DNA from: a virus
Lineage: Duplodnaviria > Caudoviricetes
Virus record (IMG/VR): IMGVR_UViG_3300021399_000103
Coordinates: 1-64,000 of that record
Length of the DNA stretch: 64,000 nt
Reading direction: 5' to 3' (one strand)
Part shown: positions 1 to 64,000 of the stretch, piece after piece
How positions within the stretch are numbered: position 1 is the stretch's first letter
Layout: the number at the start of each line of letters is the position of its first letter
Notes under the pieces: generated by a model
Told to the model about the DNA's origin: nothing
What the model saw: the letters and a program-made list of their open reading frames with translations, nothing else
Database searches by the model: none
Translations under genes and position numbers: made by a program

Positions 1-132
1 TCAATAGGCAAGCCCCACTTTTTTTGGGAAAAATAATTTTTTATTTTTTTCTTAAAAAACTCTTGACAAAAATTGCGTGATCCGGTATACTGCGAAAATC
101 TGGTCGCCACAGCCGGCGGCGACCAGCCAAAC

Positions 133-154
133 AAAAAAGCCCCCATTGGGGGCT
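133..154 (-). terminator. intrinsic terminator
   Basis: AGCCCCC-AAT-GGGGGCT followed by T6 on the minus strand, right after the stop of 160-492. Confidence 0.75.
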
Positions 155-159
155 ATCGC

Positions 160-492
160 TTAGGCGACCGTGAAGATGGTAGCCTTGCCGTCCTTAGCCT
201 TGACGACCTCGCCACTGTCGACCATCTGCTTGAGCAGAGCAGAAGCCTTCTGAACGGAGACGTCAACCGCCTTGCCTACTGCGGTGGCAGTCATGCCCTC
301 AGAATCAGCGAGCACGTCGAGCATCTGAGCCTTGATGCCCTCGTTCTCCTTCTGAACCTTGGTAGGCTTGCGTTCACCTGTGGACTTGCGGACGGACTTC
401 AGTGCTCTCTCAACGAGGAAGTTGAACTGCTCTTCTGTGAGTGTGTCGAATGCGATAGCGTTGATCTGTTCTGTAATAGTTGTCTTTGTCAT
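160..492 (-). CDS. winged helix-turn-helix protein (paralog 1 of 3)
   Basis: KPTKxQxxN...HTH (SVQKASALLKQMV)...wing pattern shared with 1797-2150 and 3754-4095. Own TTGACA/TATTAT promoter and AAAGGT RBS. Confidence 0.75.
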   Translation of the reverse strand: MTKTTITEQINAIAFDTLTEEQFNFLVERALKSVRKSTGERKPTKVQKENEGIKAQMLDVLADSEGMTATAVGKAVDVSVQKASALLKQMVDSGEVVKAKDGKATIFTVA

Positions 493-584
493 GTGTAATC
501 ACCTTTTAACCTTTCTTTTTACACTTATATAATATCATGTTTTTTTAATTTGTCAATACTTTTTGAAGATTTTTTTTAAATTTT

Positions 585-863
585 TTGGTTATTTTACAGG
601 GACTGCCCGCCCTGTAAGGTTACCATCCTAAGTGGTTATTTCGTGTCTCTCTCACTCTCACGGCTTTGGTCTTCTATTTGGGAGTCGGCTCCCCCACTTC
701 CTTGATTGCTCCTCTTGGACAAGTCTTGTTGTAAGAACTAAACCTCAACCATTGGTAACCCCCATGGTAAGGGACATGTGTTTTCTCTCAGTGTTCATGC
801 CCACTATTAGAAGTTCGCGTGTTCTAATGCACTGATTTGTGGAGTTTTCCTTCTCCTTTTTAC
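585..863 (-). ncRNA. candidate ~280-nt structured ncRNA
   Basis: Promoter TTGACA(897-892)/TATACT(875-870) with no credible ORF downstream. Several hairpins: ATTAGAA/TTCTAAT, GGGAG/CTCCC, TTACAGGG/CCCTGTAA. Confidence 0.5.
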
Positions 864-1188
864 ACTATTAGTATAACACTTTTTTTTAATTTGTCAAGAG
901 GTTTTGGCAACTTTTTTTCAATTTTTTTATTGCCCTCAACCTACGGAGTTATTTCACACACGATTCGGGTAGTTCCTACTCCCTCTTGACATTATTAGTA
1001 TACCATAGGATGAGAGCCTTGTCAAGACTTTTTTTAACTTTTTTTCAAGTTTTTTTGAGTGCTGACTTGGTGCGGCTCTCTATCCTTGGTACATCTATAA
1101 TAATAATGATTTATTTTTAAATGTCAACAGTTTTAGGAAAATTTTTATAAGTTATTTTTTTCACAAGTTCGCCCCGGAAGAACCGACT

Positions 1189-1258
1189 TTGTGAATTTTT
1201 TCACATGTACGGAGTTAGTGCCCGCTAACTACACACGCGCTTGTGAATTTTTTCACAA
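1189..1258. promoter_or_regulatory. two Rex-type operators (TTGTGAA-N4-TTCACAA)
   Basis: 1241-1258 is a perfect match; 1189-1206 has one mismatch. Confidence 0.7.
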
Positions 1259-1294
1259 ACTTTGCGCACCGGGCGGTTAGCTGCGACTAACTAT

Positions 1295-1310
1295 TGTTTC
1301 ACGTGAAACA
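1295..1310. promoter_or_regulatory. parS: parS site (ParB/Spo0J binding)
   Basis: TGTTTCACGTGAAACA, an exact 16-bp match to the bacterial parS consensus. Confidence 0.85.
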
Positions 1311-1320
1311 AAAAAAGCCG

Positions 1321-1737
1321 TTAGGCTTTTTTCGCACGATGCTTTGTAAGTTTTACAGTGTAAGCATTTTCGTTGTAAGTGAAACTGATTTCAGCTTCAT
1401 TCTTGAAAGTCAGATTTTCAATTTCACCGTTCAACTGAAACCCTTCAAGCGGAATCCGCAAGATATCGAAAATGTGCTTTTTATCTTCATCAACTTTTCT
1501 CTCTCTTGGGGTTTCCTGTTTTGCTCTTGGTTTTCTTTCGGCTTTCGTTACGGAGCGAACAAGCTTTTTCTGTTCGTCAGTCAGTGCGAACAATTCTTTG
1601 TCGCCTTTGTCGATAGCGTCGTCGCATTCAATCAGATCGATCGCTTCTTCTCTTGAGCATTTCAGAGTTTTCATGTGTTTCTGAATGAGTGCTTCATACT
1701 GTTCATTTGTGCGTTTAGCCATTGGGTTATACCTCAC
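1321..1737 (-). CDS. hypothetical protein
   Basis: 138-aa ORF with its own promoter. The start may be the ATG at 1722 behind GAGG. Confidence 0.7.
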   Translation of the reverse strand: MRYNPMAKRTNEQYEALIQKHMKTLKCSREEAIDLIECDDAIDKGDKELFALTDEQKKLVRSVTKAERKPRAKQETPRERKVDEDKKHIFDILRIPLEGFQLNGEIENLTFKNEAEISFTYNENAYTVKLTKHRAKKA

Positions 1738-1796
1738 TTTCTGTAATAATTATAGCTTAGGGAAGGGGTTTTGTCAACCCCTTTCCCAAACTTTTT

Positions 1797-2150
1797 TTAG
1801 GCTTTTGTGAAGTAAGCTCTTCCTTTTTCTTCAGTTCTGATAACTCTTCCATCAAGTCTCAAACCTCTTACAAGAGCCGAAACCTTATTCCCTGAAAATT
1901 CTTTCAGTTCATCAATTGCCTGATGGATTTCAGTTACAGTATAACGTTTTCCATCTTCCATTCTCTCATAAATCAGATTCATGAGTTCAGCATTGGCAAG
2001 CTGATTCTTTGTAGGTTTTGTGGACTTGCGTTCATTCTTTTTCGCAAGCAGATCGAGTTCATGGTTGATGAATGCGATTTCAGTTTCATCTGTCAGATGT
2101 GTGCGAATCTGTTCGAACATTTCTCTTTTTGTCATTTTTGCGTTTGTCAT
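1797..2150 (-). CDS. winged helix-turn-helix protein (paralog 2 of 3)
   Basis: MTKREM...HELDLLAKKN...KPTKNQ...KVSALVR...KGRAYF. Confidence 0.75.
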   Translation of the reverse strand: MTNAKMTKREMFEQIRTHLTDETEIAFINHELDLLAKKNERKSTKPTKNQLANAELMNLIYERMEDGKRYTVTEIHQAIDELKEFSGNKVSALVRGLRLDGRVIRTEEKGRAYFTKA

Positions 2151-2612
2151 ACTTAATCACCTTTAACCTTTCTTTGTGCTTTTATTATAGCATCTCTTTG
2201 TTTTTTTGTCAAGAGGTTTTTTCAGATTTTTTTTAAGAAGATTCTTTTTTCTCTCTTCCCTTTTGACACTTATATAATAGCATTTTTAGAAATAATGTCA
2301 AGAGATTTTTTAAACTTTTTTTTGAAAGTTTTTTGTATCTCTTTTTTATTTCTATAATAATTATATCATTTTTTAAAAAATTGTCAACAAAAAAATTTGC
2401 TAATTTTTTCACAAAGTCGCCCGGGATCCCGCAAAAATCACATAATTTCACATAATTTTTCTCTTGACTTCTGGACGTGAGTGTGCTATAATTTTCGGTC
2501 GTTAGCGGCAGCTAACCGGCAACCGCAAATAAAGAAAAAAAATTTTTAAAAAAGTGTTGACATTATTTCCAAGAGTGCTATAATTAATACAGTAAAAGGA
2601 AGGTACAAAAAA

Positions 2613-3326
2613 ATGGCTTATTACATGACTATTGATACAGAAACTACAAATTCATTCGATGATGCTCTTGTGTATGACTTAGGGCTTGCGATTCATGATG
2701 AAAGCGGAAACGTGTTTCACACTGAAAGCTATGTTATTGCGGAAATCTTCTGTAATGATGAATTGATGAAGGTTGCTTATTTTGCGGAAAAGATTCCTAC
2801 CTATTGGAAAGAAATCAAGGAAGGAAAAAGAATTCTCACAACATTCAGAAACGCAAGAAATGAAGTTTTGTCTCTGATGAAGAGATACAATGTTAAAGCA
2901 ATAATTGCTCATAACGCTTATTTCGATTATAACGCATTGAATACAACATTGCGTTATCTCACTCAATCAAGAAAAAGATTTTTCTTCCCTTGGGGTTCTG
3001 TAATGTGGGATTCTCTGAGAATGGCAAAAACTACTCTTGGAAAAGATGAAAAATACACTTCTTGGTGTATTGAAAATAATTATCTTACTGAGAAATACAG
3101 AAAGCCGAAAATGACTGCTGAGGTATTGTATAGATACTTAACAAACAACCATGCATTCATGGAAGAACATACAGGACTCGCTGATGTAATGATTGAAAAA
3201 GAAATCACCGCTTACTTCCTCAAGAGAAACCATGCAGGCATGAAAAAGTGTTTGTTCAATCCTCGCAAGGAAGAAGATGTAAAAACCATGCTTGAATGGT
3301 GGACTGATAGTTTACTCTGTGAGTAA
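2613..3326 (+). CDS. DEDDh (DnaQ-like) 3'-5' exonuclease
   Basis: ExoI IDTET, ExoII HNAYFD, ExoIII HTGLAD. Promoter at 2557-2584 and AGGAAGG RBS. Confidence 0.85.
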   Translation: MAYYMTIDTETTNSFDDALVYDLGLAIHDESGNVFHTESYVIAEIFCNDELMKVAYFAEKIPTYWKEIKEGKRILTTFRNARNEVLSLMKRYNVKAIIAHNAYFDYNALNTTLRYLTQSRKRFFFPWGSVMWDSLRMAKTTLGKDEKYTSWCIENNYLTEKYRKPKMTAEVLYRYLTNNHAFMEEHTGLADVMIEKEITAYFLKRNHAGMKKCLFNPRKEEDVKTMLEWWTDSLLCE

Positions 3327-3521
3327 ACTTTTTGTTTACTATTAGTAAACTTGGCACGCCAAGAGACGTTGTCATACTGTGCACACAGGTCCAGGTGTGC
3401 CGTTCCGGGATTTTAAAATTTTTTAATTTTTTCGCAAAAATCGCTTGACAAATTGTCGGCGGTGTGTTATACTGGAAAAACTGCGCGCCTGGACCGTGGG
3501 CGCGCAGCCAATAAGCTAAAT

Positions 3522-3558
3522 AAAAAACCGCTGACCCAAGGAGGAGGAGGTCAGACGG
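3522..3558 (-). terminator. terminator hairpin with CCUCCUCCUCCUU loop
   Basis: Minus strand CCGTCTGACC-TCCTCCTCCTT-GGGTCAGCGG-TTTTTT. Confidence 0.65.
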
Positions 3559-3653
3559 CTCAAGCGTCTAAATGGTGAGCTTTAGGTCAGCTCAAACCGC
3601 TCATGCGTCTTTTTGATTTCAGTCAAGAACTGATTTGCTTTAAACTTGACCAA

Positions 3654-3725
3654 TGCGCCCTGTGGGAGTTGAACCCACACTCCACCGATTAAGAGTCGGT
3701 TGCTTTACCATTAAGCTAAGGGCGC
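3654..3725 (-). tRNA. trnK: tRNA-Lys(CTT)
   Basis: Cloverleaf with GCGCCCT/AGGGCGC acceptor stem, TAGCTTAATGGTAAAGC D arm, ACCGA-CTCTTAA-TCGGT anticodon arm and GGTTCAACTCC T arm. No encoded CCA. Confidence 0.92.
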
Positions 3726-3753
3726 AAGAGGGAGGGGCTTTCGCCCCTTGCGA

Positions 3754-4095
3754 CTACTCAGCGAGTCCGAATGTAGCCTTGACCTTGCCTTTGGCTTCAG
3801 CCACCTTGACGAACTTTGCGTTTCTGTTCAGAATCGCACTTGCTTTCTGATTGCTGATGTTGAACGCTTCTTCGATCTGTCCGCAAGTTACCGCTCCATT
3901 CTCAGCGATAAATTCAGCGATCTTTTCAGCGAGTTCAGCGTTAGCGACCTGTGCTTTGCTTGGCTTGTTGGACTTGTAATTCTTCTTTTTGTCGAGCAAC
4001 TCAAGTTCGTGTCCGCAGAATCCTACAATCTCAGCATCGTTAGCACATACAGTCATAATCTTGTTCAGCATTTCTCTCTTTGTCATGGTCATCAC
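3754..4095 (-). CDS. winged helix-turn-helix protein (paralog 3 of 3)
   Basis: MTKREM...HELELLDKK...KPSKAQ...SNQKASAIL. Confidence 0.75.
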   Translation of the reverse strand: MMTMTKREMLNKIMTVCANDAEIVGFCGHELELLDKKKNYKSNKPSKAQVANAELAEKIAEFIAENGAVTCGQIEEAFNISNQKASAILNRNAKFVKVAEAKGKVKATFGLAE

Positions 4096-4454
4096 CTTTT
4101 TACCTTTCTTTTTACACTATTAGTATACAACTTTTGTGGGGAGTTGTCAACCCCTTTTTTCAACTTTTTTTATTTTTTTACAGTGATTCTTTTTTTCTCT
4201 CACCAACCAAGCAGATTGACGGTTGCTGATTCAGCGGTTGTCGCTCTTTCTTTTGGTACACTCTTATTATAGCATCTTTCAGCTATTTGTCAAGTACTTT
4301 TTTTAATTTTTTTTAATTTTTTTATGTGGGCGCCCATCTCCCACGTGGGCGTTAGTTCGGCGGATCTCTCATACCTTTCTCCTTACGCTTATATTGTAGC
4401 ACTCTTGGATTTTTTGTCAAGCACTTTTTTAATTTTTTTCTAAAAGATTAATTT

Positions 4455-4631
4455 TTATTCAACTTCAATCTCATTAATCCTTGTCCTCATATCAAGGTCT
4501 TTTTCTTCTTTATGGAAGTTTTCAGTGTATTTTACCGCTTTTTCTCTTGTAGAGAAATATCTTCTTCTTGAAGATTCCATTCCAAACATTCTCGCACGAG
4601 AATTAAAGATTTCTACTTCATAAATAATCAT
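4455..4631 (-). CDS. small hypothetical protein (58 aa, MIIYEVEIF...)
   Basis: Hand-translated ATG..TAA behind the standard promoter + GAGG module. Confidence 0.65.
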   Translation of the reverse strand: MIIYEVEIFNSRARMFGMESSRRRYFSTREKAVKYTENFHKEEKDLDMRTRINEIEVE

Positions 4632-4712
4632 TTTTTGTTCCTCTCTTTCTTTACACTATTATTATAGCACTTTTGGATTTTTTGTCAATACTTTTTTTTA
4701 ATTTTTTTGTTT

Positions 4713-4796
4713 AGGTTTGGGAAGTTATGTTCGGCGTTTCCGCTCACAGTCCTTCAACTCTTTCAAGTTCTCGGCTCTCTCTCGCTTCCCTTACCT
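4713..4796 (-). ncRNA. candidate small structured RNA with GAAA tetraloops
   Basis: Promoter upstream, closing stem GGGAAG/CTTCCC, hairpins AACTT-GAAA-GAGTT and GCG-GAAA-CGC, no ORF. Confidence 0.45.
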
Positions 4797-4912
4797 TACA
4801 TCTATAATAATAATGATTTATTTTAAAATGTCAACACTTTTGGAGAAAAAAATCATTTTTTTATTAATTAATTTTTTCACAAGCGTGCCCGGGCGCATTT
4901 AAAAAACCCGCT

Positions 4913-5578
4913 TTAGAAAGCGAGTTTTCTCATTGGCTTGTGTTGAGCCATACATTTTACAGTGATAGCAATTTCGATTAATACATCATCAAGTCCCTGA
5001 TGTTCTTCTGTAAAGTCGTTATCTTTTGAAATGTATTTGTAAAGAATTTCAGCGGTTTTTCTTACTTTTCCATTCTTACAGAGATAACCATTTTTTTCAC
5101 AGAATTTAATATATCTTTTTTGCTTACAGATCGTATCTTCCGCCATTTTCATTGAATCGTAAAGCGGTACACCATAAGGAAGAAAGTATCTGTATTTTGA
5201 TTTTGAAGTGTAGCGAATTGTAGTAGTTAATGAACGGTAATCAAATCGTGCATTATGTGCGATAATTGCTTTTACATTGTATTTATCGCATAATTCTTTT
5301 ACGATCTTTTTAGCGGTGAATACGCTGATCATTTTGCGATTTCCGCTTTTTAATGCGGTTTCATATTTTGGTAATTTTTCCGCATAGTAAGAAGATTTCA
5401 TTAAATCTTTTTCTCTTGCGTAAATGTCATAAATTACATAGCTTGCGGTTTCGTAAATGTTTCCATGCTTATCATGAATAGCGAGACCTAAATCATAAGC
5501 GAGCGGACAATCTAAACTATTGGCGGTCTCAGTGTCAATAGTCATGTAATAAGTTCTGCGCTTGTCAATTTTTTTCAT
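4913..5578 (-). CDS. DEDDh 3'-5' exonuclease (paralog of 2613-3326)
   Basis: IDTET, HNARFD and HQGLDD motifs. Confidence 0.85.
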   Translation of the reverse strand: MKKIDKRRTYYMTIDTETANSLDCPLAYDLGLAIHDKHGNIYETASYVIYDIYAREKDLMKSSYYAEKLPKYETALKSGNRKMISVFTAKKIVKELCDKYNVKAIIAHNARFDYRSLTTTIRYTSKSKYRYFLPYGVPLYDSMKMAEDTICKQKRYIKFCEKNGYLCKNGKVRKTAEILYKYISKDNDFTEEHQGLDDVLIEIAITVKCMAQHKPMRKLAF

Positions 5579-5762
5579 TTCAAATTTACCTCACTTTTTA
5601 CTCTTAAATTATAGCATTTTCAAATGAAAAGTCAACCCAAAATTTAGGGATTTTTAAAAATAAAATCAAAATAAAATCAAAAAATCACTTGACATTTGGC
5701 GGGCTGATGTGGTATAATTTTCTATCGTTAGCGGGAACTAACTGCCTGGGCGCATAAAAAAA

Positions 5763-6170
5763 TCAACCCCACAGTTCAGCAGGATTGATTGCTTTTCCTC
5801 TCCAAGAGTTGCGGATAGGTTCAGAATCATCGACAAGAATTGCATTTTCAGAATTTTTCAAATTCTTGTTATGACCATACGCTCTGTAAATTCTTTTTGT
5901 GATTGAAGGGAAGAATTTATCGAGCCATTCATTCTTTTTTTCAATGACTTTATCACAGTATTCTTTACTTGCGTTTAATGGCGTCATACTCAGAACTCTT
6001 ACATCATACTCATCAGAAGGGAAGAAGATTCTCAGTGTTTCTTCTGTGATGATTCTTCTATCACCACCGAATACCTCAGCATCCTCAGCACGCAATTTTT
6101 CAAGCCATCCATCCTGACCATACAGATCGAAGATTGTTCCATCCATGTCTAAGTAAACGATTTTTCTCAT
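5763..6170 (-). CDS. HAD-superfamily phosphatase (5'/3'-nucleotidase-like)
   Basis: Motif I LDMDGTIFD and motif IV ILVDD. Ends in TGA. Confidence 0.75.
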   Translation of the reverse strand: MRKIVYLDMDGTIFDLYGQDGWLEKLRAEDAEVFGGDRRIITEETLRIFFPSDEYDVRVLSMTPLNASKEYCDKVIEKKNEWLDKFFPSITKRIYRAYGHNKNLKNSENAILVDDSEPIRNSWRGKAINPAELWG

Positions 6171-6246
6171 TTTTTTACCTCTCTTTACATTATTTATTAT
6201 AGCATCTTATTTTTTAATGTCAATAGTTTTTTCAAAAAAAAGTGTA

Positions 6247-6456
6247 TTATTTATAATAATAATACGCTTCATCAATAGTCAAAGGTTTGCCAGGATCCCA
6301 GGCGGCATTTTCACTTTGCTCTCTTTTTTCTTTCTTTTCTTTTTCTTCAAGTTCCGCAATTCTGTATTTTAAATTACGAATTTCATCTAAAGCATCTTCG
6401 TAGTTTTGGCGATAAATCTCAGCCATGTCAAGTTCGCAGTAATTTTTATCAAACAT
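6247..6456 (-). CDS. hypothetical coiled-coil protein
   Basis: ORF with GAGG RBS. Confidence 0.6.
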   Translation of the reverse strand: MFDKNYCELDMAEIYRQNYEDALDEIRNLKYRIAELEEKEKKEKREQSENAAWDPGKPLTIDEAYYYYK

Positions 6457-6499
6457 TTCTTTTACCTCTCTTTTTTTATAGTATTATTTTAACATTTTT

Positions 6500-6997
6500 T
6501 TAAAATTTTGTCAATAGTGAAGATTTTATTTTGTGCATTTTTTCATAGTGTCGAATTGCGCAATTAAATCTATGATTCCATTTGCGCATGGCGGTCTCGT
6601 TCTGCCTGTAAACTAAAACCGCATACTCTGTAGCTTTTTTCTCTATTGGAAGATTAAAGTAGGCTTGGCAATACTCAGAATCAGCGACATTTTCAAGAGC
6701 CTTTTCTGTTGCTTGTTCTGTCCATTCTTTATCAGTGAATAAATCAACTGTATAATGATGCCCTAGCTCATGCAGTATGGACATAGTGAAAACATTTTCA
6801 TTCGTTAAGTTAAAGTTGAAATTTTCTTTCAGAAATTTTTTCCATTCACTATTGGCTTCTGTTGGCTCGTCATAAGTAAATGTTATGACCTCATCGTCAG
6901 GCATAAAACAAAACATGTTCGCTTCATAGACTGAACACACACCACCAATAAACTTGTTAATCCATTTTTCCATCTTCATACTTTTATTATAACACAT
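6500..6997 (-). CDS. HExxH metalloprotease-like protein
   Basis: ILHELGHH motif with a downstream E..A helix. Start codon uncertain. Confidence 0.6.
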   Translation of the reverse strand: MCYNKSMKMEKWINKFIGGVCSVYEANMFCFMPDDEVITFTYDEPTEANSEWKKFLKENFNFNLTNENVFTMSILHELGHHYTVDLFTDKEWTEQATEKALENVADSEYCQAYFNLPIEKKATEYAVLVYRQNETAMRKWNHRFNCAIRHYEKMHKIKSSLLTKF

Positions 6998-7184
6998 TTT
7001 TTTATAATGTCAATAGGTTTTGTGAAAAAATTTTGCGTTTATGGCGCGCGCTACTTCCGCCAGAAAAATCTGCTTATGCTAAAACAACGCAATTTTCGCC
7101 CGCTGCACCCGGCGGCGGGCGACCAAAAAAAAGCCATATAGTATGGTTTTAGTATACCCCAAAAAGAAAAATGTCAAGTCTTTT

Positions 7185-7334
7185 TTAAAGATTTTCAAGT
7201 TCTTTTTCAAGTCTTGCCATTTCAGCTTTAAGCTCGGAAACTCTGCGGAAATTGTAACCTCTATCAGCCATTTCTTCGTAGAAGATTTCTTCGTCGATTG
7301 CGTGGATTCTTTTTTCAAGTTCTGTTCTTGTCAT
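7185..7334 (-). CDS. small coiled-coil protein (49 aa, MTRTELE...)
   Basis: Start reassigned to the ATG behind the AAAGAGG RBS. Confidence 0.6.
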   Translation of the reverse strand: MTRTELEKRIHAIDEEIFYEEMADRGYNFRRVSELKAEMARLEKELENL

Positions 7335-7432
7335 TTTATTTACCTCTTTCTTTTTACACTTATATAATAGCCGGTTTATTTTTTTTGTCAAGTACTTTTT
7401 TTAAATTTTTTTATTTTTTTTATAACAGATTG

Positions 7433-7873
7433 TCAAGCATTTTTCAGCTTGGCAATCTGTTTTGTGTTCATCAATGTAGCTGAATCAAGTTTAATTTGAA
7501 TCTGTTTTCCATTGACTTCAATGTCACCTTGTACCCAAAACGGAATATTATCTTTTTCCCAAACTTGACCGAAGTATTCAGTTACAAGCTTTTCGAAGAT
7601 TTCACCTTTGTTGTACTTTTCAGCTTTCAGCATTTCAGCAGAACCTAAGCAAATCGGATTTTTTTTCATCAATTGCTTTTTAAGATTCTTTTTGATTCTT
7701 AAGCGAAGGTTTTCACCTTGATTTCTACTTGCCTGTTCTACTGTTAAGAACCTTGGCATGATTTCCGCAACCTCTACCATGTAAAGCATTTTATTTTCGG
7801 TGAATCCTAAGATGTAGCTATCAGCAGCTGAATGGTTTCTATAATGTTTGATCAGTGTTCTTTTTGTTGTCAT
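7433..7873 (-). CDS. hypothetical protein (possible PD-(D/E)xK fold)
   Basis: GEIFE...GDIEV..QIK pattern. The TGA stop overlaps the next -35 box. Confidence 0.65.
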   Translation of the reverse strand: MTTKRTLIKHYRNHSAADSYILGFTENKMLYMVEVAEIMPRFLTVEQASRNQGENLRLRIKKNLKKQLMKKNPICLGSAEMLKAEKYNKGEIFEKLVTEYFGQVWEKDNIPFWVQGDIEVNGKQIQIKLDSATLMNTKQIAKLKNA

Positions 7874-7938
7874 TTCCTTTTCCTCTTTTCTTTTTACACT
7901 TATATAATAGCTTGTTTTTCCGGTTTGTCAACACCTTT

Positions 7939-8094
7939 TTATAAAACTTTTTCAAAAGTTTTTTCGATGTTTTCGAACACATAACCGCATCCGAACATGT
8001 CGCACAAGTCTTTCCAAGCGTCATCTTCATTCATGCGAATCATAGCGATTTCTTCACCAGTTAATGTATCAATAAATCTGTAAGCTGTTTTCAT
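7939..8094 (-). CDS. small hypothetical protein (51 aa, MKTAYRFID...)
   Basis: Hand-translated; promoter + GAGG RBS. Confidence 0.6.
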   Translation of the reverse strand: MKTAYRFIDTLTGEEIAMIRMNEDDAWKDLCDMFGCGYVFENIEKTFEKVL

Positions 8095-8321
8095 TTTTAT
8101 TACCTCTCTTTATTTACATTATTATTATAGCTTGTTTAAATTAAATGTCAATAGTTTTGGGAAAATTTTTTTCGGGAAATTTAAAAAAATTTTTTTAATT
8201 TTTTTGTTTTTTCCTCTTGACTTCTGGCTTCGTGCGTGGTATAATTTTCTGCCGTTAGCGGTGACTAACTCACTTGTGAATGTGATAACTTTCACAAACT
8301 TTCGCACAAAAAAAACAGAGG

Positions 8322-8450
8322 TTAGAACTCAACCCAGTTGGGATCTCCCTCTGTTTTCTCAAGGAACGCTTCCTCAACGATTTCCTTGGACTCAGCACTG
8401 ATTTCCAGTACTTCGAACGTTACAACGTTAACCCACATTTTTCTAAACAT
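8322..8450 (-). CDS. small acidic protein (42 aa, MFRKMWVN...)
   Basis: Hand-translated; promoter + GAGG RBS. Confidence 0.6.
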   Translation of the reverse strand: MFRKMWVNVVTFEVLEISAESKEIVEEAFLEKTEGDPNWVEF

Positions 8451-8516
8451 TTTCAATTCCTCTCTTTCTTTTTACACTTATATAATAGCATAAAAAAAGT
8501 GTTTGTCAACACTTTT

Positions 8517-8681
8517 TTAAAAAATAATTTCTTTGAAACGGAATGATGTATCGCTTTCTTCTTCTTTCTCAAATCCACAATAAGTATCGGTAAGATAATC
8601 TTCAATAGCAGTCTTTTTTACATAATCAGGAACATCAATAATAGCATCTTGTTCAATAATAACTTTAACTCTGACCATCAT
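8517..8681 (-). CDS. small acidic protein (54 aa)
   Basis: Hand-translated MMVRVKVIIEQD...; GAGGT RBS. Confidence 0.6.
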   Translation of the reverse strand: MMVRVKVIIEQDAIIDVPDYVKKTAIEDYLTDTYCGFEKEEESDTSFRFKEIIF

Positions 8682-8702
8682 TTTTATCACCTCTTTCTAT
8701 AA

Positions 8703-8864
8703 TTAGTATACCATAGAATGCTTACCTCTGCAAGCATTTTTTGAAGATTTTTTCTTTTTATCTTCAACTACTTTGTGACCGAGTTTGCGCAAGTTGCGGT
8801 TAAGTTCCTCATTCCGCAGATTGTACATGGTAATAGTTCCATTCTCATTTTTTCTCATTTTCAT
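8703..8864 (-). CDS. small basic protein (53 aa)
   Basis: Hand-translated MKMRKNE...HKVVEDKKKKSSKNACRGK; AGGAG RBS. Confidence 0.55.
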   Translation of the reverse strand: MKMRKNENGTITMYNLRNEELNRNLRKLGHKVVEDKKKKSSKNACRGKHSMVY

Positions 8865-8918
8865 CTTTTGGTCTCTCCTTTATTTACATTATTATTATAG
8901 CCTACTGGCTATAACTTG

Positions 8919-9134
8919 TCAATGTTTTTTATCATTATTTTCTACAAAAATTTTATAGTATTTTACCATTTGATCAACAGTTTCCCAACCATGTTTAGAT
9001 AATGTAACTTTAGCCATGTTTCCTTTAGTTTCCCTCCAACCAAAGAAACTATTAAATAAGTATCCTTTACTTTCAGCGTAAGTGCAAGCAATAACGTATT
9101 CAATGCTATTTTCATCAATCCATTTTGTTATCAT
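8919..9134 (-). CDS. hypothetical protein
   Basis: 71-aa ORF with RBS. The TGA stop overlaps the next TTGACA. Confidence 0.6.
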   Translation of the reverse strand: MITKWIDENSIEYVIACTYAESKGYLFNSFFGWRETKGNMAKVTLSKHGWETVDQMVKYYKIFVENNDKKH

Positions 9135-9190
9135 TTTTATTACCTCTTTCTATTATTATTATAATACTTTATTTTTATTTGTCAATACTT

Positions 9191-9391
9191 TTAATCTAAA
9201 ATTCCAAGATAAGCACCACAGAACATTACAATAATTACTGAAAGCAATCCGATTGCATACCATTTTTGCATGGTTTCAGTAGTTGCTTTTTCCCATTTTT
9301 TCATGATGAAGTATACACCGAATGGAGTTACCATAAGAACATAGCACAGAACAATAGTTGTAAAAGTGAATAATACCATTTTATCGAACAT
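9191..9391 (-). CDS. small membrane protein (2 TM)
   Basis: Two hydrophobic segments; own promoter. Confidence 0.65.
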   Translation of the reverse strand: MFDKMVLFTFTTIVLCYVLMVTPFGVYFIMKKWEKATTETMQKWYAIGLLSVIIVMFCGAYLGILD

Positions 9392-9568
9392 TTCATTTAC
9401 CTCTTTCTTTTTACACTATTATTATAGCACTGGTAATTTATTTGTCAATACTTATTTTCGGGATTTTTTTATTTTTTTTCTAAAAAATTTTTTATTTTTC
9501 TCTTGACATGCTGGCCCGGTTGTGCTATAATTTCGAAATGCCAGTTCGTAACACGATAAAAAAACTAC

Positions 9569-9688
9569 TTAGCAGTAGTTTTTAATGACTCTTACGAGTT
9601 TACCAAAGTTTTTCTCGTGGAATCTGATTTCAGCTTTGCTGAGCTTTCTAGCGAGCGCCTCGCCTCTTTCGAATACGTACAATGTCAT
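9569..9688 (-). CDS. 39-aa protein, paralog of 12148-12267
   Basis: MTLYVFERGEALARKLSKAEIRFHEKNFGKLVRVIKNYC. The paralog differs largely by synonymous changes. Confidence 0.75.
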   Translation of the reverse strand: MTLYVFERGEALARKLSKAEIRFHEKNFGKLVRVIKNYC

Positions 9689-9740
9689 TTTTTTATCTCC
9701 TTTTCTTTACACTTATATAATAGCATCTTTATTTTATCTG

Positions 9741-9869
9741 TCAAGCATTTTTTTTAATTTTTTGTAAATCTTTTAACATTTCCTCAAAGCATGGTGCATC
9801 TTTTTTCGGATCGCTCCAAGTACATTTACCATTTTTATTAAATGGACACTCCCAGTCATTACATTTCAT
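9741..9869 (-). CDS. small Cys-rich protein (42 aa)
   Basis: MKCNDWECPFNKNGKC...PC; TGA stop inside the next TTGACA. Confidence 0.6.
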   Translation of the reverse strand: MKCNDWECPFNKNGKCTWSDPKKDAPCFEEMLKDLQKIKKNA

Positions 9870-9946
9870 TTTTATTACCTCTTTCTTTTTACAATTATAT
9901 AATAGCGTATTTTTCTTATTTGTCAACACTTTTTATAAAAAAAATT

Positions 9947-10114
9947 TTAGAATTTTTCTAAAATTTTTACATTCGCAATGATGATAGCAATTGCCAACAG
10001 AATCACAGGAATTGCGTCAAGAGTGAAGTCATTGATTGATACCAAGCAGACACCAAGGAACATTGTGATTGTTTCAAGTGCGAAGCGGATTGACGGTCTA
10101 AGTGTTCTTTTCAT
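9947..10114 (-). CDS. small membrane protein (55 aa)
   Basis: Hand-translated MKRTLRPSIRFALE...; two hydrophobic stretches. Confidence 0.6.
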   Translation of the reverse strand: MKRTLRPSIRFALETITMFLGVCLVSINDFTLDAIPVILLAIAIIIANVKILEKF

Positions 10115-10303
10115 TTTTTTACCTCTCTTTTATTTACATTATTATTATAACATAATTATTTAAATTGTCAATACTTTATTTTTAGGAATTTTTATAAATT
10201 TTTTTATTTTTTTCATATTTTTCTCTTGACATTGCGGCCGGAGTGTGGTATAATTTTTCGACCCGTTAGCGGTAGCTAACTGCGCAAATAAAAAGCCTAT
10301 TAA

Positions 10304-10483
10304 TTAGGCAAAGAAATCTTTCATTGAAGGATGAGTAAACAAGACGTGATCCATTCCGATTTCATCAATGAATTCTTTGAAATCTTCAAAATCTTCCTCT
10401 CCATCAAAATCTTTTTCCGTGTATTCCTTAACCATAGGGAATTCATCTTCGTAAGCATCAAACAGAACTTTAAACAATGTCAT
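10304..10483 (-). CDS. highly acidic small protein (59 aa)
   Basis: Hand-translated; 18 of 59 residues are D/E. Confidence 0.65.
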   Translation of the reverse strand: MTLFKVLFDAYEDEFPMVKEYTEKDFDGEEDFEDFKEFIDEIGMDHVLFTHPSMKDFFA

Positions 10484-10569
10484 CTTTTTTACCTCTTTTC
10501 TTTTTACACTATTATTATAGCACCGGCATTTTATTTGTCAATACTTTTTTAATAAAAAAAGAAGATTTT

Positions 10570-10830
10570 TTAATCTTCTTTTGAGTGAATCAGCACAACG
10601 TTATTTAAATGTGTGTAATAAACCGCTCCATCTGTAAAGGTTACTTGTACCGCATCGCTATCTTCCCAATCTTTCCAACTTGAGACTTCACCTTCTACAA
10701 TTTCACCTGTTGGAAGATTGATAATTGCATAGTCGAAATTCCAAGTAGTATCAATGATTGTTCTGTTGCATCCTGTTAATGTTGCAACAATAGCGAGACC
10801 GCAGATAATTTTTGTAAGAATGTTTTTCAT
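10570..10830 (-). CDS. lipoprotein
   Basis: Signal peptide with an LTG-C lipobox. Confidence 0.75.
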   Translation of the reverse strand: MKNILTKIICGLAIVATLTGCNRTIIDTTWNFDYAIINLPTGEIVEGEVSSWKDWEDSDAVQVTFTDGAVYYTHLNNVVLIHSKED

Positions 10831-10922
10831 TTTTTCTACCTCTTTTCTTTACATTATTATTATAGCATAGTTGATAGTAATGTCAACACTTTTTTATAAA
10901 AAAAATAAGTTTTTACTTATTT

Positions 10923-11084
10923 TTAATTAACGAATCCTGTGAAGTATCCTTCTTCATCAAATTCAAACGTGATACCTTCATTGAATCCTGTGAAGATTGA
11001 GATGTTTCTTTCATCTTCATAATCAATTTCAGCGTCCGTGCAAGCGATTAAATCTCTGATATCGTCCATTGTGAATCTTCTCAT
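10923..11084 (-). CDS. small acidic protein (53 aa, MRRFTMDD...)
   Basis: Hand-translated; promoter + RBS. Confidence 0.6.
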   Translation of the reverse strand: MRRFTMDDIRDLIACTDAEIDYEDERNISIFTGFNEGITFEFDEEGYFTGFVN

Positions 11085-11176
11085 TTCTATTACCTCTTTT
11101 CTTTTTACATTATTATTATAGCATCTATTTATTTATTGTCAATACTTTTTTATAAAAAAAATAAGGAATTTTTTCC

Positions 11177-11326
11177 TTATTCCATTGAGAAGACTACATC
11201 AACTTCTTCTCTGTCTCTTTCAACTTCTACGTGAGGAAGTCCGCATCCGTTTCTTTCATCGAATACAAGAACTTGCGCATCTTGTGGAAGATTACTGAGC
11301 ATTTCCATTAATTCTCTAACTGTCAT
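11177..11326 (-). CDS. small hypothetical protein (49 aa, MTVRELMEMLSNLPQDAQV...)
   Basis: Common phage MTVxELxxxLxxxPxD N-terminus. Confidence 0.65.
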   Translation of the reverse strand: MTVRELMEMLSNLPQDAQVLVFDERNGCGLPHVEVERDREEVDVVFSME

Positions 11327-11517
11327 TTTATCACCTCTTTCTTTTTACACTTATATAATATCATCTTTATTTTATTTGTCAACACTTATTTTTAGGAAAA
11401 TACATAATTTTTTAAAATTTTTTTTATTTTTACTCTTGACTTCTGGCGTTGGATCTACTATAATTTTCTGCCGTTAGCGATAACTAACTCCGCAGATAAA
11501 AAAATAAACCTTTCGGT

Positions 11518-11673
11518 TTAGTAGTTTTCCCAAATTTCTTTGATAAACTTTTTGTCGTCAAGATCAGCGTCCCAACCATACTCACAAGTGATTTGATTGA
11601 TTCCTGACATGAATGCTTTCCATTCTTCTTCATTTAATTCCATGATTGCTTTTACGATTTCTTCTCTTTTCAT
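11518..11673 (-). CDS. small acidic protein (51 aa)
   Basis: Hand-translated; three Trp, all TGG. Confidence 0.6.
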   Translation of the reverse strand: MKREEIVKAIMELNEEEWKAFMSGINQITCEYGWDADLDDKKFIKEIWENY

Positions 11674-11752
11674 TTTCTTTACCTCTTTTCTTTTTACACT
11701 TTTATTATACTATCTTTTGGATTTTTGTCAATACCTTTTTTTAATTTTTTTA

Positions 11753-11905
11753 TTAATCTTTGCGGTAGATTTCTAACACGTAGACGTTAGGTTCACCGAT
11801 TTTTCTGCTCCAAGCAAATGCGGTGTTAGGATTGTTTTTAGCTACAGCCTTTTTGTAAGCGATAAGTTTGTATTCACTTGTGAATTCTTTTACGATCTTT
11901 TTCAT
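11753..11905 (-). CDS. small basic protein (50 aa)
   Basis: Hand-translated MKKIVKEFTSEY... Confidence 0.6.
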   Translation of the reverse strand: MKKIVKEFTSEYKLIAYKKAVAKNNPNTAFAWSRKIGEPNVYVLEIYRKD

Positions 11906-12147
11906 GTTTATTTCCTTCTTTCTTTTTACACTTATATAATAGCACCAGTTTCTTAAATGTCAACACTTTTTTGCAATTTTTTTAAAAAATTTTTTAGTTA
12001 GTTAGTCTAAACTAACTTAGCTGACTTTTGGGATCTCACACTTGTGAAAAAATTCACAAACTCTCGCAACGCTTTTATGCTTTAGTGCGCTAAAGTGCAA
12101 TTTTCTGCCGTTAGCGGCAGCTAACTAAAGCTAATAAAAAAACTGCC

Positions 12148-12267
12148 TTAGCAGTAGTTTTTTACAACTCTTACCAGTTTCCCGAACTGTTTTTCGTGGA
12201 ATCTGATTTCAGCCTTATTCAGTTTTCTTGCGAGTGCCTCGCCTCTTTCGAAGATGTAAAGTGTCAT
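12148..12267 (-). CDS. 39-aa protein, paralog of 9569-9688
   Basis: MTLYIFERGEALARKLNKAEIRFHEKQFGKLVRVVKNYC. Confidence 0.75.
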   Translation of the reverse strand: MTLYIFERGEALARKLNKAEIRFHEKQFGKLVRVVKNYC

Positions 12268-12357
12268 TTTGTATTTCCTCCTATTTCTTTTTACACTTAT
12301 ATAATAGCATCTTTATTTTTCTTGTCAATGCCTTTTTTAATTTTTTTTAGATTTTTT

Positions 12358-12434
12358 GATAAGCTCCTATGCAACTCCTATTGGATTGCAGGTCTGTCGC
12401 CCCTCGGCTATCCGACTCGCTCTCGGAGCTTATC
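12358..12434 (-). ncRNA. candidate small multi-branch RNA
   Basis: Perfect 10-bp closing stem GATAAGCTCC/GGAGCTTATC enclosing two hairpins; dedicated promoter; no ORF. Confidence 0.5.
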
Positions 12435-12676
12435 TCCCTTTATCTGTAATAATTATAGCAAATCCTCAGCGAATGTCAACACTTCTGAAGAAATTTTTTT
12501 AACAAATTTTAGTTAGTTAGCTTAAACTAACTTGTTAACTTGTGAATGTGATAACTTTCACAAACTCTGGTTAGTTTAAGCTAACTAACTTCATTGATTT
12601 AACGTGCTAAAGTTAGTTAGCCTAAACTAACTCAACTGACGCTTGTGAATTTTTTCACAAATGCTCCCGAAAAAAA

Positions 12677-12886
12677 TCAGGCTTGCCATTCGGCTACAGC
12701 CTGTCTGTACATCTCAGCCATTTTTGGAAACCCATGGCGATCAAGTTTTCTTGATTCGCACATAGCCCATTCAACGAACGGCCATTCGTCTTCCAGGAGA
12801 AGGCTCTCTTCGAGATCTTCCTGGTAGCAGTTCCAGATGTTGAGCATTACACGCTCATGGTAGTTCAATTCTTCGGCAAACATCAT
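12677..12886 (-). CDS. acidic protein, paralog of 13097-13312
   Basis: FAxELNxHExxMLNIW...AEWQA; ends in TGA. Confidence 0.75.
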   Translation of the reverse strand: MMFAEELNYHERVMLNIWNCYQEDLEESLLLEDEWPFVEWAMCESRKLDRHGFPKMAEMYRQAVAEWQA

Positions 12887-13096
12887 TTTGTATTCCTCCT
12901 TTATTTACCTTACACTATTATTATAGTCTTTTCTAAAAAGATGTCAACTAGTCTGAATAAATTTGTCGGTATTTTTTTAACTTTTTTTTGATAGTTATGA
13001 AAACTTTTTCATTGTGAATTTTTTCACAAGTTTACTCGCAATAGATCAGCCATTGAACTTGTGAAAAAATTCACAAGTTCTCCCAAAGAAAAACCG

Positions 13097-13312
13097 CTAG
13101 GCTTGCCATTCAGCTAATGCCATGCGGTAATCATCGGCGTATTCAGCCATGTCCTCAGATTCGTAGAACTCGATCTCGTCTCTGAGCCAATCAGCGAAGC
13201 CGTAATCCTCATCGACGTCATCGAGCAAGCCGTCGAAGCTAGCTGCCCAATACTCCATCCAGATGTTGAGCATTTTCTGCTCATGTGCGTTTAATTCAGC
13301 GAAACCTAACAT
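13097..13312 (-). CDS. very acidic protein (possible DNA mimic)
   Basis: About 30% D/E and aromatic-rich. Ends in TAG at the residue where its paralog ends in TGA. Confidence 0.75.
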   Translation of the reverse strand: MLGFAELNAHEQKMLNIWMEYWAASFDGLLDDVDEDYGFADWLRDEIEFYESEDMAEYADDYRMALAEWQA

Positions 13313-13573
13313 TTTTATTTCCTCCTATTTATCTTACACTTATTATTATAGTTATTTAGGTCTTGATGTCAACACTTCCGGCAAAAAAAATCACTTTTTT
13401 TCGCATTTTTTTTATTCACATTTTGAAAATGTTTTCATAAGTTTTACTAATAGATAGTTAGTTAGTCTAAACTAACTCGACAACTTTATAACTTTTACCT
13501 AGTTAGTTAGTCTAAACTAACTGCACTGAATCTTGTTCATTAACGCTTGTGAAAAAATTCACAAATTCACCCG

Positions 13574-13600
13574 TTAGCACTCAACCACTGAGAGTGCTAA
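13574..13600. promoter_or_regulatory. CIRCE element (HrcA operator)
   Basis: TTAGCACTC-AACCACTGA-GAGTGCTAA, exact consensus. Confidence 0.92.
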
Positions 13601-13905
13601 CGCACGGACTTTAATACATTAAAGTATTAAAGTTAGTTAGTCTAAACTAACTCTTCACCGCTTTAACGCACTAAAGTTAGTTAGCCTAAACTAACTGGTC
13701 GTACTTGTGAAAAAATTCACAAACTTTCCCGGCGAGTCACAAACATTCTCTGATTAGCTTGTGAATTTTTTCACAAATGAACCGCCCTGGCTCAGCCATT
13801 CCAAAAGAGAAACTTTGTGAAAAAATTCACAAATGAATAAGTTTTAATTATTCTTACTTTGTGAAAAAATTCACAAGTTCTCTCGCCTTGCCCAAGACCT
13901 GGCGA

Positions 13906-13932
13906 TTAGCACTCACTGCCTGCGAGTGCTAA
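13906..13932. promoter_or_regulatory. CIRCE element (HrcA operator)
   Basis: TTAGCACTC-ACTGCCTGC-GAGTGCTAA, exact consensus with a different spacer. Confidence 0.92.
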
Positions 13933-14094
13933 CACGCACATTCTAGCACACCTTACTCGATTTGTCAAGTGCTTTCGGGAATTTTTTATAAAAAATTTTT
14001 TTACAAATTTTTCTTGACTTTTTTGGTGGTGTGTGCTATACTGGCTAAACTTGCGCCGCCACACCCGCAGCCGGCGCAGGGACGCCTTTGTGGT

Positions 14095-15000
14095 GTAGCT
14101 GTAAGTAGTGTAAATATTAGTGTTGTGCTATTACTGTTACATTACTATCACTGTTGGTTATCTCTTCTCTTCTCTTCTTCTCTTGTTGTGCTATCTCTTA
14201 CTCTTGCTGTGTTGTCTATCTATCTATCTGTTAGTATGTATGTATACTGTTGTAGTATAGTATGTAGTACTACACTACTACTTATCTACTACCTACTGTC
14301 TACTACTACTACTACTGTTAGTACTGTTGTTAGTGTGTGTTATCTATCTATTTACTTATCTATCTATCTATCTATTACTGTTAATGTATGTATCATACTG
14401 TGTGTATAGTATAGTGTATGTATGTATACTATACTATGTGTGTAGTATACTGTGTGTATGTGTATAGTATAGTACATAGTATGTATAGTATAGTATAGTG
14501 TATAGTATACTATGTATGTATGTATTGTTATTATGTTGTATTGTTGTTGTTGTGTGTATGTCTTTGTGTGTGTTGTTGTTGTTGCTTGTGTGTTGTGTGT
14601 GTCTTTACTGTGTGTGTCTCTCTCCTTGCTGACGTCCTGCCTGGCCGTGCCCTCTGCCTCCCTGCCTGTGCCTCTCTTTGTGCTTACTTTGTTGGTTGAG
14701 TGTTTGGTTAGATGTGGTTATTATTATTACTATTATTTATTAATAATGTTGTGCGCTGACAGTGTCCTCTGTGCTGCGTGTAGGTTAGCTGTGTGCGCTT
14801 ACAGCAAGCCTTTGTGCTGCCTTGATGACCCAACGCCGCAACTCTCTTCTCTTCCTTGTTGCCTGCGTGTGTCTCTTACTACACTACCTTGTCATGCTGC
14901 TTGTGTATCTATTGCTTTGCGTGTATTATTACTTATTCTCTTGGTTGTGTGCGCGTCTTTACTGCGCACACGCTGTTGATTGCGTTAAGACTCTTTAAGG
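14095..15000. repeat. low-complexity strand-asymmetric microsatellite-like tract
   Basis: Imperfect (TATC)n, (CTA)n, (TATAG)n, (TGT)n and (TG)n runs. Confidence 0.85.
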
Positions 15001-15326
15001 AAAAGGATTGCGTTGTTTGTGCTCTTGGTTTTCGTCTGCTGAATTGCTGTAATTGATTTATTGCGAAAAAACCGCTCGCCATGATTGTTCGCGGCCCTAC
15101 GATCTTTTTAGGACGGCCCGGGCCCTTCCATAGTGTCTCTACGCGTCAGATTTTGCTGACCCATAAGCTACCTTGTGTGTTTTTTCTCAGATGAAAAACC
15201 CGGGGGCGTACTTTCGGGAAAAAATTTTTCTTAAAGAGCTAAATCGTTTCGCTCTCCCCATTCCCCCCACTAAAACCTTCCCAATTTTGGGAAAACGACA
15301 AAAAAAGTAGTTCCTACTACGAACTA

Positions 15327-15608
15327 CTATAATATTAACTTACTTCCCCCATCTTCCCAAGTTTCATTCAGCGCAACTACCCAATAAATCTTGCCATCTT
15401 CTTCCAAAATATGTAAGCAAGAATCCTCTGCCGACATATCTACCAATAAGCTACTACTTAACGCATTACTATCTAATCCATAATAACTTCTACTTGGATC
15501 TTGAAATATTAACGTTCCAGTAGGAACCACAATCTCTTTATCACTTACATGCCGATAGGGTATATTCAAATCTGCTAACAACTGATTAATCTTTTCTATT
15601 TTTTTCAT
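15327..15608 (-). CDS. hypothetical protein
   Basis: 93-aa ORF with AGGAG RBS. Confidence 0.6.
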   Translation of the reverse strand: MKKIEKINQLLADLNIPYRHVSDKEIVVPTGTLIFQDPSRSYYGLDSNALSSSLLVDMSAEDSCLHILEEDGKIYWVVALNETWEDGGSKLIL

Positions 15609-15648
15609 ATTTTTTCTCCTTCTAAAATTATACCATAAAATTAAAGAT

Positions 15649-15678
15649 TTGACAAGTGTGAAAAAAATCTGGTATAAT
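15649..15678 (+). promoter_or_regulatory. sigmaA-type promoter at the start of the morphogenesis arm
   Basis: TTGACA-18-TATAAT with TGG immediately before the -10. Confidence 0.65.
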
Positions 15679-15709
15679 TACATTGTAAAAGCTTTGGAGG
15701 AAAGAATTA

Positions 15710-16786
15710 GTGACTAAATTAGATTATAGTTTGAACTCTCCAGAAGAAAGACTTCAAGTAGTAAATCAAATCTTAGAAGAAAACCCCGACCCAGATCCTT
15801 ACTACCTAGAAATCCTAGCCGATTATTTAGTCTTCTGTATGGAGAAAGAGGAGAAAAAGGAGAAAAAAATTCTTACCGAAAATCGCTTAGCTACAGTAAA
15901 TAAAAGAGAAACATCTTATGAAGGATTAGTCTCTCAATTTGAGAATGGAGAGGATGGCGTCTATAATATAACTAACAATGATAAACACGTAATATTTCAG
16001 CCAAAGATTTCAATAACAGCAAAAGATAGAAAAGACATACCAGAATTACAACAAACCGACGAATCAATAAAATTTTGAGATAATCAAGTGCGCCATTCGG
16101 AAGGCAAAGATGCGTTTATTGCGAAAAAGGCTCTTATCGAAACTCGTAAAGACCAATATGTAATAAAACAAGCTATGAAGCCACCTGTACAAGCTTCCCA
16201 CTTAGTCCACTCAGAACATCATATTGAGTTCCCTGAAGAAATCTCATTTGACGAGGAGGGATATCCAGTAGCTACGGGGGTATCTTTAATGAATCCTACA
16301 ATTTGTTCTATTATACTTTGTAACTACTCAAAATTAAAGGAACGTAGTTGAGGCGATTTTTTTAGTGATACTTGATATCTCATGGAAGAATTTGATAAAG
16401 TATCTATGCGCGCGCTCGCTAAGTATCCCCTCTATTACCGCATTGTAGAGTGTAAAATAGACGGACTTCAAAACGCAGAGATACGTGATATTTTAGAAGA
16501 AGAATTTGGTATTAAGCATAGCTTAGAATACATCTCATCTTTATGGCGTAAAAAAATTCCTGGCTTAATAGCCTCCGCCGCAGAAGATGAATATCTTGAT
16601 TCTTATTATCTAAATGAAGAAAAAGGCAAATATAAAAGATGCAGCCGTTGCGGCCAGATTAAATTGGCTCACAACAAGTATTTCAGTAAAAATAAAACCA
16701 GTAAAGATGGCTTTTATAGCATTTGTAAAGAATGTCGTAATAAAAAAGTTAAAAAAATTGAACCTCCTTCGGTCAGAAAACTTTAA
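15710..16786 (+). CDS. HTH + C-terminal Zn-finger protein (358 aa, TGA=Trp)
   Basis: Three track ORFs in one frame joined by TGA. CSRC...CKEC motif. Confidence 0.75.
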
Positions 16787-16827
16787 TTACTGATTAAATA
16801 CATTAGAGTATAATAGGAGGATATTTT

Positions 16828-18078
16828 ATGGAAAAAGAAATAAGCAAAAAAGATTTAATCTATTGCGAAAAATGTCATAAAACTTTAAAGCGTGGCGAAT
16901 TTTATCAATCAAATAATTTAGAAAAATATCCAGATGGCGGGACTATCCCAATTTGTAAAAAATGTTTAACGATGCATGTAGACAATTGAGATCCAGCAAC
17001 ATTTACTCCTATCTTAAAAGAAGTGGATGTCCCATATATTCCAGAAGAATGAAATAAACTTCTTGAATCTTATGGACAAGATAGACGTAAAGTAACCGGA
17101 ATGACTATTCTTGGCCGCTACCTATCTAAAATGAAGCTCAAACAGTTCAAAGATTATCGTTGAAAAGATACTGAATTTCTTCAAGAGTTAGCTGAAAAGC
17201 GTTTGCGCGAGACCCTTGAGCGTCAAGGTAAAGACATTCAAGAAATTACCTTGGCATTAGAAGAACAAAAAGCAGTAATGCCAGAAAAGACATTTGAGGA
17301 AGTAGTGTTTGCGGCTGGCGATGAACCGACCGGATTCACCACGATGGAGTTGAGCGAACCAGCGAAAACCGCAGATGACTTAGGTTTAACTGAAGAAGAT
17401 ATTACCTACTTAAAACTTAAATGGGGAAAAGCGTATAAACCAGAAGAGTGAGTTCAGTTAGAACAATATTATAATGATTTTATGGAATCTTATGATATTC
17501 AGACTGCTGGACATAAAGATACTCTTAAGAAGCTCGCTAAAACATCCTTAAAATTAGACCAACTTATTGATTTGGGTGATGTCGATGGTGCACAAAAAAT
17601 GCAGAAAATGTATGATAGCTTAATGAAAAGTGGTAAGTTTACCGCTGCGCAAAATAAAGGTGAAAATGGCGAAGCGGTTGATTCAATTTCTGAACTTGTT
17701 ATGATGTGCGAAAAAGATGGATTTATTCCTCGATATTACGTAGATCAGCCAAAAGATAAAGTGGATAGAGTATTACAGGATTTACAAAACTATACTAAAT
17801 CTTTGATTACTGAAGAAACTAATATCGGAAATCTTATTGAAAATGCAGTCAAACAAATTGAAGAAGATAAACGTCGTGAAGCAGAAACAGATGCGGACGC
17901 AGCGAGCGATGAAGATATTCTTGAAGATGCATTATTTAGCGATGATATTAATTATATAGCAGATGGAGAGTTTGAGGAATTTGGCAAATTTGAAGATGAA
18001 TTAGAGAAAACCGATGAAGATTTACTTCAAAATTTAACAGATGAGGATTTTTTAAGAGATCTTAGGAAAGGAAGGTAA
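16828..18078 (+). CDS. Zn-finger protein, putative terminase small subunit (416 aa, TGA=Trp)
   Basis: GGAGG RBS, CEKC...CKKC, four in-frame TGA, directly upstream of TerL. Confidence 0.55.
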
Positions 18079-18080
18079 AT

Positions 18081-19853
18081 ATGGCTTTACAAGATTTACT
18101 AAGACTTTCACAAGACCATAAAAAGATTGGCCTTTCTGAGGAAAGAGTTGAAGCAATAAAGCCTCAAGTACGACAATATATAGCATTTTGGCGAGAGTAT
18201 CCAGATATGTTTGTGGATTTTCTGCAAACGGGAAGAGATGGGACAATTCCAGAGAATGGTCTCAAATTTTTCTTTTATCAACGAGTGTTCTTACGTGCGG
18301 CGATGCGATATAAATATGTATACATGGTATTCCCACGTGCGTATTCTAAATCATTCTTATCAGTGCTTGTATTAATGTGCCGCTGTGTGCTATACCCAAG
18401 AGCTAAATTATTTGTTACTTCTGGAGGTAAAGAACAGGCTGCGGGCATTGTTAAAGAGAAAGTAAACGAAATTTGTACTCTTGTTCCAGCTTTTGAAAGA
18501 GAACTGGATCGACGTCCTGGAAAAACAAGAGAAGGAAAAGATTACGTTTGCTATATGTTTAAGAATGGTTCATTCTTTGATAATATTGCGGCGAGTGAGA
18601 AATCAAGAGGTAAGAGACGTCATGGAGGATTAGTAGAAGAGTGCGTAGGCGTTGATGGAACGATCTTATCAGAAGTTATTATTCCAACAATGAACGTTTC
18701 AAGACTTTGTATGGATGGTTCAACACACCCAGAAGAAACATTAAATAAGAGTCAGATCTTCGTAACTACCGCAGGCTATAAAAACACCTTTGCTTATGAT
18801 AAGTTAATCCAGTTCTTAGTATGAATGGTGACAGAGCCTGAGAAAGCTATAATTATGGGTGGTACCTTCCGCATCCCTGTATTAACTGGACTATTGGATA
18901 AAACATTTATTCAAGACTTAAAACGAGATGGTACGTTTAATGAAGCTTCATTTGAACGTGAATATGAATCAAGATGAAGTGGAACGGTTGAAGATGCGTT
19001 CTTTAATGGAGAAGCATTTGATAGAAACCGCGCATTACAAAAACCGGAATATGAACATTCTGGACGTTCAAGTTTACAAAGCTATTATGTATTATCAATG
19101 GACGTTGCTAGAAAGAATACTGGTAAAGATGGATGTGATAGCGTTATAACTGTCTTTAAGGTAATTCCACAAAACTATGGAGAGGTTTCAATAAAATCTC
19201 TTGTTAATTTATATACATTAACCAATATGCATTTTGAAGACCAAGCTATTTGAGCAAAGCGTTTATTCTATAAATATAAAGCAAGACGTATTGTAATTGA
19301 TGCTAATGGTCTTGGTATTGGTTTAGTTGATTATATGGTAAAACGTCAAACAGATCCTCTAACTGGGGATGAATATCCTGATTTTGGAGTTGAAAATGAT
19401 GATGAAGGATACTACAAAAGATTTAAGACTGCGGATACTGAACAAGAAGCAATGTATTTAATAAAAGCAAATGCGCCGATTAATACAGAAGCACATTCTA
19501 ATGTTCAAACACAACTTACTTCTGGAAAATTAAAATTCTTAATTGACGAACGTGTTGCTAAAAATAAATTATTAGGAACACAAAAAGGAAAACAAATGAC
19601 ACCAGAAGAAAGGGCAGAGTACTTAAAACCATATACCTTAACTTCTATATTAAAAGAGGAGATGTTAAACCTTCGTGAAGAAAATGAAGGTATTAATATT
19701 ATTCTAAAACAAGCTAATCGTGGTATTAGAAAAGATAAATTTTCAGCTTTTGAATATGGATTATATTATATCAAACAAGTTGAAGATAGTAAGAAAAAGA
19801 AACGTAAAAGATTTAATGCGGCAGAATGAAGATTTAGTTCGCATATAGGATAA
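18081..19853 (+). CDS. terL: terminase large subunit (590 aa, TGA=Trp)
   Basis: Walker A-like PRAYSKS, Walker B GLVEE, TTAG motif; nuclease SMDVAR / IDANGLG / KDKFSA. Confidence 0.9.
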
Positions 19854-19863
19854 GGAGATAATT

Positions 19864-20223
19864 ATGAGAGCAAGTAGAGGAGAAATAAAAATAGAAGAGA
19901 TTTTAAGAGAAGCCGGGTTAAATTTTAAGATGGAATTATCTTTTGAAGGTTTGAATAGTTCTAATGGACGACCATTGCGTTTTGACTTTGCGGTTTTTGA
20001 TGATGAGGGTAAAATAGACTTTTTAATTGAATATCAAGGACGACAGCATTATGAGCCAAGTAGTAAGTTTGGTGGTAAAAAAGGGCTTTATCAGCAGCAA
20101 TTTAATGATGCGAAAAAGCGCAGATTTTGTCAATTGCATGATATTAAACTAATAGAAATTCCATATACTGATGAAAATATTCTGGACTACGATTATATAA
20201 TTAATAGAGCATATGGAAAATAA
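19864..20223 (+). CDS. Vsr/DUF559-like endonuclease
   Basis: FDF..IEYQGRQH..D..K...LIEIPY pattern. Confidence 0.75.
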   Translation: MRASRGEIKIEEILREAGLNFKMELSFEGLNSSNGRPLRFDFAVFDDEGKIDFLIEYQGRQHYEPSSKFGGKKGLYQQQFNDAKKRRFCQLHDIKLIEIPYTDENILDYDYIINRAYGK

Positions 20224-20235
20224 GGAGGTGGAGCT

Positions 20236-21849
20236 TTGGAAAACAAAGATAGACAAGAAGCTATTCGTAAAAAAGGCTTCGATATGAATGGCGCCGCTGA
20301 CTATAGTGAAACCACTGATTATGGTAAGATAAAAGTAGGACTAAAAACATTAGAAGATGCGATTATTGATCTTGGATTTTATAAAAAAGTAGAAGGTAGA
20401 AGATGTATTGATAAACGAGTAGTATTGCGTGCTATTATTGATAAAGATTATCGTGCTATTAGAGTAATTTCTGATTATTTTTATAGAACTAATGGTATTT
20501 ATCAAAGAATTGTTAATTACTATGCCACAATGTATCGTTGAGATTGGTATATTACCCCAACAATTTATGAAGAAAAAATATTGGAAAGTGATAAAGAATG
20601 CTTAAAAATTACTAATGAATTTTTTAAGGCATTAGATTATTTAGATAATACACATATTAAAAAATTATGCGGAGATATTGCGCTTAAAGTAATTAAATAT
20701 GGCGTATGCTATGGCTATATTGTTGAAGGCGAAAATGGTGTTTTATTCCAAGAACTACCACCAGACTATTGTCGTTGTAGATATTATATAAATAATTTGC
20801 CGGCGATTGAATTTAACATGGCTTATTTTGATGAAAGATTTAGAGATATAAATTATAGAATGAGAGTTTTGAAAATGTTCCCTAAAGATTTTCAAAAAGG
20901 TTATTTGCTATATAAAGAAAGAAAACTACAACCTGATTTCCAAGGAGATATAGGAACTTGGTACTTACTTGATCCTGGATATGCGGTTAAATTTAGTTTA
21001 GCTGGTGCTGGTGATTTACCATTATTCTTTAATGTAATACCTTATTTACTTGACCTTGATGCAGCGCAAGATCTCGATCGCCGCAAACAAATGCAGGATT
21101 TGTTAAAAATTTTAGTACAGAAACTTCCAATAGACAAAAATGGCGATTTAATCTTTGATGTAGATGAAGCCAGAGATATTCATAATAATGCGGTTGCTAT
21201 GTTACAGCATTCTATTGGTGTTGATATTATTACAACATTTGCTGATATTGATTCTATTGACTTGTCAGATGCGCGAAACGTAGATAATGATGATCTTGAA
21301 AGAGTTGAGCGTACTGTCTATAATGCGGCAGGTGTTCCTAAGAATTTATTTAATTCAGATGGTAATATTGCCTTAAATAGTTCAATTTTACAAGATGAAG
21401 GCGTTATGCGTGACTTAAAGTTGCAATTTGAAATATTATTTGATACAATAATACAGAGAAGAATCAAGAATAAAAAGAAATATAATTTTAGATATTATAT
21501 CTTAGATACTACTCAATATAATTATAAAGATTTATCTAAAATGTATCTTGATGAAATGCGTACTGGTTATGGTAAGATGTTTGCGCAGATTGCTCTTGGA
21601 CATTCACAAAATTCTATTATGAGTACTGCTTATTTTGAGAACTCTGTATTAGGATTGAGTGAAATTATGATTCCACCTATGATGTCATCTACTATTGGTA
21701 GTGAAGATATTCAAAATTTGGGCAAAAAGAATAAATCTGCTAATGGCAATCAGCAAACTAATACAGAAGAGAATACTGGGGGTCGTCCTAAGAAGGAAGA
21801 AACCCAGGTTTCTGATAAAACTATAGCAAATAGAGAAAGTATGAAGTAG
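20236..21849 (+). CDS. portal protein (537 aa, TGA=Trp)
   Basis: Position after terL, size, C-terminal GGRP motif, one in-frame TGA. Confidence 0.8.
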
Positions 21850-21859
21850 GAGGAAAAAA

Positions 21860-23137
21860 ATGCATAACAGTGTAGCAATAGATTCTCCTATTGAAATTAT
21901 TGATGTTTCACCTACTGTGAGTCCTCTTATTTCAAAAGTACAAATTAAAGTTTGTTATGTTGGCGATGAGCCAAATCGCAATGGTAGTGTTATCACAAAA
22001 GCTGTTGCGAAAGAAATGGGAGAGACTCTCAGAGGTTGCCCTATCGTTGGGTTTTATAATGAAAACACTGGCGATTTTGAAGGGCATAATCAAAGCATTG
22101 ATATTCGTAGTGGAGAGTGGTATTTTAAGGATACAACACAACCTTACGGTTTTGTAGATTTAAATGCCAAAGTATGGTTTCAAAAATTTGTTGATGATGG
22201 TGTTGAGCATGAATATCTTATGACAGAAGGATATATATGATCAGAACAGTTTCCAGAAACAAAGCGTATTTTGACAAAAGGAAACAATCAATCAATGGAA
22301 TTACATGAACCTACATTAAAAGGATTTTGGTCAGAAGATGATAATGAAAAACCAAGTTTCTTCATTATTAATGAAGCAATAATCTCTAAACTTTGTATTT
22401 TAGGTGAAGATGTTGAACCTTGCTTCGAGGGTTCTCAGATTACAAAAGTACAATTCTCATTTGAACCTTCATTCCAAGAAAAGATTTTATCTATGATGGA
22501 AAAGGTTACAGAGATGACAAAAGAAGGAGGGACAGATTCTGTGGAAGAAGTAAAAACACCAGAAATGGAAGAAGAAGTTTTAGATAACGAAGAAGATAAA
22601 CCAGAAGAAGAAGCTCCTGCAGAACCTGAAGTTGAAGAAACTCCAGAAGAAGAAGCAGAAGAAGCTCCAGCTGAGTCTGAAGAAGAACCTCAGGAAGACG
22701 AGCAGCCTGAAGAAGAAAAAAATGAGGACGAAAGCGTTAAATATAATCTTGATGATATTCAAGAATATAGAGAACTAAAGTCTAACTATGAAGAGTTACA
22801 GACTAAGTTCGAAACTATGAAAGCTGAATATGATACTCTTGTAGAATTTAAGAAAGTTGCGGATCGTAAAGAAAAGCAAGCTATGATTGATCGTTTCTAC
22901 ATGCTATCAGAAGAAGATAAGAAAGATGTTATCACAAATATTGATACTTATAGTGTCGATGATATCGAAGCAAAGCTTTCTGTAATTTGTGTTCGTAACA
23001 AGGTTAGTTTTGATCTTGAAGATGATGATAAAGAAGAGAAACCAACAATCTTCAATCTTGAAGAACAAGAAATTGAAGATGATATGGTACCTGCTTGGAT
23101 CAAAGCTGCTATGGCTACGAAAAAAGAGATGGAATAA
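21860..23137 (+). CDS. prohead protease/scaffold (425 aa, TGA=Trp)
   Basis: NRNGS..PIVG..QSME N-terminal domain, acidic linker and coiled coil. Confidence 0.75.
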
Positions 23138-23154
23138 TAGGAGGAAGACAATAA

Positions 23155-23880
23155 ATGGCTAAGACAAGATTAAGTGAAAAAGCCACATATGTCGCTCGCG
23201 GCTATGGTCAGGTTGAACCAAACCACCTTTCAGCTCAAAAGACTGCACAAATCTATGCTCAATTACCAGCAGCTGCTGATATTAAGATCTTAGAAAATGG
23301 TCAGTTCGCAACATATAACTATGCTGCAGATGATGGTGGAGCAGTCGACTTTGAAGGCGCTGGCGAATGGATGATGGTCTTTAATGAGATCAAGCTATAT
23401 CGTGACTTTGAACAGGATTGCGATTTCGCAATGAAAAAAGAAGATTATGTTGCTCGTGTATACAGCCCAATTGATGGCACACAGCCTTTAACAGAATGGC
23501 AAGCTCGTTTCTACGGAGCTAAAGATGGCAATGGTAATGATAATGCTGAACGTGTTACAAAACCAGCTAGTCCTTACGAAGTAGATTCTACAGATGATCC
23601 ATTCCATGTAGTTGAAAATTACAAGAAACCAAAATATATGCCAGAAGGAACACGTATGGTTCCACGTCTTTTCAAGATTAATATTGGCGATATTTGGACA
23701 ACAAATACAATTAAGGCAGAACCAGGTAGTCTTAAGGTTGGTATGATGCTCACACCTGATGCAGATGGCTACTTAAAAGTCGGAGAAGGCGCAGATGCTC
23801 TTCATCCAACAATGCAGATTGTTAAGGTTTATACAATGCCTGATATGCAGCCTGGCGTAAAAGTTATGCGCGTTAAATAA
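23155..23880 (+). CDS. capsid decoration/cement protein
   Basis: Between scaffold and MCP; highly biased codons; no TGA. Confidence 0.6.
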   Translation: MAKTRLSEKATYVARGYGQVEPNHLSAQKTAQIYAQLPAAADIKILENGQFATYNYAADDGGAVDFEGAGEWMMVFNEIKLYRDFEQDCDFAMKKEDYVARVYSPIDGTQPLTEWQARFYGAKDGNGNDNAERVTKPASPYEVDSTDDPFHVVENYKKPKYMPEGTRMVPRLFKINIGDIWTTNTIKAEPGSLKVGMMLTPDADGYLKVGEGADALHPTMQIVKVYTMPDMQPGVKVMRVK

Positions 23881-23899
23881 TAAGAAAGGAGTATAGGAA

Positions 23900-25042
23900 A
23901 TGTTAGATAAGAAAAATTTTATTGCATTAGCTAAAACTGTAGCTAAAGCTGACCCTAAAGCTCCAACTGCGTATAGCTATGGCGGTCAGAATTTCAGTTA
24001 CGCTGAATTAAATGAAACTCTTCGCAATGAGTTTAAAGAAATTGCTGGAACATACCAGTTATATCGTGAAAATAAAAACTTAGTATTCTCTATTATTGAA
24101 GAAACATTAAATGATGTTCTTCCACAGAGAGTCGTACAGAACTATGGTCAGTTTGCAGAAGTTAAAACTTTTGCTCAGGGCGATAGACCAATGTTCCGTA
24201 GAAAGATCGATGGCACAAATCGTGCTAAGCAGTTCATTACAAGAGTAGGACTTGCAGGTAACTATGAAGTCTTCAAGCTTGCTAAGACTTCTGAAAGCTT
24301 TGAAGTACCAACAAGTGCTATTGGCGGAGCAGCTCAGATCGGATTCGAAGAATTCCTTGATGGTCGTGCTGATTTTGCTGAACTTACAAATATCGTAATG
24401 GAAGGTATGGATGACCTTGTTTACGAAGAAATTGGTAAGGCTCTTGAAGGCGCTATCAATCAGCTTCCTGCAATGAACCGTGTTGTTACAAATGGCTTTG
24501 ACGCAGCTTCATTCGATGAACTTGTTCGTCTTGCTGAATCATATGGTAATGTAACAATTTATTGTACAAATGAATTTGCTGTTAAGATGATCCCTCAAGA
24601 AGCTTGGAGATATACAGAAGCAATGAAGGATGAACTTTACAGAACAGGTCGTTTAAGTGGATATAGAGATAAGAATGTAGTTATTCTTCCTAACGCTTAT
24701 AAAGACATTATTGAAGGTAAAGAAAAGGTTATCGATCCTTCATTCTGCTGGATCATTCCATCTGGCGCAGATATGAAACCAGTTAAGGTTGCTTTCGAAG
24801 GCGACACTCTTGTTGATGAAAGAGCTAATCGTGACTGGAGCCGTGAAATCCAGGTATATAAGAAAGTTGGCGTAGTTTGCATGATGAACAATGCAATGTG
24901 CGTTTATAAAGATACATCCTTATCTAAGGAAGGTGCTTTCCAACTCAAGGATACAGTTCAGAATGTTGTTACAGTTGACAATGCGTCTGATTTCCAAAGC
25001 GGCGCAGATGATAATCAAGGTGGTAACGGCCAACAGGGGTAG
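23900..25042 (+). CDS. major capsid protein
   Basis: 380 aa, synteny, high-expression codon bias. Confidence 0.85.
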   Translation: MLDKKNFIALAKTVAKADPKAPTAYSYGGQNFSYAELNETLRNEFKEIAGTYQLYRENKNLVFSIIEETLNDVLPQRVVQNYGQFAEVKTFAQGDRPMFRRKIDGTNRAKQFITRVGLAGNYEVFKLAKTSESFEVPTSAIGGAAQIGFEEFLDGRADFAELTNIVMEGMDDLVYEEIGKALEGAINQLPAMNRVVTNGFDAASFDELVRLAESYGNVTIYCTNEFAVKMIPQEAWRYTEAMKDELYRTGRLSGYRDKNVVILPNAYKDIIEGKEKVIDPSFCWIIPSGADMKPVKVAFEGDTLVDERANRDWSREIQVYKKVGVVCMMNNAMCVYKDTSLSKEGAFQLKDTVQNVVTVDNASDFQSGADDNQGGNGQQG

Positions 25043-25449
25043 CAACAACAACGGTTAGTAAGTTGGCCACTCTTCCATCATGGGACGCCAGCTATGATAG
25101 CATGGTAGTCAATAATGGGGCCGTTGAGGTTGAACAAAGTGGTACTTCCATTGTCATCAAAGGTAAACTTGAAGACTTAGTTACATTCCCATCTTCTAAT
25201 GCAGCTCAAGGAGAGCATAAGTGGATTGGATTAGATATTGATACGGGTCTCGATACAATCGTTGGTGCTACATGGAATGGCGCTGAATTAACAGATGCTG
25301 ACGTAGAGGAAGCAGCTGGATTAGGTCTTGGAGCAGGACATATTGTATTCTGGACTAAGGCAGAAACAATCGCTACAACACCAGCAACAATTACAATTGG
25401 CGCCGGAGGTGAAAGTGTTACATTAACAGTAGCATTTGAAGAAAACTAA
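25039..25449 (+). CDS. beta-rich (Ig-like) domain, probably fused to MCP by -1 frameshift
   Basis: The -1 frame is open across the MCP stop, and there is no RBS before the TTG at 25063. Confidence 0.6.
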   Translation, partial: VATTTVSKLATLPSWDASYDSMVVNNGAVEVEQSGTSIVIKGKLEDLVTFPSSNAAQGEHKWIGLDIDTGLDTIVGATWNGAELTDADVEEAAGLGLGAGHIVFWTKAETIATTPATITIGAGGESVTLTVAFEEN

Positions 25450-25463
25450 ATATTTAAAAGTTA

Positions 25464-25500
25464 AAGGGGAGTAGGGGTAAATCCCCTCTCCCCTTATTTT
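25464..25500 (+). terminator. intrinsic terminator
   Basis: AAGGGGAG..GGGG/CCCC..CTCCCCTT followed by a T run. Confidence 0.75.
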
Positions 25501-25531
25501 CATTAAATGGGAGAAAAAGGAGATAATTAAA

Positions 25532-26110
25532 ATGGCAGAATTAGTAACAGTTGAAAATAGAACAGCTGGTAAAATTGTATATCAGATTCCAGATAGACAC
25601 ATTCGTAGAGAGCTTGCGCCAAGGCAGTCCATTAGAGTACCAAAAGAAGAAGTAGAAGCTCTTTCTTATACTGCTGGTGGCCTTGACTTAATCAGAAACC
25701 ACCTCTTGGTAAAAGATGAAGAAGTTTTAGATGAATTAAATATTCATAGAGAACCTGAGTATTATATGAATGCTGATAATGTCGCAAAACTTATTAGAGA
25801 AGGAAGTTTAAATGAATTTAAGGATGCTCTTGACTTTGCTCCAGATGGAGTTAAAGATATGATTAAAGATTTAAGTGTTCAGATGCCTTTAAATGATTTT
25901 TCTAAGAGACAGGCTCTTAAAGAAATGACTGGATTTGATGTTGATGCAGCAATTCAACACGATAAAGAAAATAAGACTATTGAGGGCGATGAGGCACCTG
26001 CGGCCGCAGCTCCAAAGACACGTAGAGTTCAGACTACAGCGCGTAGGAGCACTGGTGGTGTAGCAGCAGAGGCGGTTGCCGCAAACAAGCCTAAGATTAT
26101 TAAAAAATAA
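25532..26110 (+). CDS. hypothetical virion-associated protein
   Basis: 192-aa ORF with AAGGAG RBS. Confidence 0.7.
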   Translation: MAELVTVENRTAGKIVYQIPDRHIRRELAPRQSIRVPKEEVEALSYTAGGLDLIRNHLLVKDEEVLDELNIHREPEYYMNADNVAKLIREGSLNEFKDALDFAPDGVKDMIKDLSVQMPLNDFSKRQALKEMTGFDVDAAIQHDKENKTIEGDEAPAAAAPKTRRVQTTARRSTGGVAAEAVAANKPKIIKK

Positions 26111-26135
26111 TGTTTAGAAGAAAGGAGAGTATATT

Positions 26136-26732
26136 ATGGGAACACCGTTCACAGATATATATAATCGCTTTCTTGGTAAAATCACAGATGATATGTACAT
26201 GGAGTTAACTCCAGAGGATACTATGAGGGACTTAAGGTCCCTTTTAATTGACGCTATTCCAGGTTTTGAATTTCCTCGTAAAATTTTAGATGATTTTTCT
26301 ATTGAATCTTTAGTAGTAAGAGAAGATATGGTTGAAAAGGAAGATTTTGTAATTGGAGTAGTTTGAAATACACCAGATGAAGAGTCTGATGAAGGTATTC
26401 CAGATGTATATATTGAACGCTCGCATTTTAATGTAGATTTAACGAGTGAAGAGATTAATATTCTTGCGTTATTAATGATGTGTGGTTGATTGCAGCGTCA
26501 AGTCACATCTATTGAAAATACTCGTATGAAATATAGCGGGTCTGATTTTAAGTTTACCTCACAAGCCAACCATCTTGCTAAATTATTAAATTTATTATCG
26601 GAATGTCAGAGACAGTCATTTCATATGCAGCGTCTTTACAAACGCAGACGTATTAATGATGATGGATACATTGAATCCAATTGAGATGTATTAAGAAATG
26701 GAATCTTTGGTGATTACGAAGTGCGGCATTAA
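26136..26732 (+). CDS. putative head-tail adaptor (198 aa, TGA=Trp)
   Basis: Three in-frame TGA; synteny. Confidence 0.6.
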
Positions 26733-27015
26733 TATTCCAGAGAAAAGTTTTAAATCTGATATAGATAGATTAACAAATCAACTCTGGAAATTAATACCCA
26801 TGAAAGAGAATGAAGAGAATTGATTAGAACAATTAAATACTGTTATTATTGAAATTAGAGGATTATCAGAGATATTTGCTTCAAATGATAAATTTTTAAT
26901 TCTTTTAAGTAAATTAGAGGGATTAAAGATTTCAGAGGATTTAGAATTTTCTACTTATAGAAAAACAGTATTTGAATCAATTTCTTTATTAAGGGAGATG
27001 CTTAATGTCATATAG
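26698..27015 (+). CDS. hypothetical protein (~105 aa, TGA=Trp)
   Basis: Absent from the track; open except for one TGA. Confidence 0.65.
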
Positions 27016-27997
27016 TACTGATAAATCTCAATTTTCTGGAATAAATTTAATGGCGAATCGAATAAATTGGCATGGTGGTAGCCCGCAGCAAGATCGTATG
27101 ATTAGAGATAAAAGATGATCATTAGATCATGCGGTGAAGTATTCTTATCAAGCTGCAAAAATTAAACATACTGATGCTGTTAATCAGGAACAAGCACCAG
27201 CATTAATTAATCCTGACAAGACAAAACAAAATTATGATGATAAGATTCTTTCTGTTGGATATGAATATAAATATCAACCAGGGGATGTCTTTGATTGAAT
27301 GAATACTGGATCTAAATGGATAATTTATTTACAAGATTTAACAGAGTTAGCTTATTTTAGAGGGGAGATTAGACGTTGTAATTATACAGTATCTTGACTT
27401 GATGAAAAAGGTGAAAAATATACTCAATATCTTGCAGTTAGAGGTCCAGTAGAAACTAAGATTAATTATATTCAAAAGAGTGGTATTAGTATAGATACGC
27501 CAAATCATTCATTGGATATTTTGATGACAAAAACTCCAGAGGCATTGGAGTATTTTAGACGTTATGCAAAATTCTATTTAAAAGGAATAGAAGAGAAAGA
27601 TAAAAATACTTGCTGAAGAGTTGAAGCAACGGATTCTATTAGCATGAAAGGGGTGCTACAGGTTGTTGCTGTAGAATATTATGCTAATGAAACTAGAGAT
27701 GATTTAGAGAATTCTTTAGTAGATGGATTAGTTGTTGAACCAATTAATCCAAATGATATAGATACTAATTTTGATAATTTAATTAAAGGTGAAACCTTTA
27801 TTAAACCAAGAATTGAATATAAGTATTTTTATAGAGGAAATGAAACTGCGAAATGGTCTATTGATAAGAAAGTTCCAGTTAAACTAATTCAAGTAGGTAA
27901 AAAAGTTACTCTTAAATGAGATAGTGGATACAGCGGACAATTTACTTTGAAATATGGTAAATCTGAAAAGACTATTGTTGTAGAATCGTTATTTTAA
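27005..27997 (+). CDS. putative head-closure/neck protein (330 aa, TGA=Trp)
   Basis: Single frame with several TGA; synteny. Confidence 0.6.
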
Positions 27998-28014
27998 GGA
28001 GAAAAAGGAGTATT

Positions 28015-28611
28015 ATGATAATTAAGAATTATACTATACCGCATTCATCATTTATGTCAGTTGATAAAGATTTAGAATTAATCACTACATGAATGATGAA
28101 GAATAAAAATCTGTGTAAAATATTGTATTATACGGATAGAGATGCGTTGAATAAACCTGCGCTAACTCAAACTCAGTGCGCAGAACTTATGGGGAAAAAT
28201 ATTAAAATTGTTCCTAAATTATATGTAGATGGAAGTGTACTTGCTTATGTAATTATTTCTATGGATAATTTTGTTCCAAGTGCGAATCCGCAATTTAGAG
28301 ATAATATTATATCATTTGATATTGTGTGTCATTTTGATCAATGGCATTTGCAAGATTTTCAGTTACGCCCATATCGTATAGCTGCTGAGATAGATTCAAT
28401 GTTTGATAATCAACATTTAACTGGAATTGGTGAATTGCATTTCATGGGTGCTAACCAGATTATTCTTAACGATGAATATGCTGGATTAACATTAATGTAT
28501 CAAGCTGTTCATGGTGGAGAAGATAAAAAGAATACACCAAATCCAGATGATAATCAAAAAATGGTTGATGATTTTAATGAACTATATAAACAGAAACAAT
28601 TTAAAGAATAA
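28015..28611 (+). CDS. putative tail terminator/completion protein (198 aa, TGA=Trp)
   Basis: AAGGAG RBS; FDIVCH..W..LRPY..IDxMF pattern. Confidence 0.55.
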
Positions 28612-29333
28612 TGAAGGATATAGACCTTGCATTGTTTACTGGAGTGGATATTCCAGTTCCAGAATTGCAAATTATAATTCATCAACCGACAATTAAAGAA
28701 ATATCTATGGTTGGTGAGAAACCTTTTTTATTAGGGATTCAAACCTTATGTATAGATAAAGAACAGTTTAAACAGGACAAAAGAGATTTATCTAATACTT
28801 CTAATTTTCAAATATTTATGACAATAATGCATGAAAAAGAAGCTAAAGAAAGTAAAGAGAATGTATTACAAGCAATGTCTTTAATTGTACCAAATTCTAA
28901 ACTTACTCTAACTCCTAGGGCATTATTGTTAAATTATAATGACTCAAACATTATAATAGATGAAGGTAATTTTGAGGATTTTCAAAAAATCTTACGGCAA
29001 GTTTTTTGTCTACGTATTAAAGATGATGATTTTAATCCAGCAAATGAAGCCGCAGCTAAGATTGCGGAAAAAATTAAAAAAGGACGTGCAAGAGTAGCAC
29101 ATTTAAAAGGCGATGATGTGGGAAGCATTTACGCAAGATATATTTCTACTTTAGCTGTTGGATTAAGAATCTCTATTGATGTTTTAATAAATTATACTAT
29201 ATATCAAATTCAAGATTTATTAGAACGATTTAATTTATGAAGTAATTGGGATTTAGATATTCGATCAAGACTTGCTGGGGCTAAAGGTGACGGCAAGCCT
29301 GAAGATTGAACGAGAAATATCCACAAAGACTAA
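28611..29333 (+). CDS. hypothetical tail-assembly protein (240 aa, TGA=Trp)
   Basis: Extends through two TGA to TAA. Confidence 0.65.
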
Positions 29334-29356
29334 TTTAAAGAAGGAGGAAAAAGCCC

Positions 29357-30415
29357 ATGAAATATGGTGTTCGTGACGTCGTTGACGTTGTACTTAGAGC
29401 CAAGGGTACAATGGATTTAGGAAACAAACGTTTCTATAAGAATGAACCTGTATTATATTTTGATACGCTTACTACTTCAACATTAGAGGGTGCTTCTACT
29501 ACTGTTTATGCTAATGGTGGTAAAGGTAATGCTCGTTTGATGGCGTGGGAAGGTGAACGTACAGTTACTTTCACAATGGAAGATGCATTGATTTCTCCAG
29601 AAAGTTTATCTGTATTAACAGGTGCTGGCTTAATCGAAGCTACTGAAGATAAGCCTATTTATCAGCATATTGTTGAAACAACTGATGAATTACCAATCGC
29701 TTCTGGTGATACTTATACAATTTATGTTGATAAAGAACCATTCTTACCTACTCCAGATAGTGGAGTTGTTGAAAATGAAAACTACGCTTGTGTAATGTTT
29801 ACAAAAGATGGTGAAGTTATTTCTGAACCTTATATTATTGATCAGAATGTTGCAGAAGTTAAAGCTGAAGAATCTGGCGATCATGTTGGAAAATATGCAA
29901 TGGTAATTAATAAACATCAGTGTAATTTTGGTGAAAATTGCCACGAAACAAGAGATGAATATAATCCAACAAATGTTTCAAAAGATATGCCACTTGCTAA
30001 TGGTATTTTAATTGATTATTATACACCAGTTCGTTCTGGCGCAAAACAGATTGAGATTGATGCTGAAAAGTTCGCTGGTTCTTACTATCTTGAAGGCTCA
30101 ACACTTTGGAGAGATACAAATGGTGTAGACCATCCAGCAGAATTTATTATTCCTAACTGTAAGATTCAGTCTGCATTCACATTTACAATGGCTGCTACTG
30201 GTGATCCAAGTACATTCACATTTACAATGGATGCATTCCCAGATTATACAAGATTTGACAAGAGTCACAAAGTATTTGCAGTAATTCAGGTTATTGAAGG
30301 TGCTACAACAGCTTCTGATGCTAATAACGATCTACACCGTGGTCGCACATGGCATGGTGGAGAATCATATGCTGATGAACTAGCTGGCGGTGCATATGAT
30401 AACCATGATAACTAG
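29357..30415 (+). CDS. major tail tube protein
   Basis: GGKGNARL.AW..ERTVTFTMEDA...GDPSTFTF; codon bias; no TGA. Confidence 0.75.
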   Translation: MKYGVRDVVDVVLRAKGTMDLGNKRFYKNEPVLYFDTLTTSTLEGASTTVYANGGKGNARLMAWEGERTVTFTMEDALISPESLSVLTGAGLIEATEDKPIYQHIVETTDELPIASGDTYTIYVDKEPFLPTPDSGVVENENYACVMFTKDGEVISEPYIIDQNVAEVKAEESGDHVGKYAMVINKHQCNFGENCHETRDEYNPTNVSKDMPLANGILIDYYTPVRSGAKQIEIDAEKFAGSYYLEGSTLWRDTNGVDHPAEFIIPNCKIQSAFTFTMAATGDPSTFTFTMDAFPDYTRFDKSHKVFAVIQVIEGATTASDANNDLHRGRTWHGGESYADELAGGAYDNHDN

Positions 30416-30429
30416 TAGGAGTGTAAATT

Positions 30430-30615
30430 ATGTTTTCTCGCTCTAGTAGAAAGAAAAGAGTAGTTTCAAAACCAGCTACTATTACGATTATTAAACCAGA
30501 GCAGACACAAGTAAAAAAACCTGCATTAGATTTATCTAAAGCAAAGATTTCTATTATTAAACCTGATACTGGTTTAAGAATTATGGTTGAAGAAGATGAA
30601 GGAGAGGACGAATAG
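30430..30615 (+). CDS. small hypothetical protein
   Basis: AGGAG RBS; internal xIIKP repeat. Confidence 0.5.
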   Translation: MFSRSSRKKRVVSKPATITIIKPEQTQVKKPALDLSKAKISIIKPDTGLRIMVEEDEGEDE

Positions 30616-30629
30616 TCCTCTCTTTTTTT
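30602..30629 (+). terminator. intrinsic terminator
   Basis: GAGAGGAC-GAATA-GTCCTCTC followed by T7. Confidence 0.75.
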
Positions 30630-30649
30630 GTTTATATGGGGCAATTAAT

Positions 30650-31780
30650 ATGAGTATGAATGAAAATATAGATAGTTGAAAAACAGTGTCAATGGAAACT
30701 GTTGAAGAAAATTATAATATAGCTATTGAATATTATAAACAACGACAAGCTGCTTTTTTTAATTTTTATAAAAATAAATATAATTTAGATTTAGAGACAG
30801 TTTTAAAAGATATAGAAGAATTTCTAATGGGAGTTTGACCTCAGTTTTGCACAGAAGTAATAAACACTTCTTCTTTAGAAGAAAGGCAAGAATTAATTAA
30901 AGATTTTCTTAATACATATGATATAGATGGAAGTATTCCAACATTAGCAGCTTTAAAAAACCCTCAAGCAGCATTAGGTAATATTTTTGAAGATGTTTTT
31001 AAAAGTGCAGCCGAGGATGCGATAAAAGGAACAGCTAGCGAAGCAGCAAGAAATTTAATTGCTCAAGTTACTGGAGCAATTAAGTCTAGTGCAGCCAATG
31101 TTTCAGGCGTGCGTTCTATTAGAAACGACGTAATGCTTTATTTAGATTCAATGAATCTAATTAGTGGAGATGAATATGGGGATTCAAAGGCTAGATTAAC
31201 AACTCAAAAGGATGAATTAAATTTAGAACTACAAACAGATATTTTGTTGGGCGAAGATGTAGATTTAGATTCTTTAAATGATGCTAGTCAATTAATAAAT
31301 ATTTTATGAGATTATATAGATCCTAATTCACCTTTTGCAGGTGCTGGTGGATTTAATTTGAAATATTGGTCTTTAAGAAATATAGGTTCTGGCAAACGTT
31401 TTTCAGATAGTGCTCCATACGCTGAGCATTTAAATAAATTATTGGCTTCTGCGAATAAAGGAAAAGGTGTTTTAACTTATTTATATGCCAATTTATATAA
31501 TGTGTATTTTTTATCTCAACGATTAATAAATTTAATATCTCCTGACGCAGTAGGATTTGTTGATGGAGATGAAATTAGTTTGGTATCAGATATTTTATCT
31601 GCTTATCATTTTAGATTTGCTCTTACACATGAAGATCAACCAGGGTGACATCGATACACAGTTAAAAATGCTACTATAAATATGTATAAAGCTGGAAATG
31701 TATTAGAAAGAAGAATGGCCGGTAAAACTAGAAAGTCAAAAACTCCAATAAAAATTACAGTAAAAAACAATACACATTAA
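30650..31780 (+). CDS. hypothetical protein (376 aa, TGA=Trp)
   Basis: Single frame with four TGA; AT-rich, moron-like. Confidence 0.65.
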
Positions 31781-31842
31781 AAATTTGCATCTTAGAAAAA
31801 TTTTTGGTATAATAAAATAGAACATAATAGGAGAATTATATC

Positions 31843-32367
31843 ATGGCAAAACCTACACTAAATAAATTAAAATTAACTCAAAAAAATCCTGTTAAAACAA
31901 TTACATTTAATGAACAGGAAATAGAGATTAAACAGTATATTTCAATTCAAGATAAATTAACTATGATTTCTGAAGTATTAGCATTAGCTGCGGATGATAA
32001 TAAGTTTTATAATCCAGGAAAACTTGATATGTTTTTTGCGTTAAAAGTTATTGATTATTATACTAATTTATCTATTACTGAAAAACAGAGAGAAAATTTT
32101 ATTAAGTTGTATGATGACTTTATGTCTTCTGGATTCTATACGGAAGTATTTCATGCAATTCCAGAAGATGAAGTTGGATATGTTTATACAGTAATGAAGG
32201 AATCAGTAGATCAAATTTATAAATATCAAAATTCTGCTTATGGTATTTTAGATGCTATGAATACAGATTATGATAATTTAAGTTTTGATATTAAGAAATT
32301 AACAGATCAACTTGGTAATAAAGAGAATGCACAGTTCTTGGATCAAGTTATGAGCAAACTTGGTTAA
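31843..32367 (+). CDS. putative tail assembly chaperone
   Basis: Directly upstream of the tape measure; own TTGCAT/TATAAT promoter. Confidence 0.6.
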   Translation: MAKPTLNKLKLTQKNPVKTITFNEQEIEIKQYISIQDKLTMISEVLALAADDNKFYNPGKLDMFFALKVIDYYTNLSITEKQRENFIKLYDDFMSSGFYTEVFHAIPEDEVGYVYTVMKESVDQIYKYQNSAYGILDAMNTDYDNLSFDIKKLTDQLGNKENAQFLDQVMSKLG

Positions 32368-32412
32368 TCTTATTAAATCTTTTTTGAAATAATAAAGAAG
32401 AATGAATAGTAA

Positions 32413-32450
32413 AACCCTTGTGAGGATTTTCTTCACAAGGGTTATTTTTT
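32413..32450 (+). terminator. intrinsic terminator
   Basis: AACCCTTGTGAGGA/TCTTCACAAGGGTT followed by a T run. Confidence 0.7.
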
Positions 32451-32477
32451 ATATTGGAGAGAAAGGAGCAGAAAAAT

Positions 32478-35400
32478 ATGCCAAAACAGTTAAATGTTAA
32501 TTTAGCGTTTACCGCAGATACTGCGCAAGCTAAACAGCAGATACAAGAATTGCAACAATCTTTAGCTAAATTATCATCTGAAACTATAAAAAATAATATA
32601 GGAACAAAGATGACAGAAGATTTGCATAAATCAGTTACCGCAGCAAGTCAGCTTAAAGATATGCTACAACAAGCGGTTAATCCTAAAACTGGAAACTTAG
32701 ATTTGTCTCGTTTTTCTGAGCAATTAAAAGCTAGTGGTAGAGATATTCAAAGTTATGCACAAGATTTAAATAATCTTGGTCCAGAAGGAACTAAAGCATT
32801 TATGCAATTAGCTCAATCAGTAGCATCTGCTGAAGTTCCTATGCGTAGAACAAATGCACTTGTAAAAGAGTTTGGAACTACATTAATGAATGCTGCTAGA
32901 TGACAATTTTCAAGTAGCATGTTGCATGGATTTATGGGTGCTATTCAAGGTGCTTATGGATATGCGCAAGATTTAAATAGATCTTTAACTGATATTGCTA
33001 TTGTTACTGGAAATTCTGTTGATAATATGGCGGCATTTGCGGATCAGGCAAATAAATCTGCCCAAGCTTTAAGTACAAGCACATTAGCTTATACAGATGC
33101 TGCATTAATTTATTATCAGCAAGGTTTAAATGATGAAGAAGTTCAAGCACGTACTGAAACTACTTTAAAAATGTCTAATGTTACTAGACAATCAGCAGAA
33201 GAAGTTTCAAGTTATATGACTGCTATTTGAAATAACTTTGCAGAAGGTTCAGATAATCTTGAGTTATTTGCTGATAAAATTACAGCGTTGGGAGCAGCAA
33301 CAGCTTCAAGCTCAAAAGAAATCGCTACTGGTTTACAACAATTCGCAGCGTTAGGTAGTTCTTTAGGATTGAATTATGATGATGCAGTTGCAGCGTTAGC
33401 TACGGTAGTTGCGCAAACAAGACAATCAGCTTCAACTGTTGGTAATTCATTTAGAACATTGCTACAAAGATTTGAAAGTTTAAAACTTGGAAAAACTCTT
33501 GAAGATGGCGTTGGTTTAACGAAATATTCTGAAGCATTAGCTAAAGTTGGTGTTCAAGTTCTTGATGTAAATGGTGAAATGCGTGACATGAGTGATGTTA
33601 TTCAAGATCTTGGCGCAAAGTGACAAACTTTAGGTAGAGAGCAACAAAATGCGTTAGCGCAAACAGTTGGTGGCGTTAGAAACTCTAATACATTGATTGC
33701 TTGGATGGATCATTTTGATGAATTTCAAAAAAATTTAGACATTGCGGCGAATGCAGAAGGTGCACTTGAAAAACAAGCTGAAATATATGCAGAATCTTGA
33801 GAAGCTGCACAAAAGCGTGTGCAAGCAGCTTGACAAGCGATATATCAAGATTTAATTGATGATAAATTTTTTATAACTATTCTTAATGGATTTGAAAAAG
33901 TTTTAAAAGGTGTAGATAATCTTATTGATGGAATGGGCGGTTTAAAGGGTGTTTTAGGCGTTGTTGGGGCTTTGATTACCACTGTTTTTGCCGATGGTTT
34001 AGCGAAAGGTATACAAAATGCAGTATATAATTTTAAAGTGTTTACTGGACAAGCACAACAAGATGCAGATGCTTTAGCTGTTCAATTTAAAAATGTTGCT
34101 GATCAAATGGGGCAAGATTTACAGAGTCCTACGGCAACAGCTGAAGTTGGAGTGTTAAAAGATCAGATTGATTTTGCTTTAAAATTAAGACAGGCTAGTG
34201 ATTCAATTACTGAAGCTAATAAACAGCAGTTATTATCTTTAAATGAAATTACCAAGCAATATGGTGCTGCTTATGTTGAAGCGATGAAGTTAAAAGAAGC
34301 AGCTGAAGATCAACGAGCTAACGCTGCAGGAAATGCAAGAGAGTATGCTGCAAATTTAGGAAATACAGTAAAAGAAAAATCTCAAAATAGAGCAAAAGTA
34401 GATTCTGTAATAAACTCTGAAAATTTAGATAAATTAGCAAGTGATTTTACTGCTAAACAAGCAGATTTAGGAAAATGAGCATCTAATCTTGCTGACACTC
34501 AAAATTTTGATGTATGAAAAGATTCTTTATTGCCTAATTTAGAGGCAGAATTTAAAGTAGTTATAGATCAAAGCGCTGAATTGCAGGATGCTTTTGAAAA
34601 TGTAAATAATGTTTTGTCTAATAGTAAATCAACAGATGAGGAAAAGGCTGCTGCATTACAGCAATTAGGAGAGAAATTTAAAGATGTTGCGAATAATAGT
34701 GATTTAGTTAAAGAACATATTGCAGATTCAATGAGTACAGCAGCTGTTGATATAGCTGGTGGACCAGGACAGGCTGCGAATGAATTAGCACAAAAGATGA
34801 AGGATGCAGCTAATGCTCATTTTGAATTAAAGGCAGCATCAGAACAAGCTGATAATGCACAAATAAATTATAATGAACGTTTAAGATTAGCAAAAGAAGA
34901 ATTCGAAAAATTAAAGGGCAAAGTGGATGAATATTCTACCTGTCTCGTAACTTGTGCAAGAGGAATATCTCAATTATGAACTGCCTTTAATTCTTTGGGA
35001 AAGGTTTTAGATACTTTAAATGATAAAGATTTAACCTGAGCTGAGAAAATAAGAACTATGATACCATCTTTAACAATGGGAATTCCTACATTGATTTCTG
35101 GAATTACTACTTTAGGTGGAGCATTTGCTTCTTTAGGATGGGCCGCAGAAGGAGCTACCGCTTCTTCAATGACATTCATGACGGCATTAACAGCAACACC
35201 TTTAGGTCCTATTTTACTCGCGTTAGGTGCGCTTGCTGGAGCCTGATATGCATTTGATAAAATTGTTTATACTAGTGAAGAAAGATTGGCTGATTCAAAT
35301 AAAAAGCTTGAAGAAGCTAATGAGGCTTTAAGTAAAGCTGAAGAGGCAGCACAAAAAACAAATGATGCTTATCAAAAATTAGTAGATACTTTAGATGGAT

Positions 35401-38400
35401 TTGATTCAAAAAAAGATGCTATTAATCAATTAATTGAAGGAACCACAGAATGAAAAGAGGCTATTGCTGATTCTAACTCAGAGTTATTAGCAGCATTAGA
35501 AATGTCTGGTCAATTAAGTCAAGCGAAATTATCTTATGGTAAAGGTGGATTAATAAGTGTTGATAATGCAGATGAATTAAAATCAAATGCTCGTTCTGAT
35601 AATATTGCGGCTGATATAGGGGTTGCGCTATCTAGAATAAATGTTTCAAATGAAGAGAGTAATCATGCGTTAATAGAAGCAGTAAATGAAATAAGAAATT
35701 TAAATGATCATGAAGCGTATCAACGTGGGGATATTTCTTATGACCAATTAATAGATTATAATAAAACTATTGGTAGACAATCAGATGAAGAATTATTAAA
35801 TACAGTCAAAGATTGAGCGCAACAAATTGTTGACAATGGATACGCAGGTCAAGATTTAACTAGAGAACTTATTGAAGATAGCAACGGTCAATTGGCTTTT
35901 TTAGAAGAAATTAAAGACAGAAAAGATGTTCTTCAAGCAATTCAAAAAGCTGCTGATCAAATAGCTGGTGCTGATAAAGAATCAGATGCTTATAAAAAAG
36001 AAGTTGGGCGAATGGCTGCAGATTCAGCCGGATATGATACGTCAGGAATGTCTGGTTCAGCTTTAGAAAATTTTTATTTAAAATTATATGAAAACCTACA
36101 ATCTCAAGCTCAAACTGAATGGGAGGGGATGGATCAAAATCAGCAATTAAAATATTTTGCTGAAGGATCTGGTGGTCAATATAAATATGATGAAGCTACT
36201 AGTGAATTAATAGAAACTGCATCTAGTAAAATTGTTGAAAGTTCTGAAATTGCTCAAAGTGAAATTAAAACTCTTGGACAGGCAGCTTTGATTGAAGAAA
36301 AGGCGAGTGCTGCTGAAGCTCAAGACTTAATAAAATATGAGACAGAGTCAATAAAAAAACAACAGCAAGATCTTTATTCTAAAGTTAGTAATAATTTTGG
36401 TGACCAACTGACAATAGAAAATGCATCTACTTATTCAGATAAAATGGATCAATGATCTAGTGAGCAGATGAATTTTGCAATTCAAACAGATATGTCTCAG
36501 TTTGAAACAATCGAAGAATTTATTAAATATGTTGAAGATGCATGTAAAGAAGAGCATCATATTGATTTTGAAGTTAATGCAGATGATTTAGTTAATTTTA
36601 AAGGAAAAACAGAAGATCTTAAAGCTGAGGTCGATACTTTATCTCATTTTTTACAAAATAATATAGATAAATTTCAAGATTTGAGCGAGCATATTGTAGA
36701 ATGTAAAGAGGCCGCTGATAAAGTAGCTTATTCATTTTTAAGATTTGATGATGCTATGCAAGATGTTTCTAAAAATTATAAAAAATGGAAAAAAGCTCTA
36801 GATAGTGGAGATGTTATAGAAATGAATAATGCTGTTCAGGATTTAAAGAAAACATACGGGAATTTATTGGACATGGATGGATCGCAATTATCCGATGATT
36901 TTCTACGAGATTCAAAAAATTTAGATTTAATGAATACAGTATTAACAGGAACAGAAGAAGAGGCTATAGCGGCATATGAAGAATTACAAAAAATAGCTTT
37001 TATGGATTTGGGAGAAAATTTAATTCCAAATCTTGATGAAAGTAAATGAGAAGAAGCTTATAATACAGTTACAGATGTTGTGGATAGATTAAACTTAAAA
37101 TTAGGTGATCCTTTGACTCCAATGAATGGTGTTGATTATACAAATACTGTTAATTCATTAAATGAAATGTTGGCAGCCGTTGGAGATGATATAGATGCAG
37201 CAAATGCTATCATGGCAGCATCTGGCTGATCAGGAGAATTAACAGATCAACCAGTAGATGTTGAAGAGCCTGATTTTAAAGAAGATGTAAATGTTGATGT
37301 AGTTGAAAAAGATATTCCATATGAAGGTGTTCATGTTGAAACTACAGATACTGATTTTACTCCAAGCACAACTGGAACTGTAAATGGTACCGCTTCAGAA
37401 GTTCATTTTTCAAAAGGTGCGCAGACAACGACTCAAAATAAAAAAACTGCTCATGTTCAAGCATATCAAATAAAATCAGATTCAGCACTTCATTATACTG
37501 GAGGAGCTGCCCCAAAAATAAAAAGCATGCCAGCACGAAACCTTGGATCTGGAAATGGCGGTAAAAAAGGCGGAGGCTGTTTTGCTTCTGGAACTTTAAT
37601 TACTACAAATCATAATTATAAAAATATTGAAGATGTCAAAATTGGAGACATTGTTTTATCGTATAATGAAAAAACTAAAAAGAATGAATATAGTAAGGTT
37701 CTTCAAACTATGATTCATAATGTATATGAAAAAATCTATAGTTTATTTGTTAAAAACGATAAACTTAAAGTCACTGGCAACCATAGATTTTTGGTAATTC
37801 ATAATAATGAACAAAAATGAATTGAAGCTGCTGATTTACAAGTTGGTGATTTAGTATTATTTGCTAATGGTTCATTACATCAAATTTCTAAAATTGATAC
37901 GCAATTAAGGTTTATGACCGTATACAATTTTGAAGTTTCTAATACTCATAATTATTATGTTGGAGAAAATCAAATATTAGCACATAATAAAGGCAAGAGT
38001 GGTAGCTCTAAAGAAAAAAAGAAAAAAGTAGAAAAGCCAAAAGAGAAGAAAGAAAATATTAAAGAAAAAGATCGTTATCACAATATTAAAGAAGCTATTG
38101 AAGATTTAAATACTGAAATGGATAGACTTAATAAAAATAAAGATCGAGCTTATGGTAAGCAACGTCTTAAATATATGGATGACGAAATTAAAAAGACTAA
38201 AGATCAAATTGGTTTGACTAAAAAATATATTGCAGAAATAAAGAATTATTCAAAAGTAGATAGAAAAAATCTTGAAGATGCGTTAGGTAAAGGTTGGACA
38301 GATATTAATACAGGAGAATTGGTTGGTGGTCTTGGTCTTTCTGATGAAGAGATTAAAAGTGCCTTTGATGAAAAAGGCATTTTGAAAGATTATGAAAGTT

Positions 38401-41135
38401 TGTTTAATAAGATTCAAGATAAATTTGATCAAACTGCTACTAAAGCTTATAATGCAGCTGTTGATGAATATAATAAAGCTAAAGATGTATTTAATGTTAG
38501 CGATCAGGGTGATGCAGCGACAGAAGTTTGAGAAAAAGCAAAAGAAAAATTTGAACAAGCCGAAGAGGCTTATGATAAGCAAAAAGAAAACTATGATAAG
38601 CAATTAAAATATTTAAATCAATATGAAGATACAATGAATTTAATGCAAGAAAAAGAACAAGAATTGCTAGATCAACAAAATTCATTATTTGATAAAGCAT
38701 TGGAATTAGTATCGAAAAAAATTGAATTAAAAATAAGCATTGCTGATAATGAACAAAAATATCTTGAATGAGTTTATGATAATATAGGTGATAGCGCAGA
38801 TAGAGCTGCAGATAGAATTGCAAATCTTGGTAAACAAGCACAATCATCAGCGAAAAAAGTTCAAGCTAACGCAGAAGGCTTGCGTGACATGCTTTCTAAA
38901 GTCACAGAATCTTATAAAGGTCAAGTTGATTTTAGTGATATTAATATGACATTAGATATTAATGATCCAAAAGCAATGCTAACAACTATAAATCAGGTTA
39001 TTGAAAAAATGCAATCTAAGGGTTTAGAAGCGCCTGTTGAAGATATTGTAAATTTAATGAATGGTTATAGAGATGCTCTTATGGAAGAGTACAATAACCT
39101 TCGTGATATCAATGAGCAAGTAACTGAAAATATGGTTGATGCTTTTGAAGATATGATGGATAGCTTGAATGAGAATCTTGATAAGAATGATGGTTTCCAG
39201 AGTTTAATGGATCATTATAAAGAGATTCGTGATTTATTAGGTCAAGAGCAATTAGGATTATCTGATGAAGAAATGCGCAAATGAGACCAACAAATGCTTG
39301 ACATTAAACGCGACGCAGCGCAAGTAGCGCAAGCTAATTATATAGCAGCGCATGATGCAGCTGAAAGAGCACGTAAAGAATATGAAGAAGCAATTAAATC
39401 TGGTAATCAGTTTAGAATTGATCGTGCTAAAGAAGTTTTAAAGACAACTGAAGAAGCTGAAAAGGCAGCGCAAGACGAAGCCTTAACAAGATTAGAAGAA
39501 ACTTTACAAAAAGCCAAAGAGATGTATGAACAAGCATTGGAAGATAATGAAAAAGCTTATCAGAGATCTCTTGGTGGCGGTATTTTACCAACGCTTGATA
39601 AACTTCAAGATCAATTCGATATGCAAAAAGAAATTAATGATTTGCATTTAGATGATTATGAGAAGTATAAAAAACTTGGTGATTTACAAGCCAATATTAA
39701 TAAACAGTTAGCAAATAATCCTAATGTAAAAGTCCAAGGTAAATTAAAAGACTTGATGGATGATGTTAATGATAAAATGGCTGCTGGTGCTGAAATATCA
39801 GAAGGTGAAGCAACTATTCTTGAAAAGCGTTTACAGTTATTACAAGCTGAAGACCAGTTAATGGCAGCGCGTAATGCCAAGAGCGCGGTAAGAATGACTC
39901 GTGATAATGAGGGTAATTTCAGTTATACTTATACCGCAGATACGTCAAAGATAGAAGAAGCGCAACAGAATTATGCGGATAAGTTCTATGATCTATTGGA
40001 TTATGAACGTCAATATTCTGAAGATACTCAAGCTGCGATTTTACAATCTTATAAAGAATTCTTGGATAAGAGAAATGATATTATTAACGATGAGTCATTA
40101 ACGCAATCTGAAAAAGAAGCTTTATTACGTCAGTTAGAAAAGGATATGAAAGCTAAGGTTGAATTCTATACCAATGAAATGGAAATGGTTACTGGTGAAA
40201 TGGGTAGACTAAGAGACGAAGATTGGGCTGATATGGAAAAGACTCTTGGTAGAATGCTTGCGGCGCCAGATGATTTTGAAACTAAATTTGAAGATACGAC
40301 TCTTGGCAAAATGGCTCCAGCTTGAAAAGATGCAAAAGATGGATTAGAGGGCTTTGTAAACGCGGCAAAAACATTAACAGATGCTGATTTAGGTGCTTAT
40401 GGTAAATGGATTCAAGAAAATGAAATAAGTATGCAAAATGTTGGTTCATCAACCGCTGAATATGGAGAAAAATTAAGTAGTATATATGACGGTTTAAAAA
40501 CAAAGAGTACTGAAGCTAAAGATGCAGCTAAAGGTATGGCAGATCAAATGCAAGAAGACTTTCCGAAGATTCTTGAACAAGGTAGAGAATTTGATGAAAA
40601 ATTTAGTGGATATTTATCAAATATCACTACAAATTTAGAGAATGTTGTTAAAGCTATTAATGATGTTACTGCAGCACTATCGGGCGTTGATAAGAAATGA
40701 AATTTGCAAGATTTATTAAGTCAAGCTCTTGGAAAGAACGCAAATTCTAAAGATTCTGAAATTTTAGACGAAGATCCAACAGCTGGATTTGATACTGGTG
40801 GCTATACTGGAAAATGAGGTAGTACTAATGGAAAACTTGCTGTACTACATCAAAAAGAAATTGTATTGAATGAAGATGATACAAGCAATATGTTAAAAGC
40901 TGTTGATATTGTTAGGAGCATATCTAATGCTATTAATTTAAATAATGCTATTAATCCTAATATGTTTAGTAATATAATTGATTATAGTAAACTTGCGGCG
41001 GCCGGTACTACCGATCTACAACAGCAAGTTCATATTGAGGCATCATTCCCGAATGTGCAATCACATAGTGAAATTGAATTAGCATTTAATAATTTAATTA
41101 ATTCAGCAAGTCAGTATGTTAATAGAAAAAGATAA
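32478..41135 (+). CDS. tape measure protein with internal Hint domain (2885 aa, TGA=Trp)
   Basis: Fifteen track ORFs all in one frame. TP901-like N-terminal TMP domain, hydrophobic segments, coiled coils and C-terminal FDTGGYTG..LHQKEIVLN motif. Confidence 0.88.
37578..37988 (+). other. Hint (intein/BIL-like) domain, 137 aa
   Basis: Block A CFASGT, block B VTGNHRF, W(TGA)IEAADLQVGD, block F/G VYNFEV..HNYYV..ILAHN. The +1 residue is Lys. Confidence 0.88.
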
Positions 41136-41140
41136 TTTTA

Positions 41141-41177
41141 AAGGAAGGTAGGAAATACCTTCCTTTTATTTTTTTTT
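41141..41177 (+). terminator. intrinsic terminator
   Basis: AAAGGAAGGTA/TACCTTCCTTT followed by a T run. Confidence 0.75.
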
Positions 41178-41249
41178 GGTCAATTAAAGATAATTAAAAA
41201 TATAAGAAGTTTAATTATAAAGAGATATAAGAGAAAAAGGAGGAAGGAT

Positions 41250-44200
41250 ATGGCAGATTTAAATGCGAATAAAGTCGATGATATGCTTGAAGCGTTAAAT
41301 AGAGCTATTGAAATTCACACTAAGAATGCGGTGCAGGGATTACCGTATAACAAAAGTGAATTAGTTGAGATTGTCGATATTACTGAACGTAATCTGGGTA
41401 AGTATATCGTATGGAACGGCTCCGCAAGATATCAAGCTTTTTCTGAAAACACAGCCTATGAAATGGGAACAAAAGTTTATGTCAATATCCCGAATGATGA
41501 TTTTAAGGAACAAAAACATATTATTGGCCCGTATGTAGCAGATGGCGAAAGCGCGGTTTTTTATAGGAATCCATTAACAGATTTTCAGCCATTAACTGGA
41601 AATATCTTACAAGATAAGAAAGTTGGTGAAAAGAAAAATGGATATGATACTACGTATGGGTTAGTAGCTAATTATAATAAACAACCTTATTATAAAGTAG
41701 ATATTACTGAAGCAGACTATGAGTCAAATAAATACTTTATTAAAAATGAGAATGGTGAATATAAATTATGCGATGACGCAGAATTTGACGAAGAAAAGTT
41801 TTACTATTTATATGATGATAAAAAAAGTCAGGTTGTTGAAATATATCGAGCGCCAGACTTAAGTAGACCTTTTAAGTTAGAAAAACCTTCAGACCCAAAT
41901 TCAAAAGTATCATTAGACTTAGAGACACCGAGTTATCAAGGTTATAAATATATAGGCATTTCCGCAGAGTTTAAAACTTTATTAAATACATTCTCACCAA
42001 TAGCAGGAGATTATGGTATTGTTGTAACTATATGACATGCTGTAAAATATGATGTACAAGAAGACGCAGCTATTGAAAAACGAGATTATTTTTTAAGTGT
42101 TAAAGATATGATTGGAAACGTGTATAATTTTAATACATATTTCAAACAAGCTGTTTTATATGATATTTCTGCTTTTGGAGAAGTTCAAAGTATAATCGTT
42201 GGTTTTTATCAAAGAGGTAATTTTATTATGAGTAATAATAAAGAAGTACCTACTCATTATACTTTAAATGGAGATAGCCATCTTTTATCAGACAATATTT
42301 TGGTAAGAAATGTATCTGTTACTTTTGGTGATGATTTAATGGAACATAATGATAGGGCTATAATCTTTACTCGTAATGGAACCACTTATGATCCTGTACA
42401 AAAAGATATTCTTAATACTAAAACTATTGAGCTACGTTGAACCCATTTAAATTCTACTTCAGATGAATTTGAAAATTTGGATAGTTCCAAAGCAAGTTCT
42501 CAATGTGGTAATTATAAAATTCATTGATATGAAGATTCTATTCACGATAGAACTGATTATATTGCTTCAGTTCAAGCAGAAAGCGAAAATGTTGAAGTTA
42601 AAATGAAAGCATATAAAACTTGAGATGCTGTAGAAAGAAATGGGACTAGTACGGATGAGCAAATACAAGAAGCAAGAATTAATTTAATTAATACCTTTAA
42701 TTTAAAACAGGGCGTTGATTATCAATTTGATACTATGAATCCAGATAATCCTGTATTTATTGGAAAAATTGAGGAACGAATTAATCAAGTTATATCTAAC
42801 GCAAAAAATGCGTCAAACGTAAGTTCTTCAATAGCTGGTGATACATTAGCTGGGAGTGGATGAAAACCAATAGATGTTGCTAATACTGAGTGAAGTATAG
42901 ATTTTATTCCTAATTATAAACGTTCATATTCTAAGGTTATGGCTATCATAGAATATGATGAGGGTGATACTAAACACAAAATTAAATCTAATATATTACA
43001 ATTTGATAATTTAAGAATTACATCTAATTCTTTGTCTGATGATAAAGCGAGTGCTTTAAGAATTGGATTCAGCGATGGCACGGATGGAGATTATCCTATT
43101 TATAATGGAACTACTGGTGAATTATTAAGTAGAGAAGATGTAACTCGTGATCGTAAATTTCAAGCAACATGTAAATCATTGATTGATGATAAAGATTATT
43201 TAAATGGTAACGAAACTATAATTTGACAAATACCTAAAACTGGATCAATGATTTTAATGAATCAAACATTCTTAGAAGAAAATGGTTCAACTTTATTAGA
43301 TTCGACTGCGGATGAATTTAAATCATTTATTGGTACGTTGGATTATGATGCAAAATATTATTATATTAAACGCAGTGTTAGTGATTCACCAAATCCAGTT
43401 AATAGTAAACAAACATATCAGATTGCGCCATATTATAATAAGGCTAATACTAATAACACTATTTACTGCTATATAATTAAAAATAGTGATATATTTAAAA
43501 GTTCTGCTACATTAACTTTTGGTCAGCATGGAACATCTGGAACCGATTATACATTTAGTCTTGGGTTTATCCAGAAAATAGCTCCTAAAAAAGATGAAAA
43601 TAATAATATTATAAAAGATGGTAATGGTAATGAACTTTGAGGAGAAGTTATTGGGCAAGGTGATACAGCTTTAACTATTGGTGATGAGAATTATTTGGAA
43701 ATTGGGTTTGATTTATTTAATTCTAAAAACGAAAAAATAGATTTGACACCAGAGCAAAAAAATGCTATAATTAAATTATGAGTTGATAAAAAGGACTCAG
43801 AAAATAAAACAAGTATTGATGGTTTCTATTCTGGATTAAGTTTAGATGAAGATGATAATGTTGTTGGTAATGCTACTCATTTAGATTTTATCACAACAAA
43901 AAATGGTAATAATTACGATAGAGTTGCTGTAAAAACCAATAAAAATGATATTAATAATTTGCGATATATTGTTTTGCAAGCAGCGGTAACTAATAAAAAT
44001 GTTCAGACTGATGAATCTACATTAAAAGCAGTTAAATTTGTTCAATTGTTGCCTGTTCATGTTAGAGCAGCTGGAACTGATTGAGTGTTAAGAGGTTCTG
44101 ATTATATTGTTTATGATGATAAAGGTGCTAATCCTAGCTGTTATAATGATTATTATCAATTAATTGGTTCTAAAGGCGTAAAAAGAACAGGTTTTGAAAT

Positions 44201-47200
44201 TTATTTTGGCGCCGATATTTCGGAAGAGGCAAAAAATCGTGGCAATTATCCTCAGTTAATTGCTTTGAATACAATAAAAGAAAATATAAATGGAGAAGAA
44301 CAAGAAATAGGGATAGATTATAAACTACAAGTGCCTCCATTATATATAAATGGTTTGTCTAAAAATATAGCAATCACCCATGAAGATAATTTATATACTT
44401 GTCCGTTAGTTATACTTCAAAACAAATATCAAATACCTGCAATAAATAATTGGAATGGAGAATTAGTTGTTGATAGTGTAGGAAATAAAATTCTTGCTTC
44501 TATGGTTGGCGCTGGTCACAAAAATGAAAATAATACATTTACTGGTGTGTTAATTGGTGATGTAAGCCATGATAATGAAAAATTAACTGGATTATTTGGA
44601 TATGATGCTGGAGCAAGAGTATTTGAATTAAACACTAACGGTAAAGCATTTATTGGAAAATCTGGTAATGGTAGAATTTATATTGATGGGAATACTGGAA
44701 CTATTAAAAGCGCCGCCAGAGAGAGTAGTGACACAAAGGGCACAGAATTTAATTTAGCACAAAATTATATTGATGTTAGAAGTAGTAGTGATAATAATCT
44801 TAGTCGAATTCACTTGGATGTAACAACAGATAATGATACTGAGGCTTATTTTTCAATAGATAATGATAATGGCAATAGATTGATGCATATTGCTAATGAT
44901 GATTATTATTTACAAACTGATAATTACTCTGAAAAAAATAAAACAGGATTAAAATTAGACCTTAAACGAGGCATTTTAAATAGTTATGATAAAATAACTA
45001 TTAACGGCGGCAATGAATCAGAGATTTATTTTGGAAATACTAATAATTTTATTAAAATTGGGATAGATAAAAATAGTAATAGTTATTTTCAAATGGAAAA
45101 AAGAGTGGTCAGTGCAGATAGTGCTAATAATGCTTTAAATTCAGCTATTGTAAATTTAAGTAATGCTTTTATTGCGGAAGGAGAGTTAACTGAAGACTAT
45201 CGACCAATAACTGATGAAGATGGCAATAATATAGTAGTTCCTCAAGTTACAAATAGTGAAATAACTAATAAAAAGATTTCAAATTTAAAAACTTTTGAAG
45301 ATTATTGTGTTTTAAAAAATAATTTTTTAAGATCCAAACGATCTGATTTAGTAGTTGAAACTGAAAGTTTATCTGATATGGAGGAAATTTTAAATGAAGC
45401 ATGAATAAATTATGATACAAATAGAAAACAAAAACGTGATGAATATTTAAGAAAAATAGCACAATATCAGCAATATAATGATAATATTAGCAATATTCAA
45501 AATCTTAAAACAGAATTAGAAACGGCGCAAAATGATTTTGATTATAATACAGAAAATTCTTCTAAAAGAATATATTTTGATGGATTAACAAGCATATTGG
45601 GTGAGTCTAATGAATACTTAAATGAAGATGGAAAAACATATAATGAATATAATGATGAAAATATTAAAAATGAATATGTTGCTTATGAAGCAGCTGTTAT
45701 AGAAATTAATAAAGAATATAATGAAACAGAAGAAAGATTAAATAATTTATATAAAGCCGTACGAGAATTCGGTGATTTATATGAAATAGCTAATAACAAT
45801 TATCTTCAAGCACAACAAGAATTGGCTAGTTTAAATGAAGATCCTGATGCTTCCCCTGCTCAAATTCAAGAGGCAGAAAGGATTGTGCTTGAAAAAGAAG
45901 CAGCTAGAACAACAGCTTGAACTAATTATGCTAATAAACAAAAAGAATATAATGATGCGTATGAAAATAGTAATATCGAAAACCTTTTACGTATTGCTAA
46001 AGATAATGAAAATACTTTATTTCAAAAAAGAGAAAAATATTTAAACGCAAAAGAAACATTAGAACAAGCGCAAGAAGTTTATGATATGGTTTCAAATAAT
46101 TCTATAGGGGATACAATTAGTGATTTAATAGAATATTTAACGCAATCTGATAATTGAAAAAACCTAGAAGAAAATGATCTTTATTTAAATAATAATGAAG
46201 AATTAGCACATATGATTAAAGATGGAGAAAATGTTAATGATACTAGTAGTATTATAATTAATTATGAAAATGAAAACATTTCATATAAAAATCTTAATGA
46301 TAGAATTGCTAATAAAAAAGAAAATGTTAGAATTCTAACTAATGATTGTTCAATTATTGAAAAAGGGTATAATACATTATTAAATGCAATAAGAGAATAT
46401 AGCAATGCTCAAAATCTTGCCACCGGAACTTCTGGATCTATTGTAATAACAAATCAAGGAACGGAACGTATTAAAGTTGGCGAAAATTTTACTGTTGATG
46501 ATGAAGGTAATATTGAAGCAATTGGTGGCACTATTGGCGGTTGAGTTATTGGTAAAAATTATTTAAAATCAGCAAATGAACAAATATTTCTTTTACCAGG
46601 TACTCAATCTAGATGACGTCAAGTTATAAACGGAGGACTCTATACTAATTGAAAGATTTTGGTTGGATATAATAGGACAATTAATGTAGGATCTGATTAT
46701 TGAGACAAAAATCCAGATAAGAGAGCAGAAGAATATAGATTTGGCATTAATAATGAAGGTGAAATGTTTGCATCTGCTGGAAAAATTGGGGGATGAACTA
46801 TTGCTTCTGGATGATTATCAGCAGGCGATAATAATCAAGTAGTAGGAATGAATGTTACTAAGCGTAGCAATTATGATGCTTCAAAAGGAAGACTAAATTG
46901 GGCTTTTGTAGCAGGAGCACCAACCAACAGTTGAGCTGATTGAGATAAAGCACCTTTTAGAGTATCAAATACTGGAAAATTATATGCTAGTAGTGCAAAT
47001 ATTAGTGGAACTATTACCGCGACGGCTGGAAGTATAGGCGGATGTGAAATAAAAGATGGCGTACTTAAAGTTTCTTCTGCGAATATCACAAGTGTTAATG
47101 CAGATACAATTAATACTGGAACTTTAAGTGCCGATCGAATTGCTGCAAATAGCATTTCTGCATCAAAAATTAAAGTCGGAACATTAGATGTAAAAAATAT

Positions 47201-47417
47201 GTTATTTAATGGAAGTACGATTGGTCTTAATCGATTGGGTGTTTTAAAAAGTTTTTCAACTGATGCAAAAGATTTTCAATTTCCAAGTCAATGAAGCTAT
47301 ATTGATATTAATGGAAAAAAATATTGAGTCGGAAATAATTTAGTAACGCATCCAATAGCTGGGGTAAAATCTTGAGAAATGCAAGGTATTTATGTATTAG
47401 GGACTTATAGTTTATAA
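41250..47417 (+). CDS. large tail (tip/fibre) protein (~2055 aa, TGA=Trp)
   Basis: Same-frame fragments; GxIGG-W(TGA)-xI repeats and a long coiled coil. Confidence 0.7.
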
Positions 47418-47433
47418 TTAATGGGGTGTAAAA

Positions 47434-47826
47434 ATGAGACTTTCAAATAAGGATATATTAGAAATTTTAAATAATTATGATAAAAATTTTAATGAATCTT
47501 TAACAATTAATCTTCCTATTAAAATTGGATATTATATTCAAAAAAATATAAGAAAATTAAAAAATATAAAAGTAGATATTGATAAAATGTTGGTATATAT
47601 TGGAGAAAAATATGGCACATTAGAAGAAGATGGTTATGTAATTAAACCAGAAAATATGACACATGCACAAAAAGAATTAGATAATTTATACGGAATAACT
47701 CAAGAAATTAATATAGATACAATTTCATTAAATGATTTTCCGAATGATTTATTTATCAATATGAATCAATTAGATACTTTAATGTTTATGATAAAAGAGG
47801 AAAAGGAGACAGAAGAAAATGAATAA
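47434..47826 (+). CDS. hypothetical protein (tail-associated)
   Basis: 130-aa ORF. Confidence 0.65.
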   Translation: MRLSNKDILEILNNYDKNFNESLTINLPIKIGYYIQKNIRKLKNIKVDIDKMLVYIGEKYGTLEEDGYVIKPENMTHAQKELDNLYGITQEINIDTISLNDFPNDLFINMNQLDTLMFMIKEEKETEENE

Positions 47827-48022
47827 TCAAACAATTCAAACGCTCCAAAATATTTTGGATGCATTAATGACAATTAGTGTAAAAGGTGCTGATACAATTA
47901 CAATGGGTAATGTATTACAGGCAATGCAGCAAGTTATTGATACAGAACAATATCTTGCGCAGCAACCTAAGGACGCACCAGGTCAAGAACAACCTGATTT
48001 TATTCCAGAAGTAAAGGAATAA
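47819..48022 (+). CDS. small hypothetical protein
   Basis: AAGGAG RBS; overlaps the preceding gene by 8 bp. Confidence 0.65.
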   Translation: MNNQTIQTLQNILDALMTISVKGADTITMGNVLQAMQQVIDTEQYLAQQPKDAPGQEQPDFIPEVKE

Positions 48023-48035
48023 GAAAGGAGAAAGT

Positions 48036-51000
48036 ATGGCAAAATTATACCCACCATATATAGAGGGTACATTGCCAGCCTTTTGAGTAGATGATGAAGG
48101 GAATGGCGAGATGGTCATTCCCTTTGCTTTTAATAAAGCGGTATCTAAAGAAGAAATAAAGTCTTTATCTATAAAAATAAAATCAGTTCAGAATGATGTT
48201 TTATTAGGTTCTACTACTTTAGAAGATAACGGCGGTAGTTGATCTACTAATGGAGAAGTAAGATTTGAAGTAAAAGAATTTTATTTACAAAATGGTACTA
48301 GTTTAGGTATTAGTATAAGAAGAGGAATGTTTTATAAAATTCAACTTGCTTTTATTGATAAAGGTGGGACTGTTGGATATTATTCAACTGTTGGTGTTAT
48401 TAAGTGTACAAGCAAACCAACTGTAAGTATTGTAGGCTTTGATAAAAATAAAGTTAATAACAACAGCACTGAATTTATAGGTAGCTTTGTCCAGTCAGAA
48501 GGTGGCGATGTAACTGAAAAAGTGTATTCAAGTAATTTTAGAATTGTAGATTTACAAGGTAATGAAATTTTTGATACAGATGAAGTTTTACATAATGTAG
48601 AAAATAATCCAAATTCTTACTCTTCTGAAGATAGGGTATTATTCAATAGAGATTTAGATTTTGGTCAAATATATAGAATACAATATAACGTAACTACTAC
48701 TAATGGATTGAAAATATCAAGTCCAAGGTATTTGTTAACGCAACAAAAATCTTTAACAATGGAGTTTAAAGGTTTGTTAAAGGCAGCATTAAATTATGAA
48801 GATGGGTTTGTTGATGTCCAAACTATCGGTGCGGTAAGTGCGGACGGTGGCGAAGAGATTATTGATGGCACATTTGTGCTGGCAAGGGAAGATTCTTTAA
48901 ATCCAGGAGTATGAGAAGAATTAACGAGATTCGCTTTTAACCATGAATTTCCTACAAGAAATATATTTAGAGATTTTACAATAGAGCAAGGTAAAACTTA
49001 TACTTATTCTTTACAACAATATAATCCTTATGGGATTTATTCAGATAGGAAAAAATCTAATCAAGTATATGCGGATTTTGATGATATGTTTTTATATGAT
49101 GGTGAAAGACAGCTAAAGTTACGTCTTAATCCACAGGTAAGTAGTTTTAAAACTCAGCTTGCTGAATCACGTTCAGAAACGATTGGAAGTAAATATCCAT
49201 TCTTTTTTAGAAATGCAAGAGTTGGATATAAGACATTCCCAATATCTGGATTAGTATCAATGCGTACGGATGATAATGAATTTTTTGTTAATTATGAAGA
49301 TATAATTCGTGAAGATTTCATTGCCGATAGAGATGCTACGGATACAGTTGAAAGTAAGAAAAAATGATCTAAAGTTTATAACCATACAAATCTATTATCA
49401 GAAAATTTTGCTTCTGAAAGATTGTTTAAATTAGAGGTATTAGATTGATTAAATAATGGTAAGGTTAAATTATTTAGATCACCTGGTGAAGGAAACTATT
49501 TAGTGCGTGTAATGGACACTTCTTTATCGCCAAATGCGCAGATAGGTCGTATGCTGCACACAGTCTCGACAACCGCATATGAATGCGCAGATTGTATTTA
49601 TGAAAAGTTAGTTGAATATGGAATTATTAAGAACGTCTCTTCAGATTCAATTGCTGCTACAATAACCAATTGGAGAGAGCATAGTATTAATAATTTTTCA
49701 TTTAATGAAAATATTAATAACGGTTTAGCTTCTAATAATTTATTAGACGATAGTGAAGATTCAGCTTATACTACTTATTTAAGATTTATTGATTTTATTC
49801 CAGGTACTCGCTTTAAGTTAGTATTTGATCCTAGCGGGAATTTTAACAGTAGTAATTCAACCATTGTAGAAATTGGTTCTACTGGAGATTATTATGCGGA
49901 TGATGTAGAACCTGTTTATGGAATATATTTATTAAATAATTCTGTAACAAACGAACAGGGAAAGCCTTTATCATTGCAGTTTCCATCTAGCGGTGGCAGT
50001 GTCAGTTATCAGTATGAAACTCCAGGTCAAAATGAATTTAATCTGGTAAAAAGTACACAGGCAGATGTTGGTGCGTATGCTCAATTTGTTGGGCCTGTAG
50101 ATAATTTAGTAAAATCTGTTGAATGCGCAAAAGAGCAAGTTACACAAATTTGCATGTCTAATTATATTAAACGACCAGTTGAATATTTATATTATAGAGC
50201 TGGTGGTGGATCTTTTTCAACGGATTTAAAAAATATTTTTACAGATAAAGATAAAGAAAAAGGAACTAGAAATTTAGTAGATGGTTTGCGCTTATATTGA
50301 GATTTAAACTTCAGACCAACAGATGAATTTAATGATGATGAGTCTATGGAATATTCACCTTTTAGCTTATACATAGTTAAAAATATAGATATTGAGGGTC
50401 ATTTGGTTAATTGAGGTAGCGCAGATGATTATGAAGCGCAACATTCCGCTAATCACTATTTTGAAAAATATTACATTGATCGAATTATAAATGCGCAGAT
50501 TCCAGAAGAAGAATTAATTAATTATTGTGCAGTAATTGAAAAACTTGCAGAATTAGACGCGTTAGAAAACCCAGATGAGGAAGCCATTGAGGCAAAGGCG
50601 CAAATTAAGCAATGGTTAAATAATAATAAACTTTATATGATTGATGCATGGACTGGTGATATCTGGCCAGTTTCCGCAGATAATATATACGACCCAACTA
50701 TTACGTATAATGGAGAAAATATTGATTTAAGGGAAATTCAAAAATATAGTTTGGATAATGTTGATCCATTAGACTCTACTATTACTATTGGTAATGGTGT
50801 TTATGGAGAGATGTATTATCAAAGAGTTATTATTGAATATAGTTTTGAAGATAAGGTTTATCATTATGAAGATAAAGATGGGAATATCTATAATGATGAA
50901 GAAAAAAATATATATGAGAAAGAAAATCCTCCTATAAAAATTACTTACAAAAAAACTCCAAACCCAAATGGGTTGCCAGAAACTTGATGAGATGTTCAGG

Positions 51001-51707
51001 ATTGAGCAAGATATTATGCAATAGTTAATATTTTATTAGAGGGTAAAGATCCAGAGGATATTTCTGAAGAAGATTATTGACAATATTATCCAATGAATTA
51101 TTTAAAATTTTATAAAAAAACTGATGATATTGAATTTCTTCCTACATTTGGAGAGGTTCAAGCAGTTTTTGGCACAAAATGATCAGGTAGTTGAGGTAGA
51201 GATACAGATCATATACAAATGGTTATGCAACATTCAGATGGTACTTGATCTTCTCATGGATCATCATGCACTCATTCATTTTTTCAATTTATCCCAAATT
51301 TTAAAGTGTTAGATGACAATGGTGACGTAAAAAAATATTATGATAAAGAACATAATATAGAAGTACCAATGGAGACATGACGAGATGTTAGAGAAGATAC
51401 AAAAGTTTATGTCTATAGACCAACTTTTCCTGGTGAATTTGAATATGATTATGGTATAACTATAGAAGATGGTGGCAACAGTGAAATTGTTATTGATTTA
51501 AGTAAATATGCTGATTGAAATAAAGTTTACAGTAAACCAGCTTATGAAGCAGCGAAAGCTTTATTAGAACCAGAAAAAAATTCTAATAAGGGATGAAATG
51601 AAGAAAATCGTGATAATTTTACGATTGTTAATGATTACAATAAAAAATATGCTCAATTTAATAAAGATATAGATTATTATCTAAAGATATATAAAGAAAA
51701 GAAGTAA
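48036..51707 (+). CDS. large tail/baseplate protein (1223 aa, TGA=Trp)
   Basis: One frame from MAKLYPP to TAA; includes tandem TGA-TGA at 50985-50990. Confidence 0.7.
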
Positions 51708-51718
51708 GGAGGTAATTT

Positions 51719-54481
51719 ATGAAAGATCCAATGTTAGATGAAGAGTTTTTACATAAGTTAGATCAATATCCTCATAAGTTTTTATGAGCAAAAATTATCT
51801 CCTTAAATTTTGAAGAGTTCCCAATGGAAGAGATTACTGGTAAGATTACTGGTGGTAGTATCAATATTGATGGGAACTCTGCGGTTCGTCGCACATGCAG
51901 TTTAACCATGGTGGCGAATGATGTGGATATAAATAATTTTTATTGAAGTCTTAATACTAAGTTTAGAGTTGAGATAGGATTAGAAAATTGAATAGATGAC
52001 AGTTATCCAGATATTATTTGATTTAAACAAGGTATGTTTTTGATATCATCTTTTAACTGTTCTGTTGGAACTAATAACTATACTATTAGTATTCAAGGCA
52101 AAGACAAAATGGTATTATTGAACGGTGAAGTTGGTGGAGTTGTACCAGCGTCTTGAGATTTTGGTAAAATTGACGTTACGAATGATGATGGAACAGTAAC
52201 ACAAGATTTTTATCCAATTAAAGATATTATTTTACAAGCTGTTCATGAATATGCGCAAGAACCTTGAAGCAATATAATTGTTAATGACCTTGATGATTAT
52301 GGCATTGAATTGTTAGAATATATGGGTGAATCGCCATTATATTATATTATCGGTGAGCCAGATAGCGGTGATAATAATTCTAGAGAAATTTATCAAATGA
52401 CCATGGATGGCGATATGGATTGCTATGCTCGTTTGGATTATTGAGAAAATGGAGAAAGAAAAATTGGAGAGCAATATTTCCCAACAACAATTTCCCAGCT
52501 TGAAAATATTCCAGACACGGAGCGCACAAACGCAGCCGGCGCACTCTGCTATGAAAAGCTTATAGAGCAGCTTGATCCTAGCGGAAATGCCACGGAAACA
52601 ATAGATTATATGCCAGTAAAAATTACTTTTAGCACGGCACCTGGCGCACCTATTTATACAGTAGCAAAAATAACTAAAAACAATGGTATGCAAGTTTGCG
52701 GTTATAGAATTTGTGATATCGTTTATCCTTATGATTTAATTGCCTCTCCTGGTGAAGCTCTTACTTCAGTATTAGATAAACTTGTAAAAATGCTTGGTAA
52801 TTTTGAATATTTTTATGATGTAGAAGGAAGATTTATTTTTCAGAAGAAAAAAACATTTACTGATGTTTCTTATAATAATATTGTAAATGAGCATTCAATA
52901 AATTCAGAAGTATGAGCAGATAGTAGTCAGTATAACTCTAAATACTCTTATACTTTTGATAAAAACTACCTTGTATCTTCTATTCAAAACTCTCCTAATT
53001 TAAGCAATTTAAAAAATGATTTTTCTTTATGGGGCGAGCGCAAACAAGGAGATATAATAGTGCCCATTCACATGCGCTATGCTATAGATCATAAACCGAT
53101 GTGGTATAAAGTTATTGGTCATCATATTCAAAGAAATAAAAAAGGTCTTGCTTATAATAGTAAAGATAATATTAATGGTGATTATGAACAGACTGATTTA
53201 GAATATATAGATAAAGGAACTGGAAAAATTATAAAAAATCCTATGTATGAGCAAGTATCTGTAGATAAAAATACATATGTACCAGAAAAATATTATTATT
53301 TAGTTGGAGATACTTATGTATTAGATATTAGCCAAGAATTTAATGGAGAAGGAGAAATAATTTGTTATTTACCACTTACTGAAGTGTATGATGATGCTGG
53401 AGCTATTTTTTATACAGAAGAAGGTTTAGAATATATTAATAGTAGACGAAAAGAAGAAGGGTTAGATCTTATTGAGTTTACTAAAAATGATAAAGCTTAT
53501 TTAGTTGATTGACGTGAAATAATATATCAAATGGCTAATGATTATCGTCGTCATTATAGAGAAGAAGACTTTTTAATTAAAGTAAGAGATAACAATATGA
53601 TAACAAATTATGACTCTTTATATCCAAAAGGATATACTGGTTATGAAAAATATTATATTGACTTTGAAATGAATTTAAGCCAAGGAGTTGTTGCTTATTG
53701 GCGAGAAATATATAATTATGAGCAAGCTGGAAAAGAAGGTAGATATTTATCTAATGGAAATTTTGAGTGTGTAGATGATGAAAGTACGCCAGCTTGAGAT
53801 GGAGATACCGTTTATGCAAAAGATGTTTTGGTTCGACATGGCGAAAAAGTTTATCGCTCAACAGAAAATGGTAATAAGACTGAACCAGAGGCGGTAGAAA
53901 ATCATTGATCAGAATTTTTAAGTGAATTTAGATATAATGAAAGTGGGTGAAATCCAGATGTTCTTGATAATCCAGAAGCACTTAATTTCTGATTTGATTT
54001 TTTAGATACTGCTGGTGATTTAAATAAGTACACTGTAAGCAATATTGGTCAAAGGACAAAAGCAACTAATGATACAACAATAAAAGCCATTTATTTTAGA
54101 GAAACTCCTAATGTTATATTTTATTTAACAGAGGATGAAAAAGAAAAAAGTAAAAGAAAATTTCTGTCAGAATGAATAAAACCTGGATATAGTTACATTC
54201 ATATTCCTGCTGGATTAGATAATTTGTTTGCCATTAGTTCAAGAGGCAAGAATGCTATGGATGTAATTGATGAATATCTTTATTCTTATACTTATCCAGC
54301 GAGTGCAGTTAATTTAAATACAATACCTATTTTTTATTTAAGTCCTAATACTTTAATTTATGTAGAAGATAAAGATACTGGTATTATTGGTGAATATATT
54401 GCACAAAAATTTTCTTTTCAACTTGGGACAACAGCTCAAATGACAATTAATGCAGTACAGACTGCGAAGAGATTATATTAA
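51719..54481 (+). CDS. tail hub-like protein with CBM5/12-like module (920 aa, TGA=Trp)
   Basis: GSINIDGNSAVRRTC, FEYFYDVEGRFIFQ, and PA-W-DGDTVY...VRHGEKVYRS. Confidence 0.65.
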
Positions 54482-54496
54482 GGAGGAATTGGGATA

Positions 54497-54835
54497 ATGG
54501 CAAAAAAGATAGCTCAATTTTACTATAAATCAGATAATGCTAATGAGAGAAATCGTCCATCTGGCGCAACAAAAGCAGCTTTTATTGATGGAACTATTTT
54601 TGCAGATGTTTTTCCGATTTCTCAGTTGGGTATCCAAGGATTACCAGGAACAAAATTTTATTTAAATGGTAATATTAATCCTATTGTAATAGGAGCTTCT
54701 GGCATTTATGATTTAGATATTAAAAATGGAGCCAGAGTTACTGATTTAAGTTTTGCTGCAAATTCAATGAATAATATTGATAACAGTAATTCTGGATATT
54801 TAATAGTAGATGTTTTATATGGAGAGGAGGATTAA
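54497..54835 (+). CDS. small tail-associated protein
   Basis: QLGIQGLPGTKFYLN motif; GGAGG RBS. Confidence 0.65.
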   Translation: MAKKIAQFYYKSDNANERNRPSGATKAAFIDGTIFADVFPISQLGIQGLPGTKFYLNGNINPIVIGASGIYDLDIKNGARVTDLSFAANSMNNIDNSNSGYLIVDVLYGEED

Positions 54836-54838
54836 AAT

Positions 54839-57800
54839 ATGGGTTTTTATGGAAACATAAGTAGTGTAAATAAATCGACTTTCCAGTTTGATAAAATTTA
54901 TTCTAATAGAGCAGAAATGGAAGATAGCTGTAAAGATGATGGAATTTTTATTGGTCGATATGTTTTAGTTGATTATGATCAAGAATTATCTGCAGCATCT
55001 ATCCTTTCAACACTAAGAAATGATGGTACTCTTGGCGAAGAAGCTTTAGGTTTAGTCGGCTATCAAGTAAAGATTAAATCAACAAATCAAGATACTCAAC
55101 AAGAAGACATTATAGACCCAGGAAAGCATGTTATAATTGCTAGTGGATTAAGCAGAGATCGTGATTATACTCTTGACAATAGTAGAATTAAGAATGCTTT
55201 AGATGAAAGTAAAGACGTATATTGTGTTGTTCTTGGAAATTTAATTGGACAACAAAAAGTTGGAACTGCTGAATATGAATATTCTCTTAAATCAGATATT
55301 ACGCCTTTATTATATAAAGCTAGTATTGGTACTGAAACAGTAAAAAATGATCAAGATCAAGATGTTGAACAGCAATATTTAGAATGAACTTTAACTAAAG
55401 ATTTAGATGATTTAAATATTAAGGCAAATTCATATCTTGCTAACTATAGAGTTGATGAAGCAAGATTCCCTGATTTGGGAAGAGGTTGGGACTCAACAGT
55501 TTGGCAGAAAACATATAAGAATAATGAAGCAGCATATGTAATGATTGCAGAATTAAATTCAGTTGTGCCTACTTTTGATGTTACAGTAGATGCGCCAACT
55601 GAAGTTCCACTAAAACCGCACTATGATACTGATACATCTAATGTATATTATCGTTTACATGTGCAACCTTCTTGAGGTATGCGTGTTCGCGCAAGCGATG
55701 GCTCATTTTCTTTTGATAGTAAAAAATATCCATCAGATGTTAAAGGTAGCTTTATTATAGATCAGAAATTAATAGATAATCATGCTAGACCAAGAGAATC
55801 TGGGTATTATCCAGATAATATTTGAACAGATAGTCATATTTTAGAACAAAAAGTTGTAAATAAAGATTTAGCAATTTATTTTAATAAAGCTGGTTTTGAT
55901 AAAAAATTTCCACATTTAAGCGAAAGCAGTGATGACATCATTAATATGATGCCTACTGGATATAGCACTAATAAATATTATAGTCATAAAATTGAAGATG
56001 AAAATGGTAATACAATAAGAGAAGAGGGATTAGTTGCGCAGCAATATCCAGATACTTATGAATTAAGTATTGTTCTTCCATCTATTGGTAATACGATTTC
56101 TAAGATTTGAGATATCGTATATGGTGAAGGTGCTGTTTATGATGCTCTTGGAAAGTTCTTATGAGATAAAGAAACTAATAAGTTTGCTGCCGAAGAAGAA
56201 TATATTAAAAATCAAGAAAATAATAAATGAATAGTTTCAGAAGAGCCTGTGTTAATGAGAAATACCGCTATTGAATGGAATACAAATACAGGTATTCGAA
56301 TGAATAAAGGTATAAAACTTAATTTTAATGAAGAAACAGGTAAGAATGATAAAGAGATAATTACTTATAATAAAGAAGCATTGAATTCAATGGCTGGTAT
56401 TATTAATACTGTCCACGATTTAATGGGAATGATAATCATTGAGAGAGAGAACACTTCGTTAGAACCTGAAGCAGTTACTACTTGAGATCCAGAAAAAATT
56501 TATTATATTGATGGTAAATACTATTATAAAGCCAGAGCGTATAATTTTGAAAATTATACAGCTGGTGACGGAATACCTGGAAATAAAATTATTGACGTAA
56601 CTGATGGTGGCGATCCAGTTATTACTCATAATGATGAAGATGATAGTGATATTATAACAACACGTTATTTTAGACAATCTGAAGAAATGTATGATAATTA
56701 CTATGCTACTAAGGAAAATGAGGAAGGTAAAGAAGAATCATATCTTGATAGCTCTGCCTATTTTGATTATTATAAAGTTGATGAAGATTATGCGAATATT
56801 CTTGAAGATGCGATTTATGGTACATTAAAATTAAAACATTTACCTAATCTTTCTTTTGAAAATTATAGTAATGCTGAAACTGATGTAGATGGTAAAGATT
56901 TATATTATTATAAAGAAATTAAGGATAACCAGGGAAAAGTAACTGATAAAGTGTATGTTTTAGCAGATGTAAAGAATGCAGAAAAAACACCAGTAAATAA
57001 TGTATCTTATTATAAGATGAAGTTTGAACCGGTTACTGCGAATGAACTTGAATATTATTATGTACCAGATGTCTATTGACTTGGTATAAAAAAGTTTAAA
57101 ACTTCAAGAGAATTAAATAATTGAAATGCTAAAACTACTTTTGAAGATGGCGATTTTGATTTTTTAAGTCCTTGTGCTGAAAAAGATATAGATACTGCAT
57201 TGGGTATAAATGGTATTCATTTAGATGAAGATAATAATATTATTGAAAATAAAGGCGAAAACGTTACCACATTTATTGGTTATAAATTTTTGTTAGGGGT
57301 TCAATTAAATCCAAGTAAATCTACTTATGTTTTACGAGATGAAAACATAAAGAATGAAGAATATACTCAAATAAATCAAGATGATAATTGAATTACAGCA
57401 CAAAGCGGTCCTGATGAAGGTACTGTATATGAAATTTCTATCACTGTAGACGCTGATGGAAAAATTGTTACCAATAATACTGAAGATAGTACAAATAATA
57501 ATCATACTATTACAGAAATTTTACAAAATGTAGAAATTTCAACAGTCGCAGGTGAAAATAACGTTAGTCTTTTACATTATAAATATAAAGCAGCGCAATA
57601 TTACAATACAAAAAACGTAGATGCAGAAGGTAAAGTAAAAACCGATGAAGAAAATATAAAAACATTGCTTGAATGAAAACAGTGAGTAGAAAATCCTAAT
57701 AATAATATTAAAGAACTTGATTTAATTCGCGCAACTAAATTAGTTAGAGTTATTTCAGATCCCGTTTATACAATTCAAAATGCTAAAATTATATCTGGAT

Positions 57801-60544
57801 TCACCTTAAAGCCAGATGAAAATACTGGAGATATAGATTATTATTATCATCCAGGTTATTCTATTATTAATGGCAGAAGTGCTAATGACATATATAAAAG
57901 AGAAAATATAGCTGATTTGACTAAAGAGCAAGGTAGAACTAGAATTGAATTAGGTCAGTATTTTAAAATAACATCTCAATCAGAATCTTTTGTTTATTTT
58001 GACCCTCAAGAAAATTATTATTATAAAGATGATTTTGGAAATTACTTAAAAGAAAATAACGCTGCACTTAAAGAGAGTGGACAAACTTTGGCAATAACAT
58101 ATTATAAATTAATGCAATTTATAAAATTAGATGATGGATATAATATATTTATTCCTAATATGTATCGCGAAGTTCAATTGGATGCTAATGGAAAACCTGT
58201 GCTTGATACAAATGGTAATATAATTTCAACGCCTATTGAAAATTACGACGATATTAGAGGTAATAAAAAATATCAAGTATATGAAGATTTGTATATTAAA
58301 CCTGGGGAAAATGGTGCGCCAGCAGATAAAAATGAGATATTTGCGGCAGGTGCAAAATGGAATATGAATGTAACTTCTATTCCAAAAGCTCAGGATGGCA
58401 GTAATGCTTTAACTTTAAGTAGAAAAACAAATACTTGAGAAGCTAGAGAATTAAAGGATTTTGGTAATGTTTTAAATACTATTAATGGTTTAATTGTTAG
58501 AATTAATCAGAAATTAGCCGATGGTGATATGATAACAAGAGACCAGAGAACAGTTCAAGGTGCTATTAATACATTAAATGATATAATTGCTAAATTTAGT
58601 ATATTAATTCCAGGTGAATTTGCTATGGTTGATACTTATGGTAGAGTTCACAGTGGAGATTGAGATAGTAAGCAAAAGTTTAGTTATAGCAATATTGGAA
58701 ATCCAAATGCGGGCTCGGATATTCCGGACGGTGAACCGGTTGCCGCAGACAATGAACGTTGGTTAAAATTAACTACAACTTCTGGAGAAGCTACTGACTT
58801 TAAACCACACATTAAATTAGAACATACATTTAATGCAGTCGCTGATACAACCACAACAGCAAATAAAAATATCGCAACAGGAACTGGTTTAAATAAAGGT
58901 ATTGGAGATACTTTATCATTGTATACTCCAATAGTAGATAATACTGGACACGTAGTTGGTAAGAATACAGAAACTGTTACATTACCTTATGGATTTAAAA
59001 CTATTTCTACAAATGGCAGAAACAGTAATAATAATAAGATTGCCTTAGCGGCACAAGATGATATAATTGCGGACAATACTCAAGATACTCTTGGAATTAA
59101 CTCAGGTAATGAATGGATTAAGATTGAAACAAATCCTAGTACAGATGTAATTACAATTAGTCATGATGTAAAAAATGTTTCAAGTAGTGAAAGTAGCTTA
59201 AATTTATCAACAGAAATTTCTGGAACAACTACATTCGATATTCCAACTTATACATTTGATGCAACTAATCATTATTCTAGTCATGATACGAAAACATTAA
59301 CAATGCCAAATAGCTATGGTAAATTCACTGGTGATACTGGTAGTAGCGAAGCTACTGCCACACATGATACATTCAGTATTACTGGTGATACATGAGTGAC
59401 TACTGCGGCAAGTGCAGACCAAATTAGTTTAGCACATAGTGCGCCTCATGAAAAAGCGCACGCAACAGTTGCTAATGAAACTCCAAATTTCGGCAGTACA
59501 TTTACTATTAAAGATCTTGATTTTGATAATAAAGGGCATAAAGCAAATGAGGGAACTCATACAGTAACCATTCCGCAATCTAGCTTGGTAACAGATGGTT
59601 TAGGTAATGTTATGACGGGTTTATCTTTAGTACCATCTACTGGAGTATTTACCCAAAATCGAGCACTTGTTGGTTCATTAGATTTAACTGGATATAATGC
59701 AAATGAAACAAATCCATTAATTACTGCAAGTGATACTATTAATGGAGCCTTTAAGAAAATTGAAACGGTTTTAGATAATAGTAATACTACTGTTAACACT
59801 AGAATTAATAATTTTAAAGGTACTTCTGCTGATGTAAATGATTCTACGGTATATGGTATTGTTAATAGTTCAAAAAATTCTTTAATTGGTAATATAGGAG
59901 ATAGTTGAAATGGAGCAACTCCAGCGTATACTTTATACGGATTAAAAGATTATATTGATCAAGCAGTAGCGGATCAATTAAATGAAGGAATTAGATTTTC
60001 TTCTCATATTTGAGGAGTACAAGCTTTCTATAATTCAACAGAAAATCAAGTGATTTCTGTTTCAGATCAAAATTTAGATAATGCCATAGTGCCTGTTTCT
60101 ATTTTAAATGAAAAAAGTTTAACTTATGGTGCTATTAATGGTAATTGTGAAGATTATTCACTTTCTTCAGATAATTCAAATTTAACTGGAATTAAGGTTA
60201 ATGAATCTGGATTATATAGAGTTCAAGCTTGTGCTGCAGTAAAAACACAAAGTACTGCTTCAAATTTAATAAATGGTGTAAAAGTATGAGTAATGAAAAT
60301 TAATGCAAATGGTGGAAGTAAAGAAAAAATTATTTCTATTACAGAATCATTGGAAAATTCTGCAACATCAACATTAAATGCGACTTATGCTACTTCTAGT
60401 AAATTAACTCAATTGAATGCAGGAGATGTTATTTATTTAGCAGTAACTCATGTTAATAGTACAGGTGCTTCTATAAATATATTAGCAGATAATGATACAT
60501 ATATATTATTAGAAAAACTTGATGGAGAATTAGTCCAAGCTTAA
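54839..60544 (+). CDS. large tail fibre / receptor-binding protein (~1901 aa, TGA=Trp)
   Basis: Ten same-frame fragments; D..GH fibre repeats; C-terminal C1q/BclA-like domain (ESGLYRV...LNAGDVIYL). Confidence 0.7.
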
Positions 60545-60571
60545 GGAGGAGAATAATCTCCTCCTTTTTTT
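60543..60571 (+). terminator. intrinsic terminator
   Basis: AAGGAGGAGA-ATAA-TCTCCTCCTT followed by a T run. Confidence 0.75.
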
Positions 60572-60637
60572 AAGGACGAATTACATTAAAATTATATAAT
60601 TATTTTTTAAATAATACGAATAAAGGAGGGTAAGGGC

Positions 60638-61492
60638 ATGGCAGTAAATTATGTCAAATTTATGCGTGGTACACAAGCATTATATAGTAGCCTTGGTACA
60701 AAAGATCAAGATGCTCTGTATTTTGTATATGATAATGTGAATGATGATCACGGTAAATTATACCTTGGAAATAAATTAATTTCTGGCTCTTCTTCTAATC
60801 CAAGTGGGGATATTTCTCTTTCAGATATTCAAGATATCTTATTTGATAATAATTTAGCAGATGGAGATTTCCTTGTATATGATGAAGCAGAAGGAAAATG
60901 AGTAAATAAACCTTTTGCTGAAGCATTAAATGTTCCGATTATGGTTGGCGCAACTGCATCTGCGGACGGAGTGGCTGGCTTAGTTCCAGTACCAGTAGTA
61001 GGTGATCAATTAAAATTTTTGCGAGGAGATGGAACTTGAGCGACAGTAACAGGAGAATTATCTCAACAAGATAAAGCTGATATTAATCAGCTTAAAACAC
61101 AAGTAACAACTTTAATTGGCAACGATCCAAATAAGTCTGTATCTACTATAGTTTTTGAAAAAGTTGCAGAATTATTAATTCCAGAAGACGCCCAAGAAAG
61201 TTTAGATACTTTACAAGAGATTGCTGATTGAATTCAGGATCATCCACATGATGCTGCAGAAATTAATTCTAATATTTCTATATTACAAACAAAAATTGGT
61301 AATTTAGAAGATATTATTAATGGAACAGATACAACAGAGGGATTAGAGGCAAGAGTTTCTAGTCTTGAAACTACAATGGGAACTTTTACTCCAGTAGAAG
61401 GAAGCTATTTGGATGTAAGTTCCGCAATTACTTATTTGAATAATTCAGTCACTGAAATGAATGATCGTTTAAGATGGCATGAATTAGGATAA
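60638..61492 (+). CDS. tail fibre-like protein (284 aa, TGA=Trp)
   Basis: GLVPVP..FLRGDGT-W(TGA) and DTLQEIAD-W(TGA)-I motifs. Confidence 0.72.
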
Positions 61493-61521
61493 TAAGTTTT
61501 TAATAGAAAGGAGGAAAGAAA

Positions 61522-63195
61522 ATGGCTTTCAATCTAATTAATTTTAAAAAAGGTACTTTGGCTCGTCTTAATGAATTAAAGACACAAAGCGGCATTGAAG
61601 AAGGCACATTTTATTTAACGATTGATGAAAATAAAGAAACCAGTAGACTATATATTGGTACTAGTACAACAACGGCTTTACCAGTTAATAGTAATATTGT
61701 TACAGTAACAAATCAATCAGAATTAAATAATACATTAAGCGCAACTCCATTTAATGATGGTGATTTTGCTTATGTAACTAATGGAAATATTTTAGCTGTT
61801 AAAATTGGTAATCAATGGAGACAAATTAATACACCTCCATCAAGTTCAGATTATAAATTTTTAACTTCAGCTGATTATAGTATAGATACATCAAATGGTG
61901 TAGCTACAATTACTTGGACAGGATACAGATCTGATAACGACGAAGTTACAGCAGATATGACTGTTACTGGAACAAATGGTGTTACTGTTAGTAGTTCTGG
62001 AACCGCGCTGACAATCAGTGGAGATCCTGCGACATTAGCTTCTACAGCAGTAAATAGTTCAAATGCAACAACTATCTCATTAAGTTCTACTGGAAATACT
62101 GCAAGTGGATCTATTGCTGTTTCAGGTGGTAATAATATTACTTTAGAAGGAGCAGCAAATAACATTAGAATTTCTGCTCAAGATACAACCAATTCTTCAT
62201 TAACAGTGACAAATGCTTCAAATGGCTTTAATATTACTGTTCAAGATAGCAACAATGATGAAGTAAGTGGTACACTTAATCCAACTATCACTTATTTGAC
62301 AAATGAAGCTGGTACAACTACAGCGAATGTGACATTCCAGAATGGAATAGCTGCGCTTGATGTTTATTCAAAAGATGAAATCAATCGTAGATTAAAAGCA
62401 CTTGATGGAATGACCTATAAGGGAACTGTTGGTGCACAAGGATCTGCGGCAACTACTATTAGTGGAATTTCTAATGTTAGTATTGGAGATACATATAAAG
62501 TAGTTAGTGACCTCTCAAGCATTCCTATTAAAGCGCCTGGAAGTAGTACTATTACAACTACTGGTACGGCTAAATTAGGCGACTTATTAATTGCCAATGG
62601 TACAGAAACAAATGGTGTAATTACTTCTGGTTTGTATTATGATATCATTCCAGCTGGCGATGATTTAATGCAAACTTATTCAGTTGTAAGTGATACTTAT
62701 GGTATCAAAATTCATGATGATGTCACAAATGATGATATTGGTGGCATTAAACTTGCAGCAGGGAAACAAATTGCATTATCTGACTCTGGAACTAATGAAA
62801 AGACAGTTACAGTTGCTCATGCAGATATATCATCAGCTACAAATGGTAATCCTACAACTGCTACAAAAATTACTCAATCAGAAAATACTCCTTTAACAAT
62901 TAATGCCGTTACTGGTTTAACTACTAATAATGGACATGTTACAGGTATTACTATTACTCCTTATGAAGTTCAAGATACAAATGCAGCTTTAACAGAATTC
63001 TCTGAATCTGTTACAGCAGGAACTGGTAATAATGCAGGTAAAATAGCTACAATTACTACAAATGCGACTTTGACTTCTGGCGCAAATACTCCAGATCCGC
63101 ATTCAGCTTCATTTAGTTTGGCATCTGATAATTTAGCAGTTACTGCACCAACAAGCAGTCAAGTAAAAGTTAATTTCGTTTGGGATACATTCTAA
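61522..63195 (+). CDS. Thr/Ser-rich beta-structured virion protein (fibre-like)
   Basis: 557-aa ORF with no TGA. Confidence 0.7.
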   Translation: MAFNLINFKKGTLARLNELKTQSGIEEGTFYLTIDENKETSRLYIGTSTTTALPVNSNIVTVTNQSELNNTLSATPFNDGDFAYVTNGNILAVKIGNQWRQINTPPSSSDYKFLTSADYSIDTSNGVATITWTGYRSDNDEVTADMTVTGTNGVTVSSSGTALTISGDPATLASTAVNSSNATTISLSSTGNTASGSIAVSGGNNITLEGAANNIRISAQDTTNSSLTVTNASNGFNITVQDSNNDEVSGTLNPTITYLTNEAGTTTANVTFQNGIAALDVYSKDEINRRLKALDGMTYKGTVGAQGSAATTISGISNVSIGDTYKVVSDLSSIPIKAPGSSTITTTGTAKLGDLLIANGTETNGVITSGLYYDIIPAGDDLMQTYSVVSDTYGIKIHDDVTNDDIGGIKLAAGKQIALSDSGTNEKTVTVAHADISSATNGNPTTATKITQSENTPLTINAVTGLTTNNGHVTGITITPYEVQDTNAALTEFSESVTAGTGNNAGKIATITTNATLTSGANTPDPHSASFSLASDNLAVTAPTSSQVKVNFVWDTF

Positions 63196-63250
63196 GGACA
63201 AAAATCGTTAATAAATAATCCATATCCTTTATGTTAGTTAGAGGATATCT

Positions 63251-63287
63251 AATTGGGAAAGGGGTTATCCTCTTTCCCAATTTTTTT
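63251..63287 (+). terminator. hairpin/terminator
   Basis: AATTGGGAAAGGGG/CCTCTTTCCCAATT followed by a T run. Confidence 0.65.
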
Positions 63288-63316
63288 ATATAAAAAGGAA
63301 AGAAAGGAGAAAATAT

Positions 63317-64000
63317 ATGGCTGATAAAATAAAGTTCTGACCTATTAGGGGTACAGAAGCACAAATTTTAGATGAGAACATATGTCCATATTATGATGGT
63401 AAAATCTATTTTGCGACAGATACAAATAAAATTTATCTTGATGCAAATGGAACTAAACATTTAATGGGCGGTGGTAGTTCTGGAATTGTTTATGCCAATG
63501 GTTCTGATACTCAAATAGTAAAAACTTCAGCAGATGAGACGGATTTTGGATATACAATTGCTTTAGATGCATTGGATAATCCATTAGTTTCTCCAAAAGA
63601 AGATGATTTAATCTTAAATTCTGATGGAAGATTCTTTAGAGTTACAGGTTATAATTCTTCAACTCAGTCAATTAGTGTTATATTGCTTGCGGTTAGTGGC
63701 ACTGGAGAAGGTGGAGGCGGTGGTTCGTCATTTAAAAGAAGATTTACAATAAATCTTGAAAAACCTAATCCATCAACATTAATTAATGGGCAGAATTTTA
63801 GAATTTATTTTACTGTTAATTCTGCAATTGATGCTAATGATTTTGTGTTAGATGAAGAATTTGTTGTTTATATAACATTAGCTGAAAAAGTTGCCGGAAC
63901 ATCGAATAGTTATATTAATTATTATTCTAGTCAAAAGGATGTTGCAAATGAAACTCGTTCTTACTTTGACATTAGTGAATTTTTAAGAGAATCTACAACA
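63317..64000 (+). CDS. large structural protein, 5' part (truncated by window, TGA=Trp)
   Basis: GAAAGGAG RBS; MADKIKF-W-PIRGTE..GKIYFATDT; open to the window end. Confidence 0.7.

Follow-up and report, generated by a model that had tools for sequence, protein, structure and literature searches.

Layout of the early region

The window, a stretch of 64,000 nt, opens a gut or rumen phage record of 176,419 bp whose final 130 bases repeat its opening bases (126 of 130 identical), which indicates that the assembly is circular. The early region therefore continues across the contig junction, over about 17.5 kb in all, and takes in two Rex-type boxes near the other end of the record, at 172834 and 173409. 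Each of its minus-strand promoters is accompanied by a small ORF that has a strong ribosome-binding site; promoters and ribosome-binding sites are Firmicute-like in this phage. At the right-hand edge, the leftward promoter P(-) 13940-13968 is followed by five Rex-type boxes and two CIRCE elements, one of them at +1, and this array sits between the promoter of the rightward arm and the leftward early genes. The cumulative GC skew reaches its global minimum at 14-16 kb, at the dense array, and its maximum near 97 kb. The minimum marks a putative origin and coincides with the divergence of transcription; gene orientation confounds the skew in this phage, and a search of the phage for a DnaA-box cluster found none. 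The features are listed in Table 1.

Table 1. Regulatory features of the early region (window coordinates unless stated otherwise)
Feature	Position	Strand	Remarks
Early cassette region	1..13400	minus	~40 near-consensus TTGACA-N16-18-TATAAT promoters; runs past the junction to ~174.6 kb
Rex-type box TTGTGAATTTTTTCACAT	1189..1206		1 mismatch; identical in relative G006
Perfect Rex-consensus box	1241..1258		identical in G006
parS (ParB/Spo0J site), perfect, TGTTTCACGTGAAACA	1295..1310		sole copy in the genome; 0.01 expected by chance
GTTAG-N6-CTAAC palindromes	1214..13695		16 in the window, 4 more at 173.5-174.8 kb
Degenerate box TTGCTAATTTTTTCACAA (TTGCTAA...)	2397..2414		2 mismatches; same imperfect sequence in G006 and G008
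Variant box ATGTGATAACTTTCACAA	8280..8297		2 mismatches; a plus-strand promoter and a GTTAG hairpin lie upstream
Perfect Rex-consensus box	12042..12059		G006 ortholog identical
Variant box ATGTGATAACTTTCACAA	12546..12563		2 mismatches
Perfect box	12643..12660		17 nt beyond stop codon of minus-strand ORF 12677-12886
Perfect box	13012..13029		centre ~108 bp upstream of start site of P(-) 12920-12947
Perfect box	13059..13076		21 nt beyond stop codon of minus-strand ORF 13097-13312
Perfect box	13547..13564		9 bp from the first CIRCE
CIRCE (HrcA operator), perfect, TTAGCACTC-N9-GAGTGCTAA	13574..13600		0 expected in shuffles
Tandem run of four perfect boxes (starts 13705, 13759, 13815, 13859)	13705..13876		gene-free DNA
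CIRCE, perfect	13906..13932		starts ~7 nt past the -10 element of P(-) 13940-13968
Promoter P(-) 13940-13968	13940..13968	minus	near-consensus sigmaA-type, TTGACA-17-TAGAAT with TG
Promoter starting the rightward arm	14014..14042	plus	conserved in G006

The boxes match the Rex operator

An earlier note on this DNA had described at least ten perfect 18-bp boxes and four near-perfect ones, with the final four perfect copies 44-56 bp apart and no box in the late arm. All ten starts proved exact and mark perfect TTGTGAANNNNTTCACAA boxes, the near-perfect boxes were located with one or two mismatches, the final four boxes are spaced by 54, 56 and 44 bp, and the late arm holds zero boxes. The ten perfect boxes are a single 18-mer, TTGTGAA-(AAAA/TTTT)-TTCACAA, found in two orientations (spacer AAAA in six, TTTT in four), and the window has 13 copies of the core TGTGA-N6-TCACA versus 0.03 expected from shuffles. 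Scanning of the whole record added only the two junction copies, both with the perfect consensus TTGTGAAAATTTTCACAA. In total, 12 perfect boxes and one single-mismatch box lie within ~17.5 kb of this 176-kb genome, with no perfect copy in the remaining ~158 kb.

The published Rex operator has the general form TTGTGAANNNNTTCACAA and the S. aureus form TTGTGAAWWWWTTCACAA (Ravcheev 2012; Pagels 2010; both cited in PMC6391272 and PMC6018154). The phage boxes match this operator exactly (TTGTGAA-W4-TTCACAA / TTGTGAAWWWWTTCACAA), and the validated S. pneumoniae operator TTGTGAAAAAATTAACAA is one base off. The boxes have the 18-bp inverted repeat with an A/T-rich N4 that defines a Rex operator, and they do not overlap or abut a core promoter as such a site would. 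The phages examined have no Rex-type DNA-binding domain of their own: the Rex N-domain was found neither in the proteins of this phage nor in those of five others. Scans for Rex domains and Crp-type HTH motifs picked out one winged-helix ORF in the phage, which has no counterpart in the box-bearing phages G002, G003, G004 and G009.

On bacterial chromosomes, Rex operators mostly occur singly or in pairs, many are imperfect, and they lie across promoters of redox or fermentation genes. Two Ruminococcus genomes of ~2 Mb from gut or rumen, which may not be those of the host, both encode Rex and hold only two sites each at ≤1 mismatch, versus 13 in the phage. Both carry the exact phage 18-mer, which in one of them lies ~100 bp upstream of a pyruvate:ferredoxin oxidoreductase gene.

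Boxes are conserved in relatives and recur in other phages

Syntenic alignment with G006 revealed that the boxes and the CIRCE arms are kept and that the flanks and the CIRCE spacer diverge. For example, the boxes at 13059 and 13815 are both 18/18 identical, with flanks that have diverged in the former and are about half identical in the latter, while the arms of CIRCE 13906..13932 are 18/18 identical and its spacer differs at four of nine positions. The parS site is conserved in both G006 and G008. Conservation of host-regulator consensus sites among relatives, as expected of docking sites, was therefore observed.

Confined clusters of boxes were also found in G003 (a 202-kb genome with 20 boxes within 13.6 kb), G004 (71 kb, with 9 boxes within 10.8 kb), G002, G005 and G009; a homolog of the portal protein of this phage was not found in G002, G003, G004 or G011. 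In relatives, the boxes are scattered over 10-14 kb with one to three per cassette, and the more distant relatives G001, G009 and G010 carry the clostridial Rex variant TTGTTAA-N4-TTAACAA, sometimes with mixed half-sites. Rex binds DNA as a dimer at low NADH/NAD+, and half-sites of mixed type are what a dimeric protein could recognize but an RNA hairpin could not accommodate. Furthermore, the cultured E. faecalis phage EF1 carries five boxes that border a block of small genes on the minus strand, and a Rex protein has been described in E. faecalis (Vesic and Kristich 2013). G011 presents a ~29-bp tandem array with dozens of TGTGAA-N4-TKMACA units.

Other host-type sites accompany the boxes

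The boxes, which the earlier note treated in isolation, form one family within a wider set of host-type sites: CIRCE, parS and DtxR-like palindromes accompany them, and LexA boxes are present in relatives of the phage. Both CIRCE copies are perfect in sequence, where chance predicts none, and the one at 13906-13932, unlike that at 13574-13600, lies just downstream of a sigmaA-type promoter; the usual place of CIRCE at HrcA-controlled promoters is likewise just after the -10. The GTTAG-N6-CTAAC palindromes were found nowhere in the genome outside the early part of the window and 173.5-174.8 kb. Nine of the 20 have the long form AGTTAGTTAGYCTAAACTAACT, which resembles a DtxR box, and GTTAGC-N4-GCTAAC is seen in five, which sit at about +2 to +17 relative to plus-strand promoters. 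These positions, like that of CIRCE at +1, are classical operator positions, and the phage seems, judging from this layout, to control certain promoters of its own with such sites.

Boxes avoid core promoters and accumulate upstream of them

The Rex-type boxes sit between gene ends and the promoter that follows. All perfect boxes of this phage come after a minus-strand gene, and two such genes lack an intrinsic terminator. Across 12 phage regions, only four of 139 boxes fall in a core promoter (-45 to +20) versus ~22 expected, with none of 14 here, and the promoter-distance analysis of predicted promoters detected no box that overlaps a -35 or -10 element. The degenerate box at 2397..2414 is in a divergent promoter region, 9 bp upstream of the -35 element of P(-) 2360-2387. 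Conversely, the interval from -140 to -46 relative to predicted start sites contains 60 of the 139 boxes versus ~25 expected, and the distance peaks at -80 to -60 in several lineages, unrelated ones included. Individual distances range from -53 to -220 and show no helical phasing, and only a minority of the ~40 early promoters have a box close by.

Taken together, the consensus, its conservation and recurrence, the clostridial variant and the lack of a phage Rex domain support the proposal of the earlier note that Rex operators populate the early region, and on this sequence evidence the boxes are likely docking sites for the Rex protein of the host. As to their purpose, the note had suggested either a decoy or a link of early transcription or DNA entry to host redox state. 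A classical operator function is unlikely because the boxes avoid core promoters. A literature search found no description of Rex or CIRCE sites on phage DNA.

Alternative explanations

The main rival to the explanation that we favor is a sensor of host state, in which Rex on the boxes, and HrcA on CIRCE, would control early transcription or the start of replication in cis and under NADH gating. Such control could take the form of a roadblock behind terminator-less early genes, an obstructed UP-element region at the next promoter, or an occupied origin region. The phage would then slow down in energy-starved cells (low NADH/NAD+) and proceed at higher NADH, as phi29 does with Spo0A. Spo0A boxes repress the early promoters of phi29 and Nf and the replication of phi29 (Castilla-Llorente, Meijer and Salas 2009, PMC2731898). 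In phi29 the sites lie on or next to early promoters and origins, and repression and a replication block have been shown, whereas the present sites are known from sequence. phi29 and Nf reportedly carry parS sites as well. Shared features are sites of a global regulator of the host in the early and, here putative, origin region of a virulent phage, next to a host-type parS and in a Firmicute-like setting, and in both cases host physiology would act on phage DNA. The putative regulator here is Rex, however, together with HrcA (and LexA in relatives), and the sites match their consensus perfectly, greatly outnumber those of phi29, stand in tandem and keep out of core promoters, a layout that does not fit simple promoter occlusion. 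A second precedent is provided by CtrA sites in phages of Alphaproteobacteria, for which PMC9437464 proposes control of phage gene expression by CtrA and "lytic deferment". There too, sites of a host master regulator recur in phages with a proposed tie of the lytic program to host state; the regulator, the host clade and the layout differ. Several repressor sites are arrayed outside promoters here. Besides these precedents, a sensor would account for the upstream enrichment and its peak, for boxes behind genes without terminators, for CIRCE at +1 of P(-) 13940-13968 with the boxes beyond it, and for the dense array at the putative origin. Nevertheless, the -35 and -10 elements are free of boxes, most early promoters have none nearby, and a roadblock would have little effect given that every early gene is served by a consensus promoter of its own. 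Runs of four to seven perfect sites also exceed the need of one promoter, the distances are unphased, and the GC-skew minimum carries the confounding noted above. We consider a sensor as the main role possible yet on balance unlikely.

Recognition by another protein of equal specificity, either a Crp/Fnr-family upstream activator of the host or a DNA-binding protein encoded by the phage or delivered with the virion, appears improbable. The earlier note had pointed out that the core TGTGA-N6-TCACA also fits Crp, which is correct; positions of about -60 to -90 recall class I activation, the G011 array resembles iterons for a dedicated protein, and many small early proteins are without assignment in addition to the winged-helix ORF. 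The Crp reading is weakened by the TT...AA flanks and the TTGTTAA/TTAACAA variant, which are those of Rex, and Crp/Fnr-type activator sites at phased class I/II positions are a poor fit given the unphased distances and the TTGTTAA half-sites of relatives. As for a phage protein, one consensus in lineages without a common portal points to a host factor, no Rex domain was found in the phages, the winged-helix ORF is missing from four box-bearing phages, and the adjoining CIRCE, parS and LexA boxes are unmistakably of host type. It is also quite improbable that the boxes are structural repeats (origin iterons, boundaries of a long terminal repeat, an injection-stop or packaging signal) with an incidental likeness to Rex sites. 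Clusters do mark both edges of the early block and the GC-skew minimum, a collapsed terminal repeat could hide in a circular assembly, and EF1 has the same flanking layout; an incidental match, though, would not recur with varied spacers and both Rex half-site variants in unrelated phages, and the mixed orientation, irregular spacing, copies 12 kb apart, spread of boxes in relatives and lack of a DnaA-box cluster all speak against it. Finally, action as RNA hairpins that terminate or stabilize early transcripts is highly improbable. The palindromes lie just past the stop codons of genes without intrinsic terminators, yet they occur in both orientations relative to transcription, their pairing would break in the mixed half-sites of relatives, and no Rfam family matches. 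An intrinsic terminator, with a stable G+C-rich hairpin and a U-tract, was rejected, as the predicted hairpins are weak (-4.9 to -5.8 kcal/mol) and the U-tract is absent.

A proposed sink for host repressors

Of the readings weighed, capture of Rex is the most likely main action, given the perfect consensus, the gene-free tandem runs and the avoidance of core promoters, and we tentatively propose that the boxes serve mainly as a high-affinity sink that titrates Rex. The boxes, with the CIRCE, parS and DtxR-like sites, would fill the non-coding spacers of the sigmaA-driven early region, and replication to many phage copies would drain Rex off its few chromosomal operators. The Rex regulon of the host, with its fermentation and NAD+-regenerating genes, would then be turned on, and CIRCE could likewise derepress chaperone genes; bound Rex may in addition act as a local roadblock behind early genes without terminators. 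A sink is also favored because every partner identified (Rex, HrcA and LexA) is a repressor and because each Ruminococcus genome has two sites against 13 in the phage. In contrast, derepression of a regulon would be worthless should host transcription be halted early by the phage, and the near-constant distance of the boxes upstream of early promoters looks regulatory; duplication of cassettes could give the same pattern.

The phage boxes share the identical 18-bp repeat with the chromosomal Rex operators (ROP) of Gram-positive bacteria, and relatives share the clostridial variant (PMC6391272 and PMC6018154). Unlike chromosomal operators, the 12 perfect boxes stand upstream of or between transcription units of small genes. 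Titration of repressors by multicopy operator DNA is known as a laboratory effect and from decoy-site theory (PMC4374843), and here similarly, many high-affinity sites on replicating DNA could drain a scarce repressor and derepress its regulon. In the literature searched, repressor titration appears as an artefact, as a tool or in models and not as a natural phage strategy.

More broadly, and with still less assurance, large virulent phages of Firmicutes might carry a DNA "sponge" of perfect operators for Rex and HrcA (LexA in relatives), possibly for a DtxR-type metal repressor, with parS alongside, that drains repressors and so turns on fermentation, chaperone, SOS and metal-uptake regulons without a phage protein. 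If so, host takeover would proceed through DNA sequence alone. If Rex does bind, phages of gut and rumen Firmicutes would be wired to the NADH/NAD+ sensor of their hosts, and to other circuits through CIRCE, LexA boxes and parS, and would either reprogram host metabolism by titration or time their lytic program by the energy state of the host. Either outcome would represent a protein-free layer of phage-host interaction that could help explain phage behavior in the fluctuating gut.

Rex-type boxes are confined to a single stretch of the genome

All ten perfect Rex-type boxes listed in the earlier note were found upon motif checking, as were its four near-perfect ones, which carry one or two mismatches. 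A single 18-mer, TTGTGAAAAAATTCACAA, accounts for 10/10 perfect boxes of the window (six forward and four reversed), and the TGTGA-N6-TCACA core occurs 13 times in the window versus 0.03 expected. The window covers the first 64 kb of a 176,419-bp IMG/VR record, whose final 130 bases match its beginning at 126/130 positions. The assembly therefore closes on itself, and the boxes thus fill one stretch of about 17.5 kb that runs from 172.8 kb across the junction to 13.9 kb, with zero boxes in the other ~158 kb of the genome. This circular assembly indicates a genome that is either circularly permuted or represented with a collapsed terminal repeat. The record is classed as linear although its ends (1-130 and 176290-176419) overlap.

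The arrangement of promoters, ribosome-binding sites, and small ORFs agrees with the early-region setting that had been proposed for the boxes. The box-bearing stretch is an early region in which the minus strand has about 40 near-consensus TTGACA-N16-18-TATAAT promoters, every one of them paired with a strong ribosome-binding site and a small ORF. A tRNA-Lys(CTT) gene is also located there, and an Rfam scan returned this tRNA plus spurious palindrome matches and nothing else. The phage is of the large siphovirus type, and its portal has distant relatives in Phass-1, Enterococcus phage EF1, phiCD211, and SPbeta-like phages; megablast of positions 1-14000 against GenBank phages gave zero matches.

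Operator-like sites and other features of the phage genome
Feature	Position	Remarks
Perfect Rex-type boxes, TTGTGAANNNNTTCACAA (18 bp)	starts 1241, 12042, 12643, 13012, 13059, 13547, 13705, 13759, 13815, 13859	
Near-perfect Rex-type box	1189	1 mismatch
Near-perfect Rex-type boxes	2397, 8280, 12546	2 mismatches each
Perfect-consensus boxes, AATT spacer	172834, 173409	sole extra copies genome-wide
CIRCE (HrcA operator), perfect	13574-13600, 13906-13932	0 expected by chance
parS, perfect, TGTTTCACGTGAAACA (16 bp)	1295-1310	sole copy in 176-kb genome
Long GTTAG palindrome, AGTTAGTTAGYCTAAACTAACT	window 11997-13697, and one copy at 173541	nine copies in all
CTTTA-N6-TAAAG palindromes	12081-12094, 12598-12611, 13610-13623, 13662-13675	
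Extended -10 promoters, plus strand	2464-2516, 5709-5743, 8217-8269, 10226-10280, 11436-11488	antisense to early genes
Predicted array promoter, minus strand	13940-13968	near-consensus
Predicted promoter, plus strand	14014-14042	
Conserved segment	14043-14130	just downstream of promoter 14014-14042
Paralogous small early ORFs, minus strand	12677-12886, 13097-13312	69 and 71 aa
tRNA-Lys(CTT), minus strand	3653-3726	
Winged-helix ORF, minus strand	118118-118474 (L009:1393-1740)	outside window

The boxes match Rex operators and recur in other phages

The phage box is identical to the published Rex operator consensus, given as TTGTGAANNNNTTCACAA overall and TTGTGAAWWWWTTCACAA in S. aureus (PMC6391272 and PMC6018154), and differs by one base from a validated S. 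pneumoniae Rex operator. The boxes, even the imperfect ones at 1189 and 2397, are retained in G006 and G008, two close relatives with 70-90% nucleotide identity. Local alignment gave 91% identity in boxes versus 82% in flanks, a comparison that takes the boxes as its anchors and may match paralogs to each other, and the conservation argument was therefore built on a syntenic alignment of the array with G006. In this alignment, box 13815 and the CIRCE arms are each identical at 18/18 positions; the CIRCE spacer is altered at 4/9 positions and about half of the flanking positions are identical.

Between 9 and 31 boxes are found in each of the distant relative G009 (portal 31% identity) and the contigs G001 and G010; many take the form TTGTTAA-N4-TTAACAA, the Rex motif reported for Clostridiaceae. 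These three (L060, L052, and L061, respectively) also carry 15-19 LexA-type boxes each (GAAC-N4-GTTC, often CGAACATATGTTCG), which share cassette spacers with the Rex boxes and typically lie just upstream of them; no LexA (Cheo) boxes were found in the early region of the phage under study. Confined clusters were observed as well in phages with no detectable homolog of the portal found here, namely, G003 (20 boxes within 13.6 kb of 202 kb), G004 (9 boxes within 10.8 kb of 71 kb), and G002. The cultured Enterococcus faecalis phage EF1 has five boxes in two non-coding regions flanking a block of small minus-strand genes, and a Rex of E. faecalis is on record in the literature (Vesic and Kristich 2013).

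A phage-encoded Rex was rejected at the Pfam level, as the Rex DNA-binding domain was absent from the phage under study and from five other box-bearing phages. Rex-domain and Crp-HTH scans both picked up a generic winged-helix ORF, which is missing from the box-bearing phages G002, G003, G004, and G009. Among its top Pfam matches is PF01325, the N-terminal DNA-binding domain of the DtxR type (26.4 bits). Its product is a candidate for a phage protein that binds the GTTAG palindromes. The economical reading is that the boxes are probably sites for a host factor with Rex specificity. The identification of these sites as Rex operators in the earlier note thus gains support from the consensus, the conservation, the recurrence, and the lack of a phage Rex domain, while Rex binding itself stands as a sequence-based prediction.

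Boxes lie between genes and outside core promoters

In the phage under study, perfect boxes without exception follow a minus-strand gene and precede the next promoter. Those at 13059 and 12643 lie 21 and 17 nt, respectively, beyond the stop codons of genes with no intrinsic terminator, and positions 13705-13876 form a gene-free run of four boxes. Five boxes and both CIRCE lie downstream of the array promoter at 13940-13968. The CIRCE at 13906-13932 starts ~7 nt past the -10 of this promoter, i.e., at +1, which is the usual place of CIRCE at HrcA-controlled promoters. Box centres fall either 53-218 bp upstream of the closest predicted start site or, behind the array promoter, 65-219 bp downstream of it.

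Across 12 phage regions, the core promoter (-45 to +20) contained only 4/139 boxes versus ~22 expected, and the -140 to -46 interval contained 60/139 versus ~25 expected, peaking between -80 and -60. The proximal box of G004, G001, G009, and G010 is situated ~56-90 bp upstream of early promoters, sometimes within a 33-35-bp tandem series, and in the last three the LexA box lies further upstream. Weak promoter-like matches using the box half TTCACA as -35 (9/12 matches) were no commoner than in shuffles.

The two small early ORFs, paralogs that share 37% identity and an AEWQA end, have no match in Pfam, and each is followed directly by a Rex-type box. Since two genes beside these boxes are paralogs, the weak right-flank bias of the boxes (A-y-T-y-T-C-n-C) is probably a mark of duplication ancestry.

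Other palindromes accompany the boxes

Relative G006 has three CIRCE, with conserved arms and free spacers. The parS site adjoins Rex-type boxes 1189 and 1241 and is kept in G006 and G008; phi29 likewise uses host parS sites. All 20 GTTAG-N6-CTAAC palindromes fall in the box-bearing region, with zero elsewhere in the genome. The long form resembles the DtxR/IdeR iron box TTAGGTTAGCCTAACCTAA and probably serves a host-type metal regulator as its operator. The same 20-mer recurs in a goat-colon Clostridia genome, where it separates feoAB from a sigmaA-type promoter, and upstream of MarR-type regulator genes that neighbor a cation ATPase in Bacteroidales and a methyltransferase in Chloroflexia. 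Three of the four CTTTA-N6-TAAAG palindromes are immediately adjacent to the long form.

Each of the five extended -10 promoters is followed at ~+2 to +17 by GTTAGC-N4-GCTAAC, possibly an operator or else a hairpin at the 5' end of antisense or small RNAs. The segment at 14043-14130 is far better conserved with G006 than the adjoining array; its high G+C content and self-complementarity suggest a possible structured leader or small RNA.

Possible roles of the boxes

A literature search for Rex or CIRCE sites in phage genomes found no paper. The nearest known case is presented by phi29 and Nf, which carry host Spo0A boxes (PMC2731898) together with parS sites; it differs in that another regulator is involved, the sites are few and placed at promoters and origins, and function has been demonstrated.

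We tentatively favor the view that the boxes form a sink capturing Rex. A somewhat less likely role is that of a sensor, in which bound Rex would brake early transcription or replication at low NADH/NAD+, and might do so as a roadblock or by blocking the UP-element region; the two roles may coexist. The sensor role is supported by the fairly constant upstream distance from box to promoter, by the placement of CIRCE, and of the short GTTAG palindromes at plus-strand promoters, where operators classically lie, and by the location of the array at the global minimum (14-16 kb) of the cumulative GC skew, which forms a clean V over the whole genome with its maximum near 97 kb. This V shape is consistent with bidirectional replication, although gene orientation is a confounder, and no cluster of DnaA boxes was found near the array. 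Parallels exist in Spo0A on phi29 (PMC2731898) and CtrA sites in other phages (PMC9437464).

Recognition of the boxes by a Crp/Fnr-type or phage protein seems unlikely. It finds support in G011, a 94.7-kb complete phage whose tandem array (~29-bp period) comprises dozens of degenerate TGTGAA-N4-TKMACA units; this array looks iteron-like and may be bound by a phage protein rather than Rex, a warning that some phages may own a protein for similar sites. That the boxes are structural repeats, for example iterons of an origin or boundaries of a terminal repeat, is slightly less plausible still. An action of the boxes as RNA hairpins is highly improbable, and a hairpin or terminator was rejected given the weak fold (-4.9 to -5.8 kcal/mol) devoid of a U-tract; Rfam has no matching family for the box. 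The boxes of G009, G001, and G010 have varied spacers and sometimes mixed half-sites; such mixed half-sites suit a dimeric protein and would disrupt pairing in an RNA hairpin.

As a sink, perfect, numerous, and tandem sites outside promoters would capture Rex and, after phage replication, would outnumber chromosomal Rex operators. Two Rex-encoding Ruminococcus genomes (~2 Mb), which may not be those of the host, have 2 sites each at no more than one mismatch versus 13 in the phage; among the matches listed, one has the identical 18-mer ~100 bp upstream of a pyruvate:ferredoxin oxidoreductase gene. Rex, HrcA, and LexA each act as repressors, and draining them would switch on regulons plausibly helpful to the phage. 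Such a sponge function, if true, would represent a new mechanism.

Follow-up and report, generated by a model that had tools for sequence, protein, structure and literature searches.

A dense array of Rex- and HrcA-type operator sequences in the early region of an uncultured ruminant-gut phage: a candidate sink for host repressors

What are exact operators of bacterial repressors doing, in many copies, in a phage genome that encodes none of these repressors? The question is raised by a region of 1937 bp (positions 11996-13932) in a 176-kb phage from the ruminant gut, whose contig has a 126-bp overlap between its two ends, as expected of a circular assembly. The region was analysed within a window of 64,000 nt, the whole stretch of DNA under study, for which an initial annotation had proposed a decoy that titrates several host repressors. 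Judged from its operators, the phage probably sequesters or reads the host regulators Rex and HrcA.

Composition and conservation of the array

Each site count of the initial annotation was reproduced, and all five kinds of palindrome were found far above chance. Nine perfect Rex boxes (TTGTGAA-N4-TTCACAA) start at 12042, 12643, 13012, 13059, 13547, 13705, 13759, 13815 and 13859 and a tenth in the window at 1241 (expectation in shuffled sequence 0.06), matching the 18-bp inverted repeat of the Rex operator consensus at 14 of 14 positions (PMC6391272). Their spacer is invariably AAAA or TTTT, meaning that they are one 18-mer in either orientation. All 12 Rex boxes of the genome lie inside the early region, which accounts for just 39% of the non-coding DNA, loosely defined (P about 1e-5). 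CIRCE, the consensus of which (TTAGCACTC-N9-GAGTGCTAA) is well established from HrcA operons, is present in two perfect copies (13574-13600 and 13906-13932; 0.04 in shuffles), both matching at 18 of 18 positions with spacers unrelated to each other. GTTAG-N6-CTAAC was found nine times in the region and 16 times in the window (0.08 in shuffles), mostly as a 22-bp element (AGTTAGTTAGYCTAAACTAACT) that has the same direction in all but one copy, and the region also contains four (C/A)TTTA-N6-TAAAG and two TGAAAA-N2-TTTTCA sites. The earlier description of the region as mostly intergenic is fair, with three tiny genes (39, 69 and 71 aa) covering 546 of the 1937 bp.

The array is the head, or promoter-proximal hub, of an early region of the host-takeover type. 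This region is built from cassettes, each consisting of a consensus sigma-A promoter, a leftward gene of 39-71 aa and a terminator or hairpin, and the spacers between the cassettes carry the five kinds of palindrome. The left end is formed by an AGTTAG palindrome (AGTTAGTT-N6-AACTAACT, 11996-12017) whose centre is located roughly 77 bp upstream of the start of promoter 11963-11936, a Rex box (12042-12059), a CTTTAG-N4-CTAAAG palindrome (12080-12095) and GTTAGC-GGCA-GCTAAC (12110-12125), the operator or hairpin part of a decayed rightward promoter-hairpin module with a deleted -10. These are followed by the 39-aa gene (12148-12267, minus strand; promoter 12328-12301, bidirectional terminator 12137-12163) and, behind promoter 12479-12452, by a candidate small structured RNA (12356-12440, minus strand) that has no ORF and a folding z-score of -4.3. 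The next spacer contains an AGTTAG palindrome (12511-12532), a TTGTGAA-N10-TTCACAA palindrome (12540-12563), the sole opposite-orientation AGTTAG copy (12569-12590), an ATTTAA-N4-CTAAAG palindrome overlapping an AGTTAG palindrome at 12611-12632 (together 12597-12632), and a Rex box (12643-12660) located 17 nt past the stop codon of the 69-aa gene (12677-12886, minus strand; promoter 12947-12920). This gene is a paralogue of the 71-aa gene (13097-13312, minus strand; promoter 13372-13345), which has homologues in the relatives L005 and G001, and between the two lie TGAAAA-CT-TTTTCA (12998-13011), a Rex box (13012-13029) and a further Rex box with 11-bp arms (13055-13080), about 17 nt past the stop codon of the 71-aa gene. 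The second TGAAAA site (TGAAAA-TG-TTTTCA, 13424-13437) is missing in one sheep-gut strain.

The densest part (13456-13932) packs 13 sites into 477 bp free of genes and credible ORFs and has one weak promoter at its edge; here sites outnumber promoters and lie outside core promoters. It comprises two AGTTAG palindromes (13456-13477 and 13501-13522), a Rex box (13547-13564), the first CIRCE (13572-13602 with its arms extended to 11 bp), which adjoins neither a promoter nor a chaperone gene, a CTTTAAT palindrome (13608-13633), an AGTTAG palindrome (13631-13652), CTTTAA-N4-CTAAAG (13661-13676), another AGTTAG palindrome (13675-13696), four perfect Rex boxes spaced 44-56 bp apart (13705-13876), and the second CIRCE (13906-13932). 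The latter begins 8 nt past the -10 of a sigma-A-like promoter (13940-13968, minus strand; TTGACA-17-TAGAAT with TG) that transcribes leftward into the array. Outside the region, an outlying cluster (1241-1310) combines the tenth Rex box (1241-1258) with GTTAGC-N6-CTAAC (1276-1291) and a perfect palindromic parS (TGTTTCACGTGAAACA, 1295-1310; consensus TGTTNCACGTGAAACA). Perfect parS sites were also seen in G001 (two) and in another phage, L042 (one).

The palindrome arms are all identical, without compensatory changes, which points to selection on the sequence and not on mere pairing. Simple tandem duplication was ruled out because spacers, flanks and order differ, and RNase III-type processing sites because these would require stems longer than the 7-11 bp observed. 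A search against Rfam returned only spurious miRNA-type hairpin matches, all below threshold, and a tRNA search of the array found none.

The pattern of fixed half-sites with divergent spacers and flanks, noted at the outset, was also seen in L005 and across strains. The diverged L005 keeps Rex, CIRCE (one perfect copy and one matching at 17 of 18 positions) and AGTTAG sites, and differs in CIRCE spacers, flanks and copy numbers; it was also the only genome recovered in a search for the conserved GC hairpin pattern. In goat-, cattle- and sheep-gut strains the sites are intact and vary in copy number, and one cattle-gut strain has lost two of the four Rex boxes in 13705-13876 through recombination between boxes. 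Among 23 listed non-coding SNP positions from four ruminant metagenomes, a single one falls in a half-site, with half-sites making up approximately 38% of the bases there. G001, a close and near-complete relative, has no Rex box with the N4 spacer and no CIRCE; at the equivalent cassette position, and throughout, it uses TTGTGAA-N10-TTCACAA, a spacing that a Rex dimer should not fit. The GTTAG and TTGTGAA half-sites themselves occur lineage-wide, in phages of 34-50% GC. INPHARED gave no match at the level of near DNA, distant DNA or protein, and a search for related loci with the 71-aa protein returned no relatives.

Dense arrays of exact operators for such conserved global repressors are also carried by several uncultured, unrelated phages: L029 carries 24 clostridial-type Rex boxes (half-site TTGTTAA), nine LexA boxes and one CIRCE, L064 carries four tandem CIRCE copies with no adjoining chaperone gene, and L331 carries seven Rex boxes with differing spacers. 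In other phage contigs, 111 CIRCE loci were flanked by ORFs that included 23 Cpn10, 19 HSP20 and 5 HSP90, which weighs against a decoy because CIRCE often simply precedes a phage chaperone gene.

Candidate occupants of the sites

No Rex-, HrcA- or Crp-type protein above threshold, no ParB or ParB_N and no GroES (Cpn10) was found in the phage. Cpn10 is likewise missing from G001 and from G002, and therefore no complementary pattern exists. The assignment of TTGTGAA-N4-TTCACAA and CIRCE to Rex and HrcA is supported by exact consensus matches and by the lack of a phage-encoded Rex, HrcA or GroES. Host proteins are the most likely occupants of the Rex, CIRCE and parS sites, as genes for Rex, HrcA and ParB are lacking in the phage, and binding of host repressors to the sites of the array is likely on the same sequence grounds. 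Every identifiable binding partner is a repressor. The Rex core TGTGA-N6-TCACA is also the core of Crp/Fnr sites, and this tells against a decoy.

A motif panel (LexA, Fur/PerR/Zur, CtsR, CodY, cre, NrdR, FapR, Spo0A and IdeR) gave no match in this genome. The suggestion that TGAAAA-N2-TTTTCA is a CcpA box had to be abandoned, because the two sites are centred on CT or TG and lack the invariant central CG of TGWAANCGNTNWCA; the whole genome contains zero cre matches.

The proposal of a DtxR-family regulator for GTTAG-N6-CTAAC gained some support. The palindrome (AGTTAGTT-N4-CTAACTAACT) occurs in more than 120 bacterial species, in single copies and always intergenic, and in many of them it precedes feoA, znuA or DtxR-family genes (adjoining genes: FeoA 10-11, DtxR-family 4-13, ZnuA 4, HMA 3, MarR 12, TetR 8), but the degenerate form of the 19-bp DtxR/IdeR consensus (TWAGGTWAGSCTWACCTWA) gave 0 matches. 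The phage encodes two winged-helix proteins (110 and 116 aa) resembling MarR and the DtxR N-terminal domain, with homologues in G001 (one protein 90% identical, the other 46-48%). A blastp comparison of these proteins with the regulators adjoining bacterial AGTTAG sites gave one weak match (37% over 49 aa), too weak to name the GTTAG binder. From its sequence context, GTTAG-N6-CTAAC may be bound either by a host DtxR/MarR-type regulator or by one of the phage's own small winged-helix proteins. Contigs of an Acutalibacteraceae metagenome-assembled genome were found to be GTTAG-rich, with zero nucleotide similarity to the phage, a faint hint at the host.

A possible repressor sink and its competitors

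Most sites lie outside core promoters, and no consensus leftward promoter is overlapped by any site. The centres of the Rex boxes are located approximately 106-217 bp upstream of leftward transcription starts and thus do not overlap core promoters; relative to promoter 13968-13940 they lie at +57 to +378. No Rex box overlaps or closely follows a promoter that drives a redox or fermentation gene, redox genes being absent, and no chaperone gene follows the second CIRCE. The mostly promoter-free placement, the gene-free tandem runs and the strain-variable number of sites make sequestration the most likely net effect. We infer binding, titration and a benefit to the phage from the identity, enrichment and conservation of the sites and from the missing phage homologues. 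As the phage DNA replicates, the array would soak up host repressors, and their loss from the chromosome would derepress the redox, chaperone and perhaps metal regulons, while a few sites would double as ordinary operators (the CIRCE at the +1 of promoter 13968-13940 and GTTAGC at the +1 of five rightward promoters). This decoy reading is plausible and unproven, and we give it a probability of about 0.4. It is supported by the exact consensus and the many copies far above chance, by conservation in L005, by the avoidance of half-sites by SNPs and by comparable arrays in independent phages. A pure decoy is disfavoured by the confinement of all Rex boxes to the early region, a placement that a mere sink does not need, by the second CIRCE and the GTTAGC sites in classical operator positions, and by the lack of Rex boxes and CIRCE in G001. 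Should the phage shut off host transcription early, derepression of host genes would be pointless.

A more far-reaching version, which we put forward as possible and rather doubtful, is that of a protein-free takeover device that evolved repeatedly in unrelated Bacillota phages, a multi-repressor DNA sink that strips the chromosome. Its operators would be those of Rex and HrcA here, possibly of a DtxR-type factor, and of LexA in another phage, and the redox, chaperone, metal and SOS regulons would switch on in step with phage DNA copy number.

The same features that count against a pure decoy (classical operator positions, Rex boxes confined to the early region, G001 without Rex boxes or CIRCE) make host-state sensing of the phi29 type a strong rival, albeit on balance a somewhat less likely one. 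Host repressors would bind to control the phage and not the host: Rex at low NADH/NAD+, HrcA when chaperones are free and a DtxR-type protein when loaded with metal would serve as operators or roadblocks, early transcription would be damped or insulated in unsuitable cells, and parS would let host ParB carry the silent genome. phi29 uses host Spo0A boxes and a set of five parS sites in just this way (PMC2731898), and the present phage has its perfect parS at 1295. The CIRCE at the +1 of promoter 13968-13940 (a classical operator position) is followed by four Rex boxes at approximately +57 to +228, five rightward promoters that run convergently towards early genes have GTTAGC at their +1, and two terminator-less genes have a Rex box behind their stop codons, an arrangement shared with L005. 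On the other hand, the consensus leftward promoters are free of overlapping sites, the -10 of promoter 13968-13940 is lost in L005 whereas the adjacent CIRCE is retained, and the gene-free tandem runs exceed the needs of a promoter. Moreover, healthy cells are those in which LexA and HrcA bind, and a virulent phage would thus be repressed just when growth is due.

It is improbable that the sites are phage-specific operators, read for example by the 110-aa and 116-aa winged-helix proteins, or RNA or DNA hairpins punctuating the cassettes, with an incidental resemblance to host sites. The lineage-wide half-sites in phages of such different GC content, the variable arm spacing of TTGTGAA (N4 or N10), the two winged-helix proteins with homologues in G001 and the predicted folding of the palindromes if transcribed (-7 to -19 kcal/mol) would fit this explanation. 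A joint match of 18/18 for CIRCE and 14/14 for Rex is, however, very unlikely by coincidence, stem covariation is absent, no phage protein of the Rex, HrcA or Crp type was detected above threshold, and L029 swaps to the clostridial Rex half-site and adds LexA boxes. More improbable still is a structural element acting in cis, such as an injection-stop signal, a replication origin, or a partition or packaging site, with bound host proteins as plug or scaffold. The pre-early region of T5, with 1.2 kb of untranslated repeats, palindromes and host DnaA boxes (bioRxiv 10.1101/866236), offers a precedent; gene orientation switches at the array, which also coincides with the cumulative GC-skew minimum, and a second palindrome cluster (172.8-174.9 kb) marks the opposite end of the early region. 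An essential element should be conserved, yet G001 has neither Rex boxes nor CIRCE and strains lose boxes, and the array has no AT-rich unwinding tract, the best candidate being at 173.08-173.35 kb.

If the sites are sinks, they would represent a new phage route to host reprogramming via DNA alone; if they are sensors, host repressors would give large lytic phages a direct reading of redox, proteostasis and metal status. The operator content also suggests a possible use in host prediction and in the design of phage-borne decoys.

Comparison with known systems

Sites for host proteins on the genome of a virulent phage are, to our knowledge, documented in few cases, namely the Spo0A boxes and parS of phi29 and the DnaA boxes of T5. 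Our literature search found nothing relevant on CIRCE or Rex decoys, LexA titration or the Rex regulon in phage infection, and no description of a virus-borne multi-repressor array. In phi29 and Nf, host Spo0A boxes and parS are carried on the genome of a virulent Bacillus phage (PMC2731898). As in the present phage, sites for several host DNA-binding proteins including parS occur in the lytic phi29, and none of these proteins is phage-encoded. The sites of phi29 flank or overlap its few promoters, and their shown role is repression and spore entrapment (PMC2731898), whereas in the present phage Rex, HrcA and a DtxR/MarR-type factor are the candidate partners and the sites are far more numerous, in tandem and mostly distant from core promoters. 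In T5, untranslated repeat region 3, or injection-stop signal, carries DnaA boxes (bioRxiv 10.1101/866236). Both phages combine host-protein sites with repeats and palindromes in a kb-scale non-coding patchwork, and both have small (pre-)early genes and host-type promoters. The T5 element serves DnaA as its single host factor and is conserved throughout the T5-like phages (bioRxiv 10.1101/866236), whereas the array described here combines operators of several repressors and differs in content between close relatives.

The sites are identical in consensus to the Rex and CIRCE operators of Bacillota, and one CIRCE is located at a sigma-A-type +1 as in groE and dnaK operons. In contrast to the Bacillota operators, they have no redox or chaperone genes downstream, lie mostly off promoters and reach copy numbers per kb far above those of host regulons. 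Decoys are known from cells, where datA of E. coli titrates DnaA, and synthetic repeat arrays have been used as transcription-factor decoy sites (PMC3322331). Like these, the phage array consists of clusters of sites without a regulated gene and may be able to buffer or titrate a factor; unlike the known decoys, which are cellular or synthetic and directed at a single factor, it is virus-borne and would address several repressors.

Organisation of the array at the head of the early region

The IMG/VR phage record (176,419 bp, 33% GC; the window is its first 64 kb) encodes portal, virion and tail proteins. Its first and last 126 bp are identical (window 1–126 = record 176290–176415), so this nominally 'linear' record probably represents a circular assembly. 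A single leftward early region spans bases 1 to ~13,970 and ~174.9–176.4 kb and contains dozens of perfect TTGACA-16/17-TATAAT promoters, each with a tiny gene behind it. The palindrome array (11996–13932) forms the promoter-proximal head of this region and coincides with the switch in gene orientation and the cumulative GC skew minimum. All site counts of the initial annotation were reproduced, and each palindrome family was far above shuffled sequence. The Rex box (TTGTGAA-N4-TTCACAA) is one 18-mer used in both orientations, and the GTTAG sites mostly correspond to a 22-bp element, AGTTAGTTAGYCTAAACTAACT, running in the same direction in all but one case. In the densest part (13456–13932) there are 13 sites and no convincing ORF. 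The genome's 12 Rex boxes all fall within the early region, which represents only 39% of the DNA outside long ORFs (P about 1e-5).

Read leftward, each cassette opens with palindromes and continues through an AT-rich tract and a consensus promoter to a gene of 39–71 aa, ending in a terminator or Rex box. AGTTAG palindromes are centred at ~-77 relative to the promoters at 11963 and 12479, and the cre-like TGAAAA-N2-TTTTCA sites lie at ~-91 relative to those at 12947 and 13372. Since Rex box centres are 106–217 bp upstream of leftward starts, Rex would cover no core promoter. Classical operator geometry was found in two exceptions: CIRCE 2 starts 8 nt past the -10 of promoter 13968–13940, and at five other places in the early region a GTTAGC-N4-RCTAAC variant (CGTTAGCGGNNRCTAACT) follows the -10 of a strong rightward promoter at a distance of 9 nt (2464–2516, 5689–5790, 8217–8330, 10226–10309 and 11436–11530). 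Four of these five promoters meet a terminator within about 50–100 nt, and beyond the one at 2464 lie another promoter and a gene read rightward. The set may represent antisense promoters under operator control or a small-RNA family converging on early genes.

Several other features were observed around the array. Behind the consensus promoter 12479–12452, ~85 nt of minus-strand sequence without an ORF (12356–12440) is predicted to adopt a closed stem structure (-31.7 kcal/mol, z-score -4.3); it had no Rfam match and is a candidate small RNA. On the plus strand, 14040–15300 is ~1.2 kb of purine-poor, T-rich low-complexity DNA with no credible gene, preceded by a promoter (14014–14042) and a conserved GC hairpin (GCGCCGCCACAYCCGCAGCCGGCGC), both also present in the diverged relative L005. 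The opposite end of the early region has a second palindrome cluster (L123 2800–5000, record 172.8–174.9 kb), with a layout mirrored in L336, that contains two TTGTGAAAATTTTCACAA sites on either side of a ~300-bp near-pure AT tract, a candidate origin, as well as GTTAG, CGCTTTAACGCGTTAAAGCG and four GTTTAGT-N3-ACTAAAC sites.

Conservation and related arrays

The array recurs at 95–99% identity in goat, cattle and sheep gut metagenome contigs from several studies (2013–2025). Half-sites carried one of 23 listed non-coding SNP positions, compared with ~38% half-site bases there; based on the best-supported 40 of 144 rows, this depletion across ruminant strains should be taken as an indication only. 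Two Rex boxes are missing from one strain, lost by box-to-box recombination, and another strain lacks one cre-like site. L005, a 32-kb fragment with the same layout, retains Rex, AGTTAG, CTTTA and two CIRCE sites but has other CIRCE spacers, flanks and copy numbers, and in it CIRCE 2 persists despite loss of the adjacent -10. In the near-complete relative G001, Rex N4 boxes and CIRCE are both missing, and there are four TTGTGAA-N10-TTCACAA sites at the equivalent cassette position, two parS and GTTAG sites; a further relative, G002, has GTTAG sites only. The GTTAG and TTGTGAA half-sites are thus lineage-wide, and the exact Rex spacing and CIRCE are accessory.

Perfect CIRCE elements were found in more than 112 viral contigs, often ahead of a chaperone gene, as ORFs flanking 111 such loci included 23 cpn10, 19 hsp20 and 5 hsp90. 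Orphan, multiple CIRCE also occur (two each in L085, L107 and L113, four in L064); in L064 (5373–5549) they are in tandem at ~49-bp spacing, alternate with GTTAGA-N5-TCTAAC palindromes and head a cassette array of small genes, each with TTTAGATGTTnAACATCTAAA. An uncultured phage fragment (L029, 1–12459) has, in early cassettes, nine perfect LexA boxes, one CIRCE and 24 Rex boxes of the clostridial type (consensus TTGTTAA-N4-TTAACAA, PMC9600882), 12 of them perfect, mostly paired 33 bp apart and some with hybrid half-sites, and L331 has seven Rex boxes with unrelated spacers. Given that 112 of 116 tallied loci in the Rex-box scan had a single box, Rex arrays are rare but recurrent.

Candidate binding proteins

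HrcA, ParB_N and Cpn10 were absent from the phage, no Rex scored above threshold, and the small proteins neighbouring the array matched no Pfam family. As the array contains two exact, conserved consensus operators and the phage lacks the cognate proteins, the most economical reading, and a likely one, is that Rex and HrcA of the host bind here. A further host-protein site in this phage without ParB is a perfect palindromic parS (TGTTTCACGTGAAACA, 1295–1310), present twice, 35 bp apart, in G001 and once in L042. Assignment of the TGAAAA-N2-TTTTCA sites to CcpA had to be abandoned, the central CG being missing.

The GTTAG palindromes may be bound by either of two minus-strand products: a 110-aa MarR-like winged-helix protein (window 160–492) and a 116-aa winged-helix protein with TrmB and DtxR-N-type matches (118.1 kb, L010 1390–1740; 90% identical homologue in G001). 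Both are generic winged-helix proteins without specific likeness to Rex or HrcA. When genomes were searched at one per species, AGTTAGTT-N4-CTAACTAACT was found in more than 120 bacterial species of many phyla (L146–L265), intergenic without exception and nearly always in single copy, and is probably an operator, for which no described regulator could be named. The adjoining genes (FeoA, DtxR-family repressors, ZnuA, HMA, ABC ATPases) lend some support to the DtxR-family guess for GTTAG, but MarR and TetR regulators are also among the neighbours.

Possible roles of the array

The literature searched contained no paper on such operator arrays. The initial proposal of a decoy titrating host repressors is consistent with tandem runs that contain no genes, sites lying outside promoters, variable copy number, and identified partners that are all repressors; we put its probability at roughly 0.4. 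A strong rival, if somewhat less probable, is that the phage would sense its host through the host's own regulators, by analogy with phi29 (PMC2731898), a model in line with the parS site, the operators at +1, and Rex boxes that immediately follow stop codons and are confined to the early region. Binding of the palindromes by a protein specific to the phage, or their action as hairpins, is unlikely, and a structural role, by analogy with that proposed for a T5 element, is very improbable.

Follow-up and report, generated by a model that had tools for sequence, protein, structure and literature searches.

We ask why a phage without a chaperone gene should carry, in a region that codes for nothing recognisable, two perfect copies of the CIRCE element, the same 9+9 inverted repeat that is found in the CIRCE/HrcA class-I operons (groESL, hrcA-grpE-dnaK) of Bacillota. 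The DNA under study (the window) is a stretch of 64,000 nucleotides at the start of a 176,419-bp IMG/VR virus record that is estimated to be 94% complete, and the source virus is a large phage of gut or rumen. The initial annotation of the window had suggested that the extra CIRCE copies titrate HrcA, and that one of them makes an early transcript responsive to heat. The features on which the argument depends are collected in Table 1.

Table 1. Positions of the elements, promoters and neighbouring features (window coordinates unless another handle is given; "." marks features given without a strand)
Feature	Position	Strand	Description
CIRCE-1	13906..13932	.	perfect TTAGCACTC-N9-GAGTGCTAA, 18/18; at about +1 of the minus-strand transcript
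CIRCE-2	13574..13600	.	perfect, 18/18; 306 nt into the leader transcribed from P(-)
Non-coding operator hub and leader	13373..13939	-	ORF of at least 40 aa absent on the minus strand
P(-), sigma-A-type promoter	13940..13968	-	TTGACA (13968-13963), 17 nt, TGcTAGAAT (TAGAAT 13945-13940)
Divergent plus-strand promoter	14014..14042	+	TTGACT-17-TGcTATACT; 86% identity to relative L101
71-aa early gene nearest to the hub on its left	13097..13372	-	own promoter TTGACA-16-TATAAT, 13372-13345
TTGTGAA-N4-TTCACAA boxes, perfect, in the hub	13547..13876	.	starts 13547, 13705, 13759, 13815, 13859
TTGTGAA-N4-TTCACAA boxes, perfect, outside the hub but within the early region	1241, 12042, 12643, 13012, 13059; G000 172834, 173409		
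TTGTGAA/TTCACAA arms with 10-nt spacer	12540-12563, about 8274-8297		also in relatives
pal3, AGTTAGTT-N6-AACTAACT, 4 perfect in the hub	13456..13696	.	starts 13456, 13501, 13631, 13675
pal3 family outside the hub	11996, 12511, 12569, 12611; G000 173540		
CIRCE-1 position in hub variants			perfect in window, L101, L235; decayed in L238/L253 (2 mismatches) and L227 (3)
CIRCE-2 position in hub variants			perfect in window, L238, L253, L227; decayed in L101 and L235 (1 mismatch each, different bases)
Perfect CtsR boxes on related phage contigs	L124 2629-2645, 2852-2868; L123 5957-5973		beside CIRCE and pal3
Further perfect CtsR boxes on related phage contigs, beside CIRCE and pal3	L223 1297-1313; L102 375-391; L023 11482-11498		

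Two CIRCE elements in a non-coding hub

The first question is whether the two elements are what they appear to be. Both match the consensus at all 18 arm positions, as had been claimed. When up to three mismatches are allowed, the window contains these two elements and no others, and the same holds for the full 176,419-bp record at up to four mismatches. The expectation from shuffled sequence is 0.04 matches per window, and two or more matches are seen in 0 of 100 shuffles. The spacers (AACCACTGA and ACTGCCTGC) are alike at 4/9 positions, identity is about 50% over the 18 nt that follow the right arms, and 14/27 of the non-arm positions agree (repeat D6). Both chance and recent duplication had been called implausible; chance is indeed excluded and a recent copy is unlikely, but the sequences make it plausible that the two elements go back to an old duplication in which the arms were held constant.

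The elements belong to a hub of about 600 bp (13372-13968), which has leftward early genes on one side and rightward, TGA-recoded genes on the other. Two CIRCEs, five TTGTGAA-N4-TTCACAA boxes and four pal3 palindromes are interleaved in it and take up about 232 of 567 bp. At the right edge is P(-), a promoter that had been pointed out in the initial annotation and that is real: it scores 11/12, has the extended -10 TG in addition, and is the rightmost among the leftward early promoters. The gap between its -10 and the start of CIRCE-1 is 7 nt, and neither strand shows a promoter within 60 nt of CIRCE-2. No class-I heat-shock gene stands behind the CIRCEs. What follows P(-) is an ORF-free palindrome array of about 560 nt, in which an ORF of at least 40 aa is lacking, and then a gene with its own promoter. 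The idea of a heat-responsive outermost transcript is supported by the layout of promoter and CIRCE-1, but it finds no gene for these 560 nt, and the promoter-proximal CIRCE is decayed in some relatives.

Left of the hub, small minus-strand early genes are preceded by near-consensus sigma-A-type promoters (at 13372, 12947, 12479 and 12328). The protein of the first, 71 aa in length, has no Pfam match. Two of these genes, at 12677-12886 (-) and 13097-13312 (-), are paralogous, encoding 69 and 71 aa with no Pfam match for either; their 5' ends and upstream regions are 72% identical, which argues for tandem duplication of units composed of promoter, gene and palindrome. The consensus promoter at 12479-12452 leads into about 90 nt free of ORFs (12360-12452, -) that extend up to the promoter at 12328 and may represent a small RNA.

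Right of the hub, the plus-strand promoter that stands back-to-back with P(-) is conserved more strongly than the rest of the locus. The roughly 930 nt behind it (14043-14972, +) are ORF-poor, T/G-rich and of low complexity, with runs of TGTG, TATAG and CTATCTAT. They open on a GC-rich hairpin that is conserved in L101 at 86% identity (14050-14100), close with a terminator-like hairpin (14946-14972) and have no Rfam match. This stretch may encode a long non-coding RNA, or else serve as an origin or R-loop region, the minimum of the cumulative GC skew being at 14-16 kb. That the hub, near this skew minimum, is also a replication origin, with HrcA-gated transcription controlling initiation as Spo0A does in phi29, is a further speculation. 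Farther right, the gene at 15650-16786 (+) has three in-frame TGAs and yields 358 aa under code 4; it stands behind a perfect TTGACA-17-TATAAT promoter that overlaps the divergent promoter of a 93-aa gene (15327-15608, -). Recoding goes together here with an apparently early, host-type promoter, and homology to 80 relatives begins exactly at this gene.

We turn to the gene content of the record. With TGA read as sense, plus-strand ORFs reach 2,937 aa and the minus-strand replication genes (among them a Pol III-alpha-like polymerase, RecJ, NAD ligase and gyrase subunits) are unchanged. The tail proteins of 1200-2900 aa that had been taken as possible clients of the host chaperones are thus present under this recoding but absent without it. 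The recoding fits the 'Agate' phages of Borges et al. (bioRxiv 10.1101/2021.08.26.457843), the comparison being one of recoding only. The full record has 28 tRNAs and one tmRNA; an Rfam scan of the window gives one tRNA and nothing else. A tRNA-Lys(CTT) occurs twice outside the main tRNA block, once near either end of the record (window 3653-3726, -, and G000 166671-166744, -). Since genes of the early type are found at both ends, the record is probably cut inside the early region. GenBank phages give no match to the region by blastn or to the 557-aa ORF by tblastn.

The statement that no chaperone gene is nearby can be extended to the whole record: Pfam searches for HrcA, Cpn10, Cpn60 and HSP70 are all negative, and local tblastn with the HrcA, GrpE, GroES and GroEL of a candidate-host MAG gives no hit below E = 0.25. 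Neither HrcA nor Rex is found as a phage-encoded product in the record, and the sole regulator-like product noted in that search is a generic winged-helix protein of 116 aa. As the phage is without an HrcA homologue, a ligand of the CIRCEs must be a host factor.

Conservation of the hub among relatives

The next question is "are the two elements kept when the DNA around them changes?" The genome is hypervariable over its leftmost 15.6 kb. While 80 loci share a 247-aa protein (18081-18824) with the window, their homology runs only from about 15620 rightwards and the hub is almost always missing, so these loci are unusable as a conservation panel. The 71-aa early protein as a probe confirmed no relative. 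A DNA anchor is more useful: in IMG/VR it gives one true relative (L101) beside a chance match to a high-GC phage (L122), and of its 39 hits in metagenomes four are additional hub variants. The panel consists of L101 from IMG/VR and L227, L235, L238 and L253 from metagenomes, five contigs of which L238 and L253 are nearly identical, leaving four distinct relatives, a small sample.

When the window is compared with L101, CIRCE-1 has identical arms (18/18 positions), while the spacer agrees at 5/9, the adjacent flank at 19/40 and the stretch before the -10 at 4/7. The arms are likewise 18/18 identical in L235, and the flanks in the two relatives are at 47-57%. With a divergence of about 50%, the chance retention of these arms would be about 0.5^18. 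The CIRCE arms are hence conserved beyond their background, and from this alignment we take them to be selected sites.

The perfect copy is not always in the same place (Table 1), but all five distinct hub genomes, the window and four relatives, have at least one. The number of copies is two in the window phage and three in L101, and whole palindrome units are gained or lost from one hub relative to another. The promoter P(-) shows a mixed record: its -35 and the TGTGn are kept in six of six hub variants, and its -10 reads TAGAAT, TAAGCA, TACACT or TGTACT, with the poor TAAGCA in L101 and L235.

The exact 18/18 match, the retention under divergence, the recurrence with unrelated spacers and the lack of an HrcA in the phage together make host HrcA the likeliest ligand. 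We consider both CIRCEs to be genuine predicted sites kept by selection, and HrcA to be very probably the protein for which they are kept.

CIRCE and its neighbours in candidate hosts and other viruses

For comparison with bacterial operators we use an Acutalibacteraceae MAG (G001), which holds two contigs related to the phage and is hence a candidate host only. It encodes HrcA behind a canonical CIRCE. Six perfect CIRCEs are present in this MAG: two canonical, three on phage-like contigs (C68, C85) and one on contig C176. The hrcA-grpE operon has the order TTGACA-17-TAAATT, 9 nt, CIRCE, and the groES-groEL operon the order TTGCTT-17-TAAAAT, 4 nt, CIRCE. The 7 nt between P(-) and CIRCE-1 are inside this range, so that CIRCE-1 has a spacing similar to that of the hrcA and groES operators. 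In the family of G001, a perfect CIRCE is present in 58/61 genomes with a median of 2 per genome, and a reversed control gives 0; this agrees with the earlier expectation that hosts carry only a few CIRCEs.

The other palindromes in the hub are of more than one kind. The TTGTGAA-N4-TTCACAA box is the published consensus for Rex (PMC4162614) and is also CRP/FNR-like. The record has 12 perfect copies, all in the early region and none over a strong promoter. Rex is encoded by 47/61 genomes of the candidate host family. The perfect TTGTGAA-type site occurs in 0/61 of these genomes, as compared to 11/61 for a TTGTTAA type, a result that weakens the assignment of the boxes as host Rex sites. We keep the Rex label as a tentative one that is based on the motif, and the host of the phage may be outside the candidate family.

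The pal3 family has eight perfect copies genome-wide. These palindromes mostly lie directly past the stop codons of early genes, and up to 17 copies are seen in the relative L200. A search for the pal3 22-mer among 185,579 species genomes returns only two contigs, both phage-like and both in one MAG (G001). With the exact 22-mer confined to phage-like contigs, a host factor for pal3 is not supported, and the palindromes are probably sites of a phage-specific factor, as predicted from their distribution.

The two contigs of G001 that carry pal3 contain no Rex-type boxes, and Rex is not found in G001. The MAG does encode CtsR as well as HrcA, and its perfect CtsR boxes (RGTCAAA-NAN-RGTCAAA) are on phage-like contigs bearing pal3 in 4/4 cases. 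This correspondence between the motifs of the phage and the regulators of the host, for CtsR and HrcA, refers to one MAG (G001) and does not carry over neatly to the window phage with its Rex-type boxes. CtsR boxes are also seen on related phage contigs (Table 1). In another relative, locus L216 (1570-1660, from the complete 172-kb genome G062), three LacI-family-like palindromes ATGAAACGTTTCAT adjoin two tandem CIRCEs, and palindromes of the type TGTTACAATTGTAACA are close by in L216 and are present in L217.

How common is CIRCE in viral genomes? A search of phage genomes for the consensus had been proposed as a check, and it gives at least 112 loci in IMG/VR with the perfect consensus, against 0 for a reversed palindrome of the same composition. 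Among the loci listed (at least 112 in all), 53 are within 400 nt of a heat-shock gene, 20 are at locus edges and 37 are internal orphans, the heat-shock neighbours being GroES, Hsp20, HtpG, HrcA and ClpB, with DnaK and DnaJ outside the screen. A count of 87 orphan viral CIRCEs proved too high, many of them preceding hsp20, htpG or clpB, and was replaced by the 37 among the loci listed. About a dozen of the listed orphan loci are related to the window phage by tblastx. Among the listed loci, a promoter with CIRCE precedes an Hsp20 gene in 21 viral contigs and an HtpG gene in six (examples are L010, L031, L060, L067, L068, L097 and L120). These contigs have either phage-borne, HrcA-controlled chaperone genes or the host flanks of prophages.

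A -10 element ending 0-15 nt upstream of the site is found at 80% of the chaperone-linked CIRCEs, at 17% of the true-orphan ones (n=41 sites) and at 4.8% of random positions. Individual relatives show different arrangements. The complete genome G063 has a promoter, CIRCE, RBS and the ATG of a 105-aa gene in the canonical layout for control in cis; G062, also complete, has its two tandem CIRCEs beside other palindromes; and G065 has four tandem CIRCEs with 49-bp spacing upstream of a promoter. The genes adjoining CIRCE in relatives have no match in PHROGs or Pfam.

Possible roles of the phage-borne sites

What could HrcA sites do for this phage? Our leading answer, a tentative one, is that HrcA controls the leftward hub transcript in cis. 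What we observe are the elements themselves, their placement relative to the promoter and their retention under selection; from these we infer HrcA occupancy, repression and a role for the hub transcript. When GroEL is free, active HrcA would bind CIRCE-1 at the start site of P(-), and it would also bind CIRCE-2 farther along the same leader. CIRCE-1 would then block initiation and CIRCE-2 would be a roadblock to elongation. The hub transcript would be made only when HrcA is inactive, because of heat or because the synthesis of phage proteins, for instance, saturates the chaperones, and the phage would sense the protein-folding state of its host in a manner comparable to phi29 with Spo0A or GIL01 with LexA.

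This reading accounts well for CIRCE-1, which is at the canonical distance from a strong promoter, but less well for what P(-) transcribes, as the roughly 560 nt past it have no ORF and the first gene is under a consensus promoter of its own. The -35 and the extended -10 of P(-) are kept in all variants, and every variant's intact CIRCE is downstream of P(-), in a possible operator or roadblock position; against this, CIRCE-2 is promoterless, L238, L253 and L227 have 2-3 mismatches in the promoter-proximal site and only the distal one perfect, and the -10 is poor in L101 and L235. While G063 gives a textbook example of the cis layout in a relative, a promoter adjoins only 17% of the 41 true-orphan sites.

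Control in cis does not exclude a second role, and the two can both hold. As the phage genomes increase in number, they compete with the roughly two operators of the host for HrcA, so that some titration is expected alongside control in cis. In its full form this second reading, a strong rival that we rank after the first and regard as possible rather than probable, makes the sites a decoy: the replicated phage CIRCEs, in the hundreds, would outcompete the host's approximately two operators and derepress groESL and dnaK for a phage that has no chaperones. A decoy needs no promoter, which suits CIRCE-2; it would also tolerate a perfect copy whose position differs by relative as long as one is always present, and tandem CIRCEs, two to four in G062 and G065, that are upstream of or off promoters. 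The contrast between true-orphan and chaperone-linked viral sites in having a promoter (17% and 80%) points in the same direction, as does the low number of perfect CIRCEs in the host family (median 2 in 61 genomes). Phage-like contigs of G001 account for 3/6 of its perfect CIRCEs and 4/4 of its perfect CtsR boxes, and each host-type motif that can be recognised (CIRCE, CtsR box, Rex-type box) is a repressor operator. Against the decoy stands the stoichiometry: two sites per phage genome face a host median of 2, and an excess would arise only via replication. The hrcA gene is autoregulated, so that titration is buffered. The exact promoter-proximal position of CIRCE-1 is also left unexplained by a decoy.

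If the phage CIRCEs do act as a decoy, the adjacent palindrome arrays might sequester other repressors likewise. A wider proposal, which is doubtful in our view, is that the hub is a phage DNA sponge for several host repressors, by way of CIRCE, the Rex/CRP-type boxes and, in relatives, the CtsR boxes. If this is true, an array multiplied by replication would strip repressors off the chromosome and turn on the chaperone, protease and redox regulons to the advantage of the phage; it would be an anti-repressor strategy without a protein, with modules exchanged to fit the set of regulators in the host. Decoy arrays for transcription factors, synthetic or natural, have been described in engineered or eukaryotic settings (PMC7826281, PMC3322331), and the phage sites resemble them in that predicted binding sites of high affinity are repeated and might draw off a regulator. 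In the literature searched there is no phage-borne decoy for a host repressor, and this lack of a precedent counts against the decoy.

The palindromes could also work independently of HrcA, by forming hairpins in RNA or DNA or by binding a phage protein; this we consider improbable. They might stabilise the transcript at its 5' end, mark a site of processing, signal a pause or termination, or be recombination hot-spots at which hub modules are shuffled. The CIRCEs fold as RNA with -19.6 and -18.3 kcal/mol, and CIRCE-1 would be 5'-terminal in the transcript from P(-). In some related phages (L208, L106 and L112) the CIRCE is immediately past a terminator, and its palindrome is extended to stems of 12-21 bp with covarying flanks. 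The TTGTGAA/TTCACAA arms are found with 4- and 10-nt spacers alike, whole units are gained and lost, and the generic winged-helix protein could be the phage protein in question. A hairpin, however, leaves it unexplained why an 18/18 consensus for HrcA with unrelated loops is found in many phages, and why the reversed palindrome is absent from IMG/VR where CIRCE has at least 112 loci. The decaying copies in L101, L235 and L238, moreover, have mismatches without compensation.

It is very unlikely that the sites are a drifting relic, the promoter and CIRCE of a lost phage chaperone gene of the hsp20 or groES type. Heat-shock genes are within 400 nt of CIRCE at 53 of the at least 112 viral loci, so that phages or the ends of prophages do carry modules of this kind, and P(-) with CIRCE-1 and no gene behind it does resemble an orphaned promoter; but the arms are perfect where the flanks have diverged by about 50%, there are two copies in the window and three in L101 with at least one perfect in five of five distinct hub genomes, and tblastn finds no trace of a chaperone pseudogene. 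The least probable idea, that CIRCE is an attP core for integration at a host CIRCE, was dropped because the record, 94% complete, shows neither a tyrosine nor a serine recombinase, and it has two copies and a large replication module typical of virulent phage against it as well.

We compare the hub with the known systems that come nearest to it. The phage differs from the class-I operons in that it has no heat-shock gene, its second CIRCE is promoterless, and both are part of a non-coding hub with several kinds of palindromes. The virulent Bacillus phages phi29 and Nf have Spo0A boxes at early promoters, by which they read the physiology of the host (PMC2731898). The window phage, presumably also a virulent phage of Bacillota, likewise has sites of a host global regulator at an early promoter, here predicted from sequence, with the difference that HrcA is a sensor of proteostasis and Spo0A a regulator of sporulation. 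In phages of Alphaproteobacteria, clusters of CtrA sites occupy a large intergenic region and are discussed in terms of 'lytic deferment'; for CtrA, a response regulator with activating or repressing action, both binding and regulation have been demonstrated (PMC9437464). The hub is like these clusters in having high-quality sites for a host regulator in one large intergenic region and in recurring in related and unrelated phages. It is unlike them in that the sites are for a repressor, are only two, are mixed with other palindromes and are known as motifs in the DNA. Three features of such site clusters, a host-regulator consensus, clustering in an intergenic control region and conservation beyond background, are present here, the last in a small sample.

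For GIL01, LexA SOS boxes are described on the phage promoter P1 (PMC4551915), which is again an operator for a host repressor on a phage promoter. GIL01 differs from the window phage in being temperate, with LexA and the phage co-factor gp7 maintaining lysogeny; no partner comparable to gp7 has been found in the window phage. With phi29/Nf, the CtrA phages and GIL01, it is already established that phages have host-regulator sites in their own control regions. For CIRCE/HrcA sites in phage genomes without chaperone genes, we found no paper in the literature searched.

A phage without chaperones thus probably reads, or soaks up, the folding-stress sensor of its host. If HrcA binds the two sites, a lytic phage of gut Clostridia would be wired to a sensor of protein folding, a link on which we found no paper, and it would be added to the few virulent phages that use global regulators of the host, such as phi29 with Spo0A and the CtrA phages. 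The 37 orphan loci among the at least 112 IMG/VR loci listed, about a dozen of them in relatives, suggest that the case is not isolated. Should the decoy be true, it would represent a new class of host-takeover device that is made of DNA only. If HrcA binding holds, the sites would also offer a testable handle on folding capacity, or on the timing of the programme, in large phages that have no chaperones of their own.

Follow-up and report, generated by a model that had tools for sequence, protein, structure and literature searches.

The question raised by this stretch of 64,000 nt (the window) is what the codon TGA means in it: a sequence-only reading had proposed that TGA is recoded to tryptophan in the late genes and kept as a stop in the early ones, with a switch of code gating morphogenesis in a standard-code host. 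The window covers the opening 64 kb of a complete genome of ~176.3 kb, circularly permuted, that belongs to an SPbeta-like/phAss-like siphophage, probably from the gut or rumen (animal or human gut). Our overall interpretation, held with considerable confidence, is that TGA encodes tryptophan in the late genes, that it is decoded by an intron-bearing phage tRNA(UCA), that the host is probably a standard-code member of the Bacillota, and that the code would change between early and late infection. The phage is a well-supported example of code switching, a phenomenon which has itself been described already.

Distribution of in-frame TGA codons

Open reading frames (ORFs) were picked longest-first, with gene starts uncurated, and the lists obtained under genetic codes 11 and 4 were compared. 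Under code 4 the plus strand from position 15,710 carries an uninterrupted series of ORFs, including those of 2905, 2055, 1223, 920 and 1901 aa (Table 1); code 11 breaks these frames into fragments of 100-440 aa. The two lists confirm the earlier claim that the late genes are continuous only when TGA is a sense codon, and the coding density of each arm agrees: between 16 and 96 kb, ORFs of 150 aa or more cover 0.2-0.6 of the sequence under code 11 and 0.8-0.99 under code 4, and between 104 and 120 kb the coverage is the same under both codes. Annotation with code 11 fragments more than half of the late genes in this genome. Within the window, the late arm (15,710-64,000, plus strand) holds 29 ORFs and 15,595 codons, with 128 in-frame TGA against 56 TGG and at least one TGA in 17 of the ORFs; the full late arm (15.7-96.7 kb, plus strand) holds 240 TGA and 124 TGG in 49 ORFs and 26,362 codons, TGA being present in 33 of them. 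That the late genes stop at TAA or TAG, as had also been stated, is true, but follows by construction once TGA is a sense codon; the real support comes from standard-code homologues that align across the TGA sites.

Table 1. Features of the window, with in-frame TGA and TGG codons where counted
Feature	Position	Strand	Remarks
Early ORF, weak PHROG deoxyribonucleotidase-family match	5763-6170	-	Ends TGA; read-through extension of 52 low-complexity codons
Early ORF	7433-7873	-	Ends TGA; read-through extension of 18 Lys-rich codons
Early ORF	8919-9134	-	Ends TGA
Early ORF	9741-9929	-	Ends TGA
Early ORF	12677-12886	-	C-terminus ...AEWQA, then TGA
Early ORF, paralog of 12677-12886	13097-13312	-	C-terminus ...AEWQA, then TAG
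Sigma-A-type promoter, perfect (TTGACA-18-TG-TATAAT)	15649-15678	+	Just upstream of first recoded gene
Putative sigma-like/HTH regulator, C-terminal zinc ribbon	15710-16786	+	First gene of recoded arm; TGA at 16076, 16349, 16373
Conserved late protein (phrog_3314)	16828-18078	+	4 TGA; that at 17050 aligned with W in three relatives
Large terminase, YonF-like	18081-19853	+	4 TGA; that at 18975 aligned with W in four relatives
Portal protein	20236-21849	+	1 TGA; PHROG 2739, E = 6e-79
Head core: scaffold-like ORF, major capsid protein (23900-25042), one more ORF	23155-25449	+	10 TGG, 0 TGA
Virion structural protein, tail-tube-like	29357-30415	+	PHROG 2729; 3 TGG, 0 TGA
Tape measure protein, 2905 aa	32418-41135	+	23 TGA; PT-HINT domain with TGA at 37818
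Tail protein, 2055 aa	41250-47417	+	24 TGA, 3 TGG
Two tail proteins, 1223 and 920 aa	48036-54481	+	17 and 14 TGA, respectively
Tail protein, 1901 aa	54839-60544	+	18 TGA
Tail-related protein	60638-61492	+	3 TGA, including LRGDGT-W and EIAD-W-I sites
Recoded ORF, 2600 aa	63317-64000	+	From code 4 list; starts in window, ends at 71,119

Recoding is uneven along the genome. Among late-arm genes, those for the capsid core and the tail-tube-like protein together have 13 TGG and no TGA (Fisher p = 5e-7), and five genes are recoded in the opposite, otherwise standard-code arm, namely a RuvC-like gene and its neighbour, a GIY-YIG gene, a Mom-family gene (6 TGA) and an Amidase_2 endolysin (7-9 TGA, 0 TGG). 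The view that recoding is confined to the late arm therefore holds inside the window and fails genome-wide; recoding tracks function or timing, with a bias towards structural and lysis genes and none of it in replication genes. A SigA-like sigma factor (134,698-135,819) was also considered as a recoded gene, the longest-ORF call having two TGA codons, and rejected: both precede the true start, homologues in the database having 342 aa.

This distribution might also arise by neutral drift with no timing gate. After gain of the tRNA, TGG would change to TGA under AT pressure wherever the tRNA is abundant, and selection would bar TGA from earlier-needed and highest-copy genes. The genome G+C content of ~31% is in keeping with such drift, as are the free exchange of TGA and TGG in the close relatives L027, L033 and L034 and the base following in-frame TGA, which has no weak-terminator bias (p = 0.53 against all codons, 0.06 against TGG). 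The avoidance of TGA in the abundant capsid and tail-tube proteins points the same way, suggesting that suppression is costly rather than useful. Drift accounts poorly, however, for the enrichment of TGA in the endolysin, the Mom-family gene and the regulator at 15,710, products that could plausibly harm the phage if expressed early, even if recoding of the regulator is statistically unremarkable because most late ORFs contain TGA anyway. For lysis genes, moreover, the bias is reported to reach statistical significance in clades independent of one another (Borges et al., bioRxiv 10.1101/2021.08.26.457843), and lineages that recode TAG have converged with those that recode TGA on one set of gene classes. 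We therefore regard drift without a gate as a coherent but unlikely explanation.

TGA in the standard-code arms and the probable host

The five early ORFs reported to end in TGA were all verified. That the TGA at 12677 marks a true C-terminus is shown by the paralog at 13097, which ends at the same residues with TAG; the shared ending, first given as EWQA, extends to AEWQA. TGA stops are found in 5/17 ORFs of the early region, a stretch of small ORFs at 1-15.7 kb, against 1/78 in the comparison (Fisher p = 6e-4). In the 70-kb arm of replication, nucleotide-metabolism and tRNA genes, tryptophan is encoded by TGG only (273 codons) and TGA stops are nearly absent, the stops being 66 TAA, 12 TAG and 3 TGA, two of the last belonging to fragments of recoded genes. 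Early TGA stops, a middle arm that avoids TGA and late TGA read as tryptophan therefore make three states of a single codon in one genome, of which this phage is a clear case.

The host is probably a standard-code Bacillota bacterium of the animal or human gut, an assignment that draws on MAG binning and distant homology. Among cellular RpoD proteins, the closest homologues of the sigma factor encoded by the phage belong to Oscillospiraceae and other Clostridia, and the relatives are mostly found in Bacillota MAG bins. Together with the TGA-free middle arm, the early TGA stops and the paralog ends, these data point, indirectly, to the standard-code host proposed by the sequence-only reading. 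Were the host instead a Mycoplasmatota-like bacterium using code 4 and devoid of RF2, TGA would mean tryptophan everywhere, the early stops would be read through, and the TGA-free arm would have been acquired recently from a standard-code phage. Such a host would suit L028, the nearest standard-code relative by major capsid protein (MCP), which lies in a MAG labelled Tenericutes/Mycoplasmatota, and the phage tRNA set, which covers nearly every amino acid, so that a tRNA-Trp(UCA) by itself is no proof that the host lacks one. Yet L028 has no in-frame TGA over 19.5 kb, internal TGA is absent from 76 of the 81 minus-arm ORFs of the present phage at similarly low G+C, the tails that read-through would add to the early ORFs look non-coding, and the TAG recoding of sister lineages is inexplicable by any code-4 host. 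With the TGG-only middle arm and the paralogs that stop at the same residue by TGA and TAG, these observations make a code-4 host very improbable.

Tryptophan at TGA and an intron-split suppressor tRNA

Across 10 related contigs, the codon facing a phage TGA is mostly TGG, with 9-23 such TGG in each of the seven longer contigs (50-73% identity). Where standard-code or TAG-recoded relatives align with TGA sites, tryptophan dominates, with 41 Trp and 4 Gly, glycine being the residue that had been named as evidence against tryptophan. The substitution spectrum at TGA sites (W, then Y, F and L) is that of TGG sites, and the tryptophan content with TGA counted as Trp is 1.38% in the late arm and 1.52% in the standard-code arm. 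The four conserved-Trp motifs pointed out earlier do have TGA at the residue in question: HINT (37,818; Pfam places PT-HINT at residues 1727-1856 of the tape measure protein), LRGDGT-X (61,019), IGG-X (46,533 and 46,785) and EIAD-X-I (61,217). With tryptophan as the dominant partner in homologues and TGA/TGG swaps between close relatives, the alignments show, at the level of sequence comparison, that TGA is a tryptophan codon in the plus-strand morphogenesis arm and in a few late-acting genes of the opposite arm. Insertion of tryptophan at TGA during infection, and the timing of the code switch, are what we infer from this pattern. That TGA should mean glycine (code 25, as in Absconditabacteria/Gracilibacteria phages) or another residue agrees with a few TGA sites aligned with Gly, Lys or Arg, and is scarcely credible given the great predominance of W/TGG partners, the TGG-like spectrum, the normal tryptophan content and the tryptophan identity features of the UCA tRNA. 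Among relatives with the same head module, some have the standard code, others TAG=Gln and others TGA=Trp, providing a traceable family with the three codes on neighbouring branches.

The sole tRNA in the window is tRNA-Lys(CTT) (3653-3726), in accord with the earlier statement that no suppressor is found there. The full-genome search suggested at that time located a tRNA-Trp(UCA) at 96,747-97,015, into which a group I intron of 196 nt is inserted after U34; the cloverleaf forms only with the intron taken out. This tRNA bears A1-U72 and G73, which are tryptophan identity features by the rule for E. coli TrpRS. Group I (IC3) introns are found in the anticodon loops of bacterial tRNAs such as cyanobacterial tRNA-Leu(UAA) and Azoarcus tRNA-Ile. 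The phage intron resembles these in its insertion site, a U.G pair at the splice site, a AAGAUAUAGUCC core, a GAAA-capped P9-like hairpin, a terminal G and a length of ~200 nt, and differs in its Rfam score (22.7 bits, below the gathering threshold of 50 bits) and in its carrier, a phage opal suppressor; self-splicing is predicted. Because of the intron, default tRNA finders overlook this suppressor, a practical issue for annotation. The intron-split tRNA(UCA) is conserved with the same synteny in four other viral contigs (L017, L019, L021 and L023), and the homologous suppressors show a compensatory change from G2-C71 to U2-A71; a 3'-exon pattern scan of IMG/VR returned no intron-less copy.

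Several other candidates were rejected. Five of the IC3-intron matches in IMG/VR were at first considered as amber suppressors, but L020 and L026, in which both exons are readable, are tRNA-Arg(UCU), and L016, L024 and L025 have the same 3' exon, their 5' exons being unrecovered. An Rfam tRNA at 141,483-141,555 is not a tryptophan tRNA, because its loop reads UCC and its acceptor stem is broken. The ORF directly upstream of the suppressor (96,313-96,714) resembles Hsp20 only weakly, and nothing evident ties it to translation. The whole genome was also searched for a release factor and TrpRS, as had been proposed, and contains no RF-1 domain, TrpRS-class synthetase or SmpB.

The first recoded gene and the proposed timing of the switch

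The hexamers of the promoter that precedes the first recoded gene are conserved in relatives L027, L031 and L036, and the minus strand carries a divergent promoter with an 11/12 match (15655-15627). The product of this gene matches PHROG 5767, 'sigma factor' (E = 6e-50); Pfam and PDB sequence searches gave no match. Its AlphaFold model is poor (pLDDT 64), and Foldseek returned no matches; VIA-align found weak, sub-threshold matches to sigma region-4 (Z 6.3-6.6) and HTH folds. The PHROG label and these fold matches suggest a putative sigma-like protein. Recoded stops are present in its orthologues from 5/5 recoded relatives and absent from the standard-code orthologue, and W123 is invariant.

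The proposed code switch, which would gate morphogenesis, fits the distribution of recoded genes. Early in infection, host ribosomes would terminate at TGA, and late-gene mRNA made at that time would therefore give fragments only. As the spliced suppressor tRNA builds up, TGA would come to be read as tryptophan, and the tail, packaging and lysis proteins could be completed. Proteins with 23-24 TGA codons would require near-complete suppression. No mechanism against RF2 was identified; speculatively, the suppressor may read the in-frame UGA at the frameshift site of host prfB, leading to less RF2 synthesis. Because the first gene of the arm, with its sigma-like product and perfect host-type promoter, is itself recoded, the switch may also sit upstream of late transcription. 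We tentatively suggest a two-step timer, a possibility we would not yet favour, in which the sole UGA-decoding tRNA would first have to be freed by group I self-splicing and would then unlock, before any other gene, the sigma-like late regulator, already transcribed by host polymerase from the perfect sigma-A promoter. If this were true, intron-hidden suppressors would account for the apparent absence of suppressors from most TGA-recoded phages, among which no more than 35% had a suppressor tRNA that could be detected (Borges et al., bioRxiv 10.1101/2021.08.26.457843). Testable handles on how and when such phages change their code and overcome RF2 are offered by the intron-split suppressor and by the recoded regulator with its host-type promoter.

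The parallel drawn earlier with recoded gut phages holds: in Agate and Jade phages, which inhabit animal and human guts, TGA=Trp is found chiefly in structural and lysis genes, and the replication genes are standard (Borges et al., bioRxiv 10.1101/2021.08.26.457843). The present phage shares with them the late- and lysis-biased recoding, the giving up of TGA as a stop and the closeness of standard-code and recoded relatives; it differs in an early region that retains TGA stops and in the group I intron of its suppressor, of which we found no description in that study. In zeta crAss-like phages such as Lera, TGA=Trp is likewise found in structural, lysin and holin genes and a phage tRNA(UCA) occurs, although the suppressor is undetectable in some genomes (PMC12386605; Yutin et al. 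2021, PMC7886860); their virion module is unrelated, these being Crassvirales podophages of Bacteroidota rather than an SPbeta-like siphophage of probable Bacillota. Metaproteomic validation in the literature consulted covers TAG=Gln only (PMC9523058). The head, packaging and tail module is homologous to that of phAss-1 of the proposed Phassvirus group (Babkin et al. 2023, PMC10607447), with MCP 49% and TerL 45% identical and a giant tape measure protein. The gene order, in which a YonF-like terminase, a portal protein, the MCP and that tape measure protein take part, is shared with the large SPbeta-like/phAss-like siphophages. Human-gut origin, a large tRNA set and late-gene stop recoding are further points of likeness, except that phAss-1 reads TAG as Gln with three tRNA(CUA) genes, whereas the present phage reads TGA as Trp with one intron-bearing tRNA(UCA).

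TGA as a tryptophan codon

The late genes had been read as whole only if TGA is a sense codon, and this holds for the plus strand from 15,710 onward, which yields fragments of 100-440 aa under code 11 and packed ORFs of up to 2905 aa under code 4. Between 16 and 96 kb, the coverage achieved by ORFs of 150 aa or more goes from 0.2-0.6 under code 11 to 0.8-0.99 under code 4, and at 104-120 kb it stays the same; treating TAG as sense gave no gain in ORF coverage. With ORFs chosen longest-first, the 29 late ORFs of the window contain 128 TGA and 56 TGG codons, and the whole late arm (15.7-96.7 kb) comprises 49 ORFs and 26,362 codons, including 240 TGA and 124 TGG. All four protein motifs cited in the sequence-only reading were recovered with TGA at the tryptophan position described. 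The five early minus-strand ORFs said to end in TGA are real, the two paralogs end in AEWQA-TGA and AEWQA-TAG, and the sequence that read-through would add to the early ORFs is of low complexity or rich in Lys, as would be expected for non-coding DNA. The observation of TGA recoding is confirmed, and the interpretation attached to it, a probable standard-code host and a code switch that may gate morphogenesis, is supported with refinements on gene distribution and the suppressor tRNA.

The residue at TGA was assessed by tblastn against five annotated relatives, with TGA masked as X, which is alignment-neutral. The partner was most often Trp, at 11, 14, 9 and 7 positions in the four nearer relatives, and an assignment to Gly is disfavored by a total of only 4 Gly across all five; the other residues found (Y, F, L) show the same spectrum as at TGG sites. 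Trp occurs in all aligned relatives at TGA sites 17,050, 22,238, 26,487, 26,821 and 27,296, and in four of five at the TerL site 18,975. In a codon-level comparison with ten additional relatives drawn from GTDB MAG contigs, TGG stood opposite the phage TGA 9-23 times per contig in the seven longer contigs (50-73% identity), and TGA and TGG are exchanged in both directions in the close relatives L027, L033 and L034, the signature of synonymous codons. Counting TGA as Trp, the Trp content of the late proteins is 1.38%, vs. 1.52% in the standard-code arm.

Genome organization and distribution of recoded genes

The IMG/VR record, whose first 64,000 bases make up the window, is 176,419 bp in length (CheckV 94%) and carries an exact 126-bp repeat at both contig ends (1-126 = 176,290-176,415); the genome is therefore closed and circularly permuted, at about 176.3 kb, despite its "linear" label, and the small-ORF region at 168-176 kb runs on directly into the one at 1-15.7 kb. 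The virion module includes a YonF-like terminase, portal, major capsid protein (MCP) and a 2905-aa tape measure protein with PhageMin_Tail and PT-HINT domains. Homologous modules are carried by large Firmicutes siphophages, namely Enterococcus EF1, Brevibacillus Sundance, which contains SPbeta Yon/Yom-like genes, and the gut phage phAss-1.

Recoding had been described as confined to the late arm, which is correct within the window and incorrect genome-wide, as five recoded genes lie in the otherwise standard-code opposite arm (97-168 kb; see the table). This arm comprises 81 minus-strand ORFs and 17,946 codons with 273 TGG, and its stops are 66 TAA, 12 TAG and 3 TGA; two of these TGA stops belong to pieces of recoded genes, and another stop directly follows the third. 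Because the Mom-family gene is among those recoded, a second regulated late function, beside lysis, would lie behind the code switch. A SigA-like sigma factor was rejected as a recoded gene, its apparent TGA being due to an over-long ORF call. No TGA and 13 TGG occur in the capsid core (23,155-25,449) and the tail-tube-like gene (29,357-30,415) of the late arm (p = 5e-7), and TGA serves as the stop of 5/17 minus-strand ORFs in 1-15.7 kb vs. 1/78 in the middle arm (p = 6e-4). TGA is found in three states within one genome, and recoding tracks function or timing, not strand arm.

Features of the phage genome, with promoters and the terminator predicted by consensus scans only
Feature	Position	Context	Evidence
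Predicted extended -10 promoter, 12/12	15,649-15,678	Directly upstream of first recoded gene	Consensus scan
PT-HINT/intein-like domain	37,527-38,080 (window)	Mid tape measure protein	Pfam PF07591, E = 1e-14
Predicted promoter, 11/12	96,098-96,126	Precedes TGA-free Hsp20-like ORF and tRNA(UCA)	Consensus scan
Predicted bidirectional terminator	97,467-97,508
Recoded gene without assigned function	97,507-98,088	Minus-strand arm	4 TGA
RuvC-like resolvase	98,143-98,670	Minus-strand arm	4 TGA
GIY-YIG protein	119,667-120,635	Minus-strand arm	2 TGA
Mom-family DNA-modification protein	123,288-124,430 (-)		6 in-frame TGA; Pfam PF25680, E = 2e-39
Amidase_2 endolysin	130,578-131,234	Minus-strand arm	7-9 TGA, 0 TGG

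The hexamers of the promoter preceding the first recoded gene are kept in relatives of both recoding types, and a divergent 11/12 promoter is predicted by the same scans to serve the early ORFs. The first recoded gene matches PHROG 5767 "sigma factor", and Pfam, PDB and fold searches gave weak sigma region-4-like hints at most. Among its orthologues, those of all five recoded relatives contain 2-7 recoded stops, and the standard-code orthologue has none, a pattern that is suggestive only, since most late ORFs are recoded.

A predicted intron-split suppressor tRNA

ARAGORN at default settings identified 28 tRNAs for 19 amino acids plus a tmRNA, and no Trp tRNA. The genome-wide search for tRNA-Trp(TCA) that had been proposed did locate a tRNA(UCA) at 96,747-97,015 (+), directly 3' of the last late ORF, once introns were allowed. 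The 73 nt left after removal of 96,781-96,976 (196 nt) fold at minimum energy into a perfect cloverleaf, with loop CUUCAAC, A1-U72 and G73. Against Rfam Intron_gpI the insert scores 22.7 bits (E = 8.5e-4 for a search of 371 nt), short of the gathering score, and it is a putative group I intron with a U.G splice-site pair in P1, a AAGAUAUAGUCC core and, by sequence reading, a P9-like hairpin with a GAAA cap and a terminal G. Pattern scans detected the same split gene in four more IMG/VR contigs (L017, L019, L021, L023). L019 and L021 are TGA-recoded, retain the arrangement in which the late arm is followed by the tRNA and then, in convergent orientation, by the recoded gene without assigned function and the RuvC-like gene, and carry a compensatory G2-C71 to U2-A71 change in the tRNA. 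The genome encodes neither a release-factor domain nor a TrpRS-class enzyme nor SmpB.

In five other viral IMG/VR contigs, a tRNA gene is interrupted by a group I intron of IC3 type that shares this core; in L020 and L026, where both exons are readable, this is a tRNA-Arg(UCU) split after U34, and the same 3' exon is found in L016, L024 and L025. Default tRNA finders may therefore underestimate how common intron-split tRNAs are among phages.

Several other RNAs were observed. The tmRNA at 147,274-147,625 (-) scores 62 bits in Rfam (gathering score 47), with an unusual 25-residue tag predicted by ARAGORN. In an element of the tRNA array at 143,984-144,063 (-), the CUCCAAA (Trp CCA) anticodon arm is perfect and A1-U72 and G73 are present, with a 21-nt GC hairpin in place of the D arm (Rfam tRNA 22.1 bits, below threshold); the element may be a non-canonical tRNA-Trp(CCA). 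An initiator-type tRNA(CAU) at 153,632-153,704 (-) is overlooked by ARAGORN default and recovered by Rfam at 40 bits; positions 1 and 72 are mismatched (C1xA72), and its anticodon stem contains three G-C pairs. The array also contains a GOLLD-like large RNA at 152,554-152,986 (-) (L007:12554-12986, L007 being a segment of this genome), matching RF02032 over the full model length at 83.9 bits (E = 1e-20), below the gathering score of 150. Weak YrlA (Y RNA-like) matches occur among the tRNAs at L007:1204-1273, 14094-14177 and 15244-15365 (-), with 24-29 bits against a gathering score of 69.

Relatives, host and known systems

The phage is a further example of an already known recoded kind: both its genome architecture and the interpretation proposed for it match the TGA-recoded phages of Borges et al. 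(bioRxiv 10.1101/2021.08.26.457843), who described loss of TGA as a stop and codes that change quickly between related phages, and who detected a suppressor tRNA in just 35% of TGA-recoded genomes. Phage phAss-1 (Babkin et al. 2023, PMC10607447) is a relative that recodes TAG. Phage tRNA introns were first reported in Lak phages (PMC6784885); a limited literature search, which is not proof of novelty, found no description of an intron-split suppressor tRNA. The points of interest are the three-state TGA use, the possible gating of the suppressor by its intron, and the recoding of a putative regulator that has a host-type promoter in front of it.

The same head module is found in standard-code contigs (EF1, MT836163, L028), in TAG=Gln contigs (phAss-1, L029-L032, L035, L036), where TAG is mostly opposite Gln of this phage, and in TGA=Trp contigs (this phage, L027, L033, L034). 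In the MCP tree, which is midpoint-rooted with long outgroup branches, keeps all built rows and leaves out L033 and L034 as too short, the two TGA members group with standard-code L028 as their sister (support 99/100), and this clade is sister to a TAG-recoded clade (85/92). Three coding states occupy neighbouring branches within one head-module family (L027-L036, L009-L011).

A host that itself uses code 4, in which the early TGA codons would be read through, is argued against by the TGA-free middle arm, the ends of the paralog pair and the recoding of TAG in sister lineages; on this indirect evidence the host probably uses the standard code. Related contigs were binned mostly in Bacillota MAGs from rumen or gut, and also in one Treponema and one Mycoplasmatota bin, so binning is unreliable for the host. 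Among cellular proteins, RpoD of Oscillospiraceae and other Clostridia is the closest to the phage sigma factor (46-50% identity).
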